Source: a virus (taxonomy: Duplodnaviria > Caudoviricetes). From it: a DNA stretch of 64,000 bases. Position 1 is the first letter of the stretch, and every line of letters begins with the position of its first letter. Location: the IMG/VR virus record IMGVR_UViG_3300023174_000037; one strand, 5' to 3'. Both the position numbers and the translations under genes were made by a program. Shown here in pieces: positions 1-64,000 of this stretch. The notes under the pieces are model-generated. The model had not been told where the DNA came from, did not search any database, and saw only the letters and a list, made by a program, of their open reading frames with translations.

Positions 1-813
1 TGGCTTGGTCGCTGTAGTTGTTGCTGGAGCGGCTACAGATGTTGTCTTTGGATTGGCCGCGTGGAATTGACCAGTTGGCATTTGTGTTATGGTTCCACCG
101 GTGCTTGATTTAGACTTGTTGGCACCGCTCAACTGTTGAGCCATTTGTCCAAATGCATTTTGACCAGGTGCAACTGCACCTTGGGCACGAGCTGTGCGTT
201 TACGTATGGCATTAGGAGTTTGACTGACTACGCCAGGTTGTTTTCCACCAGTGCGTGGTTTTGCTACCGCTGGTGTTGTATTAACAGGTGCTGGTGTTGT
301 TGGGTTTGCCGCTACTGTTGGTGGTGCAGTAGTTGGTTGTGGTGATCCTGTAGCGGCCATAGGATTTGGAACACCAGCTGGTGCGTTGGTTTTTACATTC
401 TTGTATGCAGGACCGTAACCGGGTTTTGTTGCTTGTGGCGTTACCGGAGTTGTTGGGGTGGCAACTGGCGCTGTTGCAGGTTTAGTAGTTGCTGACGGTT
501 GTGCCTGTGCTACTGGTGTTTGTGACGACGGTCTAGGTTGACGTGACCATTCGCTGGCTAAATTTTTTGCCCAGGCTGTCAAGTCCGTTGTGGTCGATGC
601 AGCTTTTTCAGACTGACGCGGGCCTACCAGACTGGTATAGTATTTGTCTCTGGCATTGTTGTATGCACCTGTGCTGGTCAACGAGCCAGGTTCCTTCATA
701 AGGTATTTGGCTTTTTCAATCGGTGCTTTGACAGCATTTTTAAGATCCGACCCTACGGTTTTGAGCATGGTGCCCAGACCTTCTTGTATCAGTGTTATTT
801 CATGAATTTGCAT
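1..813 (-). CDS. Pro/Thr/Ala-rich low-complexity protein, 3' end truncated by window edge (missed by the ORF track)
   Basis: ATG at 813 (MQIHEITLIQEGLGTMLKTVGSDLKNAV...), translated by hand and open to position 1; overlaps the stop of 800..1048. Confidence 0.8.
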   Translation of the reverse strand, partial: MQIHEITLIQEGLGTMLKTVGSDLKNAVKAPIEKAKYLMKEPGSLTSTGAYNNARDKYYTSLVGPRQSEKAASTTTDLTAWAKNLASEWSRQPRPSSQTPVAQAQPSATTKPATAPVATPTTPVTPQATKPGYGPAYKNVKTNAPAGVPNPMAATGSPQPTTAPPTVAANPTTPAPVNTTPAVAKPRTGGKQPGVVSQTPNAIRKRTARAQGAVAPGQNAFGQMAQQLSGANKSKSSTGGTITQMPTGQFHAANPKTTSVAAPATTTATKP

Positions 814-1048
814 CAGTGCGTCTCACAGTGCGGGTAAATTTCCCTGGATCACGCTGGTTGATAGCATTGATCAATTTACGCTGTAAGTTTTGAGCATCTT
901 CAGCCGTATAACTAGCGTCGATCTGCTCTAACAAGCGTATAGCACTGGCGATCACATTAGATGCGCGGTTTTCAATCACATGGCGCTGATCGCGCTCGAT
1001 ATACATTGAGTCTAATTCTTCTAATAAACTGCGAGTTTTCTTTTGCAT
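800..1048 (-). CDS. Hypothetical helical protein, late-expressed
   Basis: 82 aa ORF with AAGG RBS and TAAATA at 1070-1075 upstream. Confidence 0.7.
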   Translation of the reverse strand: MQKKTRSLLEELDSMYIERDQRHVIENRASNVIASAIRLLEQIDASYTAEDAQNLQRKLINAINQRDPGKFTRTVRRTDANS

Positions 1049-1072
1049 TTTGGGCCAGGACCTTTTTAATAT

Positions 1073-2200
1073 TTACCAGAATTTAGAATAAAGGTCTACT
1101 AATTCTGGAAATACTTTTTCAAAAGATTCGTTTCTTAAGGCATCAAATTTCTTTATTTCTGCCAGCATAGCTTGTATTGCAACAGGATTTTCTTTCCAAT
1201 TTGTCGGTATCAGTTCATGCTGATCAGTTTGTTTAATTAATTTTACATATTCTGCCGACATGTTTTGTAGACTAAAATCTCCAAAAGCCAAGTGTTTAGT
1301 GTGGTTAACAATGTCTCCTTCTCTATTTGTTGTAAAATTTGATTCAATCCATGTTTTAAGTTCGGTTGAGTATAATAGATTAAAAATGTTGACTGTTTCT
1401 TCTATAACAAACATTACATTTCCGGGTAAAGTTTTTCGTAAATTTAATACATTATCGACCACCTGATCCCATTTTGCTGGCCACCGTTGATATTCAAATC
1501 TATCACCTACTCCATCTAAACTTATATGTAACTTCACTAGGTGAAATTTTTCAATAATATCAAAGTTTTTAGGAAGTATTGGTTGAGTTCCATTGGTTTG
1601 AAAACACAGGGTTAATTGTTGTTTGGCATTAGGAACATTATTGCCTAGCCATTCTGCTACATCCCAATATTCTTGACCCAGTAATGTTTCGCCGCCACAA
1701 AATACCAATTGCCGTAAATTAGAAAGATCAAGTTTGGATAAAGATTCAATAACTTTGTGTTTTTTTCGTGGCGTTGTTACGGGTTGATCCCATAATCCAT
1801 GTTCTTTAAGATGTCGTTGCCAATAGGTGCTGTTATGAGTTCCGCAAATTCTACAGGCCAAATTACAACTAATATCAAACATGAGATCAATGCGTGACGG
1901 TCCTGTTGTATCATATTGTCCAAAAATATTTAGGCCTTCATTCATTCCAGTTCTAAAACTGACCTCATTTGAGGATTCTAATCTTTCACAATTTGAACAA
2001 CCAGAGTCCCATATATTTTTTTTATTGGTTTCTCTAAGTGTTTGTAATTTTTTATTCCGCCAAAAATTATGATCAATTTCCACAGGAAAAACATCATTAC
2101 GCAAACAACAATGTCTTATTATAGCTTGATTGTCAACATTGGTTGCCTTGAAATCAATATTCAACCCGCCATGTATCATTGAACAATAAAGATTGGTCAT
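1073..2200 (-). CDS. Radical SAM protein with N-terminal SPASM/Twitch-like Cys cluster
   Basis: CNLACRIC (CxxxCxxC), GGE motif, N-terminal YC...CC...CSNC; ATGA overlap with the helicase stop. Confidence 0.85.
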   Translation of the reverse strand: MTNLYCSMIHGGLNIDFKATNVDNQAIIRHCCLRNDVFPVEIDHNFWRNKKLQTLRETNKKNIWDSGCSNCERLESSNEVSFRTGMNEGLNIFGQYDTTGPSRIDLMFDISCNLACRICGTHNSTYWQRHLKEHGLWDQPVTTPRKKHKVIESLSKLDLSNLRQLVFCGGETLLGQEYWDVAEWLGNNVPNAKQQLTLCFQTNGTQPILPKNFDIIEKFHLVKLHISLDGVGDRFEYQRWPAKWDQVVDNVLNLRKTLPGNVMFVIEETVNIFNLLYSTELKTWIESNFTTNREGDIVNHTKHLAFGDFSLQNMSAEYVKLIKQTDQHELIPTNWKENPVAIQAMLAEIKKFDALRNESFEKVFPELVDLYSKFW

Positions 2201-3600
2201 GATTGTTTAATTTGTCCCAGTAGCTGTTTTAGTTTGGCACTTTGCACATCAGCAGTGACTTTGCTGATTTCTCCGGTATCAGCATCAACCGTTTCTTTAC
2301 TGACCATTGTGCTTTTTGCTTTGATGCTGTCAAGTAAATTACCCTTGGCAAAAGAATTAACTGGGCCAGCATCTTCGCCTGGGTCGGTGATACGCATGGT
2401 TTCAATGTTGTAGTCCAAATCAATCTTCATGCCTACACCCGTACTACTACGACTCTTCATACATTGAATTTGATACTTGCCACGTTCTTTCATGGCACGG
2501 CTGGTAAAGATACCAAACACGTTGTCAGCCGTATTAATTTTAGAGATACCACCTGAAATATGACTGTGATCAAATTCAATTTCTTCCACAGCCGATCGAT
2601 TCAACTGCGAAGCGGTTACAAACAACACATTGAGTTCTTTGGCCAAGTTACGCAATTCCTCTGAAACATACTTGTCCTTAACAAACAAATCGTTTGGGCT
2701 AACTTTGGCGCTAACCGGCATCAACAAGTCCAAGTAATCACACATGACAAAATCTATCTTGATACCTGTTTGCACTTGCACTTCTTTGATGTAACTACGG
2801 ATATCGTTGATGTTGCTTTGTGCTGGCAGGGCCTTGATACGATACTGTCCAGTTTTCTTTGAAACCAACTTAACTTTGAGTGTTGCTTGGTCAATGTCCT
2901 TGCGGATCTCCTTGGTGCTCATTCCGGCCAGCATGGCATCAGTTCTTAGGGCACACAGTTCTTCACTAAGTTCTAAACTGATATACACACCACTGAGTCC
3001 AGCCTGTAGCCAACTCAATGCTATGTTCATCATAACAAGACTTTTACCCGAACCAGATCCGCCGGCAAAGATATTGAGTTCTCCACGACTGAATCCACCA
3101 TACAAGATCTTGTCCATCTGTGGCCAACCTGTGCTTACTTGTCCGCCCGAGTTGAAGTATTTGTTAATGCGAGCACTAGGATCACTAAAGTAATCCGTAC
3201 CCATGTCTTTAGTAAGTGATATTTGTACCGCATCTTTGATTAATTTCTCTACAGGGTCATACTCGCCTTTTTCTAACAGGTCTGCACTCTTTAGAATTGC
3301 TCGTTCTAATTCTTGCCTACGAGTAAAGCCTTCAAACTCATCCATGAACCACTCAAAGTGTCCTTCGTTTAAGTCTGGAATGACATTGAGTTTAACGCCG
3401 GTGCTGGCACTGATCTGTTCTACAGTAGGCAGTGTCTTGTGTTGGTCGCTATGTTCAGCAATAAACTTGGCTGCGGGCCTCAAACTTCTATCAAAGTTTT
3501 CTGGGTTGTAAATGTTTTGAACGCGAACATAACTTTCTGCGTCTTGCAACATCATTTCTAAGAATAAGCGTTGGACATCAAGTCCGTAATCTTTTAACAA
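2197..3600 (-). CDS. gp41: DnaB-family replicative helicase (T4 gp41-like)
   Basis: Walker A GGSGSGKS, SLEL, DYLDLL, TASQLNR, HISGGISKINTAD, MKSRS motifs. Confidence 0.95.
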   Translation of the reverse strand: MLKDYGLDVQRLFLEMMLQDAESYVRVQNIYNPENFDRSLRPAAKFIAEHSDQHKTLPTVEQISASTGVKLNVIPDLNEGHFEWFMDEFEGFTRRQELERAILKSADLLEKGEYDPVEKLIKDAVQISLTKDMGTDYFSDPSARINKYFNSGGQVSTGWPQMDKILYGGFSRGELNIFAGGSGSGKSLVMMNIALSWLQAGLSGVYISLELSEELCALRTDAMLAGMSTKEIRKDIDQATLKVKLVSKKTGQYRIKALPAQSNINDIRSYIKEVQVQTGIKIDFVMCDYLDLLMPVSAKVSPNDLFVKDKYVSEELRNLAKELNVLFVTASQLNRSAVEEIEFDHSHISGGISKINTADNVFGIFTSRAMKERGKYQIQCMKSRSSTGVGMKIDLDYNIETMRITDPGEDAGPVNSFAKGNLLDSIKAKSTMVSKETVDADTGEISKVTADVQSAKLKQLLGQIKQS

Positions 3601-4540
3601 GTTGTTTTTTCCTTAGTTCTATTTTAATTTTACTGGTTTCCTTGGCCTGCATAATAGTTATCAATGCGGCCAATCTACCCAAACGAATTACAGCGTCATT
3701 TACATCCTTGACACCTTTTGGCCACTCGGGCATACTAACTGCCCAACCTAGTTCTACAGCACGATCTACCAGTTTCATTCCAGCTTCGTCTTGATCCGGA
3801 ACAACAATAACGTCACGTCCTAGACTGCGTATTAATCTCGCCTGTGCATCATTAATCTCTGCGTGTAACACAGCCAGTCCATTGATACTGAGTGCGTCAA
3901 ACACACCTTCTACTACAATTGCTGATTGCCAGTTGGACTTTTGCAAATCTGTACCAAACACATATCCTGGTTGTATGTCTTGAATATATCTAGGAGTACG
4001 ATCGTCAAAAAAACGTGTAGTGTGTCCGACCACTTGATTATTGTGTGTAAACGGAATTACAACACCGCGACGCGGCATTGTTTTATACAAGAATGGATAG
4101 TCTAGTGGAACACATCTCTTTTGTAAATATTCTTTAGCAAGTTCATTCAATGGTTGTGTGTCGGCTGGTAAGTCTCGATCTTCAAATTCAATTGACTGCA
4201 ATTTTTGTATTATGTCTTGACGCTCGCCGAGCAAGCCTTCGATGCTCTTATGTTTTAAACTTTCAAGATTGATACGCTCAATTTCTTCTTGTGGCACATT
4301 CATCCACTCTAATAGTCGACGAGCTTTGAATGTTAGATTACGTCCCAATACAAAACTGGCAGTATATCCACAATTAAAACAGTGATAACTCCAAGAACCA
4401 TCTGCTGTGGGTTTGATCCCACCACGCGATCTTTTGTCCTGTGTGTCACCGCGATGAATGCAACAGGGTGCGTTGAAACTTATCCAACCCGAAGCTGTTT
4501 GTTTTCTTTTAATCGGAAGAAAAGAAATCACATCAATCAT
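3578..4540 (-). CDS. gp61: DNA primase (T4 gp61/DnaG-like)
   Basis: N-terminal Zn finger (PCC...HCFNCG), TOPRIM motifs VEGVFDAL and PDQDEAG; adjacent to helicase. Confidence 0.85.
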   Translation of the reverse strand: MIDVISFLPIKRKQTASGWISFNAPCCIHRGDTQDKRSRGGIKPTADGSWSYHCFNCGYTASFVLGRNLTFKARRLLEWMNVPQEEIERINLESLKHKSIEGLLGERQDIIQKLQSIEFEDRDLPADTQPLNELAKEYLQKRCVPLDYPFLYKTMPRRGVVIPFTHNNQVVGHTTRFFDDRTPRYIQDIQPGYVFGTDLQKSNWQSAIVVEGVFDALSINGLAVLHAEINDAQARLIRSLGRDVIVVPDQDEAGMKLVDRAVELGWAVSMPEWPKGVKDVNDAVIRLGRLAALITIMQAKETSKIKIELRKKQLVKRLRT

Positions 4541-4546
4541 GCTACA

Positions 4547-4575
4547 ATTATAGCAGATTTATTTACACACCGCAA
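4547..4575 (-). promoter_or_regulatory. sigma70-type promoter of primase (leaderless)
   Basis: TTGCGG-17nt-TATAAT, ATG 6 nt downstream of -10. Confidence 0.6.
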
Positions 4576-4587
4576 GAGAGTTTGGTG

Positions 4588-5733
4588 TTATCTATAAAGA
4601 AGGTCAACTACGTAGCCTGTGCTGATTATGACTGCAGCACCAGTTTGATTAGGATTATTTGGATAGATACCTGCACCCATGCCTGCGTTGGGCAAATACC
4701 AATAACCCGAACCACCGTTGGTTACTTCAACTCCGGTAACTATGCCGTCCGACACCGTGGCCACTGCTGTGGCACCGGCACCGTCGCCAATGAAGTTAAT
4801 GTGTGGCGGTGCCAAATACCCACTACCGCCATTGGTAATAGTAACACTGGTCACTACACCATTTTCGGTGGTTGCATAACCAATAGCCGGAGTTCCAGGC
4901 TGTGTTGGCACAGCAAATATACTGTTGTTAAAACATAAACGCAGTATTGGATGCCAGCCCACAATGTTCATATAGATAGTACGAGTTTCATTGTAGTAGG
5001 TAGTTGATTCGGTTACATTATAAAAAATACTCTCATAGTTTGCTGCGGCCTGAGCTTTGATTGTGCCGGTATATCCTACCAAGGTCATTTGTATGGTGGT
5101 AACGGCATTGGTAGGCTCAATAAAACTGCTGTAAAATTCTGTGTTGGCAAAACTATTCCAGTAGTTGCCACCATTGGGATTGCCCATCCAATAAGTGCCC
5201 GGACTATAACTGCCCCAGGCTGTGCCATCTAAACTGGCTTGAGCACTTAATTTAGTTGTAGGAATTGTTAACGGAGCACTGGGCACATGTTGTGGCAATA
5301 TGCTGTCTACAATAGTAGCCGGGGCTCGTGCGCCTGCTTGTGCATTGGTAAACACAGCTTCTGTCAAATTGCCACTGACACGTTGGATGCTGTAACTGGC
5401 CGGCTGTGCCAATACTTCCAATAGATCTGCACTGGTCAATGTAACTTTTGCACGACCTGTAGCAGCATTGAGCACGACCATTGGTTTCTCAATCAAGATC
5501 CGATCACCGTCGGTGCTGATAGCACGAAACAGGAAGCTACTTCCTGTGATGTTGACAGGTTTTTCCTGCTGGTTGATGAACTCAAACAACAGCACATTGT
5601 CAACGCCTTTGTTTATGGTTAGTTGTTTTGCATACACGGGATCGTACCTATAGATAAAAGTTTCGCCTGCACCTGTATCCATGAGTAACACTCGAGTAAT
5701 TTGCTGATAGATATAGGCTTGGGTGGAATACAT
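4588..5733 (-). CDS. Virion structural protein (BppU-like N-terminal domain, C-terminal VTxVTITNGGSGY repeats)
   Basis: LFEFINQQEKPVNITG...GRAKVTLT resembles baseplate upper-protein domains; two NGGSGY repeats typical of myophage tail/baseplate proteins; TAAATA at 5740-5745. Confidence 0.6.
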   Translation of the reverse strand: MYSTQAYIYQQITRVLLMDTGAGETFIYRYDPVYAKQLTINKGVDNVLLFEFINQQEKPVNITGSSFLFRAISTDGDRILIEKPMVVLNAATGRAKVTLTSADLLEVLAQPASYSIQRVSGNLTEAVFTNAQAGARAPATIVDSILPQHVPSAPLTIPTTKLSAQASLDGTAWGSYSPGTYWMGNPNGGNYWNSFANTEFYSSFIEPTNAVTTIQMTLVGYTGTIKAQAAANYESIFYNVTESTTYYNETRTIYMNIVGWHPILRLCFNNSIFAVPTQPGTPAIGYATTENGVVTSVTITNGGSGYLAPPHINFIGDGAGATAVATVSDGIVTGVEVTNGGSGYWYLPNAGMGAGIYPNNPNQTGAAVIISTGYVVDLLYR

Positions 5734-5793
5734 ACAATATATTTAGCTCCTTTGCTAGACCTGGGCAAAATGGTCTGGTAAATATCCGTAGAC

Positions 5794-6171
5794 ATGACAA
5801 ACGATTTCTTTGAAAAATTAGCTGAAAAATACCCATTTATCACCTTGTGTGTCTATGCCTCAACGGAATATGTAGGCATTATACAAAATCAAGATGACGC
5901 AATAACCACTATCTATGATTTTGGTGCTATAGCAAATGCGGATCTAAAACGTCATTTTTTAGAGTTGGCCAATATTTGGTGGTGGGAAAGTAATCGTAGT
6001 GTTCCAATCAACATATTTCTCAAAGGCGAATGGGATCTCTTTAGACCCTACCTTAAAACTTTCACCAACAAAGATCTAGAAATATTGCATGGCCCAGTTT
6101 GCAGTCTAAGTGAAATGAGCCGCAAAAAATCTAAACGCAAATCAATTACTCTTGTCAGGCGTGTCGAGTAA
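5794..6171 (+). CDS. Hypothetical protein
   Basis: 125 aa ORF with its own TAAATA (5779-5784), divergent from 4588..5733. Confidence 0.7.
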   Translation: MTNDFFEKLAEKYPFITLCVYASTEYVGIIQNQDDAITTIYDFGAIANADLKRHFLELANIWWWESNRSVPINIFLKGEWDLFRPYLKTFTNKDLEILHGPVCSLSEMSRKKSKRKSITLVRRVE

Positions 6172-6720
6172 ATTCATATGTAAGGCCACTAAAGCTGCAT
6201 AGCCAATTGCATGTGCGTGTTTGAACACAAATCCCTTAGAGTCGTTGCCGTCCCACACAGAATCAAACACTTCAGTCCAAGGCCGATTTTGTAAATGTGC
6301 TTTTCCTGGACGAATAATACTGATAAATGCAGCCATTCTTGGGATTGAATCCGGACGCATTGACTTTAGTAAATCTATATAGTTTCCTACGTGAACAAGT
6401 TGTTGGGTCCATTCTGTATCAGTCCATAAACGTTCCCACGGTGGTTCTTTTGCTAACATTTTTTGATACTGTTCCGGACTTTTGATCAACTGATACACTG
6501 ACATGTTCAACAGATCAATTTTAAAATAACCCAACTGTTCAGCAGTTTCGTAGTCTATAGCGGCACAAGCATTAACAGGATCATACGGAATATCTGTAAC
6601 GTAAACACCCGAGTTGTGTCTACGCACTTGGCCCTGATGCAGCTGACGTGCTGGTGTGGCACGAATTAACCTTAATAGTTGATCTCTATCGGCTAGGTCA
6701 ATGTCAATGTCTGCGCTCAT
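6142..6720 (-). CDS. Minimal DNA polymerase III alpha (family C)-like catalytic-domain protein
   Basis: DIDID, HNSGVYV, KIDLL, IRPGK and FKHAHAIGYA match DnaE motifs PDIDxD, HAGGVVI, KxDxLG, RPGP, FNKSHSAAYA; start at 6720 (TAATG overlap). Confidence 0.75.
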   Translation of the reverse strand: MSADIDIDLADRDQLLRLIRATPARQLHQGQVRRHNSGVYVTDIPYDPVNACAAIDYETAEQLGYFKIDLLNMSVYQLIKSPEQYQKMLAKEPPWERLWTDTEWTQQLVHVGNYIDLLKSMRPDSIPRMAAFISIIRPGKAHLQNRPWTEVFDSVWDGNDSKGFVFKHAHAIGYAALVALHMNLLDTPDKSN

Positions 6721-7394
6721 TACCAACCTGCTTTTGTTAATATATCTCTAGCATACTCTTGATCTGCTGGATAATCTTGAAACTTCTTCATCCAAAAGTC
6801 TGCGTCAATGTATGGCCACACCATGGCTATTTGTGTGGCGTCTAGTTCACTCAAAAACTTCTGTCCAGATTCACTGTTGTAAATAATCCAAGGACTAATA
6901 CGGCCCGCAGTCACAGCATACACCATAGCGTTGGTGTTGCCATAGCGTAAACAATCCTCTGCTGGATGTCCTGACTTTTCTGCCCAATCAATACCAAACT
7001 CCATGGCGCGGGCCAGTGCATCATTTATATTTTCCACACGCAAGTAGTCAGTTAGATATTCTGTGTATACAGTATCCTTGCACCAATGGTCAATTTTTTT
7101 ATTTTGTTTCAATACCCATTCAGTAAAACGTGCTGGATTGATAGCTTTGACGCTGACACAATAACGACCAAACTTTACAAAAGCTCGATAGTAAGGACTT
7201 TCGCAAAAATCGTCATAGGTTTTTAGCTTTGCGCTGCCTTGTGTTAGTTCATAAAACTTGATGTATGAATGAAATCCAAGACGCACACCTGCTTCATCTC
7301 GTTCCATGCGGCGACGTCGCGGTTCACAACTATGCACCGCAAGACTGCTTTCCTTTATAAAATCCTTTTTACAATACTGACAGGTATACTTCAT
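6720..7394 (-). CDS. Zinc-finger protein, function unknown
   Basis: N-terminal CQYC...HSC; translationally coupled to neighbours. Confidence 0.6.
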   Translation of the reverse strand: MKYTCQYCKKDFIKESSLAVHSCEPRRRRMERDEAGVRLGFHSYIKFYELTQGSAKLKTYDDFCESPYYRAFVKFGRYCVSVKAINPARFTEWVLKQNKKIDHWCKDTVYTEYLTDYLRVENINDALARAMEFGIDWAEKSGHPAEDCLRYGNTNAMVYAVTAGRISPWIIYNSESGQKFLSELDATQIAMVWPYIDADFWMKKFQDYPADQEYARDILTKAGW

Positions 7395-7840
7395 TTCTTT
7401 GTTTCTTGCCCTGAAGCTTTTAAATATTCATCAATGTCTTTTTTAGTATTGATCTCGGCCATCAACTCCAGTTCATCATCCTTGAGATGCGGATACAGTT
7501 CGGCCAATTGTTTTCGTATGCTTCCGGCACCGGGTTCTTTTTTCTTAGGAGCAATCCACTGATGTCGCTGAGTGCCTAGTCCTGGGCTCACAGTTGTGGC
7601 ACACAGCCATTGTAGTTTTGGATGTCGATTGATATTGAAGAAATGTTTATTGAGTCGCTCATTTGTGGCAATCAAGTAAAACTCTTGCAGATCTCGACTG
7701 CCTTGCACACTTGACCCATATCGGATCATCAAGAAGTTGCTGAACTTTTTGCGTTCTTCTGGTGTTAGGCTGTTGTAAAACTCTCGATCCTTACGATCAA
7801 ATACAGCCATTTCATTGTTGATACTAAGTTTATCGCTCAT
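7391..7840 (-). CDS. Probable clamp-loader small subunit (T4 gp62-like)
   Basis: FSNFLMIRYGS, QWLCATTVSPG...QWIAPKK, KQLAELY resemble gp62 segments; size 149 aa. Confidence 0.5.
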   Translation of the reverse strand: MSDKLSINNEMAVFDRKDREFYNSLTPEERKKFSNFLMIRYGSSVQGSRDLQEFYLIATNERLNKHFFNINRHPKLQWLCATTVSPGLGTQRHQWIAPKKKEPGAGSIRKQLAELYPHLKDDELELMAEINTKKDIDEYLKASGQETKK

Positions 7841-8012
7841 TGGTTTTGATCAATTGATATATCATTATAACACGTTCCAGGGCTTCTTGTAAAGTGAGAT
7901 TGTTTTTGGCCATTCTGCGTATTTCTCTCCACATTTGATCTTCCATAATGTGATCGCGTAAAGGCCTGCCATCACTTGTTCGTGGATCTACATAATCCAT
8001 TGCTATTACCAC
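7830..8012 (-). CDS. Small hypothetical protein
   Basis: 60 aa, overlaps both neighbours in operon fashion. Confidence 0.6.
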   Translation of the reverse strand: MVIAMDYVDPRTSDGRPLRDHIMEDQMWREIRRMAKNNLTLQEALERVIMIYQLIKTNER

Positions 8013-8506
8013 GCCAAGTTATAGTTTACCACTTCACAGTTGCGACTGATATCTTTGACAAAATACACACACTCGGGTTCGGCGCCATCGCTGATCGGAA
8101 CACACAACATTTGACCATTTTTTAACTTAGGAGCATACCAACTTACTTCTTGATAGATGTCAATGATTTCAATGTCTGGAAAGCTGGGTCTGAAACTACT
8201 GAGTGGATTGAATTGAAATGCTTTGAATCCACGATCGTTTATACTGGTCAACGGCAACACTTCAAGGTCGCCAACGTCTGGCTCGCCTATTAGAATCTGC
8301 CAGTCCACTGGCATACGAATTCTGTGCGAACCTATGCGTAGGACCAACGCAGGTGCTGTGAAACTTTCCAAGAAGATTAACGGAATATAGTGATAGTCTG
8401 GGTCTTTAGGATCGCTATTATCAAAAATAGCAAAACGCATGTCATCTACTTCTTCTGGAAGATGGTCTAGATCAAATGGTTCATTGTCAAGTGTTAGTAT
8501 TCTCAT
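8006..8506 (-). CDS. Hypothetical protein, possibly a degenerate Hint-fold domain
   Basis: 166 aa beta-rich pattern; own promoter at 8513-8540. Confidence 0.6.
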   Translation of the reverse strand: MRILTLDNEPFDLDHLPEEVDDMRFAIFDNSDPKDPDYHYIPLIFLESFTAPALVLRIGSHRIRMPVDWQILIGEPDVGDLEVLPLTSINDRGFKAFQFNPLSSFRPSFPDIEIIDIYQEVSWYAPKLKNGQMLCVPISDGAEPECVYFVKDISRNCEVVNYNLAW

Positions 8507-8512
8507 AAGTGT

Positions 8513-8540
8513 ATTATAACATAGTTTACTACAAGTGCAA
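8513..8540 (-). promoter_or_regulatory. sigma70-type promoter (leaderless)
   Basis: TTGCAC-16nt-TATAAT with extended -10 TGn; ATG 6 nt downstream. Confidence 0.65.
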
Positions 8541-8543
8541 CCT

Positions 8544-10004
8544 TTATTTCCATTCTAGTTTCTCTTGTGTAAATGGATAGTTGGCTTCTTTGTAAAACTG
8601 TTTGCGCTTGGTCAAATGGCGCTTGGCAAATTTACAAGTGCTGGTTACATCCCAGATCTGGACGTGGTCTTTGTCTTCCGCTTTTCTAATGCCGCGCCCA
8701 ATTGATTGTATAACGCGGACAAAGCTCTTTCCGGGCTCAACAAGAACCAAATTAAAAATCCTAGGCAAATTAATACCCACAGCGGCCACACCATAAGTCG
8801 CCACAATAATCTTGCCAGTGCTGGTGGCAACTTCATCATATTCATCTTGTCTATCCTTTGCTTTGGTCGCACCTGAAACAAACACTGCCAGGTCACCTAG
8901 TAACTCTACTAGGGCATGACCCCCAGCTACACGATCTACCAACACCAGTGTATTGCCTGTGGCGTTGACCTGAGCAATCAATTGAGCTATTGTTTTTAAT
9001 CTGTCGGGTTCTTCTAACAGAAACTTTAGTTCACTTTGATAGTTGGCGAACTCTGCATGGTCAACCAACTGCACAATGTTCACATGACACTGTGCCAACA
9101 CGCCTTGGCTTTGTAGCTCACTGGCGGTGAGTTTGCCAATAACTGGACCAAGACTACACTTGAGTGCCTGGAACTCAAATGGTTCTTTAGGGATGGTTCC
9201 AGTAAGTCCCCACCGAATAGGCACACGGCTCATTACGCCTGTCAGTAAACTTTTTAATGCGTCGGCTTTGGCCATATGCACTTCATCAACAATAACACAT
9301 ACAACATCTTCAAGAAACTCACCTATAGTGCAATCGCCTACACCGTTCTTTGTGTTTTTAAGTAAGACATTTAGACTTTGCCAAGTGCAAATAGTATGCT
9401 GTCGACCCCATTCTTTACGATCGCCAAAGTAAACACCCACATCCTGTTGCATATTGATGTAGTCTTTTTCTGTCTGCGTTACTAGACTCTTGTTAGGAAC
9501 AATAACAATGGTCCTACCATAAGGTGCCACTGCATTTGATAGTGCGGCTGTGATAACTGTCTTGCCTGCGCCTGTGGCAATCTCTTGTATGCATTGTGGG
9601 TCCGCTAAAAAGTTGTTGATGATCTCAACTTGATAGTCACGCAACACCATTGGTTGCCCTTCTAACGGGTGTCCTTTTCCCCAGGCAATGTGATTAAATG
9701 ATTGCTCAGTGACCGGTTCAAACTCGAACGTGGTAGAATAGTCTCGTTGATCATCAAGTTCGATGTCATAGTTGAACTTTTCAAGAATAGGAATGATCTC
9801 TGGCAACAGGTTTACATAAGTGCTACCGCCCAGTTGGAAATAACTGACCTTGCCGTCCCAACGGCCAAGTCTAACTGCTGGAAGATATCTGGCACCTGGT
9901 ACATCATATTTAAATGCCGTGACCAATGCACGACGAGCATCAAGCTCGAGACCTTCTATTTTGATATTGACTTCATCACGGATTATAATTTTGGCTGTTC
10001 GCAT
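8544..10004 (-). CDS. uvsW: SF2 DNA helicase UvsW
   Basis: ATGAGKT, DEVH, GLTGT, GINLP, QSIGRGIR motifs; 486 aa. Confidence 0.92.
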   Translation of the reverse strand: MRTAKIIIRDEVNIKIEGLELDARRALVTAFKYDVPGARYLPAVRLGRWDGKVSYFQLGGSTYVNLLPEIIPILEKFNYDIELDDQRDYSTTFEFEPVTEQSFNHIAWGKGHPLEGQPMVLRDYQVEIINNFLADPQCIQEIATGAGKTVITAALSNAVAPYGRTIVIVPNKSLVTQTEKDYINMQQDVGVYFGDRKEWGRQHTICTWQSLNVLLKNTKNGVGDCTIGEFLEDVVCVIVDEVHMAKADALKSLLTGVMSRVPIRWGLTGTIPKEPFEFQALKCSLGPVIGKLTASELQSQGVLAQCHVNIVQLVDHAEFANYQSELKFLLEEPDRLKTIAQLIAQVNATGNTLVLVDRVAGGHALVELLGDLAVFVSGATKAKDRQDEYDEVATSTGKIIVATYGVAAVGINLPRIFNLVLVEPGKSFVRVIQSIGRGIRKAEDKDHVQIWDVTSTCKFAKRHLTKRKQFYKEANYPFTQEKLEWK

Positions 10005-10010
10005 TGTGCT

Positions 10011-10040
10011 AGTATAGCATACTTATTATAACAAAGTCAA
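10011..10040 (-). promoter_or_regulatory. sigma70-type promoter of uvsW (leaderless)
   Basis: TTGACT-18nt-TATACT, ATG 6 nt downstream. Confidence 0.6.
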
Positions 10041-10070
10041 AAAAACAGGTATCTTTTTACAGATACCTGT
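10038..10070 (-). terminator. Rho-independent terminator after the AAA+ ATPase gene
   Basis: Perfect 10-bp stem ACAGGTATCT/AGATACCTGT followed by a U-tract on the minus strand; a second 8-bp hairpin TGGGCAGT/ACTGCCCA lies at about 10077-10096. Confidence 0.8.
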
Positions 10071-10108
10071 CAAAAATGGGCAGTTTGCACTGCCCAGGAG
10101 CTACCATA

Positions 10109-11134
10109 TTAACTGTTCTTCATACAGGTGCTAGCGGCCAATGCCTTCCAGTTATCACCTGATACTTTGGTCAAGTCTGCAATCTTCAATGCCATACGCA
10201 GGCTCATTTCACGCAGGCGACTTTGATTGGCATCCATAAAATTAATGATCTCATCGCCTTGCTCCGGCGTAAAATCGTAGTCTGCGAACAACTCACCTTT
10301 GAGGTAAATCTGCTTGATACGCAAGAAGCGATCACGCATGGTGTTGAGCGTAAGATCCAGGAAGTGACAACGACTCTGCAAGGCTTCCAAGTGGTCTTGC
10401 AACTTCTTGCTCTTGAGGTTGCTGAACTGTAGGTTGGTAATAAAGATGCACGAACCTTTGAAGTCAAACATGTCTGGAACACCTTCACGGCGCAACATGG
10501 CACTATCACTGTTCCAGTAGATGCGGCGTTTCTTACCCGAGTCCAATGCGGCTTTGAGAATGTTCAAGCTCAAGTCGTCTTGGAACACTGAGTCACAGTC
10601 ATCAAACACCAGGACGTTGTTCTTGTCTGAATGTTTGTATAGAGTGCAATACAGACCAATTGGAGTCATTGCGCCTTTGATCACTTCGTACTTGACTCGA
10701 CGACCACTCAACTGATCAAACAAGCCACTATGCTCCAACTGTTTTTCTACACCATAACTCTTGCCTACACCAGGAGGGCCAACCACAATCATTGCACGGA
10801 CGTCACCAGCAATAGTGGCCTTGGTCATTTGATCAAGGATGTCAAAACGTTCGCCAATACGGGCAATAACTTCTTCATCAGTCTCTACTGGTGCCTTGGC
10901 ATGAGTCTGGGCAACAGGAGCCACAGCGGTAGCACCAGAAGTAAACTCTACATCTTCGATGCTGTTTACACGGATACGAACTACATCTGGTGTATCTTCA
11001 CCAAAGTAGCCTTCTGCATTTACTGTCACATAGCCTCCTTTGGCTCCAGTTTGGTAACCCTTTACTAGGTTAAAGGTCACATTGTTTACGGGTTGATTAC
11101 GATACGATCCGTGTTTTACAAGAATTGTAGACAT
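10109..11134 (-). CDS. AAA+ family ATPase, early-expressed, function unknown
   Basis: Walker A GPPGVGKS, Walker B LVFDDCD, sensor FITN, ALQSR arginine finger; AAGGAG RBS. Confidence 0.85.
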   Translation of the reverse strand: MSTILVKHGSYRNQPVNNVTFNLVKGYQTGAKGGYVTVNAEGYFGEDTPDVVRIRVNSIEDVEFTSGATAVAPVAQTHAKAPVETDEEVIARIGERFDILDQMTKATIAGDVRAMIVVGPPGVGKSYGVEKQLEHSGLFDQLSGRRVKYEVIKGAMTPIGLYCTLYKHSDKNNVLVFDDCDSVFQDDLSLNILKAALDSGKKRRIYWNSDSAMLRREGVPDMFDFKGSCIFITNLQFSNLKSKKLQDHLEALQSRCHFLDLTLNTMRDRFLRIKQIYLKGELFADYDFTPEQGDEIINFMDANQSRLREMSLRMALKIADLTKVSGDNWKALAASTCMKNS

Positions 11135-11170
11135 TTTTTAGCTCCTTAACTATGTTGTTAATATGTGTAT

Positions 11171-11199
11171 ATTATACGCGAAATGGATTTAATGGTCAA
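11171..11199 (-). promoter_or_regulatory. sigma70-type early promoter
   Basis: TTGACC-17nt-TATAAT. Confidence 0.8.
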
Positions 11200-11204
11200 C
11201 CGGC

Positions 11205-11360
11205 TTAAACGCCACAGGCTTCAAGGAATCGAGCCTGGTTGAACCTAGGATTAGTAGTCTGTGCTACCTTACAGAATGCCTCGGCTGTGATGCGGGCTGA
11301 CTTACGATCTGACATTTGGCTAATTTCTTTAGCCATTGCTATAAAGTGTTTTTTAGTCAT
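11205..11360 (-). CDS. Small phage protein, 51 aa (below ORF-track cutoff)
   Basis: MTKKHFIAMAKEISQMSDRKSARITAEAFCKVAQTTNPRFNQARFLEACGV; AGGAG RBS and own promoter. Confidence 0.8.
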   Translation of the reverse strand: MTKKHFIAMAKEISQMSDRKSARITAEAFCKVAQTTNPRFNQARFLEACGV

Positions 11361-11391
11361 TTCTGCTCCTGTTTTGTTAGTCTATACAAGT

Positions 11392-11420
11392 ATTATAGCA
11401 AATGGGCAATTTCTGGTCAA
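11392..11420 (-). promoter_or_regulatory. sigma70-type early promoter
   Basis: TTGACC-17nt-TATAAT. Confidence 0.8.
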
Positions 11421-11423
11421 CCA

Positions 11424-11452
11424 TAAAAAAACCCTCCAAAATGAAGGGTTTT
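11424..11452 (-). terminator. Rho-independent terminator
   Basis: AAAAACCCT/AGGGTTTTT stem with U-tract after 11475..11960. Confidence 0.7.
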
Positions 11453-11474
11453 TGTAGGTAAGTGTTCACTAACT

Positions 11475-11960
11475 TTAATCGTCTAATAATCCTGGAACAG
11501 ACACAGTAATATCATGTTCAAATATTGATCCAGGTTCCACTGTCCACTGCCAGGTTCCTTTTCCTATTAGTCGATCTGCTTTTTGTTTTTTGCCATTAAT
11601 AGTTACTTCGTCACCGCGGGGGTCAGCAATACCAGCAGGATCTATTTCAACAACATCTACATATTCATCCGGTCCGATACTATAAGAAATTGCTCCCATA
11701 TTAAGTTCAGCGTAATTCGCTACAATTTGCCCAAATCTTACTGCAGATTTATCCACAGTGATTACCATGTGTTTAGTTCCTATAAAATCCATTGGAATTT
11801 CAAATGTGAATATAGTTGGCGCATGGTCAAAATGTTGATTGTGTTGTGTCATTTCAACTAGGTTGACGCTACCAGAAAATACTGTTTCCCCATCTAACAC
11901 AGCGGTAAGTTCAGCTTGCCCTGTGCCCCAACCTAATACTTTTACTGTTCTAGTTGTCAT
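11475..11960 (-). CDS. Hypothetical beta-rich protein
   Basis: 161 aa, AAGGA RBS. Confidence 0.7.
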   Translation of the reverse strand: MTTRTVKVLGWGTGQAELTAVLDGETVFSGSVNLVEMTQHNQHFDHAPTIFTFEIPMDFIGTKHMVITVDKSAVRFGQIVANYAELNMGAISYSIGPDEYVDVVEIDPAGIADPRGDEVTINGKKQKADRLIGKGTWQWTVEPGSIFEHDITVSVPGLLDD

Positions 11961-11986
11961 TGATTATCCTTTGTTTAATATTTGTG

Positions 11987-12748
11987 TTACTTACGTTCAA
12001 TATCTTCTTCGACGCAATTATTACCGTATTGTATTTCTACAATTTTTAACGGATGATCAGTTTCATTACATAACTGATGCCATTCATTACAATTGATATG
12101 TATATGAGTGTGCGGACCAAATTTGCCCAATAACTCTGCATCACTTTTTCTATTTATACCATAAACTGTAGCTGTGCCTTCGGCAACGTGCCAGTGTTCA
12201 GCGCGATCTTGATGACGTTGCATACTAAGTTGTTGGCCTGGCAATACTGTAAGTTCTTTAACTTTGGTGCCAGGCACATCATGCAATACTCGATAATATC
12301 CCCACGGGCGTTCAGTTTTAGGTGATTTCCATTCTTCTAAAATCCAACTACTGCTATTGGCTTTATTAAACCCACCAACGCCGAAAGCAAATTGCAAGTT
12401 GTTGTCATCGACGTCCATTTCTGGAATATTTGCTTGTGTGCGGTCGCCACCATTGGCAAAGATAATTTTATCATTAGGATAATGTGCTCGAACTTGCTGT
12501 AGCAAATGGCAAGCGGTTCCATCGTCATCGTCAAACGTATACACTTCGTCCACCGAGGACAAATTGTTTAGGACACACAGGCGTTCATTCCAGGGCATAA
12601 ATGCACGGCCTTTTTTACGGGCCAGCCACTCATCGCTATTGATGCCTACGATTAACAGGTCGCCCAACAAGCGGGCTTCTTTTATCATCCGGATATGGCC
12701 AGAATGTATTGGGTCAAACCCACCGCTTACTACCACTATTTTTTTCAT
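11987..12748 (-). CDS. Cytidylyltransferase (HIGH-type) fused to a mannose-6-phosphate-isomerase type II-like cupin
   Basis: GGFDPIHSGH, VGINSD, FANGGDR; C-terminal RPWG...SMQRH...EHW...VEIQYG...EEDIER. Confidence 0.88.
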   Translation of the reverse strand: MKKIVVVSGGFDPIHSGHIRMIKEARLLGDLLIVGINSDEWLARKKGRAFMPWNERLCVLNNLSSVDEVYTFDDDDGTACHLLQQVRAHYPNDKIIFANGGDRTQANIPEMDVDDNNLQFAFGVGGFNKANSSSWILEEWKSPKTERPWGYYRVLHDVPGTKVKELTVLPGQQLSMQRHQDRAEHWHVAEGTATVYGINRKSDAELLGKFGPHTHIHINCNEWHQLCNETDHPLKIVEIQYGNNCVEEDIERK

Positions 12749-12766
12749 GCAAATATTTATAGCCCG

Positions 12767-13516
12767 TTAAACGGCCATGCTTAATAAACTACCGTCAATC
12801 CAAGGAACGACTAAATCCTGTTGTCTCAGAGCACTGTGGGCATAAATGCTTTTTACAGCAGACTGGGGCAACAGATTCTGTTCTACCAGTGTGTGCCAAC
12901 TGATGTCTTGTGGATTTTGCGGAGGTTGACTACTTTTGTAAACCACTGCATGTATCCATGGCTCTGTAAGTGTTTGTTTAAAAAACCCAGCGCCGCAGTC
13001 CCATCCGGCTGTGGCCAACATATACATAAGACTGACCATGGTGTGATGATAGTAGTGCCCATTGGGCAACACATACGAAAGTTGTCGACGATGTATTTGT
13101 TGAGTCACTGGCACAGTTAGTGATAACATGCCGCCTGGGCTAGCAATATGCCACCAATTACTCAGTGTTTGTATTGGATTGATGGCACACTGAAACGCAT
13201 CGTGGCACCATAACACATCAAACCCATCAGCTGGGGCAGTTATTTTATTTTCAAAATTAACTTGCTGATATGTTATGTTTTCGTACCTAGCAGCAACTGA
13301 CAAGTTTTCATGTAGGTCAACACCATGACATTCAATGTTTAACGGTTGATGATCATCTTCTCGGGTTGTTCGTGTGGCCCACCAAACTAAATCATCGCCG
13401 TGTCCGCATCCAAGATCAACTACGGTGCGTAAACTGAACATAAAATCATCATGCTCAAATAATTGATTCAGCGTTTCAAGACTATGCTGATGGCTATGTC
13501 CCGGCTGTGTAAACAT
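12767..13516 (-). CDS. Class I SAM-dependent methyltransferase
   Basis: VVDLGCGHG motif I, FDVLWCHDAF, PGGML. Confidence 0.8.
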   Translation of the reverse strand: MFTQPGHSHQHSLETLNQLFEHDDFMFSLRTVVDLGCGHGDDLVWWATRTTREDDHQPLNIECHGVDLHENLSVAARYENITYQQVNFENKITAPADGFDVLWCHDAFQCAINPIQTLSNWWHIASPGGMLSLTVPVTQQIHRRQLSYVLPNGHYYHHTMVSLMYMLATAGWDCGAGFFKQTLTEPWIHAVVYKSSQPPQNPQDISWHTLVEQNLLPQSAVKSIYAHSALRQQDLVVPWIDGSLLSMAV

Positions 13517-13968
13517 TATACCTGCACATCCTCCATACCAGCGGCCCGTAATCTTACAATATGACCGAGCATAAAGTTTTTACTTTCCATTCCTTTAAGA
13601 ATGCCCAAAAATCGATTACGTAGCAATGCAACTTCATTGATCAACGTTTCAAATTCAATAACTTCGTCTTCACCATCAACATACTTTTCAGCGTCACGGC
13701 TGGTCAATGCTCGAGCATAGCCTTCAAGATATTTTTGAAAATGTTTGCGGCGTATTTTACGTAACTGTATATTGAGGTAGTTCAATACCGCTTCAATTTC
13801 TTGCAACTGGTTAAACCTGTGTTCTGTAATCCCTGGCAAAGCTGTAATATTTTTTTCAATAAGTCCGCCAACTCGACAGTCACGTTTGGCTTCATCAAGT
13901 TCTTGTTCATAATGAGTAATAAAATCAGGTATATTACTTAGATCAGCTACAACTTTGCTATACCACAT
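13516..13968 (-). CDS. uvsY: Recombination mediator UvsY-like
   Basis: 150 aa helical protein, RFNQLQEIEA...SRDAEKYVDGE; in operon with uvsX. Confidence 0.6.
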   Translation of the reverse strand: MWYSKVVADLSNIPDFITHYEQELDEAKRDCRVGGLIEKNITALPGITEHRFNQLQEIEAVLNYLNIQLRKIRRKHFQKYLEGYARALTSRDAEKYVDGEDEVIEFETLINEVALLRNRFLGILKGMESKNFMLGHIVRLRAAGMEDVQV

Positions 13969-14231
13969 TAATTTTCCCAGTCCTCGTCTTCGTCGTAATC
14001 CTCGTCTTCGGCTTCAACTTCTTCTTCCTCAATTTCATCGTGATCTCTGAGGTAACTGGTTAATGCTTTTTTAACGTCACCATCACTTTTGAAAACTGCT
14101 TTGATCTCATCAGCACCAACATCGTTGTCAATTAATACCGATACCAATGTTTCGGCTGCTTCGTCACGATCTACTGTGTTAACATACCTTTTAAGCTCTG
14201 ACCAAATTTCGTTTGCTAATTCAACTGTCAT
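13968..14231 (-). CDS. Small protein with highly acidic C-terminus
   Basis: 87 aa ending EEEEVEAEDEDYDEDEDWEN. Confidence 0.7.
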   Translation of the reverse strand: MTVELANEIWSELKRYVNTVDRDEAAETLVSVLIDNDVGADEIKAVFKSDGDVKKALTSYLRDHDEIEEEEVEAEDEDYDEDEDWEN

Positions 14232-14233
14232 TA

Positions 14234-15292
14234 TTATTCCTCCGTTGCTGTTTCTTCAGTGGTTACTGTTTCTTTTTGATTTTTAAAATCTAACATTACT
14301 TGATCTAAACATCCGCCTTCGTTACTTTCCCAAGCCTTGCGGAACTGTTTAATTATCTCACCTTCGCTGGTGACAAACATTAAGCGATTTCCATCTTTTT
14401 TAAGAATGCCTTTTTTCTCTGCTAGATCAGTTAATCCACTGTAAGGGTTCATACCTGTTTCGTACGGAATCTTAACCTGCATGCCTTCAAATGGTTTTGC
14501 GTAACGAGTTTTCATTACTTTACAGCCAGCGCGGATACCCATGACTTCACTAATCTTATTGCCATCCTCGTCTTCTTTAAGCTTCATTTTCTTCATGGCA
14601 ACCACAATGCTAGACGCATAGATAAATCCTTGACCACCGGAGATCTTGTCATCTGGGTCAAACATATCCTGACTGGCGTAAGTATGATTCGTACAAACCA
14701 TACCTACATTATAGCCGCCAAACATATTGACTGAATTGCGAACCAGTGCTGTCAATGCTTTAGGCTTGCGACCCATGTCGCCTTTCATGTCGCCTGCTTC
14801 AAACTGATTCACGTCAGTTGGAGTAAGCAACATACCCAACGAGTCAATAACCCACAACACCTTCATGCGCTCGCCATCCGGTAATGCTTTGTAATCAATC
14901 ATAAATGTTGAAATAGCTTTGGCTACATCGTCAATCATGCTCATGTTTAATTTAAGTAACTTGTCCGGGCCGGTGTCTACGCCAAGTGCATGAAGCCATG
15001 TTTCATCCAGGGCGTTTTCTGTATCAACTAGGATAACAAAAATACCTTGCTCTTGTGCATTTTTAACAATGTTGCCACTGCAAATGTAACTTTTACCTGC
15101 ACCGGATTCGCCGGCAAATACTGTAATCTTACCCAGTGGAATACCGCGATTAAAATCTCCGCTGATAAGATAATTCAAGGCAAAGTTGCCTGTTGAGATC
15201 CAGTCAGTTGGATCGTTAAATCCAATGCTTAGGCCTTCAATGCTTTTGGTGATGTCCTTACGGAACTTGCTGATGTCAAATGGTTTTGCCAT
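14234..15292 (-). CDS. uvsX: RecA-like recombinase UvsX
   Basis: AGESGAGKS, VDTENALD, VIDSLG, TNHTY, SGGQGFIYASS. Confidence 0.95.
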   Translation of the reverse strand: MAKPFDISKFRKDITKSIEGLSIGFNDPTDWISTGNFALNYLISGDFNRGIPLGKITVFAGESGAGKSYICSGNIVKNAQEQGIFVILVDTENALDETWLHALGVDTGPDKLLKLNMSMIDDVAKAISTFMIDYKALPDGERMKVLWVIDSLGMLLTPTDVNQFEAGDMKGDMGRKPKALTALVRNSVNMFGGYNVGMVCTNHTYASQDMFDPDDKISGGQGFIYASSIVVAMKKMKLKEDEDGNKISEVMGIRAGCKVMKTRYAKPFEGMQVKIPYETGMNPYSGLTDLAEKKGILKKDGNRLMFVTSEGEIIKQFRKAWESNEGGCLDQVMLDFKNQKETVTTEETATEE

Positions 15293-15294
15293 GA

Positions 15295-16449
15295 TTACTT
15301 TCCTTCTTTAAGTTTGTATAATTCTGTAAAAATTTTACTGCTGTCTACTCCGCGCCTCTGATCCATTACGGCTAATTGTTCAAAAGAATTTGACAAATTC
15401 TTTTCAATTGGTTGTCTTATGTAGTGTAACATATTTCGATAACTATCTTCAAGTAGATATCCTGGATTCTCGTTGATTTTTGATTCCAATTTTAACTTTA
15501 ACAAGTGTAACACATTTTCTGGTAAATTCCTAATGTTTAGGTAATCAGGAGTTAGTAGTGCTCCGATGATAAAACTATTATTATGAAATCCTAGGCCTTT
15601 AAGGTAATCCACATACCCAAATACACTATTGTAATTTAACAAAAACCATAACATATTAAAACTTATCTTATGATCAAGTTGTCTAATTGTGTTCAAATTA
15701 TCTAAAAAATCCTGCCATCGGCCTCCAAAGCGTATGTATTCAAATTCATCTTCTATGGTTTCTGCACTCACAGTCCAGTGAACATTTTTAAAACTGCATA
15801 CAGCATCAAACACTCCGGTATCGACTTTGCTAAGATTAGTGTTTATCCTGAGATTAACATCGGGATTTAATTCTTTGAGTAGTTCTAAATTTTCCTTCAT
15901 CAACAATGGTTCACCGCCGGCTAGATACACATGCTTAAGATTTTTAGCGTGTCGGTAAAGATATTCTCTAAAATCTTTCTGTTGTTGTTCTGTTGGTGTC
16001 GCCCTAATAACATTTAATTCGCTGGCCCACTTACTACTGAAATCTGGGCCACAATAAACACAGGCAAAATTACACAAATTGGTCCATCGTACATCAATGG
16101 TTTGTAAATCAAAATTGTTAGGTCGGTAAGTATCCAGTGGTGTTTTTTTAAATTCTCTTATATAAAAAATTCTATCACTGATAATATCAAAACCTTCTTT
16201 ACCGTGTTCTAGATTGTAACAAGTGTGACAGCCGGCAGCTGGTTGATTATTAATTATATTAGTTTGTTTAGTGACATTAACAGGTCCTAACAGTATTTCT
16301 TCAATGGTGTTGTCTTTGATATTACCCAATCCACCAGTTGTAAAATCACTACGAATACAATTTTTTACTTTGCCATCAAAGTTATACATTAGTCCTGTCC
16401 ACGGCATAGGACAAAAATGTTTATTTGTTAGAATATCTTTTGGATTCAT
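15295..16449 (-). CDS. Radical SAM protein with N-terminal SPASM/Twitch-like domain
   Basis: CNFACVYC, GGEPLL, N-terminal FCPMPW...CHTC. Confidence 0.88.
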   Translation of the reverse strand: MNPKDILTNKHFCPMPWTGLMYNFDGKVKNCIRSDFTTGGLGNIKDNTIEEILLGPVNVTKQTNIINNQPAAGCHTCYNLEHGKEGFDIISDRIFYIREFKKTPLDTYRPNNFDLQTIDVRWTNLCNFACVYCGPDFSSKWASELNVIRATPTEQQQKDFREYLYRHAKNLKHVYLAGGEPLLMKENLELLKELNPDVNLRINTNLSKVDTGVFDAVCSFKNVHWTVSAETIEDEFEYIRFGGRWQDFLDNLNTIRQLDHKISFNMLWFLLNYNSVFGYVDYLKGLGFHNNSFIIGALLTPDYLNIRNLPENVLHLLKLKLESKINENPGYLLEDSYRNMLHYIRQPIEKNLSNSFEQLAVMDQRRGVDSSKIFTELYKLKEGK

Positions 16450-16991
16450 TGATTCATTGGTCCTAATGATATTTCTGGAATTGATAAATTATTATTCTTG
16501 GCCATGTCGAATAAATTTAACAATGTTCTAGCCCAGTTGTTGACATCAGCAGCTGGTGGCGTTGTTTTGTCAGGGCTAGTAGCAATGTTGCCAGGACGAA
16601 CTATAGTAATTTTTACTTTAAGTTTACGATGTCGTATTTGCCGCACTGCTTCTTCTAAAGTAACTTTTTGCAAACGGTAATGATCCATGCTTAGATCAGT
16701 CAACGACGACACTGGTTCTTGTGTCATCATAGTTGAAATTACTATGATATGCTTTTTAGTTCCCTGCCAACGATTGGACATTTCAAACAACAACTCAGTT
16801 TGTGCATATCCGGCTTGTGCGTTGTTGACAAAAACATCGCAAGGTTCAATTTGATCACAAATTTTAGGAGTGTTGCGAATATTGTTGCCTTCACGCTGAC
16901 TAAGGCCAACTACTTCGTTGCCGCCGAGAACATATTCTTTAGCAAGAGCTTGTCCTATGCCTGCGGTGTGTCCGGTAATTGCTATTTTCAT
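16446..16991 (-). CDS. Short-chain dehydrogenase/reductase
   Basis: TGHTAGIG, NNA, YRLQK (YxxxK), RPG. Confidence 0.85.
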   Translation of the reverse strand: MKIAITGHTAGIGQALAKEYVLGGNEVVGLSQREGNNIRNTPKICDQIEPCDVFVNNAQAGYAQTELLFEMSNRWQGTKKHIIVISTMMTQEPVSSLTDLSMDHYRLQKVTLEEAVRQIRHRKLKVKITIVRPGNIATSPDKTTPPAADVNNWARTLLNLFDMAKNNNLSIPEISLGPMNQ

Positions 16992-17863
16992 GATATGCCT
17001 CTTAGTTGTTTTTGTTTTGCTATATATTCATCTCTAGCACGAACATCAGTATTATCAACACTTAACTCAAAAGGCATTTTTAAGTAAGCGTAACTATGAT
17101 CAATGTTGTGTTCTCGAGCAAACTGTTGAATATTTGGCAGGTCGTCTACATTCAGTATACTAACTGTTGTCCATAAATTCAATGTTACTGGCATTGTTTT
17201 GTATGTCATTAAATTACGATAAAAATCTTGCCATGGTATTGGCCAACGCACAAAATCATGAACTGCTCCAATACCATCACAACTCACTGTGACAGTGACT
17301 TCGATGCCACAATTGGCTATGTCGACCAGCTCAGTCAATATTGTGCTACAATTTGTATTAAGTCGCAGTGTTTTAAGGTTAGGTGGTAAATTTTTTAATA
17401 GTTTCTTGTAATTTTTACTGTAACTGGGTTCGCCACCGTTAATATCCAGATGCACGATTCGTTCTTGTGGTAGGCGCCAGAATTGATCTGTGTTATTGAT
17501 TATAGGAAATCCAGGACCCGTTAAACTTCCTATTCTGGTGCTTAAATTTTGATTACAAGTTTGGCAAGCGGCATTACATAAATTATCTAATACACCACCA
17601 ACTTGCAGGTAATCTCTCTGTGCAGTTTGCTCATCCACTGCTGTTGCATATACTCTTATGCTGTCAGGTTCGGTTTCTTGACATCTGACACATTCTTTGG
17701 GCCAGCGGTCAAACTTCATTAACTCTTTTGTATTTGCTAACCAAGAACTTGCCTCCATATCTGCCAATGAAGCATATTGTGGAGGATTGACCATGTGTCC
17801 ACAGCGACTAACTGTGCCATTGGGATTAAAACGAACAAAATGGTCTAGTCTAGGACAATACAT
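16988..17863 (-). CDS. Radical SAM protein with N-terminal SPASM/Twitch-like domain
   Basis: CNAACQTC, NGGEPS, N-terminal YCPRL...RCGH...CVRC. Confidence 0.85.
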   Translation of the reverse strand: MYCPRLDHFVRFNPNGTVSRCGHMVNPPQYASLADMEASSWLANTKELMKFDRWPKECVRCQETEPDSIRVYATAVDEQTAQRDYLQVGGVLDNLCNAACQTCNQNLSTRIGSLTGPGFPIINNTDQFWRLPQERIVHLDINGGEPSYSKNYKKLLKNLPPNLKTLRLNTNCSTILTELVDIANCGIEVTVTVSCDGIGAVHDFVRWPIPWQDFYRNLMTYKTMPVTLNLWTTVSILNVDDLPNIQQFAREHNIDHSYAYLKMPFELSVDNTDVRARDEYIAKQKQLRGIS

Positions 17864-18509
17864 AAGTTGGATTTAAAATTTGTTGTGAGTATTCAATTAC
17901 ATATTCGTATGCCGCGGGATCAATGGTTTTAACCTGTTGCAATAGTTGTTTAAATGTTAGTGATTGTCCTATGCATTTAAATATTGCTGTGTCTATCCGT
18001 TGATACATTTCATTATTTTTTATTGATGAAATTTTTTCTATCAATGCCGAATCGGGTCGAGGAACTCCGTCGGGTTTTATATTTTTTCCAGTAATTTCTT
18101 CAATGGCTGACATTGGTAATAAGTTTAGTGTTGCATTCAAACTCAAATATCTTGCTAAATTTAGTAGCCAAACAAACTGTGAAGCATAATGGCGATCCAA
18201 CGATATATAATTTAAACCAAACCATTCTACTGTATTTTTATCAAGACCCGGGTTATCTCTAAGTGTATGTTGTATAAATGTATTGATCCCAGAAAGTAAT
18301 CGGTCCTCAGGATTTCGTATGATTACATCGATACTGCTTATTTTTTGAATCTGTTCATTGATGTGAATTCGTTGAGGGTCTGTTGTTCTAGACACATTAA
18401 TACTACTGTGCCCATTTTTAAAAATAACATAGACATACCGCTGCAAGGATATGATTTCTCTTACCTCACAGCGGTCTGGGAACAACATGCGATCTAAATG
18501 CGATAACAT
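17850..18509 (-). CDS. Sulfotransferase-2-like protein
   Basis: IFKNGHSS, IRNPEDRLLSG, DRHYASQ match the Sulfotransfer_2 pattern K-x-x-S-S / R-N-P-x-x-R-x-x-S / D-x-H-x-x-x-Q. Confidence 0.55.
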   Translation of the reverse strand: MLSHLDRMLFPDRCEVREIISLQRYVYVIFKNGHSSINVSRTTDPQRIHINEQIQKISSIDVIIRNPEDRLLSGINTFIQHTLRDNPGLDKNTVEWFGLNYISLDRHYASQFVWLLNLARYLSLNATLNLLPMSAIEEITGKNIKPDGVPRPDSALIEKISSIKNNEMYQRIDTAIFKCIGQSLTFKQLLQQVKTIDPAAYEYVIEYSQQILNPTYVLS

Positions 18510-18512
18510 TTA

Positions 18513-19499
18513 TTACGCTTTTTGACGGGCCCTAATCATTGCCAAGATGTCTTGTGCCTTGTCGCTAGAAGCTGGTTTAGCCACTACCGGAGCAGTTGCC
18601 ACTAGTGGCTCTTCGTCGTCAAAGTCACTAGATGCTGACGGTGCTGGAGCCGCTGTTGCTGTTGGTGCTGGAGCACTTTCGGCAACAGTAGCACTAGAAC
18701 CTGCAGGAGCATTAACACCTGCTGGGCGGAAATACTGACCCCAACGTTCTGTATCATAGCTTTGGCCATCAACACTTGCTTCAAACATTTCTTTGATGAC
18801 TTTGAGCTCAACTTCGCCTGGTTTCTTGGGCATAAATGTGCTCAAGTCAAACAAGCCATGTTTCTCAATTGCAGCTTGTTCAGCTTCGGTCAGTGCTGTT
18901 TCTTTACGAGCCCACTTGCTACCATTGTAGTCAGCAAAACCACCTTTGCTACCTTTGCTGATACGGAAGTCCAGGCCACGTAGATAGTCAGTTGGCAATT
19001 CTTCCAACTCTGGATCCATCAACGCACCTTTGATAGTGGTAAAGATTTGAGGACCAATGATGAATCTACGAATTGGATTCTCTGGGGTTTTGTCATCGCC
19101 AAGTGGGTTCTCACGCACAAAGCCTTGGAAAATGTAACTGCGTTTTTTCCAATACTTACGACCCATTTCTTCAAGGCTCTTGTCCTTAAACCAAGTGCGA
19201 ACTTCAGTAAGCACTGGACAAGTTTCTTGCCACATTTCCACGCATGGAACTTGGACGTATACTTGTTTGGATTCCATTTCACCTTTGACGCCATTGAATG
19301 GCAAACGAATCATTGCTCGTTCTTGCCAAAAGAATGTGTTCTTGGTGTTGCCGTCTGGAAGGAATCGGAGTGTTGCGGAAGCGCCTTCTTCCATGTTCCA
19401 GTGTGGGTAAATTGCATTATCGCCACCTGTGGAATTGCCGCCTTGTTTGTTACCTTCTGATTGTGCGAGTCTCGCACGGATGTCTGCTAAAGATGCCAT
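18513..19499 (-). CDS. gp32: Single-stranded DNA-binding protein (T4 gp32-like)
   Basis: LRFLPD, CPV...YWKKRSY, LRISK-like DFRISK, YNGSKW, acidic Ala/Pro-rich tail. Confidence 0.92.
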   Translation of the reverse strand: MASLADIRARLAQSEGNKQGGNSTGGDNAIYPHWNMEEGASATLRFLPDGNTKNTFFWQERAMIRLPFNGVKGEMESKQVYVQVPCVEMWQETCPVLTEVRTWFKDKSLEEMGRKYWKKRSYIFQGFVRENPLGDDKTPENPIRRFIIGPQIFTTIKGALMDPELEELPTDYLRGLDFRISKGSKGGFADYNGSKWARKETALTEAEQAAIEKHGLFDLSTFMPKKPGEVELKVIKEMFEASVDGQSYDTERWGQYFRPAGVNAPAGSSATVAESAPAPTATAAPAPSASSDFDDEEPLVATAPVVAKPASSDKAQDILAMIRARQKA

Positions 19500-19504
19500 A
19501 GTTA

Positions 19505-19562
19505 GTTGCCTTTCAAAGTTGTTTACTATGTTGCCTATCTAAAAATTTAGATCGAGTTGCCT
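19505..19562 (-). repeat. Three AGGCAAC heptamers at 25-26 nt spacing in the gp32 5' leader
   Basis: GTTGCCT at 19505-19511, 19530-19536, 19556-19562; ATCTAAA/TTTAGAT hairpin between copies. Confidence 0.75.
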
Positions 19563-19597
19563 GTGATGCTAATGTAAAAAGCGCATACACTAGGGTT

Positions 19598-19635
19598 AGT
19601 ATATACGCTTTATTTCTTAGCGTCAAGTGTATTTA
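19598..19635 (-). promoter_or_regulatory. Tandem sigma70-type and late promoters of gp32
   Basis: TTGACG-17nt-TATACT (19598-19626) plus TAAATA (19630-19635). Confidence 0.75.
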
Positions 19636-19660
19636 TGACGCGGTTGTTCTAATTGCTAAA

Positions 19661-22600
19661 TTACTTCTTCATTCCTGAAAGTTCTTTGAGCCGGTCCAAA
19701 AAGCTGGTATCTTTGTCTACTGCTTGCATTTTACCAGAATGTCCATACTGCCCGGCCAAAGACGAACGACTTTCTTTAGTGGCTGAATCTGGATGTGGCT
19801 TGCCGTGGGCACGTTGATAGAAATCAAATTCGGCTTTGCGATCCTTTTGTTCAATATCTTTGCGAGTTAACGGTGCTTGGCCTTGTTTGTTACGTTGAAT
19901 AGTTGGCCGTTCGTAATCTCTAGGATTTTTAGGATCAATTGCTTCATCGGTGGTACCACCGCCTATCGCATCACCAATAGAATTGCCTATTGATGCTCCA
20001 CGAATTGCTCCAGCTGGGCCGCCTACTAATGCTCCGCCAATTCCACCAAGTGCGGCACCTACTAAACCTTCGTCGGTTTGTTCTTGATTTTCTCCCAAAA
20101 TTGCGTCAATAAGTTTTTTGCCACCGTATAACAGAGCTAGTAATAATCCAATCGGTATTGCATACTTCACTGCGGCTGATGCTAAGTCTCCAATAGTTTT
20201 TCCGTCAACTGCGGTGCCTACGGCTTTGGTAATTGCCTCAGCGGCCGATCCAATGTCGTGATATACTTCGCCTACTCCGGTACCTAGACTGTTCGCCAAG
20301 TCTGTGATACCTTGGTAAGCACCAACTCCAACACCGATTGGCACTGCATTTTTGGCGGCTATCTCTGCACCTTGTTTGGCCACTTGACCAACTGCTTGTG
20401 CACCTTGTTTGGCCACTTGACCAACTACCGGAGCCGCAGATTTAGCTGCCTGTCCGGCTACTTGTGCTCCTTGCCCGGCCATTTTACCTATTGCCGGGCC
20501 AATTTTTGATAGTAACGGCATTAATGCTCTGGCACCAGCGGCTAGAGCTGGGCCAATGAATTCATTTAATTGTTCATCTTCATGAATTCCGGCGGCTTTT
20601 TTCATTTTGATTAATTCGTCATCTTCGTCTGTTTCTTTCCTACCAGCCGATGATACCGCGTTCATTGCAGATCCAGCAATAGTAACTGGCGCTCCTACAA
20701 CATCACCAACAACTTCGCCAGCGCCTTTGGCAAAATCTTTTACAATGCCCTCGTCGGTTTCTTGTTCACCAACAAGGCCGCTTAAGGCGCTGCCAATTGA
20801 GCTACCAATACCATCTAGCGCACCAGATCCTGCGGCATACCCTAGTGCGCCGCCAGCCAACGCCGGAACAATAGGATTGATACTATCGTCATCTTCTTCA
20901 TCGTCTTTTTCAACTAACGCAGATCCGCCCTTGGTGAGGTGTTGACCTAATCCAGCACCAACGATGCCGCCAAGTGGTCCGCCTAACATTGTACCAATTG
21001 CTCCGCCGCCTAGTGTGCCAAGAATGCCTTCATCAGTTTCTTCTTCGCCTACCAATGGAATACTTAAAGATTTTCCGCCACCACCTAGGCCTTGTGCTAC
21101 TGGATCTAATAGTTTTTTAACAATTTGACCGGTTGAATTTTCTTTGTTTTCTTCCATACCGGCATGATCGTATTCGGGTGCTGGGCGTTGTTTAGCCGGC
21201 ACACCAGCAATTTTTAATATACCTGATAACGAGTCTTGATATTCGTCGGCATAGTCGCCCACACTTTCACGTTCCATTCCGTAGTCCTCATCTGGAATGC
21301 CTGGACTACGACCACCATAACCACTAATGCCTAAGTCTGCACCAAAACGATCAGCTACCCATTCATATGGGTCTCCGTCGCGGGCTTTTTTAGTACCATA
21401 TGGCATGTCGTCAAAGTAATAGTCATACAGGGCATTGTGCAGTTCGTCACTGACTTCGCCTGTTTCTTCAAAGTCCTTGACATCACGTTTGAATGTATTG
21501 AGGATGTGTTGGAATGTAGAACCTGTGCTGTCGGTAAGAACACTTTCATTCATTGGTTCAAGATCAGCAGGATTAGTTGCTTCAGGAGGATTCATTTCAG
21601 CAGTAGGATCAATTTGCAATTGGTCTAATACCGTACGCACTTCGGGCCAATCACTGAGTTCTTGCAAGCGATCCATGATCACTTGACGTGCATCAGCATT
21701 GGCATCACGATCAGCTAATTCTTCTAACTGATCAAACAACTGATCGTCGCCAACAAGTCCATACAATTGTTCAGTGACATTGGTAGCATCAGCGCCCACT
21801 GGTAAATCTTTACTTAGAAGCTCGATTAGTTTATCTTGCTTCTCTGGAGTATCTGGCAATGACCAGGTTCCTTCTGTTAGGCGCTCTGCCCAAGCTTCAA
21901 ATATATTGGCTTCTTTCATTGCTGTTCCTTGTTGTTGTATTTTGGCCAGCAAAGGTAATGCTGACTCAATTCTTGTGTCAATGCTTTGCTTGACAAAAAG
22001 ATTTTTTAAACTTTCAATCACTACGTCTTGCTCTGAAATCTCAGCCGGACTCCATGATTCAAAATATGTTGCGTATCCAGTCCGGGTACCAAGCCCTTTG
22101 AGACTGCGTTGCAAGTTTGCTTGATACTCTTGAACTTGTTCTAATAATTGCTGTGTATCGCCTTCGAAAATTTGTCCTTGATTGGCTCTGCGGAAACGAC
22201 TCAATACATTTAGCTCTGTGACCATTTCGGCAATGTGATTGCCTCTGGCATCGTAAGGACGTCCACCTTGACGCACATGCTCCAACATGGCACGTCCGCC
22301 AGTTAGGCTCTTAAATGGTAACTTGTAACGTTCACTGTCGGCTGTTTCAATAAACAGGCTTTCGATATAACGGAAACGGGCATCACCCTCAGCAATGTTT
22401 TTCTTATGACGAATCATCAGTCGAGCTTCAGTGGCGGCGCCGCTCCAGCTAGTTGTCCGATTACCAGTCCATGATTCAAACAGGCCTTCTTTGATAGCCG
22501 CTTGCCCTTGCATACTGTAACGCAAACGATTTAAGTTTTTGATACCAAACGTCATGAAGTTTCTCACGGCAAAATTTTTCAACTGTTCTAAGAAACTGAA

Positions 22601-22855
22601 CCAGTCGTTTTTGTCGTCACCTTCCATGGTACGTCCCACATTGTCTGAGCAATAAACTTCAAGGTCGTTGTCATCGCCCAGCATGATTACCACTGTGCCA
22701 TAATCTTTGCCCGAGTGGGCAACAAAGTCAAAACTGTATATTTCAGTTTCTGCAGGGTCGGATGCAGGTTTACCAGAACTGTCCAGCATTTCTGGGTCAA
22801 AATCTCTACTGACCAGTAGATCAAATAATTTACGAGCGGGTGTGATATCTGCCAT
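19661..22855 (-). CDS. Large putative internal head protein with glycine-zipper segments
   Basis: 1064 aa; follows gp17; own TAAATA 22863-22868; repeated TDE/LNE motifs preceding GxxxG-rich hydrophobic stretches. Confidence 0.6.
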   Translation of the reverse strand: MADITPARKLFDLLVSRDFDPEMLDSSGKPASDPAETEIYSFDFVAHSGKDYGTVVIMLGDDNDLEVYCSDNVGRTMEGDDKNDWFSFLEQLKNFAVRNFMTFGIKNLNRLRYSMQGQAAIKEGLFESWTGNRTTSWSGAATEARLMIRHKKNIAEGDARFRYIESLFIETADSERYKLPFKSLTGGRAMLEHVRQGGRPYDARGNHIAEMVTELNVLSRFRRANQGQIFEGDTQQLLEQVQEYQANLQRSLKGLGTRTGYATYFESWSPAEISEQDVVIESLKNLFVKQSIDTRIESALPLLAKIQQQGTAMKEANIFEAWAERLTEGTWSLPDTPEKQDKLIELLSKDLPVGADATNVTEQLYGLVGDDQLFDQLEELADRDANADARQVIMDRLQELSDWPEVRTVLDQLQIDPTAEMNPPEATNPADLEPMNESVLTDSTGSTFQHILNTFKRDVKDFEETGEVSDELHNALYDYYFDDMPYGTKKARDGDPYEWVADRFGADLGISGYGGRSPGIPDEDYGMERESVGDYADEYQDSLSGILKIAGVPAKQRPAPEYDHAGMEENKENSTGQIVKKLLDPVAQGLGGGGKSLSIPLVGEEETDEGILGTLGGGAIGTMLGGPLGGIVGAGLGQHLTKGGSALVEKDDEEDDDSINPIVPALAGGALGYAAGSGALDGIGSSIGSALSGLVGEQETDEGIVKDFAKGAGEVVGDVVGAPVTIAGSAMNAVSSAGRKETDEDDELIKMKKAAGIHEDEQLNEFIGPALAAGARALMPLLSKIGPAIGKMAGQGAQVAGQAAKSAAPVVGQVAKQGAQAVGQVAKQGAEIAAKNAVPIGVGVGAYQGITDLANSLGTGVGEVYHDIGSAAEAITKAVGTAVDGKTIGDLASAAVKYAIPIGLLLALLYGGKKLIDAILGENQEQTDEGLVGAALGGIGGALVGGPAGAIRGASIGNSIGDAIGGGTTDEAIDPKNPRDYERPTIQRNKQGQAPLTRKDIEQKDRKAEFDFYQRAHGKPHPDSATKESRSSLAGQYGHSGKMQAVDKDTSFLDRLKELSGMKK

Positions 22856-22865
22856 AGTAGTGTAT

Positions 22866-24431
22866 TTAGCGCCTTACGCTGATGAACGGCATAGGAGGAA
22901 TTATATTATCTCCGTGGTCTCTTAGCTGGGTATCGATGCTGTTATCATAGGTTTGTAACAGTTGTAGCATACGCACCGTCAGCACTGTGGCCATTACTAG
23001 GTCGTCAGTTTCACCTATTTTGGCCGCATAACTTACACCGGCAGCCACAAAGGTTTTAAGCTCGCTGACCATGCTTGCACTACGTATTTTCATGCGACCG
23101 GATTCAATCAAGGTTTTTAATTTGTTACAGGCCGCCAGCTTGGGTTTATTTGTAGTATTAAATCCTTTGCGGTATCGTCTATTTCCACCCGAGTGTGGAT
23201 CGCTTAAAAAGTAGCCTTGTATGTTTTCTTCGCCATATTCATCGATACTGATCAAGGCAGCTTCACCAATGGTATTGTTTTCTATACTAAAATATATTCG
23301 TTGTGGGTCTTTGACTGTTTCGTTTATGTGAGCACAGATGCTGGCCAATATACGAACCTGTTCAGGTATGGGTGTTCTGTTATGACGCCATTCGGCCACT
23401 TGTTCTGTGGTTTCTGCTTCAAATATTTGTATAGCGGCTGCATCCCCACCCGTGCCTAAGCTAGGATCAAGACCAATCACATAGGTACGTCCTGCTCGGG
23501 GTCGTTGATACCATCGAACTTGTCCAGTTTTATACAAGGGTTCATGTCCTTGTAGATCAATAAGTTTAGCAGGAGCAATCAAGGTTTCATCATTGATGAT
23601 GAATTCACAACCCATTTCTCGACGGAAACGATCTTCACCTAACTGTGCTCGCTGTTCGCTGGCCCACTTTTCATCACGATCTGGATGTTCATTCCAGTAG
23701 CTACGATAACTCTTAAATCCATTGATGCCAACGTCAGTAGGATTGCCAAATTCGTCCTCGCACTTGAGAGCACCTTTCCAAAGCAGGGCAAACTGATCTT
23801 CGTCTGAGTTCGGAGTGCTAGTGATAATTGCCTTACCACCAGTGGCCAACGTAGGACTGATACTAGTCCAGAACTCTTTGGCAATGCCAGGGCGCACGAA
23901 CGCAAACTCGTCACAGTATAGTAAGGATATACTCATACCGCGTCCGGTATTTTCTGTTGTGGTGGTCGAAACTATGCGACTTCCGTTTTCAAAGTCTAGA
24001 TTGCCTTTGTTGTAACTGGTAACACCGGCACGTATATGATCTGGGCACAACTCGTACGCATAGCGAATACGTTGCATGATTTCTTGTGAGCCGGTGTATT
24101 TGTGTGCGGCAATAAGGATTGTGCTGTCAGGGCGAAACATGGCCACCCATAACAGATATCCAGCGGCACTGGTTGATTTACCAGTTTGTCGAGGCATCAT
24201 ACTGATACTGAATCGATAGTTGTGGTAAGTGTCTATCAGTCGCTTTTGATAGTCAAACGGATGATACAGCATCTTGCCCTTGACCGGATGCTGTATATGG
24301 AAGAAGTTGTCCATAAAGTATTGTGGCCCAGTAACAGGGTCAGCGCATTTTACAAACTCCTCCAACTGTTGATCCGTGAAGGCTGTCTTCTTGTATGGTG
24401 TTTTAACTAAAGTTGATTCGGTTTGGCTCAT
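22866..24431 (-). CDS. gp17: Terminase large subunit (T4 gp17-like)
   Basis: PRQTGKS, LLYCDEFAF, STPN, GLDPSLG, DDLVMA. Confidence 0.95.
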   Translation of the reverse strand: MSQTESTLVKTPYKKTAFTDQQLEEFVKCADPVTGPQYFMDNFFHIQHPVKGKMLYHPFDYQKRLIDTYHNYRFSISMMPRQTGKSTSAAGYLLWVAMFRPDSTILIAAHKYTGSQEIMQRIRYAYELCPDHIRAGVTSYNKGNLDFENGSRIVSTTTTENTGRGMSISLLYCDEFAFVRPGIAKEFWTSISPTLATGGKAIITSTPNSDEDQFALLWKGALKCEDEFGNPTDVGINGFKSYRSYWNEHPDRDEKWASEQRAQLGEDRFRREMGCEFIINDETLIAPAKLIDLQGHEPLYKTGQVRWYQRPRAGRTYVIGLDPSLGTGGDAAAIQIFEAETTEQVAEWRHNRTPIPEQVRILASICAHINETVKDPQRIYFSIENNTIGEAALISIDEYGEENIQGYFLSDPHSGGNRRYRKGFNTTNKPKLAACNKLKTLIESGRMKIRSASMVSELKTFVAAGVSYAAKIGETDDLVMATVLTVRMLQLLQTYDNSIDTQLRDHGDNIIPPMPFISVRR

Positions 24432-25549
24432 AATATACTTGCTAGCTCAGGCCATAATTGTTCAAAGCGACCTATCATACTAGAATGATATTTACTTTCA
24501 ATTTCAGCAATGTGATTTATAAATTCTGGTAAGACATTGTTATTGGCCTGCTGATGTCGGGATTCGGTCTCTTGTAAGAAGTTACGTTGGGCATGATCCA
24601 AATTGTGATTACTCAATACTTTTTGTAATTCTTTAAGAGCCAACTGTCTAACATCAGGTCCAAGTTGTAAGGGATCTAAATAGGCTGGATGATACAGGCT
24701 TTGCCAATGCACAGGCACATTGGCATCATGTGCCCAAGAAATCAATTCAGATAGTCTAGTAGCATTGTAAATGTTGTAAAGCGGATGTATGCCTAATCTA
24801 TGTCCTGAGCAGGCCTGTATTGCTTTGATGTTGCGTTCAATTTGATTCCATGTACCGCCATAGCGCACATATTCAAATCTATCGCCTGTGTTGTCAATGC
24901 TGATGTTCCAACCAACACGCTGACGTTCGGCCAGTTTGGCAAATATTTTGTTAGTGCTCAAGTCTACCCCAAGGTTGGTTATAACGTCAACTTGGCAATC
25001 CACAGGAATTGCATCCAACAAGCGTTCGTTTTCTTTCAGCAACAGGGGTTCGCCACCAATTAGAGCCACTTTCTTAATGTGGGCTTGATGCTGTTCAAGA
25101 TAGTCGCATACCTGGTCTGAGTAGGGTCTAGTGCCCGACTGCACTGATAACTGTTTTAAACTGGCCCACTGACTGCTGCTGTGTTCATTGCAATAGTTAC
25201 AGCTGAAATTGCAAGTGGTGTTCCAGCGTATATCAATCAGCACCGGATGATGTTCTGTATCTGTGGCTTGGCCGGCATCAAAGCCAGGATTTATTCTGTT
25301 GTGCCAATCACGTTCGCTACGACCATAACGCTCGGCCTGCACACAATTGTGGCAATACTGGGCATGTGGGCGGCCTTCACGCAGGGTTTGTCTGACTTCT
25401 TGTAGGGCAGAGCCGTGTAGAATCTCCTCAATAGTTTGGCTGTTTAAGTTGCCCAACATATTAGGATCACCTGCACAACAGGTTTTGACACTGCCTTGTG
25501 GATTGATGTGCAAGCCCCTCCATGGAGCTGCACACAAGAAGTTGCTCAT
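24428..25549 (-). CDS. Radical SAM protein with N-terminal SPASM/Twitch-like domain
   Basis: CNFSCNYC, GGEPLL, N-terminal LCAAPW...KTCC...CHNC; ATGA overlap with gp17. Confidence 0.88.
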   Translation of the reverse strand: MSNFLCAAPWRGLHINPQGSVKTCCAGDPNMLGNLNSQTIEEILHGSALQEVRQTLREGRPHAQYCHNCVQAERYGRSERDWHNRINPGFDAGQATDTEHHPVLIDIRWNTTCNFSCNYCNEHSSSQWASLKQLSVQSGTRPYSDQVCDYLEQHQAHIKKVALIGGEPLLLKENERLLDAIPVDCQVDVITNLGVDLSTNKIFAKLAERQRVGWNISIDNTGDRFEYVRYGGTWNQIERNIKAIQACSGHRLGIHPLYNIYNATRLSELISWAHDANVPVHWQSLYHPAYLDPLQLGPDVRQLALKELQKVLSNHNLDHAQRNFLQETESRHQQANNNVLPEFINHIAEIESKYHSSMIGRFEQLWPELASIL

Positions 25550-25571
25550 ACTGTAATTATGAGCGTCGGAG

Positions 25572-26282
25572 CTACTGCCCTAAATTAAACTGCATTCCAG
25601 TTGCTTGCTCTACTACAGCTATTGGCACTTGATACTTGGGTAAATCTGCCACAGGAAGTGGCGCATTTGGCATCAAGTATGCTTGAACATTACGACTATT
25701 CTTTTCAATAATAATTTTATACAGGCGTGTTGGAATGCCTAAGCCGTTGCCCACAACAGGATGTCCAGTATCAAATATACCGCCAGAAATAATGTAAAAA
25801 TCTGTGCCAGGAGCAGTTGCCCAGGTACGTTCCCAGGTTTCTAACTGTTTCCAAATGCCGCGGTTATTGTTGGCCACTTGTGCCACCATGTTGCTTAAGA
25901 AGAAACTCTCACTCATGATAGCATCGTTCTGTGTGTTGTTGCCAGCAGGTGCCATATGACCACGGTCATGTGTGCGGCCTACAGTAGCATAGTCAGCCAA
26001 TGTAGCACTGCATTCGGGAGTTACAGCTGGGTCTGGGCGGAAGTTGTCTTTGCGTTTGGCAGGACCGGTCATTGCGGCTACTGTTAAATGTTCAAACACT
26101 GCCACCGGTGCCTTGACACTACACCTATGGATCACAGCATAGTTTGTATGGCAAATTTCTTGATCACCTGGTTGAGGTTGATAATGCGGTGTGCCGTTGA
26201 CTGTAAACTGTGGGCATTGCTGATTGATTTGTGCCAGAGCCGCAAGTGGAACAAAGAGCAATACTAATAATAACTTTTTCAT
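25572..26282 (-). CDS. DNA/RNA non-specific endonuclease (NucA/EndA family) with signal peptide
   Basis: DRGH active site, SFFLSNMVAQ...NNRGIW, PTRLYK; N-terminal MKKLLLVLLFVPLAALA. Confidence 0.9.
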   Translation of the reverse strand: MKKLLLVLLFVPLAALAQINQQCPQFTVNGTPHYQPQPGDQEICHTNYAVIHRCSVKAPVAVFEHLTVAAMTGPAKRKDNFRPDPAVTPECSATLADYATVGRTHDRGHMAPAGNNTQNDAIMSESFFLSNMVAQVANNNRGIWKQLETWERTWATAPGTDFYIISGGIFDTGHPVVGNGLGIPTRLYKIIIEKNSRNVQAYLMPNAPLPVADLPKYQVPIAVVEQATGMQFNLGQ

Positions 26283-26665
26283 CTTGGATAGCCTTTGAAT
26301 GCCTTTACAGGGCTAGCTGTGTCCACAAACGCCGGCTCTACACTTTTAGCTGTGCTTACTAGATCCTTGCCGCCGGGTGTATCGGTCATAGACAAAGCCT
26401 GATCAATAATGGGTTCAATGCTGGCATTCATGCCAATCACAACGCCGTGTTCGCCAAATGCTGTTTGGGCCGTCCATTCAGGCATGTCTTTGGTCAAGCC
26501 ATCAGTTCCGGCATCACTTCTTGCACGAGCCATGGCCACTCCAAAACGATAATTTTTGTAAGGATCGGCTGCACTGAGCCCGGGAATCACAAAGGTATAA
26601 CGCATTGGCTCAGCAATTTCCGCTGGCAATTCACGTTGTTCTGTGATAAACTCACGAGCTCTCAT
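26279..26665 (-). CDS. Putative internal head protein (paralogue of 26662..27036)
   Basis: N-terminus MRAREFITE, C-terminus SPVKAFKGYPR. Confidence 0.6.
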   Translation of the reverse strand: MRAREFITEQRELPAEIAEPMRYTFVIPGLSAADPYKNYRFGVAMARARSDAGTDGLTKDMPEWTAQTAFGEHGVVIGMNASIEPIIDQALSMTDTPGGKDLVSTAKSVEPAFVDTASPVKAFKGYPR

Positions 26666-27036
26666 CTTGGATACCCTTTGAATGCCTTTACAGGACTGTT
26701 GGTATAAGTTGAGTCTAATTCTTGACTGTCATTGTCACCATGATTCAGATCATAAGCCTCGCTGCCAGTAGCTTGCAATGCCTGCTTCAGCATAGCCGCT
26801 TCTTCGTCTGTGTAAGGGTGCGCTGTGTTGTAACGTCCAGCCCAACTTTCTGTGTCTAGATCCAATGGCTTTCCTGATCCATCAGCACGGGCCACTGCCA
26901 TCATCACACGATTTAATTCGTAGGTACGATCATACCCGCCAATGTCACGAAACTTGGTAAGTCCTCGAGTTCCAGCTTGACGACGGTTGCCAATCTTGCC
27001 AACATGTTTCTCTATTAGAAACTCTGAGGCTCGCAT
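26662..27036 (-). CDS. Putative internal head protein (paralogue of 26279..26665)
   Basis: N-terminus MRASEFLIE, C-terminus SPVKAFKGYPR. Confidence 0.6.
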   Translation of the reverse strand: MRASEFLIEKHVGKIGNRRQAGTRGLTKFRDIGGYDRTYELNRVMMAVARADGSGKPLDLDTESWAGRYNTAHPYTDEEAAMLKQALQATGSEAYDLNHGDNDSQELDSTYTNSPVKAFKGYPR

Positions 27037-27038
27037 GA

Positions 27039-27521
27039 TTAACTGCCTTCGACTGCTGAGCTTGCTGTGCCAAGTTCTCTTGCGGTAAAATTACTACCAG
27101 TAATAGTTAATTTATTGCCGGCGCCCACATAAACTTGTTGGCGATTGTTAGCAGCCACTTGCACGTTGGCACTGTATAAGTTGCCTTGGTTGCCTGTGGT
27201 CAATGTGTATGAGCCGGTGCTGTTTGCTGTTGCATTGGCACTCATAACAAGGCTTTGGCCGTTGACTGCACTGATCACGGTGACTGTGTTGGCAACACCA
27301 GTGCCGGTTACAAATGTAGATCCAATCAATACTTGACTGGCGTTTGTTGAAATCATAACATTGCTAGCGGTTGTTACTGTACCAAGAATACCCACAGTAG
27401 GATTGCCTGCTTGCATGACATAGGTGTTGTAAGTTACAGCAGTATTACCTGTGACAATTTCGCATTTATCAGTATACCATACTGCATTTGATACTGCGGT
27501 GTAAACGTTTGCTTGAGCCAT
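27039..27521 (-). CDS. Thr/Asn/Ala-rich putative structural protein
   Basis: Start MAQANVYTAV at 27521, immediately after the upstream stop. Confidence 0.6.
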   Translation of the reverse strand: MAQANVYTAVSNAVWYTDKCEIVTGNTAVTYNTYVMQAGNPTVGILGTVTTASNVMISTNASQVLIGSTFVTGTGVANTVTVISAVNGQSLVMSANATANSTGSYTLTTGNQGNLYSANVQVAANNRQQVYVGAGNKLTITGSNFTARELGTASSAVEGS

Positions 27522-27526
27522 TTTTA

Positions 27527-29650
27527 TTACCCTTTGTAATTTTGCCAAGTCTTGAACAAACTACGTTCAAGTGCAATTGACTCTTCCATACTGGCCTGCC
27601 GGCGCAATTGACTAGCAACAACCGGAACTGTTGTTTGTCCAGTTGACTTAGAACCATTCAATCCGCCCGAGTAAGTGCGGAGGTTAGGATCTGCATCTAA
27701 TGTTTCTGTGTTGGTTGGCCAGTCTGGTGCATTTTCATCAACAACTTCTGCACAACCACATGGACTACCACCGCATGATGGGCAAGGCTTAGGAATTTGA
27801 TTGTCAAGGCCGGCTAATTTTAACAACATCATTAACTTGGCTGCATCTTCGCCGTCGGCTTGTATAGTAATTCCTGGCTCCATGTTACCGTCGCCACATT
27901 CTTGCATCTTGGACTCGATAGAAATGCTTTCGTTTAGAGCCTGCGTGAATTGTCGGTTGTAGTTTTCGTAAACACCTTTGCCAAAAGTCATACCACCCTT
28001 GCTTGACTTGCCACTTGCAGTTGCAGTAGCTACGCTACCAGACACGGTTGTTTCGTCAACTTTTTCTTCTTTCTTATCGTCTTTCTTTTCTTTACGATCT
28101 TTCTTGTCATCGTACTCAATGTCTTTGGTAACTTTCTTGCCGGCCTTTTCAGCTCGGTTGTCGTCTTTACCTTTGTGACCTTCGTCGTATTCGATATCTT
28201 TGGCTACTTTCTTGCCGGCTTTCTCTGCCTTGGTATCTTCTTTGTCAGTAGACTCTTCATCCACTGCTGTTTTGCCTTTGGACATTACCTTGATTACTTT
28301 GGCAGCTTTTCTAGCCGCAGGAGCAAGTTTATCAAAGAATTCGCGCTTACCAGCTTCAACTTTTTGTTCGTCAAGTTCTGGTTCCATACCTTGTTCTGCA
28401 CCACGCTCGTGTGATGAAATAATGTAATCACTTACACTGGTCATCATGCCTTTGATCTGGCCAATTTTTTCAATTACCCAAGTTGGTAAATTTTCTGCGT
28501 CTCGTAAATGCTGTTCAAGTTTTTCTGCATGACGAATAACAGTGTGCAAAGAATCTTTGGTCATGTCGCCTTCTTGATCATACTCGCTGGGATTGTATCC
28601 TTCACTGCTCATGTTGCTAGGACGAGTCATCATAACGCCGTCGCTGTCGAGCCCTTCTTTGGTTTTTTCTTTCTTGACACGCTTGCCGTCAACAGCTTTG
28701 TATTTGTGACTGCCTTTGGTTACACGCTCTTCATCTTTTGATCTAGCAGATGGCGGACGTCCTTTTTTCTTAGGACCGTCGGATACCGCAGCTTTTTTCT
28801 TGTTCTTTAAGTTGCCATGCTCATCATAGTCATCGTCATTGCCGGTGTCGTCACGGTCACTACGATAGCCGTACTTTTTGTGACGGTTGCGTTCGCTTTC
28901 ACTGTCGGTATTGCTACCTTTCATTGAACCTTGTGCGCCTTTTAGCAATCTCATATCCAATTCTTTAAGTGGCAACTCTTTGCCGCCTACACGAATCTTC
29001 TCACCTTTTTGTATACCATCACGCTTGGCATCCACTACAGCTTTGCTAAATGCATTGCCTTCGTCAGTCATGCCCTGACTCTCGTCATACTTGTCGTACC
29101 GGTTGCGAATGTTGCTCATGGTCTTAGCACTGGCATTCTCACGACCAGCCTTTTGCAAGGCTTTCATACCCGCATCACCGTATTTCTTTTTGCCAATGGC
29201 TGCTTGAAATGCTGATTCTTCCATGTTGTTACATTCACATGGTGAGCAATCACAAGCAGGACACATGCCTTCTTCGAGATTGCTGGTATCTTTAAATGTC
29301 TTGTCGCCTAATTTAAAACTGCCACCTTTTGGTGTTTTGGCCAATGCACCAGTAAATGCATTACCTTCTTCCATGTCGCCTTCTTCAACTTGACCTTTGG
29401 CTCGCATCTTTGCCAACTGTGCGCCGGCAATACGGGCACCTTTTTCACCACCGCCTGTTTTCTTGGCCAACGCTGCAAAACCTGTAGTAGCATTGTTGTG
29501 CTTGCCTAGGTCACGCTCATTAAGTGCTTGTGCCAATGAACCCTTCTTGGGTGTCTGAGGAACAGCAGCCGAATGCTCTGCAAGATGTTGAGCATCTTGC
29601 TTGTCAGCCAGTTGAGCCAATCGTTTGTTTAGGTCGTAAAAAAATGTCAT
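27527..29650 (-). CDS. Charged low-complexity protein, putative prohead core/internal protein
   Basis: Start MTFFYDLN with GAGGA RBS; many xxE motifs; internal repeats EGNAF and EKAGKKVxKDIEYD. Confidence 0.6.
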   Translation of the reverse strand: MTFFYDLNKRLAQLADKQDAQHLAEHSAAVPQTPKKGSLAQALNERDLGKHNNATTGFAALAKKTGGGEKGARIAGAQLAKMRAKGQVEEGDMEEGNAFTGALAKTPKGGSFKLGDKTFKDTSNLEEGMCPACDCSPCECNNMEESAFQAAIGKKKYGDAGMKALQKAGRENASAKTMSNIRNRYDKYDESQGMTDEGNAFSKAVVDAKRDGIQKGEKIRVGGKELPLKELDMRLLKGAQGSMKGSNTDSESERNRHKKYGYRSDRDDTGNDDDYDEHGNLKNKKKAAVSDGPKKKGRPPSARSKDEERVTKGSHKYKAVDGKRVKKEKTKEGLDSDGVMMTRPSNMSSEGYNPSEYDQEGDMTKDSLHTVIRHAEKLEQHLRDAENLPTWVIEKIGQIKGMMTSVSDYIISSHERGAEQGMEPELDEQKVEAGKREFFDKLAPAARKAAKVIKVMSKGKTAVDEESTDKEDTKAEKAGKKVAKDIEYDEGHKGKDDNRAEKAGKKVTKDIEYDDKKDRKEKKDDKKEEKVDETTVSGSVATATASGKSSKGGMTFGKGVYENYNRQFTQALNESISIESKMQECGDGNMEPGITIQADGEDAAKLMMLLKLAGLDNQIPKPCPSCGGSPCGCAEVVDENAPDWPTNTETLDADPNLRTYSGGLNGSKSTGQTTVPVVASQLRRQASMEESIALERSLFKTWQNYKG

Positions 29651-29654
29651 TGTA

Positions 29655-30263
29655 TTATCCTCTTGGGTTGGCACCAGTTGCTGGACGTGGTGGGCGTTTT
29701 ATTTTAGTCATTGGACTTGTGTTGTCCATTGGAAAATCGTTTGTTGTTTTTGCAGGGGGTGTCTTGCCACCGGCCACAGTAAAGTCACTACGATATGCGT
29801 TCTTCAATACAGCATGTTTATTGTATGGAGCACTGTAATCTTTAATCAGAGCTTTTTGTTCTGCATCGGGTGCAGGGTAATCTGTGTCCGTCAATAGGTT
29901 TTTATTTTCAGCTTCTACTCGTTCACGCTCACTATCCATACCATCTTCGTGTGGCACAGTCAACATGATAATACGATTTGGATCTAAGAACAACAGCTGA
30001 GCAATTTCTTTGATCTGCGGCTCAATTGCTGGATATCGAAATTCTACATCCATGCTGGTCACGCTGTCGTTGCTGTGCTTAGGAAAATCAGCCGGTTTAA
30101 GCTGTACCGGAGTAGTCCGTGGCTTGGTGATTTTTACAACATCAAACTGTTTGAGTCGTTCTTCCAACTGTTTGATAAAATCAGGTGCAACATCACCTAC
30201 AATTTTAATTCTGTAATTGTAAGTTCTTTCGCTTTCTGCGAGGTATTGTTGAAAATTTTTCAT
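29655..30263 (-). CDS. Putative head-associated protein
   Basis: N-terminus MKNFQQYLAE; TAAATA 30282-30287 and RBS. Confidence 0.6.
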   Translation of the reverse strand: MKNFQQYLAESERTYNYRIKIVGDVAPDFIKQLEERLKQFDVVKITKPRTTPVQLKPADFPKHSNDSVTSMDVEFRYPAIEPQIKEIAQLLFLDPNRIIMLTVPHEDGMDSERERVEAENKNLLTDTDYPAPDAEQKALIKDYSAPYNKHAVLKNAYRSDFTVAGGKTPPAKTTNDFPMDNTSPMTKIKRPPRPATGANPRG

Positions 30264-30284
30264 CTTAGTATCCCTATATGATAT

Positions 30285-30773
30285 TTATGCTTTGATATTG
30301 TTTTGTGAGCTTGTGGCTATCAAGCGTTCAAGCAAATCATTGCGACTCAACACCTGCCCGTGTGCTGTAGGCATTGCTTCTTCGGGTGCATTACGCTGTT
30401 GGTCTTGATCCATTTTTAACTTTTTTAACTGCAAATCAACCATTTTTAACTTTTTGTTCAACTTGGTTGTTTTGGCTGTTAACGCATGTCCTAGCATACT
30501 GCTAGCCACAGCAAAGATTTCACTGGCATATCGGCTATCCACATTCATGCCCAAATCCATTAGATCATTGAATGTTTCTTGTGCTTTTGAAGCAAGTTCA
30601 TCAAGTTCTCGATCGCCGGTATCCAAGTCACGAACTGTGGGCAGGGCCGCATCAATTTTATCTATAGTGGCATCCAATTCGGCTATCTGAGTGCGTGTTT
30701 CTTCAGCTGTGGGATTGTCTTCAGCGGTTTCTGAAGGAGGGAAATCAAAAAGTTCTTCCAATTTTCTAGTCAT
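30285..30773 (-). CDS. Probable terminase small subunit (T4 gp16-like)
   Basis: NVDSRYASEIFAVASSML resembles gp16 NADSPRHMEVFATLMGQM; 162 aa; late promoter. Confidence 0.6.
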   Translation of the reverse strand: MTRKLEELFDFPPSETAEDNPTAEETRTQIAELDATIDKIDAALPTVRDLDTGDRELDELASKAQETFNDLMDLGMNVDSRYASEIFAVASSMLGHALTAKTTKLNKKLKMVDLQLKKLKMDQDQQRNAPEEAMPTAHGQVLSRNDLLERLIATSSQNNIKA

Positions 30774-30802
30774 ACCATATTTACCGTCGGTATGTTAGTC
30801 TA

Positions 30803-31237
30803 TTATTTCTTGCCGCCTTGATGGTAAATCATGTCTTCGTTAATGACCCTGAATGTAAGCCCGTTGCGTTTGGCCCATTTAGTAGCAGCATCCCACTTGG
30901 CGTAGTTTAATGCCACCACAGCCCGGTCGCGATCCGATGCTCGGCTTTCAAGTAGACTTTGTTTCTTGGGCTTGATTTCAATCAGTTCAGCAATGGTGGT
31001 GTTGTTGCGCCCACGATAGGTCACTAAAAAATCTGGGATATAAACGCTTTGTTTGCCAGTGAGCGGATTACGATATGGTATACGAATACTTTCACTGGCC
31101 CATTGCAGCACGTTGTCATTGCTGTCCAAGAACATCATAAAAGTAAGTTCCCACCCAGATCTGTATTTAGGAGTTCCTTTGCCAACATACTTGGCTGCAT
31201 TCTTTACTGTGTATGGGCCTTGGCGGAAGTTTGGCAT
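30803..31237 (-). CDS. gp4: Head completion nuclease (T4 gp4-like, PD-(D/E)xK)
   Basis: YRSGWE, WASE, IPY, PDF, EIKP. Confidence 0.85.
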   Translation of the reverse strand: MPNFRQGPYTVKNAAKYVGKGTPKYRSGWELTFMMFLDSNDNVLQWASESIRIPYRNPLTGKQSVYIPDFLVTYRGRNNTTIAELIEIKPKKQSLLESRASDRDRAVVALNYAKWDAATKWAKRNGLTFRVINEDMIYHQGGKK

Positions 31238-31239
31238 AG

Positions 31240-31605
31240 TTACGCCCTGACGTTTCTTGCTGTGTAAAAGTTAGGTGTAGATGGTGACAGCACACCCAAC
31301 AAAGTAGAAGGGCTACGTATGGTGTTGAGATAGTAGGCCATCAGTATGGTCACTTGCGGTTCACTGGATCCGTTTTCTTGAAATGTTTGTAACAAATCCA
31401 ACGCATTGGTATCGCTAAACTCTGCCACTCTAAATAAACTGCTGGTCATATTTTGTGCGGCAGCATCAGTCTTAAACACGCTTCTAAAGTAGCTCAATAC
31501 TGCATCAAACTCAGTGGCAGGTATGTTTGCATCATAATTGTAAAATTGATCAAAAATTCTAACAGTCTGATCAATTGAATAGTTAATAGCATTAACTGTG
31601 GTCAC
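31240..31605 (-). CDS. Hypothetical protein in tail operon
   Basis: 121 aa between the tube paralogue and gp4. Confidence 0.6.
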   Translation of the reverse strand: MTTVNAINYSIDQTVRIFDQFYNYDANIPATEFDAVLSYFRSVFKTDAAAQNMTSSLFRVAEFSDTNALDLLQTFQENGSSEPQVTILMAYYLNTIRSPSTLLGVLSPSTPNFYTARNVRA

Positions 31606-31607
31606 GG

Positions 31608-32822
31608 TTAACCTCCTCCAGATATGCTGGGATTAAATCCGGGTGTTCTAGTTGACACTGGTGGTGTAGGAAAGAATATACCACCACTGCTGGTAGTCAC
31701 TGGTTGAGTAGGTATACCCAACGGCGAGCTCAACGGACTTGAACCTGCACCTCGAATTATTCCAGGCAATGCACCACGAATAGTATTGTTAACAGCCTGT
31801 TTAACATCTGCGTTGGCCACACTTCTAAGGTTGACGTTTTTAAATGTGTTGTATGCTGTTGCAGCTTTTTGTGTTGCACCAATCAATCCGCCAACTCCAC
31901 CACTTTGCAAATCTTGCACAATACCAATGCCAGCGTCAAGCAGGCCGCCTTGTCCTAACACAGTCTGTGTGCTGCCGGGTCTGGCCAATGAGCTTGGTAC
32001 AGTATCATAGTATGCAGGATCTGCAAATCCTACCACGTTGGTGTCGGGTCTGGACTTGCCAATAGCACCAGTGTAGTATTTGACTGTTTCGTACCTTACT
32101 GTCATTCTGTGATTCATGGTACCAGAATTTTGACTGTAATCGTAGGTGTCGTGTTGCCAGTCAGTGATCAGTGGATTGATCAAGATGTATTCAGAAAACT
32201 TTCGTTGATTCATTCCATAGATGCGAATGTCTCTAAAGAACGGAGGTTTGGTATTTCCAGCACCACTTAACGGAACTCCACTGCTGTAACTCTCGCCGAT
32301 GTAACCCCAATCGTTGACCACTTGACTTGGATTATAAATGTCTCGGGCATTGTAATTGAAACCAGCAGGCGTACCAATTACCGCGGCCATTTGACCGTTT
32401 TGATTGGTTACGTTGTCATATGCTTGACTAGGATCTTTGTAGTAGTATTGAAAATAATTATACCACATGTTACGAATCAAATCACTGCCGTCATCATGAA
32501 ATTCAAACACGCAAGGATTGTATTCAATTTTGGTTTGAGCCAGACGTTTACGATTGTATTGATTGAGTGTATCAACACTCATTTGATAACTGGGCAACTG
32601 TGCGGTCTTGACCATGAGACCAATTGTAGCAGTATCTTCGTTGGGGAAAGCAGCCTGCAAGGCAGGCACTGCTCGGTTTATAGTAAAGTAAACGTGAAAT
32701 AAAAACTTCTGGCGAGGAGCATTTTCATATCCGTTTTGCAGGAATGTCTTGGCAGCATGGGAATAATCTTTTAACCCACTAGCCCCAACAAATCCTTTAA
32801 GGAAGTCTTGGCCCCAAGCCAT
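31608..32822 (-). CDS. Tail-tube-fold baseplate protein (gp48/gp54-like)
   Basis: gp19-like pattern VKTAQLPS...FEFHDD...WY.YFQYY...MTVRYE with extension. Confidence 0.55.
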   Translation of the reverse strand: MAWGQDFLKGFVGASGLKDYSHAAKTFLQNGYENAPRQKFLFHVYFTINRAVPALQAAFPNEDTATIGLMVKTAQLPSYQMSVDTLNQYNRKRLAQTKIEYNPCVFEFHDDGSDLIRNMWYNYFQYYYKDPSQAYDNVTNQNGQMAAVIGTPAGFNYNARDIYNPSQVVNDWGYIGESYSSGVPLSGAGNTKPPFFRDIRIYGMNQRKFSEYILINPLITDWQHDTYDYSQNSGTMNHRMTVRYETVKYYTGAIGKSRPDTNVVGFADPAYYDTVPSSLARPGSTQTVLGQGGLLDAGIGIVQDLQSGGVGGLIGATQKAATAYNTFKNVNLRSVANADVKQAVNNTIRGALPGIIRGAGSSPLSSPLGIPTQPVTTSSGGIFFPTPPVSTRTPGFNPSISGGG

Positions 32823-32828
32823 AATTGA

Positions 32829-33452
32829 TTAAACGCCTACGCCAGATGCCACGTCGCCGACTGTGCGTCCAATTAATGTACCAACACCTTCTCCTGCCAC
32901 TTGGTTTGCATTATCAAATGTAATGTTCATTGTGATAGTGGCTGCTTCACTTGTTCCATAGTTCAAGTCGTTGTAATTGACTGACTTGAGGTAGCAACCG
33001 TATAGTTCCCATGTTTCTAATGCAACAGGAACTGAAGTACCGTTACCACCATCTAGCACTTCAAACACTGTTAAGAATTTATAGTCAATACCCGAAGCAG
33101 CTGATGCCATTTCCATAAAGTCCAATTGTTTTTGTAATTGTTCGCCAACTAATCTAGACACGGCTCCACTGGCATCGTCACGTATGTTACAGGTAGCATC
33201 AGCCCAGGTGTATTTTCCAGCCAACTTGACCGTACTGTTATATATAGGAAGTGCAATTTCTGCAAACTCAACGCTGGGTCTAGTAAAATCAATAACTTGT
33301 TTAGTTAACTCAGTAACTGGTTGACTTACTCCAAAATTCTGAAAAGTAACCCGAAAGCGATACTTTAGTTTTGGCATTAACAAGCCTTGACTTGGAGTGC
33401 TTTGGTTACTGGCCAAAGGCACAGTCATTCTACTTAATGATGAAACAGCCAT
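32829..33452 (-). CDS. gp19: Tail tube protein (T4 gp19-like)
   Basis: YRFRVTF, RPSVEF, KLAGKYTW, IRDD; directly after sheath. Confidence 0.85.
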   Translation of the reverse strand: MAVSSLSRMTVPLASNQSTPSQGLLMPKLKYRFRVTFQNFGVSQPVTELTKQVIDFTRPSVEFAEIALPIYNSTVKLAGKYTWADATCNIRDDASGAVSRLVGEQLQKQLDFMEMASAASGIDYKFLTVFEVLDGGNGTSVPVALETWELYGCYLKSVNYNDLNYGTSEAATITMNITFDNANQVAGEGVGTLIGRTVGDVASGVGV

Positions 33453-33499
33453 GGTATTATCTCCTATATACTTTATTTATGGTATTCGTTGCCATGGTA

Positions 33500-36400
33500 T
33501 TAACTGGCAGTAGCCACTGTGCTGACACTAGAAGCAATTGCTCCAGTATTCTCAATACGCAACGGAATGTAGATAAATTCAACTGATTTAACTGGTTCAA
33601 TCGCAATATCCACATACAATTCGTTGGCATCAATGGTAGCTGGTGAATTATTGCTCAAATCGCAAACCACCAAGTAGTCGTAGATACCACGTTTTGCTAC
33701 CAAATCAAGCATCAAACTAGTGCAAGCGTTTGTGATTTGATTACGTGTGATTTGATCGTTGGGTTCAAACAAGTATTGATTACCGATTTCTTGTAACCGC
33801 CCACGGATAAATGCAACCAAACGTGCCACGTTGATACGATCCAGTGCAGAAGAAACGTTAGTAGCGGTCTTGTTACCAAAGTTGGTAATACCAACACCTG
33901 GAACAAACGTAATTGGGTTGATATCCAGTTGATACAATACGTCTCTCAGGGATTGACTTACCCCAATGGTTATAAATTCGCCAGTCTGACCATTTACATA
34001 ACCCAACAAGGCCGCATTGTCAATAACTCCACGCAGGGTTCCAGCCGGCGCTAACCAAGGATATGCAATTTCGTCACTACGAATAATTGTGCGAATCATC
34101 ATATGACTGGGTGGCTGAACCACTGGGCTACCCGACAAATCAGTAGTTTGGCAACTTGGATAGAATACACCCAAATATGGGTCAAAAGATCCTTGTCCAT
34201 CATTTGTGACTAATCCAGCGCCGCCGTTGTTTGAATGCCAGGTAGAGAGTGAAGTGCTGTCTGGTCCAAGACGTAATGGAGTGTCGCCAATTACAAAAGC
34301 TGTGTTTTTACGGTCATTGTTGAGTTCAACCATGTTGGTCATTAACTCGGGATACTGCGGACAAGCAATCAAATTAAACTGACGTTGTTCTTCTCGAATT
34401 TGCTGATTAGAATCTATTCCACTCTTGAGAGCGGCAACAATGATAGCACGTTGAGCCAATCGACCCATGTATGGGGATCCATCATTTCTATTACCACTGG
34501 CAGTGACCCAAGTATTAACCGTTCCGTTTTCAGCAGTTAACGAATACCAGTAAGTAGTATTGCTTGGTAGGTTTCCAGTTGAACTTTGTTTTGCCACATA
34601 AATTACACCATTGTAGTTAACAAAATCGTTGTAAACATATGCAGTAGTGTTGCTGTATACTGGAATATCAAAACTAGAAGTATTAAAATAATCTCCTTGG
34701 AACTCTTTTACATTAAATCCGCTTCTACGTGTGTTCCACAACAAAGTTCCTTGAGCATATAGTGTAGGTTCTGGAGCATCCAAGTCTAAGTAATTGCTAG
34801 TTAATAAACTAGTAATTGATGGTAACGCATCAGTGACCGGGTTGGCCTGACCGTTTGATGACCAACGAGCGTCAGCAAATACAATACCATTTTGTGTTGT
34901 TTGATCTGTGTTGTTAATTGTTACCCACTGATCTACTCCTTCTATATTACTCCAACGATTGATCAATGGATAGTTTTCTAAATCACTAGTGTCAATCCAT
35001 AAATCACCATACACCAATGGGCTTGCCGCTGTATTAGTTTGTGTGGTAGGAGCTGTGGTACTGAATATAGGACCTGTGGCATTGGTTAACGAAAGATTAT
35101 CACCACGAACATCATTGGTTACGTTTTGATAGCCTACCCATGCACCGTTGTTTTGAATCATGATGTCGGCTTGAGTAGTTGCTGAGTAATACCAATAAGC
35201 GCCATTAGCTGGATCTTGGTCTGGAGATGTACCACTGGCTGTGTAAGTAAATGTTGGCGAAGTTACCCAATAACTTAATACCAATCTACCACCATTTCCA
35301 GCACGACAGAATTGAGTGCTAGTGGTAAATCCAGCAGTTGTAACCGGGGTTCCTGTTAGATTTAACAAGGTAATATTGCCGCCTGCACTGTGAGTAAACA
35401 CAATTGCTCCTGCACTATTTACTGACGCACTTACATACGATGCAAATGTAGAACTACCAACTGCAGCACTAACTGCTGTCAAAAAGTCAGCTACAGTTGT
35501 TCCAGCCAACGTTGCTGTTACCGCGGGCGCAACCGCGGCTTGACCCGGAATAGTTGCAGAAATACTAAATGTATTCCCATTTGTAAACGGACCTGGTGTG
35601 TCATCTGATCCAGTTACAACTGTGGCTCCTGCAGAATATTTTTCAAACAGTTGGAGTCCCAATGTAGCCGGAGTGTTGAACTCTGGATTGATTACAGCTA
35701 CAGTTGTTCCAGCTGGAATATTTGTGCCACCACCAGATGGATCTAATGTGTAGGTGGCTTCATTTGCCGTTGTATATATGTTACATGCTTGTTGAACAAA
35801 AGTGCCCAATAGTGTGCTGTATTTTTTAAATGATAAATTAGCACCAAGATTTACACTGTTGGTACGTTGCCATACAGAACCAGTTGGTCTTGGTGTAGTG
35901 TCTGTGGATCTCCAACGTGGTGCTGAAAAGTTAGGAGCAGCTAAAAATGTAGGAGCATTATAAGTTCCGGCTGTAATTCCCAAATCTGCTAACACTGTTC
36001 CAGTACCTGCAGCAATAACAACATTACCAGCGGCATTATTAGCTGAATTGTCAGCGTAAATTTGTAATTTACCATCAACGTAGGCCGAATAAACACCAGT
36101 GATATTTCCTGAGTTAATAACGTTAGCAAACCCAGCTACTGTGTTGAGTGGACTAGCAGGAACTGTGATTGTGGTGCTGTTAATGGTGCATGTATTATTA
36201 GCAGTTAGTGTGGTCGGTGCCAGTGTACCTTGTATTGTAGTCCATGCTGTTTGCCAATCTGCACTGCCGACTTCAACCCAGGTATTGTAAGCGTCAGACA
36301 ATTGAGTAGAAGATGTTTGACTTGTAGTAGGGCCACCGCGCTTGTAATAACCAGGATTATTGACGTTAGTCGCAGTGATAGCATAATCACCAATGGATCC

Positions 36401-36943
36401 AATACTTTGTAACGGCACAGTTGACGCATTTTCAAGTTGAGTGGTATCTGTAATCACCAATGGAATTTGATTGGTGAAGGCAGCGGTAGTTTGATTCCAT
36501 TGGAACAATCCCCATAGACTGTTGGTTGTGTCTAACCAGTAAGTTCCATTAGGCGGAGTACCAACTGGACGAGTTAAGCTGGCTGTCAATGCAGACAAGT
36601 CAACATCAACACGTTGAACATACGCACGATTGGTAATGCCCAATGCGCTGTAAGCAGCCAATAAGCCGTATTCGTTCAGCTCGTAACCATTGATTGGCGT
36701 GCCAGCTGTGGTTTTATAAAAGAACGGAACACCAAACGTTGCAGATAAATCACGCTGGCTAGTAATTAAATATACTCTGTTAGCATTAGCTTGTAGTGTA
36801 CCTGCAGCAACACCTACGCCAGTGCCAGAAACTTTGTTCTGTGCAGTGGCAAGTAAAATATAAGGAACCGAGTTAACAGCGGCTGGTATATATTGACTTT
36901 CGTCAACAACTGTAACTTGAACGCCTGGTGATAAAAGTGCCAT
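33500..36943 (-). CDS. gp18: Contractile tail sheath protein (T4 gp18-like) with large insertions
   Basis: LSPGVQVTVVDES N-terminus; PWLAPAG.RG, INPI, G.KT, LDRINVARL, FEPND, IEPVKSVEFIYI C-terminus. Confidence 0.95.
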   Translation of the reverse strand: MALLSPGVQVTVVDESQYIPAAVNSVPYILLATAQNKVSGTGVGVAAGTLQANANRVYLITSQRDLSATFGVPFFYKTTAGTPINGYELNEYGLLAAYSALGITNRAYVQRVDVDLSALTASLTRPVGTPPNGTYWLDTTNSLWGLFQWNQTTAAFTNQIPLVITDTTQLENASTVPLQSIGSIGDYAITATNVNNPGYYKRGGPTTSQTSSTQLSDAYNTWVEVGSADWQTAWTTIQGTLAPTTLTANNTCTINSTTITVPASPLNTVAGFANVINSGNITGVYSAYVDGKLQIYADNSANNAAGNVVIAAGTGTVLADLGITAGTYNAPTFLAAPNFSAPRWRSTDTTPRPTGSVWQRTNSVNLGANLSFKKYSTLLGTFVQQACNIYTTANEATYTLDPSGGGTNIPAGTTVAVINPEFNTPATLGLQLFEKYSAGATVVTGSDDTPGPFTNGNTFSISATIPGQAAVAPAVTATLAGTTVADFLTAVSAAVGSSTFASYVSASVNSAGAIVFTHSAGGNITLLNLTGTPVTTAGFTTSTQFCRAGNGGRLVLSYWVTSPTFTYTASGTSPDQDPANGAYWYYSATTQADIMIQNNGAWVGYQNVTNDVRGDNLSLTNATGPIFSTTAPTTQTNTAASPLVYGDLWIDTSDLENYPLINRWSNIEGVDQWVTINNTDQTTQNGIVFADARWSSNGQANPVTDALPSITSLLTSNYLDLDAPEPTLYAQGTLLWNTRRSGFNVKEFQGDYFNTSSFDIPVYSNTTAYVYNDFVNYNGVIYVAKQSSTGNLPSNTTYWYSLTAENGTVNTWVTASGNRNDGSPYMGRLAQRAIIVAALKSGIDSNQQIREEQRQFNLIACPQYPELMTNMVELNNDRKNTAFVIGDTPLRLGPDSTSLSTWHSNNGGAGLVTNDGQGSFDPYLGVFYPSCQTTDLSGSPVVQPPSHMMIRTIIRSDEIAYPWLAPAGTLRGVIDNAALLGYVNGQTGEFITIGVSQSLRDVLYQLDINPITFVPGVGITNFGNKTATNVSSALDRINVARLVAFIRGRLQEIGNQYLFEPNDQITRNQITNACTSLMLDLVAKRGIYDYLVVCDLSNNSPATIDANELYVDIAIEPVKSVEFIYIPLRIENTGAIASSVSTVATAS

Positions 36944-37041
36944 AGTGAAAATCCTTTTTTCTAGTTATTAATATTTATATCAAAAGACAAAAACAAGAGG
37001 TAATTAAGGCCTTTGGTAAAGGTTTTCGTGGTAAATATATC

Positions 37042-37389
37042 ATGATTAGACCCATTTGTCCGGCATGTCGCCAGCGACCTTGCGCCATCAATTACTATCG
37101 TGACGAAGTCACACACTATCGAAATCGGTGTGGGCAATGCATTGCTAAAAATCGTAGTATTAAACCACCCGAACCCAGGTGGAAGACTGCAGGTTACAAG
37201 AAAAAGCCTGCATGTGATCGTTGCAGTTTTAGATCACGTTATGCCAGTCAACTACTGGTTTATCATGTGGATGGCAACCAGCATAACACTACTCTACGCA
37301 ATTTAAAAACCGTATGTTTAAATTGTGTAGAGGAAATTAAACGGATGGACCGTCCTTGGGTGCCTGGTGAGCTAGAACCAGATCTTTAA
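37042..37389 (+). CDS. Zn-finger/HNH-like protein
   Basis: Four CxxC-type pairs; HVDGN...N...CLNC; TAAATA 4 nt upstream of ATG. Confidence 0.7.
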   Translation: MIRPICPACRQRPCAINYYRDEVTHYRNRCGQCIAKNRSIKPPEPRWKTAGYKKKPACDRCSFRSRYASQLLVYHVDGNQHNTTLRNLKTVCLNCVEEIKRMDRPWVPGELEPDL

Positions 37390-38005
37390 TCTGACTGTAA
37401 AGACGATCTAACCCGTCGGCATTGTTGTCAATCACAGCATCAAATTTGGTACCAATCCAAGCAGTTTCACTGGCATGAACTTTGGATCTTTCTAGCTGTT
37501 CTCGGCTTAATGCCCATGTTATATTACCAACCGGCCCACGGTTTAAACTCAAGGCCGCATCATACCACGCAGGTTCTGGGCCACGAACCACACGAATAAC
37601 AATGCCACCAGCATTTCTAATACTTTTAATTTCATTAGGAAAACGGCAGTCTGAAATTACTACATCATCCGTTGTTTTTCTAAGTTTATTTTCTAAGGCT
37701 GCAATCCAGATATCATCGTGAAAGCTTCTACGGGCAACTTCGGTCCCCCATACTTGTAACACATGCCTGGGAGTAAGGTGTGGCATTTTTAAACGGTCTG
37801 CCCACCATGGATCAACTTGCTCACGCCAGTGCCTGGACTCTTTAGTGCGGCCTTCAAGCAGTTCACGGTCCCAGCCAAATATTTGGGCTACCGCATCTTT
37901 AAGACTGTGGGCAAAACTTTCTCTTCGAAATTGATGTATGTTTTGCAAGTAGTCTGCTATGGTATCTTTACCACTTCCAATCAATCCACAAATTCCAATA
38001 ATCAT
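37337..38005 (-). CDS. Deoxynucleoside monophosphate kinase (T4 gp1-like)
   Basis: IIGICGLIGSGKDT, FAHSLK, R..LQ..GTE, ISDCRFPNE, HASE. Confidence 0.9.
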   Translation of the reverse strand: MIIGICGLIGSGKDTIADYLQNIHQFRRESFAHSLKDAVAQIFGWDRELLEGRTKESRHWREQVDPWWADRLKMPHLTPRHVLQVWGTEVARRSFHDDIWIAALENKLRKTTDDVVISDCRFPNEIKSIRNAGGIVIRVVRGPEPAWYDAALSLNRGPVGNITWALSREQLERSKVHASETAWIGTKFDAVIDNNADGLDRLYSQIKDLVLAHQAPKDGPSV

Positions 38006-38523
38006 GATAACGCCTTTACATTTAATTGTTTGAGAGTCAGTTGTAGCATGTCAATCTGCCTGCGACAGTCTTCCAACGCATGGTGTGTTGTTGGTGGTTT
38101 AGGCAGTTCTGGCCATAAACTAAAAACGGTGCGACTATCACGCACATTATAGAACTGCCACGGAATAGGCTTGCCATAACTTTTATACGCATGTTCAAGT
38201 ATGTTCATATCATATGTTGGACCTTGCGCCCACACTCGCTTGGCATGCCATACCAATTTGCCTAGACTATCCAGGGCCTGATCTAGGTCAATTCGTCCAC
38301 CTTCCATAAACGCTTCGTCACGAGCAGCCGCGGGTTGAGTAGCCCACCAGTCAATGGTGCCTTGTTGTATGCTACGGTTTTCTTGGCTTTCTAGTGTAAC
38401 ACGGGCATAATATTGTTGGTTATAATAACCAGAGCCAAACGGATCAAATGCCTGAGCGGCAATAGTTAGAATAGTAGTGTCGGGGCCTGTTCCAAGGCCT
38501 TCCAAGTCAATCATTAGGTCCAT
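38002..38523 (-). CDS. DEDDh 3'-5' exonuclease/exoribonuclease (Rv2179c-like)
   Basis: MIDLE, W.QG..YD, RDSRT, HHALEDC. Confidence 0.85.
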   Translation of the reverse strand: MDLMIDLEGLGTGPDTTILTIAAQAFDPFGSGYYNQQYYARVTLESQENRSIQQGTIDWWATQPAAARDEAFMEGGRIDLDQALDSLGKLVWHAKRVWAQGPTYDMNILEHAYKSYGKPIPWQFYNVRDSRTVFSLWPELPKPPTTHHALEDCRRQIDMLQLTLKQLNVKALS

Positions 38524-38529
38524 ACTATG

Positions 38530-38558
38530 ATTATAGCAGGATTTTAGAACAAAGTCTA
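38530..38558 (-). promoter_or_regulatory. sigma70-type promoter (leaderless)
   Basis: TAGACT-17nt-TATAAT, ATG 6 nt downstream. Confidence 0.65.
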
Positions 38559-38565
38559 GTGTGTA

Positions 38566-39336
38566 TTAACCAATTACCCAGGTAAGTGGTTGTGAACCAT
38601 CTACATATCGGCGTAGATCTTCTAGCAGAGCATCCATTTGGGTTTGCGCTTCGGCTTTCATTGCGGTGCCGTTAAGTGTGCCACCACCCTGTGGGCCAGC
38701 AATTGTGCCAAATTTCTCACGTGCTTCGCCAATGATCATTTTGCAGGCTGCAACCATATAATCTCGAATCCATTGTTGGATTTGGAAATCACTGAGTAAA
38801 TTGAATTCGGGTTTTAAATTATAAGTCCACATCAACACCGCTTCACCTGTACCCTTTGGATCACGGATCAACTGTAATTTTTTAGTTACTGGATTGTAAG
38901 TGTAGTTCATGTAGGCACCAAACATACGTCCAGCTAACTCCACATACTGACTATAGAAATCGTAAGTTGCAAGTCCACCGGCCACGTTGAAGTTCATTAG
39001 ATACACGTTCATACTTGCTTGACTAAATGGATCAAAGTTGCTGGCAAACGGGCCAGTTGAATCACCAAAGGTTCTACGGAAAATTTGTCTGACAGTAATA
39101 ACTTCTTGTGGCATATCATAGATATTGACATTGGTTACCAATTCTAAAAAGCTGTAGCTTTCTTCGTAGGCGTTTTGTGCCCGTTGCCGGTACACACCAA
39201 TGGTGCGTTGATACGCCGCTTCGTAATGTTCAGCATCTAATTCAAGATCAATGATCTGTGAGCCCAATTGTAATTGGACATAATCAAAAAGATTCTGTTT
39301 TAAAGTGTCTAGACTAGCTTGATTTTCTAAGGCCAT
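38566..39336 (-). CDS. gp13: Neck protein (T4 gp13-like)
   Basis: LQLGSQIIDLEL, GGGTLNG...AEA motifs; late promoter. Confidence 0.8.
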   Translation of the reverse strand: MALENQASLDTLKQNLFDYVQLQLGSQIIDLELDAEHYEAAYQRTIGVYRQRAQNAYEESYSFLELVTNVNIYDMPQEVITVRQIFRRTFGDSTGPFASNFDPFSQASMNVYLMNFNVAGGLATYDFYSQYVELAGRMFGAYMNYTYNPVTKKLQLIRDPKGTGEAVLMWTYNLKPEFNLLSDFQIQQWIRDYMVAACKMIIGEAREKFGTIAGPQGGGTLNGTAMKAEAQTQMDALLEDLRRYVDGSQPLTWVIG

Positions 39337-39338
39337 GT

Positions 39339-39363
39339 AGGGAAGCTCCGTTCCCTGTATTTA
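39339..39363 (-). promoter_or_regulatory. Late promoter plus RBS-containing hairpin of gp13
   Basis: TAAATA 39358-39363; AGGGAA-CGGAGC-TTCCCT stem-loop 39339-39356. Confidence 0.65.
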
Positions 39364-39369
39364 GTAGTT

Positions 39370-40536
39370 TTACCAAGCCCAAAGGATGATTAAATTATCG
39401 TTGCCGCGACCGTTCCATTTGGTTTCTGTAGCATTAATTGCCGCAAATGCTTTACGAGCAGCGGGTTTTCCAACACTTGTAATGGTTTTAAGTTGTTCTG
39501 CAGGTTTACGCAAAGTTTTTTGCACAGTTTGTTGAGCATCAAATCCTACCACAGACGATCCTTTTACTGAAAATGTTCCTATGTGACTGTCCGCCACAAC
39601 GTGGACCAGTTTACGTTTGGCTGTGTCATATAGCCAAGCTTCGCTAGCGCCAACCAGCTTGACTACCGGTTCTGATTTGAGTTTAAGATCTGCAAACTCT
39701 CGGAGGAACTTAAAACTACGAGTCAATTTCTCAGGACTTACGGCTTTCTTGGCACGTGGCTTGCGTTCTACCTTTTTAAGTTGAACATAGCTGTTGCAGT
39801 CATTGATTACCGTTTCGCAGAACTTTACACAATTACGAAGTTGTATTTTTGTGAGATGACTGTAGCCTTCAACCAACTGATCATCTTTGCCTTCTAACAC
39901 TTCATTAAATTCAGCCAGTCGTAATTCCCAAACTCGTGTCACAGTGCTGATCATGTTAGGGCTGATATTCATGCCGCGCATCAACCCAATGGGTTTGAAA
40001 TCCGCCGACATTTTTGCACCAGCATCAATGAAATCATCAAACATGCCTTCAAGTTCTCCACAGCAGTCTGATATTTTTTCACGCAGGTGATCTTGAATTG
40101 TAAGTTTTGCCACAGCGGCATCAGCATCAACTTCGGACTGCGCTTTCTTAGCTTCTTGTTTTACATTGAGCATTTGTGTGATATCGTTATCAATAATGCT
40201 TTGTTCGTGTTCCGTAAGCGCCAGTCCAAGCAAGGTCATGCGGCAGACCCAAGCCGGTGTAATACGAATTTGACTATCTGGAACGCCGCGCATTGTTTTA
40301 GCGTCTTTTGTTCGACCATTATGCTCTAAATAATGACACAGCATGTCTTTGGCATCTTTTTTACCATAGTGGTAATTGTACCAGGCAAATGCATTAGCCA
40401 GTGCGCTGATGCGATTTTCATCTGCGGGTTGCGTTTTCCATTCGGGTTCAAACCCTATGTATTTGGTTTCAGCACCCTTGGGGTTTAGTCGTTTGATTTC
40501 AGTTGTTTTAGCCATAGTCGTCGTTGTTTTTACCAT
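39370..40536 (-). CDS. Hypothetical early protein
   Basis: Start re-assigned to ATG 40536 (or 40515) because the promoter at 40543-40571 lies inside the track ORF. Confidence 0.75.
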   Translation of the reverse strand: MVKTTTTMAKTTEIKRLNPKGAETKYIGFEPEWKTQPADENRISALANAFAWYNYHYGKKDAKDMLCHYLEHNGRTKDAKTMRGVPDSQIRITPAWVCRMTLLGLALTEHEQSIIDNDITQMLNVKQEAKKAQSEVDADAAVAKLTIQDHLREKISDCCGELEGMFDDFIDAGAKMSADFKPIGLMRGMNISPNMISTVTRVWELRLAEFNEVLEGKDDQLVEGYSHLTKIQLRNCVKFCETVINDCNSYVQLKKVERKPRAKKAVSPEKLTRSFKFLREFADLKLKSEPVVKLVGASEAWLYDTAKRKLVHVVADSHIGTFSVKGSSVVGFDAQQTVQKTLRKPAEQLKTITSVGKPAARKAFAAINATETKWNGRGNDNLIILWAW

Positions 40537-40542
40537 GTGTGT

Positions 40543-40571
40543 ATTATATGTGAAAATTGCTCGTTTGTCAA
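40543..40571 (-). promoter_or_regulatory. Consensus sigma70-type promoter (leaderless)
   Basis: TTGACA-17nt-TATAAT, ATG 6 nt downstream. Confidence 0.85.
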
Positions 40572-40819
40572 CCGAGCAGATTAGCAAAGGTTATGTGCTG
40601 TTCTAAATTTGTAAGTAATTCTTTTACTTTTTGAACCAATTCTCTATAGCGTGATGTTTCTCGATGCAGTCTGCGGCATTCTACACTTTCCATATCAGCG
40701 GCCACAATAGCTTGGTCCACAGCACGAACCATTTTTAACAGGTCTTTTCGAGCCACCTTATTTTTAACGTTGGCAATGGCTCGTTCTGCCCGGTCTAAGC
40801 GTTGAAATAGTTCGTCCAT
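40568..40819 (-). CDS. Small helical hypothetical protein
   Basis: Start MDELFQ at 40819, 7 nt below a -10 box. Confidence 0.7.
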   Translation of the reverse strand: MDELFQRLDRAERAIANVKNKVARKDLLKMVRAVDQAIVAADMESVECRRLHRETSRYRELVQKVKELLTNLEQHITFANLLG

Positions 40820-40826
40820 GTTTGTA

Positions 40827-40855
40827 ATTATACGAGCTTTTGAATTACAAGTCAA
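40827..40855 (-). promoter_or_regulatory. sigma70-type promoter (leaderless)
   Basis: TTGACT-17nt-TATAAT. Confidence 0.75.
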
Positions 40856-40877
40856 TCAAACCCATAAATACATAACT

Positions 40878-42230
40878 ATGCCACGATTAAGCCTATATCG
40901 CCCAAACAGAACTGCTGACTACCAATTCTTCGACCGTACTATCAAAGAGATGTTTACTGTTGGCGGACTAGACATTTACGTTCACAAATATCTTGGGCCC
41001 ATTGTAGATCCAGCTCAAACTAATAATCCAGGTGATGCTACCCTGCCAACTTACGACACTACCAATCCGTTGTTTATTGAAGATTTGTTGTTGTTGGAAA
41101 ATCGTGATCGAGCCTATGACCCAGACGTGTATATCATGCGTGGTGTGTATCGAACACAGGATATTGATTTTGATCTTACACAATTTGGTTTATTTTTAAA
41201 CAACGATACCTTGTTTATTACATTTCACTACAACAACATGATAGACACATTTGGGCGCAAGCTCATGGTAGGTGATGTTATTGAAGTTCCTAATTTAAAA
41301 GACTACCACCCATTGGACCGTAGTATTCCCAAAGCATTACCCAGATACTATGTAATACAGGATGGCAACTATGCTTCAGAAGGATTTAGCCAAACTTGGT
41401 TGCCTCACTTATGGCGGATCAAAGCCACGCCAATGGTCAATGCTCAAGAATATAGCCAGATCATTAACGAACCATTTATGCCAGAAAATATCTGGGATCC
41501 TGGCAATTTTTATCCTGGTGGCGAAACAGTCAACAATGGTGGCACCTATTATGTTGCACAACAAAACGTACCGCCAGGCACTGATATTACCAACACAGCC
41601 TATTGGACAGAAGTAACCACACCAGCAACAGTAGGCGACCGAATGAGCACCAGACCCAAAGATCTGGAAATTAACGATGCCTTATTGGTGCAGGCTCAAG
41701 CTGATGTTCCGCTCAGTGGCTACGACGTTACAAAATTCTATATATTACCAACTGCTGACGGACAACCGGCCGGTGCTGGTCTTACTGCTGATGACACCCA
41801 CCCTACAGCAGACAGCACAGCGCCAGGCGATGGTACCACACCCAAGAGCTTTGGCTATACCATGGGTTACTTAACTGGTGATGGCGCGGCCCCTAATGGC
41901 TTGCCAGTAACACCGGGTGTAAGTTTTCCGCCTAATCCAGCCGCAGGTGATTATGCCTTGCGTTTAGATTATTTTCCTAATCGACTGTTTAGATTTAGTG
42001 GTAGATCTTGGATCAAAATTGAAGACAATGTTCGCACTGACCTTGACTTGGCCTCAGGTGCATTAACTCAACGTGCCAGCTTTGTCAACAATACATACAC
42101 TGTTGCTACCACAGATCAAGGCAATATTCCAAGCCGTCAGAGTCTTAGCCAGATACTTAAACCACTGGCTGACAACGGCAGTCAAGGTGGCAATATTACA
42201 CCACCCAACCCAAGACCACCAGGACGATAA
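40878..42230 (+). CDS. gp14: Neck protein (T4 gp14-like) with inserted domains
   Basis: EMFTVGGLDIYVHKY, LLENRDRAY, QFGL; start at 40878, 7 nt after ATAAATA. Confidence 0.75.
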   Translation: MPRLSLYRPNRTADYQFFDRTIKEMFTVGGLDIYVHKYLGPIVDPAQTNNPGDATLPTYDTTNPLFIEDLLLLENRDRAYDPDVYIMRGVYRTQDIDFDLTQFGLFLNNDTLFITFHYNNMIDTFGRKLMVGDVIEVPNLKDYHPLDRSIPKALPRYYVIQDGNYASEGFSQTWLPHLWRIKATPMVNAQEYSQIINEPFMPENIWDPGNFYPGGETVNNGGTYYVAQQNVPPGTDITNTAYWTEVTTPATVGDRMSTRPKDLEINDALLVQAQADVPLSGYDVTKFYILPTADGQPAGAGLTADDTHPTADSTAPGDGTTPKSFGYTMGYLTGDGAAPNGLPVTPGVSFPPNPAAGDYALRLDYFPNRLFRFSGRSWIKIEDNVRTDLDLASGALTQRASFVNNTYTVATTDQGNIPSRQSLSQILKPLADNGSQGGNITPPNPRPPGR

Positions 42231-43640
42231 ATGGCACAATTTTTTTACGATGAACAAATACGAAGATTCTTGTTACAGTTTGCTAGAATCTTCAGTAACT
42301 TCAGTGTAGAGTACGGCCGCAATCAAGCCGGTATCAACGACACTTTGATCCGTGTACCGGTTCGGTATGGTGATGCTAGTAGACAAGCACAGACTATCAT
42401 GCAACAAAACAGTGCCAATGACATGCCAGCAACTCCATTAATGACATTTTATGTCACCGGTCTTGACTATGACCGTCCAAGAATTCAAGAACCTAATTTT
42501 GTAAGCAACATTCAAGTTCGTCAACGCACCTATGACGAAGCCACTGACAGTTACGAAACCACACAGGGCAATGCATTTACTATTGAACGGTTGATGCCAG
42601 TTCCATACAAGTTAACCATTGCATTAGATATATGGACTAGTAATACCAATCAAAAAATGCAGATACTGGAACAGATACTGGTGCTGTTTAATCCTAGTCT
42701 GGAAATACAAAGCACTGACAACTTTATTGACTGGACCAGTCTGACCGTTTGTAATCTTGAATCAACTAAATGGAGTAGTCGAAATATTCCAATAGGAACT
42801 GAAAATCCTATAGACATAGCTACACTTACTTTTAGCATACCAATTTGGCTATCAAGCCCAGCTAAGGTTAAGAAGTTGGGTGTGGTCGAACGTATTGTCA
42901 TGAGTGTGTTTGATGCCAACGGTGATGCTAGCAATGCTATCCTTGACAATGACCTGCTGTTAGGTACTCGACAAGTGATTACTCCATACGGATATCAAGC
43001 CCTGTTGATTGGCGGAAGCCCTGGAACAGTTGGTAAATTACAAGCATTACGTGTGCAACAGGTTGTCGATCAATCCAACAACAGTTTAAATCCTCCCAGT
43101 AGCCCGGATAGCAACTTACTGTGGCACGATGTTGTTGGAGTATATGGCGTATTAAGAGACGGCATTAGCTATATTAAATTAGAGCAAGACGACGGAACTG
43201 AAGTGATAGGTCATGTCAGTTATGATCCTACCGACGATCGATTCTTGTTGTTTACTGTAGACTCCGGCTCAACACCTGGCAATACGTTAGAGCCAGTGTT
43301 GGCCGTAATTGATCCACTACGAAGTGGCCCTAATGCTGGACTAGCTGCACCAGCAGTCGGTCAACGATATTTGTTTACTGAAGCAACTGGTACGTTCAAC
43401 GAAGGATATGCCGAAGCCTGGGCTGGCATAGCTGGACAACCCTTGGTTGCTCAAGCCAATGACATTGTTGAATACGATGGCACACGGTGGCAGATTTCTT
43501 TTGACTCGGCCTCAAGTCCAGATAATATACAGTATGTCACAAATATCACAACAGAAATACAATACCAGTGGACTGGCGATTCGTGGATCAAATCATATCA
43601 GGGCTTGTATCCTGGAGGCACATGGAGTCTAGTATTGTAA
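42231..43640 (+). CDS. gp15: Tail sheath stabiliser/completion protein (T4 gp15-like)
   Basis: FYDEQIRRFLLQF, VPVRYG, MPVPY, QILEQILVLFNP. Confidence 0.8.
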   Translation: MAQFFYDEQIRRFLLQFARIFSNFSVEYGRNQAGINDTLIRVPVRYGDASRQAQTIMQQNSANDMPATPLMTFYVTGLDYDRPRIQEPNFVSNIQVRQRTYDEATDSYETTQGNAFTIERLMPVPYKLTIALDIWTSNTNQKMQILEQILVLFNPSLEIQSTDNFIDWTSLTVCNLESTKWSSRNIPIGTENPIDIATLTFSIPIWLSSPAKVKKLGVVERIVMSVFDANGDASNAILDNDLLLGTRQVITPYGYQALLIGGSPGTVGKLQALRVQQVVDQSNNSLNPPSSPDSNLLWHDVVGVYGVLRDGISYIKLEQDDGTEVIGHVSYDPTDDRFLLFTVDSGSTPGNTLEPVLAVIDPLRSGPNAGLAAPAVGQRYLFTEATGTFNEGYAEAWAGIAGQPLVAQANDIVEYDGTRWQISFDSASSPDNIQYVTNITTEIQYQWTGDSWIKSYQGLYPGGTWSLVL

Positions 43641-44062
43641 AAGCCGTGGGAGTTTGGTTTTACTCAGTTGATACTCGTCGTTACCTGTATCTCATGCGTA
43701 ATGATCCAAAACATCCGGCAGCATGGGGATTGCCGGGCGGGCGTGTAGAAACCGGCGAGACATTGATGACTGCTATTGTTCGAGAGTGTGAAGAAGAACT
43801 AGGATCCATGCCCGAGTATGTGCGTATGCTTCCATTAGAAAAGTTTACTACTGTAGATTCAGGATTTGAATATCATACGTTTTTTTGCATTGTTGGCAAT
43901 GAATTTCAACCTAAACTAAATCATGAACACATTGGATATGCTTGGATTGATTCGGGAACATGGCCCAAACCCATGCATCCAGGCCTATGGTCCACTGTAA
44001 ACTTTGAAGCAGTGCAGAATAAAATTCTAACTATTGAATCCAGCGTTTATACATCACAATAA
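43622..44062 (+). CDS. NUDIX hydrolase
   Basis: Nudix box GGRVETGETLMTAIVRECEEELG; start MESSIV. Confidence 0.9.
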   Translation: MESSIVKAVGVWFYSVDTRRYLYLMRNDPKHPAAWGLPGGRVETGETLMTAIVRECEEELGSMPEYVRMLPLEKFTTVDSGFEYHTFFCIVGNEFQPKLNHEHIGYAWIDSGTWPKPMHPGLWSTVNFEAVQNKILTIESSVYTSQ

Positions 44063-44709
44063 CTGATAAATTCAAGATAGGTCATAACCTGTGTGTTGAA
44101 ACAATCAACCCAGACATCAGGCATGCGTGTGTTTTCGCCCACTAGATAAAATTTAACACCTGGGTAAGCCAAAAATACATCGGCCAGTTGTGCTTCCCAG
44201 TTTAACGAATCACCATTGGTTTCATCTGTGTATCCAAGTAAGAATACTTCTTGGTGGCCGTCAAATGCAGCCAGATACACAGCCGTAGTCATATCAATCA
44301 ATCTAGGTTTATGCGGAATTAAATAAAATTCTCCCGGATTAGCAATACAATTACGTGCAGTGGTATACACAATGTTGTCTTGTTGGTACCCTGTTTCTAA
44401 AATTTTATTCAAATTATTGATATTGGTTTCTACTGCAAAGTCCAAGCGCATTTGTTGAGCAATCGGGCCTGTGCCGTAGGTTTGTAATTTTTTACTGCCT
44501 AATAGGCCGCCGCGGTGACGTTGCAGTCGTGTGTAATCAAACTGCCAACGATCAAAGTCACTGCCAATGCAGGCCGCACGACCTGACAGGTGATGGTTTT
44601 CAATGGGATTTGGAATCCACTCACGTGTTTCTTCTTTTTTACCGGCGCCCCATCTAGTCTCTAGTATTACAAATTCGCCAGCATAGTCTGTGCGATATCT
44701 AGCTTGCAT
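44047..44709 (-). CDS. Hypothetical protein, weak resemblance to Maf/DUF115-type glycosyltransferase fold
   Basis: TTAVYLAAFDGHQEVFLLG resembles A..LA...G...IxLLGxD. Confidence 0.4.
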   Translation of the reverse strand: MQARYRTDYAGEFVILETRWGAGKKEETREWIPNPIENHHLSGRAACIGSDFDRWQFDYTRLQRHRGGLLGSKKLQTYGTGPIAQQMRLDFAVETNINNLNKILETGYQQDNIVYTTARNCIANPGEFYLIPHKPRLIDMTTAVYLAAFDGHQEVFLLGYTDETNGDSLNWEAQLADVFLAYPGVKFYLVGENTRMPDVWVDCFNTQVMTYLEFISYCDV

Positions 44710-45530
44710 TATGACTTTCCTACTGCTACTTCTATCACTCCTGGTTCAGTTGAATTGTATTCTGCTAAGGCTTTGCCAATGATACAACCAGGTTGGTATA
44801 AATTCATATCCAACACAGTAGCCACTCCAGCAATGTGACTTGATACCAAACGATCGCCTTTGACAATTGTACCAACTACTTGACAAGGAACTCGTCCAAC
44901 TAGTGCAACTTCAAGTGAATATTCGCCTGCTTGTGTAGAGTTCATTAGGTAGGCCGGCTGTGTGGATATAATGCCGGCCACCTGTGTAGAATGTGATGCG
45001 GTTGCAATAGTTATTTCATAGTTACCGCCAAATTCAACCACAGTCCCTGGGGCATAGGCCGTATCAGCAACATACATTTCAGCCAAGTCAGCATATTGGG
45101 CCGACGTTGATTTGGCAAACACTGTGTTCCAGCTTGAAGTAGCACTACCAATATTAGCGGTAGCATTGCTACTGGTTGGCATAATGTTACTTGAGATGTT
45201 GACATTGCCTGTACCATTTGGTGTCAACACAATGTTGCCGTTGCTGGCTGTGGTTGCAATGTCCAACTGTCCTGCATCAGATATGGTACCACTTAGAATT
45301 AAATTGCCGCCGGTAATATTGCCGGTTACACTTAAACTAGTGCCAGTGTAGACTTTGTTAGCAATAGTTTGAACACAATTTAGTCCAACTTGGGCAAATC
45401 CTCCAGGAGTAGATCCATCATGCACTCGTATTACATCTAAATCCGTGTCAATGCTCAACTCACCAGGTGATCCAGTAAATGAGTTATTTTGTGATGTAGT
45501 TCCTCTGCGGAACTGTAAGACTGTTGGCAT
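44709..45530 (-). CDS. Small fibre-type protein: Mtd N-terminal domain plus ADLAE (Peptidase G2/IMC-like) C-terminal domain
   Basis: LQFRRGT...GSPGELSIDTD...VHDG.TPGG; SAQYADLAE...VALVGRVPC...IGKAL. Confidence 0.7.
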   Translation of the reverse strand: MPTVLQFRRGTTSQNNSFTGSPGELSIDTDLDVIRVHDGSTPGGFAQVGLNCVQTIANKVYTGTSLSVTGNITGGNLILSGTISDAGQLDIATTASNGNIVLTPNGTGNVNISSNIMPTSSNATANIGSATSSWNTVFAKSTSAQYADLAEMYVADTAYAPGTVVEFGGNYEITIATASHSTQVAGIISTQPAYLMNSTQAGEYSLEVALVGRVPCQVVGTIVKGDRLVSSHIAGVATVLDMNLYQPGCIIGKALAEYNSTEPGVIEVAVGKS

Positions 45531-45555
45531 TGAATTCTCCTGTTTCTTTATTTAT

Positions 45556-48500
45556 TTAGGTTAGCACACCAAAATCCACGGGCTCTAACACTTCTCCTCC
45601 GGGATCCATCATGCTGTAAACTTCACCAAGATTTACTCCAAACGCATCGGTAGCCGATGACTCAAACGGTATTTCCTGCGAAGTTTGTACGAAATTGAAG
45701 CTAAGATCAAAATTTCCAATAGATCCTGGAACAGGGCTTACTGTGCTGTTAGGATAGCTTGTTGCTGAACTGCCACCACCACTTTGATCTACCCATGCTA
45801 GATTCCCAGCGCCGTTGGTGCTTAGGACTTGATCTGCATTGCCATATCCAGTTGGTAGTGTTAAAAGGTAATCGCCTGTAAGGGCATTGGGTGCCCGTAA
45901 AGAAATAAAATTACTGCTGTCAGTGTCATAAAATTTGACCTGTTGTCTTGATTGAATTACAATGTTACTACTGGCTATGAATGTAGATCCAACAACATTG
46001 CCAGTGGCACTTACAATACCAGCGGTTAAAATGTTACCACCTGTAACGTTACCCACAGCACTGATATTACCCGAAGTTGTGACTATGCCTGTGCCATTTG
46101 GAGCTAACGCAATATTTCCATTTGAGCCTGTAATAATTGTCAATGCACCTGTATCTACAATGTTACCTGTTACATTCAGATTGTCACCACTTACATTGCC
46201 AGTGGCACTTACAATACCAGCAGTTAAGATGTTGCCGCCGGTGACATTTCCACTAGCACTTAAACTACTACCAGTTATTACACCGCCAACTATAGATGCC
46301 GCTGTTGTTGTGCCAGTTACACTGGTTGATGATCCGGTTATTACTCCACCTACTACACTGGCAGCAGTGGTAGTTCCTGTGACACTTGTGCTTGTTCCTG
46401 TTATAACTCCACCCACTACTGAGGCACCTGTTATTGCACCTGTTACTGACACACTTGAACCAGTCATTACTCCACCTACTACACTGGCAGCAGTGGTAGT
46501 TCCTGTGACACTTGTGCTTGTTCCTGTTATAACTCCACCCACTACTGAGGCACCTGTTATTGCACCTGTTACTGATACCACGCTACCCACGTGACTTGCA
46601 CCAGTAACTGTACCACTAACAGATAACGAACTTCCAGTGATTACGCCACCTACTACGGATGCAGAAGTTACAGTGCCAGTGACACTTACTGTGGTTCCTG
46701 TGTGATTGGCAGCTGAGATATTACCACCAGTGATGTTGCCGGTTGAACTAATTAATCCACCGGTTAACACGTTACCACCAGTTATGTTACCACTGGCACT
46801 GGTCACGCCTTGCACGTTTAATCCATTACTGGCTACCCAAACATTGGATGAACTGCTATAGGTCAACGAAATATATTCACTGCCAGCCGGACCAACTCCA
46901 ATACCACCACCATTGGCAGCTGCAGCTGTGGCCGCATTATTGGCCACATTAATCGTTAAGTCATTAGTAGTAACATTATTACTGTTGATATAGGTCACAT
47001 TACCAGTGACACTCAAGTTACCAGCGATAATCACATTGCCGTCTGTTCCGCCAGTTCCATTGGGATCAATAATTAAAGTCTGACCAGAACTGACAATGTT
47101 AGCGCCAGTGATTGTAATATTGCCATTGGTCAATGCGGTAGAGGCCACAATATTAGCACCTGTTACATTACCGGTAACACTGGCAGAGCTACCAGTTATA
47201 ACACCACCCACAGTTGAGGCAGCTGTTTGTGTACCAGTGACACTTGAACTTGATCCTGTTATTACTCCACCTACAGTGCTGGCAGCTGTTTGTGTACCAG
47301 TGACACTGGTTGAACTACCAGTTATTACACCGCCTACAGTGCTAGCAGCTGTGACCGTTCCACTAACGCTGGCACTTGAACCAGTTATTACACCGCCCAC
47401 AGTTGACGCGGCTGTTTGTGTTCCAGTGACACTTGTTGATGTACCAGTAATAACGCCACCTGCCACTGAGGCGGCTGTCACTGTGCCACTAACACTTACT
47501 GTAGTTCCTGAATGTAATGTAGCATTGACATTGGCTCCGCCCAGCACATTGCCACCTGTGATGTTGCCAGTGGCCGATATCAATCCACCTGTTAATACAT
47601 TACCACCAGTTACATTACCCGACGCACTAAATGCACCACCATAAGTCAACGGTCCAGAGCCAGCTCGACCCAGTGCTGTGCCGTCAGCATTGCCAAATAC
47701 AATGTATCCGTTTAAGGCACTTTGCTGGCCACGAACACTCATGGTATCAGCAACGTTAATGTCACCAATCCAGGCGTCATCGCCTACTTTGAAGTTGGTG
47801 CCAGCACCGTTGTTGGTTGCAGCTATCGAGTTGGCTGTAAGACCTGCTGTGGTAAATGTTGCCACTGCGGCAGTTCCAGCAATTCCAACCGTGACGTTGC
47901 CGCTGGCAGCAACAACCACATTTGATGTTCCGTTGACGATTGAGTTGCCAGCCGAAGCAACAACTCCAGTTAATTGACTACCGTTACCAATAAAGTAACT
48001 GCCAGTTACATTACCTGTGGCACTGACACCTGCACTTTGTGGAAATGTTATTACGTTGCTGGTCGGGCTTGCCTGAAGTAGAACGTTGGTTGCACCGATA
48101 CCATTTTGATAGAATATTCTAAAGACATTGCTAGAATCAGTGTCTAGGTTCCAGGTTGAATTGGCTTGTCCTACTATTCCGCCTATACCGGCCCAGCCTA
48201 TGACCAACTGTCCGCCTTCGGCTCCTGTAGAGTTAATAATCAAATTGTCTGTAGCTGATACTACCTTGCTGGCAATGATATTTGCTGCGTTAAGATTGCC
48301 AGTGGCACTGATCAAACCGCCGGTTAAGACGTTACCACCAGTCACGTTACCACTCAATGAGGAAGAACTACCTGTGATCACGCCGCCCACAGTTGAAGCA
48401 GCTGTTACTGTACCAGTGACACTGGCACTAGATCCAGTTATAACTCCGCCCACTGTTGATGCGGCTGTTTGTGTACCAGTGACACTAGTCGAAGAACCAG

Positions 48501-51500
48501 TAATTACACCGCCCACAGTGCTGGCAGCTGTTACCGTTCCGCTTACACTGGCAGAACTACCGGTTATAACACCACCTACAGTGCTGGCGGCAGTTTGTGT
48601 ACCAGTGACGCTAGTCGAAGAACCAGTAATTACACCACCCACTGTCGAAGCGGCTGTAACTGTGCCTGTTACGCTAGCACTTGAGCCTGTGATTACTCCA
48701 CCTACCGTACTGGCAGCTGTTTGTGAACCAGTGACACTGGTTGAGGTACCAGTTATGACTCCGCCAGCCACTGATGCAGCTGTAACACCACCAGTAGCAC
48801 TGACTAACCCACCGGTTCTTATATTACCACCAGTGATATTAGCAACGACCGATGCACCAGTTGAATCAATTTTTACTCGTTCAACTAATCCATTGGTACC
48901 GGTACTACCAGGAGTTTTTGTTTGAAGACTAAGATAAGCTGAATAATTACCGTCATCAATTCCGGCTATTCTGGCTTCTGCGTTGGCCGCGGCAACTGAA
49001 ATTTGATAGGTGTAAAAATCAATTGCCGATCCAGCACCTGCACCACCGCCTGTATTAATTAAATTTAACTGGACTTTTGTTGCAGCCGCTAAACTGTTGT
49101 TAAGATTTAATGGAGCAACAGTATACCATGTTGGCTGTGCTGGCACAGAGCCAAAGAAAACATTACCTATAAAAGTAGATATGTTGGCTGATCCTGGAAT
49201 TGTTATGTTACCACCGGTGATATTACCAGTGGCAGATATTAAACCACCTGTCAAGACGTTACCGCCAGTTACGTTACCACTTACACTGGCACTGGATCCA
49301 GTTATGACTCCACCTACTGTGGAGGCTGCTGTTTGTGTACCAGTAACACTAGAACTTGACCCAGTGATCACACCGCCCACAGTCGATGCGGCTGTGACTG
49401 TTCCAGTAACACTTGAACTGGATCCAGTTATAACTCCACCTACGGTACTAGCGGCAGTAGCAGTGCCGGTTACAGAACTACTAGATCCAGTTATTACACC
49501 ACCAACAGTGCTGGCAGCTGTAACTGTGCCGGTTACACTTACATTAGTTCCAGTATGATTAGTGGCACTGATGTTGCCACTGGTGATGTTACCGGTAACA
49601 CTTAACAATCCTGTTACGTATTCACCCGTTGAGGCAAATACTACTACGTTACTTGTTCCACCTATGCTGATGTTGGCATTGCCACCGCTGGTGCCAACAT
49701 TGGCTTCACTGGTTCCATTGTAGATTTTGCTGGCAGTGATACCGTTGGCGTAGAATACGTTGCCTAAGAAATAATTTCCTGTGATGTTGCCGGTGGCACT
49801 TACTACACCGCCAGTTAAGACATTGCCGCCAGTTACATTACCTGTAACTGATGTTGAACTGCCGGTTATAACTCCACCAACCGTACTGGCTGCTGTAACT
49901 GTTCCTGTTAATGATGCACTGGTTCCAGTTATCACTCCGCCCACTGTTGAAGCAGTAGTCACAGTTCCTGTTACACTTACGTTGGTTCCTGTGTGATTGG
50001 TGGCACTGATGTTGCCACCGGTGATGTTACCGGTTGCACTTAATATTCCCTGCGATGATAACCCGTTAGTTGCTACCCAGATATTTGATGTGCTGTTGTA
50101 GGTCAAACTAATATATTCACTGCCAGCTGGGCCAACGCCAATACCACCACCGTTGGCCGCGGCTGCAGTGGCTGCATTGTTGGCCATGTTAATGGTTAGG
50201 TCATTTGTAGTGACGTTGTTACTGTTGATATAAGTTACGTTACCTGTAACACTCAAGTTGCCTGTGATGATCACATTGCCGTCGGTGCCGCCAGATCCGT
50301 TTGGATCAATAGTCAATGTTGGACCGGTACTGACAATGTTAGCGCCAGTGATAGTAATATTGCCATTGGTCAATGCAGTAGAGGCTACAACATTACTACC
50401 TGTTACATTACCAGTAATACTGGCACTTGTGCCAGTTATAACACCGCCTACTGTGCTGGCGGCAGTTTGTGTGCCAGTGACACTGGCAGAACTACCAGTT
50501 ATCACTCCACCCACAACACTTGCGGCTGTTACAGCACCAGTTACTGATGTGCTTGACCCAGTTATCACTCCACCCACAACACTTGCGGCTGTTACAGTGC
50601 CACTTAGGCTAGCACTGGATCCAGTTATTACACCACCCACAGTTGATGCGGCAGTCACCGTTCCTGTTACTGACGCCGAAGTTCCGGTAATTACTCCACC
50701 TGCCACTGAGGCGGCTGTAACGCCACCTGATACACTGGCACTGGCACCTGATACTGTGCCAGTTACTGAAGAACTTGATCCGGTTATAACACCACCCACA
50801 GTTGAGGCAGCTGTGACTGTACCAGTAACCGAAGAACTTGAACCAGTTATGACACCACCCACAGTTGAGGCGGCTGTAACTGTGCCTGTAACCGACACGT
50901 TAGTGCCTGTATAATTTGTTGCTGAAACGTTACCACCAGTTATGTTACCACTGGCACTTACCACACCAGTAACATATTCGCCTGTAGTGGCAAACACAGC
51001 TACGTTTGCAGTTCCGCCTACACCAACTGTGATGTTGCCACCCGAACTGACTACTGTAACATTACTTGTACCGTTGTTGATATTGGCCACACTGGTAATA
51101 ACACCAGTAAGCGAAGCACCGTTGCCCAAAATATAATTGCCAGATACATTGCCAGTTGCTGACACTACGCCACCTGTTAAGACATTACCGCCAGTTACGT
51201 TACCACTTACACTGGCACTGGATCCAGTTATGACTCCACCTACTGTGGAGGCTGCTGTTTGTGTACCAGTAACACTAGAACTTGTACCTGTAATGACCCC
51301 ACCCACTGTCGAAGCAGCAGTTTGAGCACCTGTTACACTGGTTGAAGTTCCGGTAATTACACCACCCACTGTTGAGGCTGCTGTTTGTGTACCAGTGACA
51401 CTAAGATTACTCGTTACGAAAACGTTACCTGGAGCAACTGTATCTATAGAAATTCTTATTGAGGCATTGGCAGTGTTTGCAGTGTTTGCTCCAATATACA

Positions 51501-54018
51501 ATGGACTATTGTCGTTTTGATATAAGAATCCGCCTGCGGCATTTGATGTTAACGTTATTCTGCCAGATCTGATAAGCGTATTATCAGCGGTTATTATGTT
51601 ACCACCAGTGATGGTACCTGTGGCAGTGATCACGCCTACTGTGGTGATGTTACCGCCCACTACATTGGCTGCCGAGGTTATAGTGCCGGTTGAACTAATT
51701 AATCCACCGGTTAACATGTTACCACCAGTTATGTTACCACTGGCACTTAAACTTGTACCTGTAATGACTCCACCCACAGTTGATGCGGCAGTAACTGTTC
51801 CTGTGACACTGGCACTGCTGCCTGTTATAACACCACCGACTACTGAAGCGGCAGTTACCGCACCAGTTACTGAAGCACTGCTTCCAGTGATTACTCCACC
51901 TGCTACTGAGGCGGCCGTGACTCCGCCTGATACACTAGCACTGGCACCCGATACAGTACCGGTTACCGAACTTGAACTTCCAGTTATGACTCCACCCACA
52001 GTTGAGGCTGCAGTTTGTGTGCCAGTGACACTAGAACTTGAACCGGTAATTACACCGCCTACGGTACTAGCAGCTGTTTGTGTACCAGTAACACTAGTTG
52101 ATGTGCCTGTAATAACTCCACCAACTACACTTGCACCGGTTACAACACCTGTTACTGATACACTTGAACCAGTCATCACTCCACCAACAACCGACGCACC
52201 AGTTACTGTACCAGTGACACTGGCACTTGATCCAGTAATTACACCGCCTACTATGCTTGCGGCTGTGACTCGACCAGTAACACTTACGTTAGCACCAGTG
52301 TTGACATTGCCGGTACCATTGGGTGTCAATACAATGTTGCTGTTTGATGCTGTGGTTTGAAAATCTAATTGTCCCGAGTCTGTGATAGCACCACTTAAAA
52401 TTAAATTGCCGGCTGTGATGTTGCCAGCTACACTCAGTGCGGATCCGCCGGTGTTGGCAATAGCTACTTGGGCATTTGCCAAAAACTGCACAGTTGAATT
52501 GCCTGCTACAGGTCCAATGTTGATATTGGTGTTTGAGTTGGCAGCACCTAGGGTTCCTATATCAATTGTTTTAGCTGATCCAGATGCAGTAATTCCGTTG
52601 CCAATGGCAATGGTTTGATTTGCAGTGCTACGACCAATGTTTATGGCACCAGTGGCAGCGGTGCCTCCGATGGTCAAAGGACCACTGGTCTGGCTGGTCA
52701 TCATGTTGAGTGTGCCGCTTGTTATGGTAGTGAATAGACTAGTAGTGCCAGTGGTAGTTGTAGTTGCCACATTAGGCGTAGACATTGATGTGCTATGAGT
52801 GGCTGCCGCAACAGTTAACGTATTGGTGCTGGGATTGAAAGTTAGTCCTGTGTCATCGCTGTATAGTTGTCTATAGGTATTGGCGACACCCGACGGGCTT
52901 ACATAAGGTAAATTGTAGGCTACATTGTCATCTGGAGATTCGACTACATATACAAAGTTTGCAGTATTGGCAGTTCCTGTTAGATTCCCAATGAAATTAT
53001 TGGCCCCAACATTTCCAGTTACACTTAGACCTGTGGTCATGTTGACATTGCCTGTGCCATTTGGAGTAAACACAATATTGGCATTGTTAGCACTTGTTTG
53101 TATGTCCAACTGCGCTGAGTCAACAATGGCACCACTTATTATTAAATTACCGGCTGTAATGTTGCCGGTTGAGACTGTCAAACTTGTGCCGGTGATTGCT
53201 GCTCCTGTTATGGCACCAGTAGCTGAAATCAAACCACCTGTAAGTATGTTGCCACCTGTTATGTTGCCAGTGGCCGTGATCAGACCACTTGTGAGCAAGT
53301 TACCACCGGTTATGTTGCCTGCAACACTTACGGTATTGCCTCCTGCGCCACCAGTGAGTACCGGCGCTCCGTCCACAGTCAGACTTGTTGCTGTGGCAGC
53401 CAGATTGATGTTGCCCATGTAAATGGTACTATTGGACAGCCAGATGTCTTTCCAACGATTGGTGGTATTTCCTAAACTGTAGGTCACATTGGCCGAGGGA
53501 TTGATGTTGGCTGCAGCTGTGATCGCGGTAGCATTAAATGTAGCCACGTTGGCTGTGCCAGCACTGCTTATGGTCACAGCGGCATTTGAGTTGACCACAA
53601 CATTTGATGTGCCACCCGATATTGAGTTGGCCATGTAGTTTTGTGTAAACGTCAGGGCCGTGGTATTGATCGTGATAGGCTCGTCGGTGATCAGTTTCCA
53701 CTGTGTGTCGGCATAGATCACACCTTCGGTGACCATTACAATCATGCCGGCTTCAATTTCACCGTTTTCGTTGCCGTCTGAAGTTCTGGCCCAGGTTCCG
53801 TTGCTGCCAGAACCCAAGGTGGTCACAAGATAAAGTCCGTTTTGACTACCTGTGTCTTGAGCTGTAACCAACACACGATCGCCGGTGGTAAGACTGACAC
53901 CGTCTACACTGCTAGGAGCGCCGCCTGCAAGATTAACAGTGGCGGTTGCAACTACCCGTGTGGATTGTTTATAGTCTAAATTAAATATCTGCGCAGCACG
54001 TGGTTTGGTTAAGCCCAT
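45556..54018 (-). CDS. Giant repeat-rich tail fibre/adhesin (~2820 aa)
   Basis: N-terminal fibre domain (GDRVLV..Q...QNG.Y); about 42 copies of a 21-aa repeat; start MGLTKPRAAQ. Confidence 0.8.
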   Translation of the reverse strand: MGLTKPRAAQIFNLDYKQSTRVVATATVNLAGGAPSSVDGVSLTTGDRVLVTAQDTGSQNGLYLVTTLGSGSNGTWARTSDGNENGEIEAGMIVMVTEGVIYADTQWKLITDEPITINTTALTFTQNYMANSISGGTSNVVVNSNAAVTISSAGTANVATFNATAITAAANINPSANVTYSLGNTTNRWKDIWLSNSTIYMGNINLAATATSLTVDGAPVLTGGAGGNTVSVAGNITGGNLLTSGLITATGNITGGNILTGGLISATGAITGAAITGTSLTVSTGNITAGNLIISGAIVDSAQLDIQTSANNANIVFTPNGTGNVNMTTGLSVTGNVGANNFIGNLTGTANTANFVYVVESPDDNVAYNLPYVSPSGVANTYRQLYSDDTGLTFNPSTNTLTVAAATHSTSMSTPNVATTTTTGTTSLFTTITSGTLNMMTSQTSGPLTIGGTAATGAINIGRSTANQTIAIGNGITASGSAKTIDIGTLGAANSNTNINIGPVAGNSTVQFLANAQVAIANTGGSALSVAGNITAGNLILSGAITDSGQLDFQTTASNSNIVLTPNGTGNVNTGANVSVTGRVTAASIVGGVITGSSASVTGTVTGASVVGGVMTGSSVSVTGVVTGASVVGGVITGTSTSVTGTQTAASTVGGVITGSSSSVTGTQTAASTVGGVITGSSSSVTGTVSGASASVSGGVTAASVAGGVITGSSASVTGAVTAASVVGGVITGSSASVTGTVTAASTVGGVITGTSLSASGNITGGNMLTGGLISSTGTITSAANVVGGNITTVGVITATGTITGGNIITADNTLIRSGRITLTSNAAGGFLYQNDNSPLYIGANTANTANASIRISIDTVAPGNVFVTSNLSVTGTQTAASTVGGVITGTSTSVTGAQTAASTVGGVITGTSSSVTGTQTAASTVGGVITGSSASVSGNVTGGNVLTGGVVSATGNVSGNYILGNGASLTGVITSVANINNGTSNVTVVSSGGNITVGVGGTANVAVFATTGEYVTGVVSASGNITGGNVSATNYTGTNVSVTGTVTAASTVGGVITGSSSSVTGTVTAASTVGGVITGSSSSVTGTVSGASASVSGGVTAASVAGGVITGTSASVTGTVTAASTVGGVITGSSASLSGTVTAASVVGGVITGSSTSVTGAVTAASVVGGVITGSSASVTGTQTAASTVGGVITGTSASITGNVTGSNVVASTALTNGNITITGANIVSTGPTLTIDPNGSGGTDGNVIITGNLSVTGNVTYINSNNVTTNDLTINMANNAATAAAANGGGIGVGPAGSEYISLTYNSTSNIWVATNGLSSQGILSATGNITGGNISATNHTGTNVSVTGTVTTASTVGGVITGTSASLTGTVTAASTVGGVITGSSTSVTGNVTGGNVLTGGVVSATGNITGNYFLGNVFYANGITASKIYNGTSEANVGTSGGNANISIGGTSNVVVFASTGEYVTGLLSVTGNITSGNISATNHTGTNVSVTGTVTAASTVGGVITGSSSSVTGTATAASTVGGVITGSSSSVTGTVTAASTVGGVITGSSSSVTGTQTAASTVGGVITGSSASVSGNVTGGNVLTGGLISATGNITGGNITIPGSANISTFIGNVFFGSVPAQPTWYTVAPLNLNNSLAAATKVQLNLINTGGGAGAGSAIDFYTYQISVAAANAEARIAGIDDGNYSAYLSLQTKTPGSTGTNGLVERVKIDSTGASVVANITGGNIRTGGLVSATGGVTAASVAGGVITGTSTSVTGSQTAASTVGGVITGSSASVTGTVTAASTVGGVITGSSTSVTGTQTAASTVGGVITGSSASVSGTVTAASTVGGVITGSSTSVTGTQTAASTVGGVITGSSASVTGTVTAASTVGGVITGSSSSLSGNVTGGNVLTGGLISATGNLNAANIIASKVVSATDNLIINSTGAEGGQLVIGWAGIGGIVGQANSTWNLDTDSSNVFRIFYQNGIGATNVLLQASPTSNVITFPQSAGVSATGNVTGSYFIGNGSQLTGVVASAGNSIVNGTSNVVVAASGNVTVGIAGTAAVATFTTAGLTANSIAATNNGAGTNFKVGDDAWIGDINVADTMSVRGQQSALNGYIVFGNADGTALGRAGSGPLTYGGAFSASGNVTGGNVLTGGLISATGNITGGNVLGGANVNATLHSGTTVSVSGTVTAASVAGGVITGTSTSVTGTQTAASTVGGVITGSSASVSGTVTAASTVGGVITGSSTSVTGTQTAASTVGGVITGSSSSVTGTQTAASTVGGVITGSSASVTGNVTGANIVASTALTNGNITITGANIVSSGQTLIIDPNGTGGTDGNVIIAGNLSVTGNVTYINSNNVTTNDLTINVANNAATAAAANGGGIGVGPAGSEYISLTYSSSSNVWVASNGLNVQGVTSASGNITGGNVLTGGLISSTGNITGGNISAANHTGTTVSVTGTVTSASVVGGVITGSSLSVSGTVTGASHVGSVVSVTGAITGASVVGGVITGTSTSVTGTTTAASVVGGVMTGSSVSVTGAITGASVVGGVITGTSTSVTGTTTAASVVGGVITGSSTSVTGTTTAASIVGGVITGSSLSASGNVTGGNILTAGIVSATGNVSGDNLNVTGNIVDTGALTIITGSNGNIALAPNGTGIVTTSGNISAVGNVTGGNILTAGIVSATGNVVGSTFIASSNIVIQSRQQVKFYDTDSSNFISLRAPNALTGDYLLTLPTGYGNADQVLSTNGAGNLAWVDQSGGGSSATSYPNSTVSPVPGSIGNFDLSFNFVQTSQEIPFESSATDAFGVNLGEVYSMMDPGGEVLEPVDFGVLT
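46340..46575. repeat. Exact 110-nt direct repeat at 126-nt period
   Basis: 46340-46449 identical to 46466-46575. Confidence 0.85.
49259..51284. repeat. Exact 100-nt dispersed direct repeat, in frame
   Basis: 49259-49358 identical to 51185-51284 (offset 1926 nt). Confidence 0.85.
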
Positions 54019-54048
54019 TGTAGTTCCAATAATATCCAATATTTAGCC

Positions 54049-54080
54049 AAAAAAATAGGACTCCATAAGAGCCCTATTTT
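54049..54080 (-). terminator. Rho-independent terminator
   Basis: AAAATAGGGCTC-TTATG-GAGTCCTATTTT plus U-tract; TAAATA late promoter follows at 54040-54045. Confidence 0.8.
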
Positions 54081-54098
54081 GACCGGATAGTTTCTAGT

Positions 54099-57000
54099 TT
54101 AGAAGCGTCCTACTACCACTTCAATCGTGCCTTCTGCACCATCAAAATCTTCCAGTGCTTTACCAATTACCGATCCAACTCGAGGATCAGCTTCTGCTCT
54201 AGCACGGCCTAGGCCTGCAGCAACCATCAAGTCACCCTTGCGAACTGGACCCATGACCATAGTCGGAACACGACCTGTCAAGGCCACTGTGGCCACATGC
54301 GTTGATTCTAATCCTGAGTTCATGATGTAACTTGGATTGGTAGATACTACGCCAGCCACTTTGGTATCGCCAGCCACCGCATTAACTGTAACTTCTGCTG
54401 AGCCGCCAAACACTAACACAGTACCAGGCACATACTCAGCGTCAGCTGTGTATTTTTCTGCCAAGTCAGCGTATTGTGCCGAAGTTGCCTTGGCAAATAT
54501 AGTATTGTAGCTGAGTGAGGCACTGCCAATATTGGATGTAGCATTGGCTGTTGGCATAATATTAGCGCCAATGTTTACGTTACCAGTACCGTTAGGCAAC
54601 AGTTGAATGTTTGCGTTAGTAGCAGTGGTGCTAATATTCAACGAACTACTTGAATCAAAGATGTTGCCTGTAATAATTAAATTGCCACCACTTATGTTGC
54701 CGGTAGCAACTACTTCGCCGCCAGTTATTAAGTTGCCGCCAGTTACGTTGCCAGATACACTGCTTGTTGCAGTTGAGCCAGCTAACACAGTTTGTCCGCC
54801 TTGTGGGTTTGTAAAGATCAACGATGTGGTATTGGCACTGATTCTAGCATTGCCCATGTAGATTGTGCTGTTGGCCAACCATAAATCGTTCCAGCGATTT
54901 GTAGTGTTACCCAAATTGTATGTGACGTTGGCTTGTGGATTAACGTTGCCCATAAATCTTGAGTCAAACTGACCCACAAGGAATACCTCATTTACACCGT
55001 TGATATCAAAGTGAACGTCTTGGTTGGCATCCGGAATCTGCACCTGTGTTGTGCCATTTAATATGGTATCAGTTGCAACGTTACCAAGCACAGTGGCATT
55101 GCCTGTTACGGACAAATCACCTGTAATAGTTGTTGTTGCACTGGTATCACTTACTGCAATTGACGCATTACCACTTACGTTTTGAATACTTGTCAGTGTT
55201 GAAGTTGTGGTCAATGCACGAACGTCAATCAAATCACCTGCAGCAGGTGCTTCTGTAAATGTCAATGTTACGTTGGCCACACTGTAGGCTGAAGTTGGTA
55301 TCTGCAACACACCGTTGATACTGACAATAGTCGAAGCTGTGGTTGAAGCATTGGCCAATGTAAATTGTGTGGCTACTCCATTACCGTTGAACTGTTGATC
55401 AGTGATAACTGTAAACACTGTGGAACCAACACCAATCCAGTCTGTGTTATTGTATATTTCTAAACTGTTGGTAGTGCTGTTGAAACGCATCATACCAGTG
55501 ACGCCTGTGGCCGGACGTTGTAATATATTACCTCTTGGAATTACTATTGACGAAGTGACGTTAAACGACGTAATAGCATTGGTAATCTGTGTTGAGTTAC
55601 CAAAGCTGGCTGTGCCAGTTCCAGCATCCACGTAGAACACATTGGCCAAGGTATCGCCGTCTACCGCAAAGTCAGTGTCAGCATCTGAACCATTGATAGT
55701 AATTCTGCCTGCGGCTGGGCCATCGATAAATCCACTGGTTAGGATTAGATTGGCGGTGGTTACATTGCCTGTGGCACTGACCAATCCACCTGTTAGGACG
55801 TTGCCGCCATCAATGTTGCCTGTGGCACTGACTGTGCCAGCTGTGCGTATGTTACCGCTGGCGCTGACACTGGTAGTATTGATTTGTGTGGTTATGTTGG
55901 CGTTGCCGCCGCTGATGTTAGCAGCCGAAGTGATGTTACCTGTGGAACTTATCAATCCACCAGTTAAGATATTACCACCTGTTACGTTACCAGTTACTGT
56001 TTGAAAACCTGACACAATTGAGTTAGCACCAGTTGAAATATTCCCTGTAGCAGATATCAGTCCACCTGTCAAGATATTGCCGCCAGTGATATTAGACGTA
56101 GCCGAAACTAAACCACCTGTTAAGATGTTGGCACCGGTGATGTTGGCACCTGAGGTGATTGTTGATGTAGCACTGATTAGACCACCAGTTAATAAGTTGC
56201 CGCCGGTTACGTTGCCACTTAAACTAGCACTGGTTCCAGTAATTACGCCACCAGCTACACTGGCCGCTGTTACTGTACCAGTTACACTTAAACTTGTACC
56301 AGTGGCAGCGCCAATGTTAGGTGTTGTCAAGTTGGCACCGGCTTTGACACTGATATTACCACCACCGTCAAATGCTGTGGTGTTGTTGTCAACCTTGGCT
56401 GAAAACACAGTGCCATTTAAAATAAGACCAGCTTGTGTGTTGGCTGTATAAACCTGACTAGAACTAAACACACCAAATTGAATATTACTTGTACCAAACG
56501 TGATCACACCAGGAGGTGCGGTAACAACAAACGCTGTACCAGCATTGACGTTACCATTGGTTGTAAAGAAGTAATCGTTGATACTGAAAGAGTCTGTGCT
56601 GTCAGCACCGTATTGGTCAGTGTCAGTGCTTCGTGTAATCACAGTGGAATTGGAATACACATAAACACCGTTTTGCACAGCATTGGCTTGATCTTTGACC
56701 AGGATACGTGTGCCTACGGTTTGCACGTTGGCCGTGTCAATAAAAGTATACGAACCGGTTGTGGTCAGTGTTGCACCAACGCCATTGGCCACGCCGTTGG
56801 GTTGAGCATAGGTTACTGTACCACCTGTGGCCGCGGCCAAGTTGGATATAGTGGCTGCAAATACAGCTTGGTGTATGGTTATGCCTGTGGTTGCAATTGT
56901 ATCAACATAGTATTTGCTGGCTGCATCACCATCTTGTACCGGAGTCAGTTGCAGACCGTTGATGTAGGTAGTGTTTAATACAATGTTACCAGCTGGTGAT

Positions 57001-58163
57001 AGATTAATGTTGCCTGCACCTGTGACAATGTTCATTGCGTTGGCATCATAGATATTAGTGCTTACAACCAAGTTAGCGCCTGTGATGTTGCCTGTGGCAC
57101 TTACTTGTCCACCGGTGAGCACATTGCCACCAGTAATGTTGGCAACACCGGTTATGTTGCCTGTGGCTGACACTTGTCCGCCAGTTAAGATGTTGCCACC
57201 GGTGATGTTGGCACTGGCAACCACTGTGGTTGAATTTACTGCTGACGTGATGTTGGCATTGCCGCCAACCAAGTTGCCGCTGGCACTTACTGTAACGCCC
57301 TGAACCAAAGCGGCACCAATCAAGTTGCCACCGTTTACGTTGCCTGTGGCTGAAACTAGGCCGCCTGTTAATACGTTGCCACCGGTTACGTTACCCGTAG
57401 CACTTACAAATCCACTGGCGTTGACGTTAACTACGTTAATGTTTCCAGAAAGAGAAATGTTACCTATCACTGCATTGCCTGCAATTACATTGCCACCGGT
57501 TACGTTACCTGTAGCACTTACGTTGCCAGCGGTTAAAATATTACCACCAGTGATATTGCTTGTAGCACTTACGAGGCCGCCTGTTAAAAGATTAGCACCT
57601 GTGATGTTAGCACTCGAAGTGATTGTTGATGTAGCACTGATTAACCCTGGAGTTAAAAAGTTACCGCCAGTGATATTACCAGTAAAGTTTGTGTTTGTTC
57701 CAATTACGTTGCCAACTAGGCTTGTAGTTCCTTGAGCCGTAAAGTTACCTGTTTGTAAATTGGCATAACTGGAGATGTTGAATACTGTGTTAGAAACTGT
57801 GGTGTTGCTTAAGGCTGTTACAAATCCAAGCTGACTTTCTTTCCAACCCAACACTGCTGAAAGTTGGCTACCACGTAGGCCAATTGTACCAATATCTAGT
57901 GTAGGAGAACCCGATGTTTGTCCGTCAGCTAGAGTGATCAACGGATCTTGGATCAGGGTGTTGACTGTGTCAACAGTGGTTGTTTGACCTTGAACAGTCA
58001 AGTTGCCTGTAACAGTCAAATCACTACCGTAGGTCAAATTGTTGGCAATTCGAGTAGCGGTAATTGAATAGGCCTGTAGTTTGGTGCCAGCATTGAGACC
58101 GACTATGGTATTGCCAGTAATCGCATCAGTTACCTGATTGTTATTAATTCTAGTCACGGCCAT
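54099..58163 (-). CDS. Tail fibre-like protein (1354 aa) with ADLAE C-terminal domain
   Basis: LTGGLISATGNITGGN repeats, GTRILVKDQ...QNGVY domain, SAQYADLAE...ALTGRVP...IGKAL. Confidence 0.8.
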   Translation of the reverse strand: MAVTRINNNQVTDAITGNTIVGLNAGTKLQAYSITATRIANNLTYGSDLTVTGNLTVQGQTTTVDTVNTLIQDPLITLADGQTSGSPTLDIGTIGLRGSQLSAVLGWKESQLGFVTALSNTTVSNTVFNISSYANLQTGNFTAQGTTSLVGNVIGTNTNFTGNITGGNFLTPGLISATSTITSSANITGANLLTGGLVSATSNITGGNILTAGNVSATGNVTGGNVIAGNAVIGNISLSGNINVVNVNASGFVSATGNVTGGNVLTGGLVSATGNVNGGNLIGAALVQGVTVSASGNLVGGNANITSAVNSTTVVASANITGGNILTGGQVSATGNITGVANITGGNVLTGGQVSATGNITGANLVVSTNIYDANAMNIVTGAGNINLSPAGNIVLNTTYINGLQLTPVQDGDAASKYYVDTIATTGITIHQAVFAATISNLAAATGGTVTYAQPNGVANGVGATLTTTGSYTFIDTANVQTVGTRILVKDQANAVQNGVYVYSNSTVITRSTDTDQYGADSTDSFSINDYFFTTNGNVNAGTAFVVTAPPGVITFGTSNIQFGVFSSSQVYTANTQAGLILNGTVFSAKVDNNTTAFDGGGNISVKAGANLTTPNIGAATGTSLSVTGTVTAASVAGGVITGTSASLSGNVTGGNLLTGGLISATSTITSGANITGANILTGGLVSATSNITGGNILTGGLISATGNISTGANSIVSGFQTVTGNVTGGNILTGGLISSTGNITSAANISGGNANITTQINTTSVSASGNIRTAGTVSATGNIDGGNVLTGGLVSATGNVTTANLILTSGFIDGPAAGRITINGSDADTDFAVDGDTLANVFYVDAGTGTASFGNSTQITNAITSFNVTSSIVIPRGNILQRPATGVTGMMRFNSTTNSLEIYNNTDWIGVGSTVFTVITDQQFNGNGVATQFTLANASTTASTIVSINGVLQIPTSAYSVANVTLTFTEAPAAGDLIDVRALTTTSTLTSIQNVSGNASIAVSDTSATTTITGDLSVTGNATVLGNVATDTILNGTTQVQIPDANQDVHFDINGVNEVFLVGQFDSRFMGNVNPQANVTYNLGNTTNRWNDLWLANSTIYMGNARISANTTSLIFTNPQGGQTVLAGSTATSSVSGNVTGGNLITGGEVVATGNISGGNLIITGNIFDSSSSLNISTTATNANIQLLPNGTGNVNIGANIMPTANATSNIGSASLSYNTIFAKATSAQYADLAEKYTADAEYVPGTVLVFGGSAEVTVNAVAGDTKVAGVVSTNPSYIMNSGLESTHVATVALTGRVPTMVMGPVRKGDLMVAAGLGRARAEADPRVGSVIGKALEDFDGAEGTIEVVVGRF

Positions 58164-58382
58164 TTTTTTCTCCAGTTGGCTTCTTTCTATTGCACTTTCA
58201 CTGCATTTGCAGTGAAATAATAAACTTTTGCTCGTTCCAATACGGGCTATATGTTATTTAGCGCGGCCGTGGGAAAACAGTTCTCTGTGCCTATTATTCA
58301 CTGCGGAGCTAATGTGTGTGGAGAACTATTGGGGGTTATAAATTGTAGAATAACAATTGGGTGAACTGTTATTTATCTGATT
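58164..58382 (-). ncRNA. Candidate structured RNA leader with competing helices
   Basis: No ATG-initiated ORF seen on the sense strand; two TAAATA boxes (58255, 58370); several inverted repeats including a 22-nt near-perfect palindrome 58196-58217. Confidence 0.4.
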
Positions 58383-60056
58383 TTACAAGAATCTGATGTC
58401 TATAACGTCACCGGTTCCGGGCGCTTCTGAAAACACCAAATTAGTGCTAGGACTAGGCGTCATCACATAAGATTGACCTGGAACCTGCGTGATACCATTC
58501 AGCATGATTAATGCGGCAGCTGTGGTTGTGCTACGATCTAGGGTAAATGTGGTAGTTGTTCCGTCACCGTTGAGTATTTGATTGGTAACACCTGCAACAA
58601 CAGTATCCCATTCTGTGCCGTCATACACTTCTACGCGACTGCTTTCTGTGTTAAATCTAATGGTGCCTGTGGTTGCTGGGCTTGGACGCTGGGCAGTGTT
58701 GCCTACCGGAACAGCTATGCCTGTTGTGGTATTGACATAAACAATGCCTGTGCCCGTGGGTTGTAAAACAACATTGCCAATGGTTCCATCTGTGGTTATG
58801 GTGGTGTTGGCCAAGCTCAGATTGGCAATATTGCCAACTGTGGCAAAAATATTGCCAAATATGTTGCCGCCATAGATATTACCGGTGCCAGAAACTGTGC
58901 CGGATCCAAAAAGCACATTGCCTGCAGTCACATTGCCCACGGTGGTAAATCCACCGGCTGTTACTGCTCCGGTGGCTGATATCAATCCACCTGTAAGAAT
59001 GTTGCTACCTATGATATTGCCATTGGCAGTAATATCAGCGTTGGCATAAATGTTGTTACCAACAAGTAAGTTACCTGTGCCATCAATCGTTGTCATCCAT
59101 TGAGTGGTTTGAGTGTTGCCAGTTACAAGTTGTATGGCACCATACATGTCATTGAAGTTTATGTAGGCAATGTCGGTTATGCCTGGAGCAGTATCTTCCC
59201 AACCTATCTGCAAGGTATCTCCAGATCCAAACACCTTGATTTCACTGTGATCTCCAGCTACTACTATGTCTGGGTTGATTCCTATTTTTAGATTGGCTGT
59301 TGTAAAAAAAGTATTGGCTGTGGCGTTACCTACGATAATCACAGAGTTACTGGTCTTGTCAAATGTGAATCCAGCTGTGGCATTGGCCGTTCCTGCGTCG
59401 TTGAATATGACCTCGGTATTGCCCCCAGGTGCGCTAATGTTGCCTGAAATATTACCAACAAAATTAGCGGCATAAACATTGCCAGCGGTGCTGACATTGC
59501 CGGCTGTGAGATTGCCGGTGGCGGAAATCTCACCAGTGGTCAGTATGTTACCTCCAAACACATTGCCGGCAACATTGAGATTGGCTATGTTGGCTGTGGC
59601 ATTGACAGTGAGCAGATTAGCTGTAGTGTTGAATGTAAAGTTGGCTGTGGCGCCAAATTGGCTGTTGTTATTGAACTGAATTTCGGTATTGGATCCAGCT
59701 GGTTCCTGCAGGTCCCAGGGTGCGCCGTTGGCGTAAAGCAAGTTATTGGTCAGCACGTTGCCTGCGGCTACGTTGCCTACAGTGCTGACGTTACCTACTA
59801 CAACATTGCCTGCAATGTTGGCAGTATCAGCACTGATATTGTTGATTGCTACAACATTGCCACCAATAACATTTCCAACCGCGCTAATGATAACATTTGA
59901 AAATATATTGTTGGCTAAAATATTGCCATTTACATCCAATTGTTCTGCAGGAGAATTGGTGTTTATACCAACATTGGCATTGGCAATAGATATATCAATG
60001 CCATCTCTTTCAAGAATGCCTGATAAGATTTGCCCTTTTACGTAGTTAACTGCCAT
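58383..60056 (-). CDS. Fibre-like structural protein
   Basis: G/N/T/A-rich repeats; PVGNTAQRP...RFNT module and GDGTTTTFTL module. Confidence 0.7.
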   Translation of the reverse strand: MAVNYVKGQILSGILERDGIDISIANANVGINTNSPAEQLDVNGNILANNIFSNVIISAVGNVIGGNVVAINNISADTANIAGNVVVGNVSTVGNVAAGNVLTNNLLYANGAPWDLQEPAGSNTEIQFNNNSQFGATANFTFNTTANLLTVNATANIANLNVAGNVFGGNILTTGEISATGNLTAGNVSTAGNVYAANFVGNISGNISAPGGNTEVIFNDAGTANATAGFTFDKTSNSVIIVGNATANTFFTTANLKIGINPDIVVAGDHSEIKVFGSGDTLQIGWEDTAPGITDIAYINFNDMYGAIQLVTGNTQTTQWMTTIDGTGNLLVGNNIYANADITANGNIIGSNILTGGLISATGAVTAGGFTTVGNVTAGNVLFGSGTVSGTGNIYGGNIFGNIFATVGNIANLSLANTTITTDGTIGNVVLQPTGTGIVYVNTTTGIAVPVGNTAQRPSPATTGTIRFNTESSRVEVYDGTEWDTVVAGVTNQILNGDGTTTTFTLDRSTTTAAALIMLNGITQVPGQSYVMTPSPSTNLVFSEAPGTGDVIDIRFL

Positions 60057-60086
60057 AGATTATCCCTGTATAGGATATTTAGTTGA

Positions 60087-60485
60087 TTAACTACTGGTGT
60101 GAATTACATTGATTGGCACTGTATTTGGTGGTGCTGATGTGAATGTAATGTCGTAACCACCATTGACTGTGTAACTTGTAGCTGGATCTTGATAGATCGA
60201 TCCTACAAATACTATGATATTTTGTGCTACACTTTCTGCTATGCTCATTGTAAACACTGTTTGAACGCCATTGCCAGTGAAGTCATCTACTGTGTAACTG
60301 ATACTGCCACTAGGACTCAAGCTACCCCAGACGCTTCCATTGTAAAATTCAACTAATCCCAAATCAGTGTTGTATCGAATCATGCCAAAGTTTGGAATAA
60401 CAGGCCGTTGTGCCGCAGATCCGGTGGGTATCACAACACCACTACTACCAGACTCTAGTCGTCGATTTTTTACAAAATAACCCAT
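60087..60485 (-). CDS. Small structural protein
   Basis: PTGSAAQRP...RYNTD module plus FTGNGVQTVFT module. Confidence 0.65.
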   Translation of the reverse strand: MGYFVKNRRLESGSSGVVIPTGSAAQRPVIPNFGMIRYNTDLGLVEFYNGSVWGSLSPSGSISYTVDDFTGNGVQTVFTMSIAESVAQNIIVFVGSIYQDPATSYTVNGGYDITFTSAPPNTVPINVIHTSS

Positions 60486-60814
60486 TAAATTGTTGTGTAT
60501 GAAACTACAGCATTAAGAGTGTTAGCCGACGAGTTAGCGAAAATTGTGTCGCCGTTAGCTAACAACAGTTTTTCGCCGCCAACATAAATTTGATATGTGT
60601 CGCCACCTGTTGTATTGGCCGCAGACAAGATGTCAAGACTTGCTATAACAAGATTAACGTTGCTTGGTGATGATCCGCTTGGCACAACCCAAACATTGGC
60701 CGAAACATCAGCATTGCCATAGTTGGTCATTGTTAGCCATGTGATCGCCGTGTTGCCGCCACTGGTATACACAGTGTTGCCGGTTGTAGTTACATAAGAT
60801 GTTGCTATTGTCAT
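60485..60814 (-). CDS. Small beta-rich structural protein
   Basis: 109 aa in the late operon. Confidence 0.6.
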   Translation of the reverse strand: MTIATSYVTTTGNTVYTSGGNTAITWLTMTNYGNADVSANVWVVPSGSSPSNVNLVIASLDILSAANTTGGDTYQIYVGGEKLLLANGDTIFANSSANTLNAVVSYTTI

Positions 60815-60823
60815 TGTTGTTCC

Positions 60824-61429
60824 TTAAAATATAATTGCAAATACTATGGCTTTGCTTTTGCTGACCAGCTCGTCGTTGGCTGATGCAGATGTAAAGTATA
60901 GACCGGTGCCACCTGATCCTGTAACGTTGCTGTATAGTGCCACAGCATTGGCCACGTTGGCTGGAGTGGCGGTGTTGCCAAAAACTTGATAGCCCAACAT
61001 GGTCAACTTGTTGTTGCCATAATCAAATGTTAAATTAGCACTGGCTCCAAAGGTGCCACCTTGGTTGAACTGTATCTGTGTGTTGGATCCAGCAGCATTG
61101 GCTGTAGATGATGTAGTTAAAATATTTGCATAGGCCGCAACAGGAACACCGTTGCCATAAACACTACTGCTAATCTGCCAGGCATTTGCACTAACATCAA
61201 ATCTAAGTCCAGCCCAGGCAGTGTTGGCAACTTTGGTTGCTACCAAGCCCATATCATTAACTGTGCCAGTATTATTAGCGGCTACAATAATAAATGCGTC
61301 ATTAACAGCAATATCACTGACGTAGGTAATGTTACCAGCCACGTCCAAGTTACCGTCAATATAAATTGTGCCTTGTCCGCTGTCTACGGTAATGTACCAG
61401 TCACTGCTAATATTCTTATAGGTTGCCAT
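60824..61429 (-). CDS. Fibre-like structural protein
   Basis: AGSNTQIQFN...FGASANLTF motif shared with 58383..60056; TAAATA 61447-61452. Confidence 0.65.
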   Translation of the reverse strand: MATYKNISSDWYITVDSGQGTIYIDGNLDVAGNITYVSDIAVNDAFIIVAANNTGTVNDMGLVATKVANTAWAGLRFDVSANAWQISSSVYGNGVPVAAYANILTTSSTANAAGSNTQIQFNQGGTFGASANLTFDYGNNKLTMLGYQVFGNTATPANVANAVALYSNVTGSGGTGLYFTSASANDELVSKSKAIVFAIIF

Positions 61430-61477
61430 TTACAGATCCTTTTTGTTATTTATGCGGTCTACAACGGCAATAGTCAT

Positions 61478-61506
61478 AAAAAATCCCCACCGCAGCAGGG
61501 ATTTTT
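61478..61506. terminator. Rho-independent (possibly bidirectional) terminator
   Basis: AAAAAATCCC...GGGATTTTTT stem. Confidence 0.75.
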
Positions 61507-61521
61507 TGGATACTACATAAA

Positions 61522-62469
61522 TTACGAAGTGTAATTTTGAACATCACCCAATGTAAGATCACCAGTACCATTGGCCCAGGTTTCTGTTTCTGCACCAGAT
61601 TTAACAGTGGTAGAAACAGCTTCGCTAAACGTAAGGCCCCGTGTGTTACCAGCCGCAGTAACAATGTTAGCAGCACCTTCAGACGCAGCCAACTGAAATG
61701 CTGTTGTGCCGTTGGTATCAACAACATAATAAGTTGTTGGGTTAACATAACCAGTAATTGTAGCATTACCTGTTAACGATCCGCTGACATTGATCAGTTG
61801 ACCAGTTGTAAAGGAACTAGCATTGGCTGTAAACCAACCTGAAGAATTGGCAACAGCAACACTGGCGAGAGTAACAGCTGCTGAATCTCCAGCCACAAAG
61901 AAGTTAACCGCATAACGAACCGGTGTAGCCGAATTATCCCAAATATACTTGTTGGTCAAACGAGTGGCGTAGATTGCAGTTCCGTCAGCATTGAATACCA
62001 TATTCATTTCGCCGCTGTTGATTGTGGCGTTTCCAACTAAATTGCATTGAGCCACCGCAGTAGCAGTGCCTGTACCAGATCCTATGCCTGTGGCTGTGAA
62101 TATTGTGCCAACTGTTGGTGTAGCAGGTCCACCAATTGCTGTCCAATTGGTATCGCCTACACTAAGAATTCGATAGCTGTAACCAACTGTGAAACTTCCT
62201 GCACTGACCGAAGTTGCATCTGTCACTAGATACTTGGTAGTGCCTTTCTGTGTGATAATGTAAGCTGCACCTTGAACACTGTTGATATTGGCTGTAATTT
62301 TAACCACTGGATAATCAGCAGTAGCAATGCCAACATTAGCGCCACCAACCACGCCTAAGAATTCGGTAGACGTCAGTCCGGTTGGAATAACTGCTGCTGT
62401 TAAGTTACCAAAGTCATTGAAACCAATGTCAACGGTAGTAGATTGTTTAATTTTAAGTGGACGACCCAT
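61522..62469 (-). CDS. Putative virion structural protein
   Basis: 315 aa, MGRPLK N-terminus, strong AAGGAG RBS, late promoter and terminator. Confidence 0.65.
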   Translation of the reverse strand: MGRPLKIKQSTTVDIGFNDFGNLTAAVIPTGLTSTEFLGVVGGANVGIATADYPVVKITANINSVQGAAYIITQKGTTKYLVTDATSVSAGSFTVGYSYRILSVGDTNWTAIGGPATPTVGTIFTATGIGSGTGTATAVAQCNLVGNATINSGEMNMVFNADGTAIYATRLTNKYIWDNSATPVRYAVNFFVAGDSAAVTLASVAVANSSGWFTANASSFTTGQLINVSGSLTGNATITGYVNPTTYYVVDTNGTTAFQLAASEGAANIVTAAGNTRGLTFSEAVSTTVKSGAETETWANGTGDLTLGDVQNYTS

Positions 62470-62489
62470 TTTGTTTTCTCCTTAAAGAA

Positions 62490-62567
62490 GTCCCATGTGG
62501 GTTCTAGCCCACTACGCGGCTGGGTTAAGAGCCGCATAAAACGCATGATTGCGTTGACAAGTATTTA
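62490..62567 (-). ncRNA. Candidate three-hairpin structured 5' UTR
   Basis: Stems AACGCA/TGCGTT (62540-62555), GCGGCT/AGCCGC (62516-62535), GTGGG/CCCAC (62497-62512) between TAAATA (62562-62567) and the RBS. Confidence 0.5.
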
Positions 62568-62616
62568 TGGCTAATATATATTTTACAGGTGTTGCTGTAG
62601 CCCATTAAATATGATC

Positions 62617-63762
62617 ATGAACACAGAACTTTTAATAGCGCACGGCAACACTGCCAGAGAAGAAAACAACCCCGAACTGGCACTAAAATACTATGCCCAA
62701 GCCCTAACTGAAGATCGTAATTCAGCATCAGCATTCAACAACTACGGCAACGTGTTACGCGAATTGGGTGATCCTGTGGGTGCTGTACCATTCTTACAAC
62801 GAAGTATACAATTGTCACCTACACACCCAACTGCACAGTTTAATTTGGCTGTGGCTTATCTACTAGCCGGTGATTATGCTCAAGGATGGCCACAGTACGA
62901 AAGTCGTTGGAACTACGAGCACTTGGCAGGTGCATTGCCCAATTATCCACAACCTAGATGGACTGGGCAAGACGTCAAGGATAAAACTGTGTTGGTAGTG
63001 GGTGAACAAGGACACGGCGACAATATACAATTTGTTCGATTCATAGGTGACATAGTCAGTCGCGGCGCACGGGTAATATTAACGTTGAATTCAAGTCTTC
63101 GTCCGTTGATACTTGGTCCTTCTATTCCAACAATTTTGGTTGAAGGTGATCCATTACCCGAGTTTGACTACTGGATTCCTATTATGAGTATCCCAGGAGT
63201 AATTGGATCAACTGTTGAAAATATTGCCAATGTGCAATACTATCTAACTGCTGATGCTCAATTACAAAAACAATGGCAAACTGTATTAGGACATAAAACA
63301 CGACTGCGTATAGGGTTTTGTTGGAGTGGTCGCAGAGACACCTGGATCAATCGTCACAAAGCCATGCCATTTGAAACTATGCTAGAATTAATCAAACGCA
63401 ATCCTGGCTACGAGTGGGTCAATTTACAATGTGATTGCACCGCAGAAGAAGAAGCTGAACTAGTGGCCGCTGGTGTTCGAGCATATCCAGGTGCTATACA
63501 AAGTTTCGCTGACTCGGCCGCATTGATCATGCACATGGATGTGGTGCTCAGTGTTGACACTGCGGTAGCCCACTTGGCCGGTGCACTGGGCCGACCTGTA
63601 TGGATAATGTTGAGTCAGTATGCCCTTGACTGGCGTTGGTTACTTGATAGAGATTCGAGCCCGTGGTATTCAACTGCTAGATTGTTCCGTCAACCTAAGA
63701 TGGGCGATTGGGTTAGTGTTACAGACAAAATACACAAATTCCTAAGTTGGTATAAAATTTAA
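62617..63762 (+). CDS. TPR-repeat glycosyltransferase (GT9-like C-terminal domain)
   Basis: Three N-terminal TPRs; WTG...EQGHGDNIQF, RIGFCWSG, SVDTAVAHLAGALG, WRW...SPWY..RLFRQ. Confidence 0.9.
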   Translation: MNTELLIAHGNTAREENNPELALKYYAQALTEDRNSASAFNNYGNVLRELGDPVGAVPFLQRSIQLSPTHPTAQFNLAVAYLLAGDYAQGWPQYESRWNYEHLAGALPNYPQPRWTGQDVKDKTVLVVGEQGHGDNIQFVRFIGDIVSRGARVILTLNSSLRPLILGPSIPTILVEGDPLPEFDYWIPIMSIPGVIGSTVENIANVQYYLTADAQLQKQWQTVLGHKTRLRIGFCWSGRRDTWINRHKAMPFETMLELIKRNPGYEWVNLQCDCTAEEEAELVAAGVRAYPGAIQSFADSAALIMHMDVVLSVDTAVAHLAGALGRPVWIMLSQYALDWRWLLDRDSSPWYSTARLFRQPKMGDWVSVTDKIHKFLSWYKI

Positions 63763-64000
63763 TCGTACACTTGATCTACAAACTGTTGGTTTATACCGTA
63801 TCTTATCAACATCGATCGAGTAACATCAATACATCTTGGATCTTCTAATTTTCTGCTGTGCTTCCAAACAATACGCTCAGGATTTTGATCGAAATCAACT
63901 ACTGACTCAAGCATTCCATCGTATGTCTGATGAGTCCACCCACCACTAACTAGCAATGGCCACTTTTTAGGATGTTTGTGCCACAGTATCTCACTGTTGT
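63759..64000 (-). CDS. Hypothetical protein, 5' end outside the window
   Basis: The frame of track ORF 63759..63956 stays open to the window edge (NSEILWHKHPKKWPLLVSGG...). Confidence 0.6.
   Translation of the reverse strand, partial: NSEILWHKHPKKWPLLVSGGWTHQTYDGMLESVVDFDQNPERIVWKHSRKLEDPRCIDVTRSMLIRYGINQQFVDQVYD

Follow-up and report, generated by a model that had tools for sequence, protein, structure and literature searches.

Six genes on the minus strand of the window (the whole stretch of 64,000 nucleotides that was analysed) begin directly at a promoter. Direct reading of the sequence finds the same order of elements at every site: a -35 hexamer, a spacer of 16-18 nt, a -10 hexamer, 6-7 nt and an ATG, in each case the earliest one in a long open reading frame (Table 1). 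No GGAG-like word occurs in the 6-7 nt between -10 box and ATG at any of the six, there is no space for a Shine-Dalgarno (SD) sequence, and the arrangement is as an earlier sequence-only reading of this DNA had described it. An extended -10 element (TGn) is present at four of the sites, those at 4540, 8506, 10004 and 38523. The -35 hexamer of the 388-aa protein gene contains the TGA stop codon of the upstream 83-aa protein gene. The tandem terminators ahead of the helicase promoter have counterparts in those relatives which share the terminator-then-promoter context, where the hairpin is retained with differing stem sequences. The primase gene encodes a Toprim domain and matches a PHROG primase, the product of the gene at 10004 is an SF2 helicase (ResIII/DEAD/Helicase_C), for which the name uvsW is plausible, and the product of the gene at 38523 has an Rv2179c-like 3'-5' exonuclease domain (E 1e-33). 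The remaining three of the six early genes, encoding the 166-, 388- and 83-aa proteins, are without functional assignment.

Table 1. Features of the window; numbers between elements are nucleotides, and the last column counts distinct IMG/VR relatives in which the promoter-ATG joint is kept.
Feature	Position	Strand	Gene	Architecture	Joint in relatives
Primase promoter-ATG unit	4538..4575	-	3578-4540	TTGCGG (4575-4570)-17-(TGc)TATAAT (4552-4547)-6-ATG	64/65; distance 5-6 nt, spacer 17
166-aa protein promoter-ATG unit	8504..8540	-	8006-8506	TTGCAC (8540-8535)-16-(TGt)TATAAT (8518-8513)-6-ATG	66/67; distance 6 nt
SF2 (UvsW-like) helicase promoter-ATG unit	10002..10040	-	8544-10004	TTGACT (10040-10035)-18-(TGc)TATACT (10016-10011)-6-ATG	27/71; distance 6-8 nt, all ATG; remaining 44 without promoter there
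Two tandem intrinsic-terminator hairpins	10044..10096	-		immediately upstream of the helicase promoter; U-tract of the second enters the -35 box	
341-aa protein gene	11132..11199	-	10109-11134	TTGACC-17-TATAAT, sigma70-type; 36-nt leader with AAGGAG SD	
51-codon ORF	11358..11453	-	ATG 11360	terminator, TTGACC-17-(TGc)TATAAT, 31-nt leader with AGGAG	
Heptose kinase/adenylyltransferase-like gene	12746..12759	-	11987-12748	late-type TATAAATA box 5 nt before ATG	
1064-aa virion protein gene	22853..22868	-	19661-22855	TAAATA box 7 nt before ATG	
162-aa protein gene	30771..30783	-	30285-30773	TAAATA box 4 nt before ATG	
3'-5' exonuclease promoter-ATG unit	38521..38558	-	38002-38523	TAGACT (38558-38553)-17-(TGc)TATAAT (38535-38530)-6-ATG	48/49; distance 6 nt
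388-aa protein promoter-ATG unit	40534..40571	-	39370-40536	TTGACA (40571-40566)-17-TATAAT (40548-40543)-6-ATG; no TGn	59/61 (pooled tally)
83-aa protein promoter-ATG unit	40817..40855	-	40568-40819	TTGACT (40855-40850)-17-TATAAT (40832-40827)-7-ATG; no TGn	53/53; distance 6-7 nt, spacer 17
Virion structural protein gene	40865..40880	+	ATG 40878	ATAAATA box 7 nt before ATG; divergent from the 83-aa protein gene	

Four of the six promoters are among the best of their regions in a consensus scan, with 10-12 of 12 matches; that at 40536 matches at 12 of 12 positions and that at 40819 at 11. The promoters at 4540 and 8506 fall under the scanner threshold, the -35 box of each having only three of six matches, and both have a perfect TATAAT after TGn. 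Over whole regions, matches to the promoter consensus are no more numerous than in shuffled sequences, and the argument therefore depends on the best-matching sites and on conservation. The position of the boxes relative to start codons, tested against chance, is far from random. The window contains five copies of TATAAT-N6-ATG where 0.96 would be expected, and none of 100 shuffles reaches five. When a -10 box is defined as a TATAAT match at >=5 (at least five) of six positions, it lies exactly 6 nt before the start in 6 of the 63 called genes, against 0.30 expected from the rate at 2106 other ATGs (Poisson, ~1e-6), with counts of 0-1 at neighbouring distances. This is the sharp peak in the distance histogram that the sequence-only reading had proposed to look for. 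The predicted 5' ends, on the other hand, show no significant deficit of structure relative to other gene starts. A 188-nt assembled metatranscriptome contig (40670-40857) spans the 40819 promoter and thus represents either DNA carry-over or read-through RNA.

Conservation was assessed in distinct sequences from IMG/VR with about 75-98% protein identity. Pooled over the six genes, the joint is kept in 317 of 366 relatives, all of them kin, which means that they cannot be counted as independent events; both hexamers and the distance stay constant while the letters of the spacer and discriminator vary. The gene for the 388-aa protein has TTGACx-16/17-TAnnnT and an in-frame ATG in all 63 distinct relatives, the distance being 6-7 nt in 61 and 9 nt in 2. 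TTGACA-like and TATAAT-like hexamers held 16-18 nt apart across relatives mark these sites as sigma70-type early promoters, of the kind read by host RNA polymerase. The start codon at the joints is ATG in 316 of 317 cases. Members of the helicase family with the joint never start with GTG or TTG (0 of 27), whereas 7 of the 44 without a promoter do (Fisher p = 0.039), in agreement with the established requirement for an AUG at the 5' end. In three relatives with complete or near-complete genomes (G001, G002 and G003), TATAAT-N6-ATG occurs 16, 11 and 13 times, against 1, 6 and 3 for a reversed control, and in G001, a complete genome of 337 kb, full promoters peak at 6 nt (five sites, and a single one at each of 5, 7 and 8 nt) over a broad background at 11-38 nt.

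Protein coding begins at the promoter-adjacent ATG. In each of the five families tested, codons 2-11 vary most at their third position, as measured by codon-position entropy, and PHROG profiles align from position 1-2. Residues 1-153 of the 166-aa protein align to positions 1-153 of phrog_11279, from which its N-terminus appears to be right. It might be argued that the real starts lie downstream behind ordinary SD sequences, the apparent N-terminal codons being 5' untranslated region, and in-frame ATG, GTG or TTG codons are indeed present, for example at 8440, 38514 and 40515. None of these candidates has an SD, however, and both the third-position-dominated variation from codon 2 onward and the matching of the profiles from their first positions speak against it. 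In relatives the gene for the 388-aa protein can begin at the codon equivalent to 40515, but there that codon lies directly at the promoter; despite a 7-codon N-terminal indel among relatives, its first ATG is still 6-7 nt from the -10 box. The proposal of downstream starts is barely credible and is already largely refuted.

Host RNA polymerase normally initiates at a purine about 7 nt past the -10 box. With the -10 box ending 6-7 nt from the ATG, the predicted transcription start is the A of the ATG itself or a position no more than 1-2 nt away. This geometry suggests mRNAs with neither a 5' untranslated region nor an SD, the first cistron of which would be read by ribosomes recognising a 5'-terminal AUG, while genes further down the operon would use SD sequences or coupling. 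Efficient translation would then be expected only from each gene's own primary transcripts; read-through RNA, with the AUG internal and SD-less, would not serve. The opposite arrangement can be envisaged, in which the promoters are genuine and yet the AUGs serve mainly as internal SD-less starts on longer read-through transcripts, the A/U-rich TATAAT offering ribosomes an unstructured landing site of the S1 type at an incidental distance. Five of the six promoters do follow an upstream gene without a terminator, an SD-like 4-mer is found at just 33 of the 63 window genes, and the promoter-less helicase orthologues likewise start without an obvious SD. Nevertheless, an A/U-rich enhancer would have no use for a -35 box at 17 nt or for a constant distance, whereas hundreds of relatives hold the distance to 5-7 nt and conserve the -35 box and spacer length along with it. 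The helicase promoter is moreover insulated by terminators, and joints use ATG exclusively, save for the single exception noted above, with GTG and TTG appearing in genes that are internal cistrons. Internal initiation on read-through RNA is thus an unlikely account of the joints.

Leaderless starts would be used in this phage clade beside ordinary SD leaders. The SD leaders which the sequence-only reading had listed at 11134, 11360 and 62469 (AAGGAG at the last) are as described, and the first two stand behind sigma70-type promoters of their own. Genes following the first cistron of a unit (39336, 38005, 8000/8012 and 7840) have SD-like sites, overlaps or a promoter of their own, with GGAG- and AAGG-type sites at 39336 and 38005; only the first cistron of a unit has the leaderless layout. 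Since real promoters here adjoin real start codons, leaderless mRNAs probably coexist with SD-led ones, and the earlier suggestion of two translation modes draws support from the joint's conservation, coding from the ATG, ATG-only use and the distance peak.

The same joint is found at a second class of promoter. Late-type TAAATA boxes adjoin ATGs at eight sites in the window and at about 25 in G001, where TAAATA-to-ATG distances are bimodal (4-7 nt and about 17-24 nt), and these joints serve structural and other genes. The start codons of the divergent 83-aa and 40878 genes are separated by a gap of 58 nt which contains both promoters, with zero untranslated region either way. The start at 40878 is supported by alignment of residue 3 of its product to position 2 of phrog_11591, and its ATAAATA box is conserved in relatives. 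T4 late promoters have the consensus TATAAATA and are read with gp55, and their leaders carry SDs. The (T)ATAAATA boxes of the window resemble this consensus and stand at the front of structural genes; unlike in T4, roughly every second one is only 4-7 nt away from an ATG. The sharing of the joint by TAAATA promoters points to a genome-wide second mode of initiation. The earlier idea of a device by which replication genes are translated when SD-dependent translation is impaired fits poorly, as the TAAATA joints are at structural genes and half of the early genes have no assigned function.

Some of these features have parallels elsewhere. The Thermus phage phiYS40 reportedly has leaderless middle and late transcription units (Sevostyanova et al. 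2007, J Mol Biol 366:420, cited in PMC12340547 and PMC4842269). Like the present virus it is a large lytic phage with many promoters immediately before start codons and mRNAs without 5' untranslated regions, and the extended TGn -10 element is common there. Its host, by contrast, belongs to Deinococcus-Thermus, in which genes are leaderless as a rule, and the leaderless promoters of phiYS40 have no -35 box. Here the promoters are of full TTGACA-17-TATAAT types, SD-led genes coexist, the virus is related to PA5oct and Atu_ph07, and the bS21 suggests a proteobacterial host. In their working the sites resemble phiYS40 promoters; with a conserved TTGAC-type -35 box at 16-18 nt and a betaproteobacterial-like bS21, however, they fall outside that promoter class. 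In Deinococcus, a -10 box next to the open reading frame has been shown experimentally to drive leaderless genes; the TAnnnT a few bp before the frame is the promoter -10 element, and a specific spacing is required (PMC12340547). That system is similar in layout but cellular, phylum-wide and mainly -10-dependent, whereas the present one is viral, has strong -35 boxes and includes the TAAATA class with the same joint. The cI mRNA of phage lambda, transcribed from PRM, starts at the A of its AUG (Shean and Gottesman 1992, cited in PMC12340547), a precedent for SD-less translation of a phage mRNA in a proteobacterium. It concerns, however, a single regulated, activator-dependent promoter of a lysogeny gene, while the present virus is a lytic jumbo phage with numerous strong promoters that look constitutive. 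Among cultured relatives for which a transcriptome exists, PA5oct is the closest (Lood et al. 2020), and its TTGAC/TATAATA promoters are read by host RNA polymerase (PMC7318152). PA5oct has the same promoter type and orthologous genes, including TTGACA-17-TATAAT upstream of its orthologue of the 166-aa protein gene, but that promoter is 24 nt upstream of a TTG start with an AAAGGTG SD. Similar promoters in PA5oct and Atu_ph07 lie mostly 19-38 nt upstream with SD leaders, and neither genome has a promoter-ATG distance peak at 5-7 nt; the layout is specific to the present clade with respect to these two phages. No leaderless mRNAs are found in phiKZ and AR9, other jumbo phages with mapped starts (PMC8244752, PMC5312081).

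One explanation for the layout is a takeover of translation, in which phage bS21 or another factor turns host ribosomes away from SD-dependent initiation in favour of leaderless or SD-less phage mRNAs. All three complete relatives encode bS21, a protein located at the anti-SD region of the ribosome (summarised in PMC9723584). Yet PA5oct and Atu_ph07 also encode bS21 without displaying the leaderless peak, AGGAG-type SDs are still present at about half of the phage's own genes, and neither an IF3 homologue nor a RegB-like SD-cleaving nuclease was found in the three complete relatives. A takeover is therefore very unlikely, and the occurrence of bS21 in those two phages and the missing homologues also fit poorly with the earlier suggestion that SD-dependent translation is impaired or redirected. 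The likeliest reason for the layout is efficient translation of 5'-AUG mRNAs by the host, which is probably a proteobacterium; this alternative was also raised in the sequence-only reading and fits the clade-specificity of the layout. The phage bS21 is closest to betaproteobacterial sequences and suggests a proteobacterial host.

Taken as a whole, the six sites are very probably functional early promoters of sigma70 type in a freshwater jumbo myovirus that is uncultured, and the predicted leaderless starts a second, genome-wide mode of initiation in its clade. Leaderless mRNAs should be rare in betaproteobacteria. A rather improbable reading is that of a freshwater jumbo clade with likely betaproteobacterial hosts that has remade a quarter to half of its early and late units as leaderless, maybe with a ribosome modified by phage bS21 or another factor, so that phage translation would be independent of SD/anti-SD pairing and tied to promoter firing. 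Leaderless mRNAs as such are already known; the present phage is a well-supported new example, in which translation of the leaderless genes would not need SD/anti-SD pairing.

All six minus-strand sites at which the sequence-only reading had placed a sigma70-type promoter directly against a start codon were borne out by direct reading: a -35 box, a spacer of 16-18 nt and a -10 box are followed after 6 nt (7 nt at 40819) by the ATG. A TGn extended -10 is found at four of the six sites, and that at 40536 is a perfect consensus, TTGACA-17-TATAAT. The -35 boxes at 4540 and 8506 are weaker, matching at three of six positions. A consensus scanner ranked 40571-40543, 40855-40827, 38558-38530 and 10040-10011 among the best promoters of their own regions. 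The three genes cited for comparison as having Shine-Dalgarno (SD) leaders (11134, 11360 and 62469) are likewise as described. At 40566-40571 the TTGACA -35 box of the next promoter contains the TGA stop of the 83-aa gene, an overlap of coding sequence and promoter.

The arrangement is markedly enriched over chance. The window has five copies of TATAAT-N6-ATG where 0.96 are expected, none of 100 shuffles reaching five, and four of the five provide the first ATG of a long ORF. The remaining in-frame candidate, at 14701 inside the gene 14234-15292, was rejected as a chance occurrence; it is unconserved and reads CTG in a relative. The sequence-only reading had suggested a histogram of -10-to-ATG distances, and when run on the window this peaks at 6 nt: a near-consensus -10 box ends 6 nt upstream of 6 of 63 gene starts, as called by simple ORF heuristics, against 0.30 predicted from the rate at 2106 other ATGs. 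At 7 nt the figures are 1 of 63 and 0.43, and the neighbouring distances are empty.

For comparison, orthologous starts were located in 240 related loci, the counts being of distinct upstream sequences and the relatives being kin rather than independent samples. In the primase, 166-aa, exonuclease, 388-aa and 83-aa families the joint of promoter and ATG is strongly conserved (see table), with a distance of 5-7 nt and a spacer of 16-18 nt, whilst the spacer and the 5-7 nt discriminator vary freely in sequence. A looser pattern search of the 388-aa gene recovered a -35 box, a -10 box and an in-frame ATG in 63/63 distinct relatives, and in those which do not have the window's first seven codons the -10 box has shifted along with the new first ATG. 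The helicase has a promoter in front in just 27 of 71 relatives, there 6-8 nt from the ATG and in most cases preceded by a terminator hairpin that is conserved despite changes in its stem sequence; promoter-less helicase genes stand directly behind another gene. Among the helicase genes, 7 of the 44 without the promoter start at GTG or TTG, but none of the 27 that have the joint does so (Fisher p = 0.039). In all five families tested, the third codon position is the most variable across codons 2-11, and PHROG profiles align from the first residues. Joint conservation, codon variation, PHROG alignment and ATG use, when combined, exclude downstream start codons as far as sequence comparison can, and a promoter with its predicted +1 at the A of the AUG is the simplest reading. 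The genes upstream of the helicase vary among close relatives (related loci L001-L080), with at least four contexts and the promoter in only some, which points to frequent gene-cassette turnover there.

Promoter-ATG joints and late boxes of the window (joints: position of the ATG, and distinct upstream sequences of relatives in which the joint is kept)
Feature	Position	Strand	Remark
Joint, primase	4540	-	kept in 64/65
Joint, 166-aa protein	8506	-	kept in 66/67
Joint, SF2 (UvsW-like) helicase	10004	-	
Joint, exonuclease	38523	-	kept in 48/49
Joint, 388-aa protein	40536	-	kept in 59/61
Joint, 83-aa protein	40819	-	kept in 53/53
Late TAAATA box	5731-5745	-	4-9 nt before candidate ATG
Late TAAATA box	5779-5796	+	4-9 nt before candidate ATG
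Late TAAATA box	12746-12759	-	4-9 nt before candidate ATG
Late TAAATA box	22853-22868	-	4-9 nt before candidate ATG
Late TAAATA box	30771-30783	-	4-9 nt before candidate ATG
Late TAAATA box	37032-37044	+	4-9 nt before candidate ATG
Late ATAAATA box	40865-40880	+	virion protein gene, ATG 40878
Late TAAATA box	62606-62619	+	uncertain start at 62617: earlier ATG 62611 overlaps box; sigma70-like promoter 28 nt upstream of 62611

The joint forms one class of start among several. When stringent full promoters before first ATGs are counted in G001, a complete 337-kb relative, the distances peak sharply at 6 nt (five sites, flanked by single sites at 5, 7 and 8 nt) above a broad spread of leaders of 11-38 nt, so that roughly a quarter of the recognisable sigma70-type units are leaderless; in the window about six are leaderless and four have a leader. 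Late promoters of the T4-like TAAATA type follow suit. In G001 their distances to ATG have two modes, one at 4-7 nt (about 25 boxes) and one at around 17-24 nt (roughly as many), and in the window eight such boxes are followed by a candidate ATG after 4-9 nt. At 40820-40877 only 58 nt separate two start codons, and a sigma70 promoter on the minus strand and an ATAAATA box on the plus strand stand back to back with no untranslated region on either side, an arrangement conserved in relatives; the flanking 83-aa and virion protein genes would both be leaderless. The radical SAM gene (24428-25549, minus strand) is ambiguous: its start region, 25549-25561, reads CATAAT-6-ATG with no clear -35 box, and TATAAGTA-4-ATG in a relative, so that its box may be a late one in variant form and its start one more leaderless case. 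Only about half of all genes carry an SD-like word, which indicates that two initiation modes coexist. Before the 149-aa gene, TTTACA-18-(TGt)TATAAT (7840-7893, minus strand) is followed by a 23-nt leader without a recognisable SD, a predicted third kind of start.

Given the observed geometry, conservation, coding start and exclusive use of ATG, transcription would start on the AUG and ribosomes would initiate at this 5'-terminal codon, an SD-less AUG presumably being read efficiently only when 5'-terminal. A plausible benefit is that translation of these genes would be tied to the firing of their own promoter and insulated from read-through transcripts, an idea which the tandem terminators preceding the helicase promoter fit. 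Folding of the first 36 nt was not significantly lower in leaderless genes than in other genes (p = 0.13). Metatranscriptome contigs cover small shares of the window in short pieces, one of which crosses the 40819 promoter; as assembled contigs they do not resolve 5' ends. It had been proposed that the joint equips replication genes for translation when SD-dependent initiation is impaired. The structural part of this proposal stands, but a replication-specific purpose is weakened, since late structural genes share the joint and neither RegB nor the IF3 C-terminal domain was found in the complete relatives, the single weak RegB match containing stop codons. A phage-encoded ribosomal protein bS21 does exist, in G001 (51311-51532; L246:11311-11532) and in G002 and G003, two further complete or near-complete relatives; in G001 it lies behind a ClpX-like gene, with a GTG start after an AGGA site and, about 30 nt upstream, a GGTAAATA box. 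However, bS21 is also encoded by the cultured relatives PA5oct (170985-171143) and Atu_ph07 (489120-489257), both of which lack the leaderless architecture.

The source of the window is a jumbo myovirus of an abundant, uncultured clade. Its 1147-aa tail sheath protein is 42-46% identical to those of Agrobacterium phage Atu_ph07 and Pseudomonas phage PA5oct, a DNA search of cultured phages gave no near match, and IMG/VR holds hundreds of relatives, among them complete genomes with terminal repeats (337 and 344 kb) and a 320-kb record of 93% completeness. Most window genes are on the minus strand and GC is about 43%; RNA runs sharing words with the window are riverine, freshwater and lake metatranscriptomes. 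In the cultured relatives, by contrast, the 166-aa orthologue has a leader: in PA5oct TTGACA-17-TATAAT is followed by 24 nt with AAAGGTG and a TTG start, and Atu_ph07 and E. coli phage A4 have SD-type leaders. Genome-wide, PA5oct and Atu_ph07 show no promoter peak at 5-8 nt, their promoters lying mostly 19-38 nt upstream of starts.

Among phages, lambda (cI) and Thermus phage phiYS40 are established cases of leaderless mRNA. The window is thus a well-supported further example of a known phenomenon, distinguished by full sigma70 promoters, reach to T4-like late promoters, strong conservation and absence from cultured relatives. The jumbo phages phiKZ and AR9, with mapped transcription starts, have no leaderless mRNAs (PMC8244752, PMC5312081), nor does the PA5oct paper mention them (PMC7318152); the phages with bS21 described in PMC9723584 belong to another clade, of 31-34% GC. 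A -10 box adjoining the ORF has been experimentally verified in Deinococcus (PMC12340547), and in Bradyrhizobium leaderless mRNAs go with an extended -10 motif, TGnTA (PMC4842269), which four of the phage sites resemble.

That the layout is confined to this clade is consistent with adaptation to a host able to deal well with 5'-AUG mRNAs. Two features, bS21 and a permuted tmRNA, offer leads, and leads only, towards a betaproteobacterium. Betaproteobacterial proteins come nearest to the phage bS21: identity is 60% with those of Bordetella and Rhodocyclaceae, against 47% with the gamma- and alphaproteobacterial samples (Pseudomonadaceae and Azospirillum) and 40% with Pelagibacter. The best value in a 300-genome sample of the class was 61%; one genome of that sample, G047, is unpublished, and no conclusion depends on it. 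Matches of the phage bS21 in the PDB point to proteobacteria rather than to Flavobacterium. ARAGORN predicts a permuted (two-piece) tmRNA in G001 (L253:16894-17230; tag ANASNDETFALAA), adjoining a tRNA-Met. The phage ClpX gave no clue, its bacterial-genome hits being scattered over many phyla.

For these freshwater phages of 320-344 kb, an abundant clade without cultured members, the results fix the start codons as well as the limits of the transcription units; a gene caller that expects an SD would put such starts in the wrong place. Initiation architecture can evidently change within one phage family, from leaders of about 19-38 nt in PA5oct and Atu_ph07 to an added leaderless class here. 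The clade thus provides a natural system for studying selection on leaderless starts, be it by host ribosome properties, insulation from read-through or translation takeover, and the pattern may help to narrow down the host.

Follow-up and report, generated by a model that had tools for sequence, protein, structure and literature searches.

The window analysed here, a 64,000-nucleotide stretch of viral DNA, stems from a giant uncultured T4-related jumbo phage of ~0.5 Mb. It encodes the 1064-aa protein P0001 (19661..22855, minus strand), whose gene follows the large terminase gene (TerL) in the same orientation after a gap of 10 nt, lies between the TerL and SSB genes and is placed in a late head and packaging operon. 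Identical copies of P0001 are present on 6 of the contigs read, and the two places shown stem from different samples, so the protein is not an assembly artefact. A sequence-only reading of 19930-21090 (aa 589-976 of P0001) had proposed a precursor that is cut into glycine-zipper peptides acting on the host membrane. The parts that are conserved in the family, namely the N-terminal domain, the scaffold-like C-terminal tail and a 157-aa core module, were overlooked in that reading. No segment of P0001 gives a Pfam match above threshold, and the matches to SseC (E = 0.2), DUF456 and Bacteriocin_IIc (E = 0.16) are at chance level.

Architecture of P0001

The N-terminal α/β domain (aa 1-330, 21866..22855, minus strand, as for all parts of the gene below) is conserved and is itself the signature of the family. 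P0001 lacks a ~10-residue leader of the MKTYQEFIAE type, its start MADITPARKLFDLLVSRDFDPE being part of the conserved folded domain. The domain matches phrog_13484 (E = 5e-7), and in tblastn searches shows 26% identity to PA5oct-like phages over aa 7-309 (E = 3e-18) and 31% identity to Phosso over aa 60-223. Its homologue in PA5oct is gp278, annotated as found in virions by ESI-MS/MS, and the gene order TerL-X-SSB-UvsX is common to the P0001 locus and PA5oct. The AlphaFold model of the domain (pLDDT 75) has no Foldseek match in the PDB at E ≤ 0.001, and a wide VIA-align comparison gives a best Z of 6.6, involving sub-fragments only and within noise, so that no fold is assigned. One structural relative of the domain in BFVD is annotated as 'Large polyvalent protein-associated domain'.

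The next part of the chain (aa 331-609, 21029..21865) comprises an acidic helical region and a 'STGSTFQHIL...YGTKKARDGDPYEW' module; LSGILKIAGV, the first of two internal motifs of scaffold-like type, is found here at aa 543. Cassette 1 (GILGT...GGSALVE, aa 610-649, 20909..21028) is a Gly-zipper unit, a helix-Pro-helix GxxxG hairpin preceded by EETDE↓ (↓ marks the putative cut) and closed by a canonical L-V-E↓K. An acidic spacer together with the Gly/Ala-rich cassette 2 (SINPIVPALAGGALGYAAGSG..., aa 650-702, 20750..20908) ends in QETDE↓, and cassette 3 (GIVKDFAKGAGEVV..., aa 703-744, 20624..20749) ends in KETDE↓. The second such motif, LIKMKKAAGI, lies in a linker (aa 745-765, 20561..20623) together with the canonical junction Q-L-N-E↓F. 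The linker leads into the hydrophobic core module (FIGPALAAGARALMPLL ... KYAIPIGLLLALLYGGKKLID, aa 766-922, 20090..20560), which is the most conserved of the modules and ends in L-G-E↓N. Gly-zipper cassette 4 (GLVGAALGGIGGALVGGPAGAIRGASIG..., aa 930-971, 19943..20068) has EQTDE↓ before it and TTDE↓ at its end, and is followed by the conserved basic tail module (aa 972-1064, 19664..19942), which ends GQYGHSGKM..KDTSFLDRLKELSGMKK.

The alternation of acidic spacers with GxxxG-rich hydrophobic segments claimed in the sequence-only reading holds overall, except that the third segment (GIVKDF...) has no Gly-zipper, cassette 3 being a less hydrophobic, distinct unit. Close homologues have a GWKG Gly-zipper in that place (e.g. 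P0005, whose aligned C-terminal region is 94% identical). That cassette 3 is a frameshifted GWKG cassette was considered and rejected, the other frames being closed and unrelated.

Kyte-Doolittle means over 19 residues are 1.2-1.4 for the Gly-zippers, which is borderline for membrane spans, and 1.95 for YAIPIGLLLALLYGG. Against the Pfam glycine-zipper clan (PF13488, PF13441, PF05433) the P0001 cassettes score 12-16 bits, below the cut-offs of 24-29, while the homologue P0035 is just above threshold (25.9 bits for PF13488, cut-off 25; 25.6 bits for PF05433, cut-off 24.2). In layout the cassettes of P0001 are Gly-zipper-like, with scores too low for assignment to a Pfam family. The AlphaFold model of aa 745-975 (47 sequences, pLDDT 47) consists of low-confidence helices and is too poor for a fold search, and an ESM Atlas feature search with aa 762-930 returns just unnamed viral clusters with scores ≤ 0.81.

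Junctions and cassette turnover

All six spacer ends on which the polyprotein proposal had been built are present, each in its quoted context, with TDE at aa 607, 700, 742, 927 and 969 and LNE at 763. The five TDE compare with a mean of 0.32 in composition-preserving shuffles of P0001 (0.09 in shuffles of aa 560-1064 alone); none of 20,000 shuffles attained five, and the remaining ~19,000 aa encoded in the window contain only six. The five sites differ in their codons (ACT GAT GAA, ACC GAC GAG, ACA GAC GAA and others). TDE is therefore maintained as a protein motif rather than being a recent repeat of the DNA, and the same observation rules out that the TDE junctions arose as DNA repeats or microhomologies.

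Beyond LNE↓F, P0001 has three canonical candidate sites that had escaped the sequence-only reading, LVE↓K (647-649), LGE↓N (920-922) and MNE↓S (435-437); all four are conserved, and MEE↓N (567-569) is a further candidate. The pattern [LIVM]-x-E, common in any protein, occurs 24 times in P0001, mostly within the folded N-terminal domain. In all five TDE sites, Thr stands three positions ahead of the cut, where T4 gp21 sites and all capsid-propeptide sites seen in the clade have Leu, and TDE was not found in the scaffold, the capsid or the acidic core protein. T-D-E departs from the canonical T4 site and is no documented gp21 site.

The C-terminal region is common to 278 metagenomic clusters. 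In an alignment of homologues (A1), each cassette is either there in full or missing in full, with x(T/V/M)(D/E)E↓G at its boundaries, and it is exactly at these junctions that cassette number differs; such variation among homologues is a check that had been proposed for the polyprotein reading, and its outcome agrees with that reading. Cassette 2 is missing as a unit from P0012 and P0013, and cassette 4 is also absent from both, while a second copy of cassette 4 stands at the front of the P0016 cassette region. GxxxG periodicity, the central Pro and hairpin length are conserved among the cassettes and match the Pfam glycine-zipper models. N-terminal domains that are >90% identical carry different middles, in proteins that measure 686-1239 aa overall and have between 0 and 4 Gly-zipper cassettes; a hypervariable middle of this kind is typical of conflict-facing cargo.

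At 161 Gly-zipper starts in 120 metagenomic homologues, position three ahead of the cut holds T in 83, M in 33, L in 25, V in 9, I in 4, F in 2 and Q in 5, a tally that was selected for Glu before the cassette and is informative only on residues further upstream. One of T, M, L, V or I occupies this position in 154 of the 161 junctions, so that Thr and the hydrophobic residues typical of canonical sites replace each other at the same junctions.

Prohead protease, scaffold-type tail and leader-bearing neighbours

The head-module locus L006, reached from the last gene of the window, has genes identical to the window's end and, beyond it, encodes the portal (Portal_T4), a Peptidase_S77 protease, the scaffold and the Gp23 capsid protein. 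The T4-type prohead protease that the sequence-only reading presupposed is thus available to the phage: P0126, inside this T4-like head module, matches PF03420 with 81.2 bits (cut-off 27). The protease itself starts MARYLKE↓H, and the capsid propeptide has LLE↓G and LRE↓N directly before the Gp23 domain. A baseplate-hub cluster adjoins the portal in L006, while the P0001 gene adjoins the terminase instead.

The last 12 residues of P0001 carry the same motif as the scaffold C-termini of this phage and its cultured relatives (LRRLAGIK in PA5oct, LRRLAGIEK in Phosso, LKRLAGIKK in Atu_ph07 and ISRYAGIKKKR in fHe-Yen9-04), and the two internal scaffold-like motifs are further copies of it. Among the proteins of the window, L006 and the cultured-relative loci L001 and L002, an ending L(A/S)G(L/I/M) occurs only in P0001, the scaffold and the Phosso homologue of P0001. 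A complex prediction of the C-terminal tail with the capsid protein scored 0.01 ('no answer'), which speaks neither for nor against an interaction.

A profile search with the core module finds 183 clusters, ~25 of which are stand-alone proteins of 150-270 aa. In these, a start of the form MRAxEFIxE or MKIxEITE is followed by a short spacer, Q-L-N-E and the core module. At the core-module junction, position three ahead of the cut holds L in 56, I in 5, V in 4 and T in 1, with Glu before the cut in 67 of 68. Neither the core module of P0001 nor that of the stand-alone P0212 has a tblastn match in 50,697 phage records.

Leaders of the same type, resembling the T4 capsid-targeting leader, are found beside P0001 in two paralogous small genes (26279..27036, minus strand), whose products start MRAREFITE and MRASEFLIE. 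A 202-aa gene product (29655..30263, minus strand) likewise begins with a capsid-targeting-like leader, MKNFQQYLAE. The 10-residue leader of T4 IPIII directs proteins into the capsid and is cleaved off by gp21, and in T4 an Asp in place of the Glu prevents processing (PMC9026906). A 715-aa sibling (27527..29674, minus strand) is a candidate cargo gene with the leader MTFFYDLNKRLAQLA...HLAE, repeated (M/T)(D/E)EG↓NAF junctions and an internal LMMLLKLAGL; the metagenomic protein P0137 has this sibling's leader before a Gly-zipper and the core module.

A putative head-borne cargo polyprotein

We propose, as a reading that stands at about an even chance, that P0001 is a late head-associated cargo polyprotein that is cut by protease into hydrophobic pieces ejected to the host membrane. 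The conserved N-terminal domain and the scaffold-copying C-terminal tail would bring it into the prohead core, and packaging in the head is probable. The hypervariable middle would be a chain of independent cassettes (Gly-zipper hairpins, the 157-aa core module and acidic spacers) linked through [L/I/V/M/T]-x-Glu junctions, behind whose Glu a gp21-type serine protease would cut after shell assembly. Such cleavage is likely at the canonical L-x-E junctions, while at TDE↓G it may equally well occur or not. It would free hydrophobic peptides of 40-160 residues, with new N-termini opening directly with a hydrophobic helix. Until then, the acidic spacers would hold the precursor in a soluble form that does not harm the producing cell. 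The earlier claim of a polyprotein with T4-type processing is supported in part: the protease, the junctions, the cassette variation, the stand-alone module and the PA5oct virion protein homologous to the N-terminal domain argue for it, and the Thr of TDE, in place of the Leu of known sites, argues against it.

The freed pieces would then remain in the head, exit with the DNA and insert in the host inner membrane, either aiding the passage of DNA and protein or dissipating the membrane potential. Ejection with action on the host membrane is possible, though somewhat doubtful, and a DNA channel or depolarisation as the function is a guess. Many core peptides exit the prohead after T4-type cleavage instead of remaining (PMC9958956), which counts against retained cargo. 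Glycine-zipper motifs do permeabilise membranes in other injected effectors, such as the T6SS effector Tde1, whose motif permeabilises the cytoplasmic membrane of the target and is required if an injector resembling a phage tail is to deliver the effector (PMC10240207). No phage precedent emerged from literature searches on glycine-zipper proteins of virions or of ejection.

Several features are shared with the T4 internal proteins (IPI, IPII, IPIII and Alt). The same protease family (Peptidase_S77) is present in this phage, the T4 leader MKTYQEFIAE is like those of the stand-alone core-module proteins and of three P0001 neighbours (MRAxEFIxE, MKNFQQYLAE), the junctions likewise have Glu at their end and a hydrophobic residue three positions ahead of the cut, and the repertoire varies strongly between related phages, as here. 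Unlike them, P0001 has no leader but a 330-aa N-terminal domain and a scaffold-like tail, and combines many cassettes in one chain with mostly T-D-E junctions; its payload is hydrophobic and Gly-zipper-rich, whereas the T4 internal proteins are soluble and basic. At about even odds, P0001 is one form of the internal cargo that T4-type phages process by protease, and its hydrophobic payload is unusual.

Polyvalent proteins (PMC5512222) and MuF-type head proteins likewise combine a conserved head-incorporation part with shuffled cargo modules, for which injection together with the DNA is predicted, but they carry enzymatic or DNA-binding domains whose release is thought to involve embedded peptidases, in contrast to the separate prohead protease here. 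Neither MuF nor another Pfam domain was detected in P0001, and by the domain criterion it is not a polyvalent protein, with no Pfam effector, enzymatic or LPD domain detected; the paper on polyvalent proteins by Iyer et al. (2017) mentions no glycine-rich or transmembrane modules (PMC5512222). In phiKZ, 201phi2-1 and SPN3US, many head-internal proteins are also cut after Glu in short motifs, with redundant sites per propeptide region (PMC9026906), although these phages belong to another lineage, use another motif (S/A/G-x-E) and have no described Gly-zipper cargo. GxxxG runs and a ~40-residue helix-turn-helix hairpin are found in Gly-zipper_Omp, Gly-zipper_YMGG, Rick_17kDa_Anti (2TM), Tde1 and Caulobacter CdzC/CdzD as well; the likeness of P0001 to these bacterial proteins is compositional and sub-threshold, and they are not cassettes of a phage polyprotein. 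The comparison with multi-cassette bacteriocin precursors drawn in the sequence-only reading survives as an analogy of layout, since both hold repeated peptides parted by recognition sequences in one precursor, but the P0001 cassettes lack a linked leader peptide, modification enzyme and export system and differ in kind, with no single repeated core, and the only bacteriocin signal is the chance-level match given above.

The even spacing of the hydrophobic hairpins, with charged loops between them, would also suit an ejection protein that is not cleaved, the whole chain or a large C-terminal fragment forming one multi-pass inner-membrane channel in which the TDE stretches are topology-setting or helix-capping loops and no cut sites. 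Thr being non-canonical for T4-type proteases fits such a channel, and podoviruses have large internal ejection proteins that act whole (PMC8954989). It is nevertheless unlikely, because the Thr is swapped for M, L, V or I and never for S, D or N, the residues that usually cap helices, because the core module stands alone behind a removable leader and an invariant L-x-E junction, and because the gain or loss of a single cassette would flip a multi-pass topology. A small probability likewise attaches to an auxiliary, scaffold-like protein of the prohead core, whose helices would pack in the core through the Gly-zippers and the scaffold-like motifs; the protease would then degrade it, the peptides leaving with no action on the host. 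The C-terminal tail common to the scaffold, the two internal motif copies and the position in the late head and packaging operon favour this explanation, and T4 gp22, gp67 and gp68 are cut to small peptides that presumably escape the prohead (PMC9958956). However, very different middles and lengths behind >90% identical N-terminal domains do not resemble what a structural core component shows, the stand-alone modules bear the leader type of T4 internal, injected proteins and not that of the scaffold, and the PA5oct homologue of the N-terminal domain persists in mature virions.

A tail tape measure or tail-channel protein, with the Gly-rich segments as tape-measure membrane segments or flexible low-complexity linkers, is very improbable. 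Gly-rich hydrophobic stretches are frequent in tape measure proteins, and AlphaFold gives only low-confidence helices for the region modelled, both points in its favour. Yet a tape measure must match tail length, whereas proteins with near-identical N-terminal domains range from 686 to 1239 aa; the gene lies beside the terminase and not in the baseplate-hub cluster; and the conserved periodicity, central Pro and hairpin length fit glycine-zipper models.

To our knowledge, there is no settled account of how contractile-tailed phages bring their DNA across the inner membrane, and we know of no membrane-inserting head cargo in T4-type phages. In its widest and rather improbable form, the cargo polyprotein proposed here would mean that T4-related jumbo phages possess a diversifying head-borne arsenal of protease-released glycine-zipper and hydrophobic-helix peptides, a capsid-delivered counterpart of bacteriocin and T6SS membrane effectors. 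This cargo would be recruited via a scaffold-type C-terminal (K/R)xLAG(L/I/M) tail, a second and hitherto undescribed signal for head targeting, and after ejection would act in the host inner membrane, either as a conduit or ionophore through which DNA and cargo proteins pass or by a collapse of the membrane potential that disarms the host. Should the modules be released and ejected, they would form a new class of injected phage effectors, and P0001 would be a natural soluble precursor that masks membrane-active peptides until the capsid protease frees them. The scaffold-like tail, if it does target the capsid, would be a second, portable tag beside the T4 N-terminal leader and could be used to load foreign proteins into phage heads. 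The family abounds in metagenomes, and its core module has no cultured phage, which shows the kind of phage to isolate.

P0001, its gene neighbourhood and its junctions

The P0001 ORF (19661-22855, minus strand; 1064 aa), which holds the whole finding, begins 10 nt after the end of the large terminase gene (22866-24431). After it come a gp32-like SSB gene, radical-SAM genes and uvsX. The upstream side, transcribed in the same direction, has genes for sheath, tube and gp4-like head completion and a run of small genes without known function, three of which start with MRAREFITE, MRASEFLIE and MKNFQQYLAE. Identical P0001 is present on six metagenomic contigs among those read (including one of 513 kb), the two placements shown being from different samples, so the gene is genuine and belongs to a giant, uncultured phage.

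Three neighbouring genes are of the radical-SAM/SPASM type (24428-25549, 15295-16449 and 16988-17863, all minus), one with a secreted-type nuclease gene on one side and the terminase gene on the other, and two between SSB and uvsX; near cargo genes, a peptide- or nucleotide-modifying role is conceivable. The nuclease (25572-26282, minus; Endonuclease_NS, phrog_14168), encoded within the late head and packaging operon, has a hydrophobic signal-like N-terminus (MKKLLLVLLFVPLAALA). Two large minus-strand ORFs, one of 2827 aa (45556-54039, without a PHROG match) and one of 1354 aa (54099-58163, with a fibre-like C-terminus), probably encode giant fibres; [LIV]xE motifs are scarce in them, at 1-2 per 1000 aa, where other proteins have 15-25.

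The sequence-only reading had TDE or LNE junctions alternating with hydrophobic GxxxG segments, and this was confirmed in the contexts it quoted, with TDE at aa 607, 700, 742, 927 and 969 and LNE at 763. When P0001's own residues are shuffled, TDE is expected 0.32 times on average, and at least five copies appeared in 0 of 20,000 shuffles; elsewhere in the window (∼19,000 codons) there are six. Since the five TDE are encoded by different codons, it is the motif in the protein that has been conserved. The segments between junctions, which are hydrophobic and GxxxG-rich, resemble Pfam glycine-zipper models below threshold in P0001 and at threshold in one homologue.

The junctions had also been taken for T4-type protease sites. 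By motif, five in P0001 are canonical (↓, proposed cut): LNE↓F (763-765), LVE↓K (647-649), LGE↓N (920-922), MNE↓S (435-437) and MEE↓N (567-569), whereas TDE is non-canonical, with Thr at the position expected to be Leu. In an alignment of close homologues, one same junction reads TDE, VDE, MEE, MDE, TVE or LGE. At 161 Gly-zipper starts in 120 homologues (chosen by Glu, and hence informative for upstream positions only), the residue three before the cut is T (83), M (33), L (25), V (9), I (4), F (2) or Q (5), and the helix-capping residues S, D and N are absent there. The swaps and the tally argue that the Thr of TDE may play the same role as the canonical hydrophobic residue.

Cutting at the conserved junctions is predicted to yield a Gly-zipper hairpin (aa 610-649, 40 aa; GRAVY +0.78, 38% Gly), an acidic spacer with a Gly/Ala-rich unit (aa 650-702, 53 aa), an odd cassette (aa 703-744, 42 aa), a linker (aa 745-765, 21 aa), a core module with a strongly hydrophobic KYAIPIGLLLALLYGG helix (aa 766-922, 157 aa; GRAVY +0.54), a second Gly-zipper hairpin (aa 930-971, 42 aa) and a basic tail (aa 972-1064, 93 aa). 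The AlphaFold model of the C-terminal region contains helices only and is confident only around aa 865-910, which is compatible with, and no proof of, membrane- or oligomer-dependent folding.

Head module and candidate targeting signals

Walking from the last gene of the window led to the head-module locus L006, which has identical genes in common with the end of the window and encodes a Portal_T4 portal, a 73-aa protein, an acidic 282-aa protein, a protease, a 366-aa scaffold and a Gp23-family capsid protein. The protease (215 aa) belongs to Peptidase_S77 (T4 gp21 family, 81 bits). The capsid propeptide carries LLE↓G and LRE↓N immediately ahead of the Gp23 domain, and the protease N-terminus is MARYLKE↓H; capsid sites are likewise L-x-E in the cultured jumbo-phage relatives PA5oct, Phosso, Atu_ph07 and fHe-Yen9-04. 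The canonical substrates of the protease bear the canonical motif at the expected places. The 282-aa protein (L006:15064-15912, minus), lying between portal and protease in the position of the T4 prohead-core proteins gp67/gp68, has no family match; its first 180 residues are extremely acidic and the remainder is Pro/Lys/Gly-rich.

The N-terminal domain of P0001 is homologous to PA5oct gp278 (26% identity, E = 3e-18), whose record marks virion detection by ESI-MS/MS, and to a 976-aa Phosso protein. Both homologues occupy the same TerL-X-SSB-UvsX position, and neither version contains Gly-zippers. The AlphaFold model of this domain is alpha/beta (pLDDT 75), with no convincing PDB match; in BFVD it is related to phage proteins that are uncharacterised, among them one with the label 'Large polyvalent protein-associated domain'.

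P0001 ends in ...SFLDRLKELSGMKK and the scaffold of the phage in ...NVIDLKRLAGL. In the window, in L006 and in two loci of cultured relatives (L001 and L002), such an ending is found only in these two proteins and in the Phosso P0001 homologue (...IARLRKLAGI). Scaffolds of cultured relatives end in LRRLAGIK (PA5oct), LRRLAGIEK (Phosso), LKRLAGIKK (Atu_ph07) and ISRYAGIKKKR (fHe-Yen9-04). Two further copies of the motif lie at module ends within P0001, LSGILKIAGV (543) and LIKMKKAAGI (748), and one within a 715-aa neighbour. We infer that the P0001 tail may be a scaffold-type docking helix taking the protein into the core; a complex prediction of tail and capsid protein returned no answer and carries no evidential weight. 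The scaffold (L006:13305-14405), with loci L008-L011, gives a clade-wide tail, (L/I)x(K/R)(R/Y)(L)AG(I/L)(K), in the window's phage and the four cultured relatives; several records label these scaffolds 'Rad50 ATPase' or 'hypothetical protein', the former looking like a coiled-coil mis-annotation.

Core modules outside P0001

A core-module profile (aa 745-975), searched against 1.84 billion cluster representatives, matched 183 clusters, and tblastn against 50,697 phage records found the module in no cultured phage. Approximately 25 of the 183 are stand-alone proteins of 150-270 aa sharing one architecture: a leader (e.g. MRASEFIKE, MRAKEFINE, MRAREFIVE, MKIREITE, MLIREIVE), a short spacer, Q-L-N-E and, directly, the hydrophobic start of the module. 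Glu precedes the cut at the core-module junction in 67/68, and the third residue before the cut is L (56), I (5), V (4) or T (1). In T4, leaders of this type send internal proteins into the prohead and are then removed by gp21 (PMC9026906); the stand-alone leaders are of the same type, as are those on the window's small genes. Another metagenomic representative, P0137, carries the leader that the window's 715-aa gene has (MTFFYDxNxRLAxLA), followed by a Gly-zipper cassette, KLDE↓F and then the core module.

The 715-aa lysine-rich protein itself (27527-29674, minus; leader MTFFYDLNKRLAQLADKQDAQHLAE) contains (M/T)(D/E)EG↓NAF(T/S)xA twice, an internal LMMLLKLAGL and Cys-rich CPxC-type stretches (CPACDCSPCEC, CPSCGGSPCGC), and has the look of a second head cargo protein built from cassettes. 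Adjacent paralogues of 128 and 124 aa (26279-26665 and 26662-27036, minus), without family matches in PHROGs or Pfam, start with capsid-targeting-like sequences (MRAREFITE and MRASEFLIE) and share the C-terminal sequence SPVKAFKGYPR.

Proposed route and family variation

The best-supported reading has three steps. P0001 would enter the prohead core via its N-domain and/or scaffold-like tail; a gp21-type protease would cleave after the junction Glu residues, the acidic spacers holding the hydrophobic modules soluble up to that point; and the freed modules would stay in the head, exit with the DNA and act on the host membrane. Composition, and analogy with glycine-zipper effectors, suggest the membrane action. 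One such effector, Tde1 of the T6SS, permeabilises the cytoplasmic membrane of its prey by means of a GxxxG motif (PMC10240207). Three alternatives are less well supported: a multi-span ejection protein that stays uncleaved, a core accessory that is degraded and whose peptides escape from the head, and, least probable, a tape measure or a simple linker.

The same payload occurs in three settings (after a short, removable leader, after a leader of a second kind, or inside P0001), in all of which the core module follows the same Glu junction. Such a pattern would be expected of protease-released head cargo and is hard to explain with the junction as a mere loop. Precedents exist for internal proteins processed by a protease, for capsid-targeting leaders and for polyvalent injected proteins; a payload polyprotein of Gly-zipper and hydrophobic cassettes, the T-D-E junction variant and a scaffold-copying C-terminal tail as candidate second targeting tag were not described in the literature searched.

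The C-terminal half of P0001, searched against 5.8 billion proteins, retrieved 278 clusters, every one metagenomic and none named. The 120 aligned show a constant frame, with the N-terminal 330 residues >90% identical in many homologues and the final ∼35 conserved (GQYGHSGKM..KDxSFLDRLKELSGMKK), around a hypervariable middle differing in content and length (totals 686-1239 aa; 0-4 Gly-zipper cassettes). Variation in cassette number, which the sequence-only reading had proposed looking for, was found: among close homologues, cassettes are present or missing as complete units with break points at x(T/V/M)(D/E)E↓G. Cassettes 2 (aa 650-702) and 4 (aa 930-971) are missing from P0012 and P0013, cassette 1 (aa 610-649) is missing from P0010, and P0016 has an additional copy of cassette 4 at the front. 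Hypervariability of this kind within frames that are almost identical suggests that the role is host-facing and driven by conflict, and not structural.
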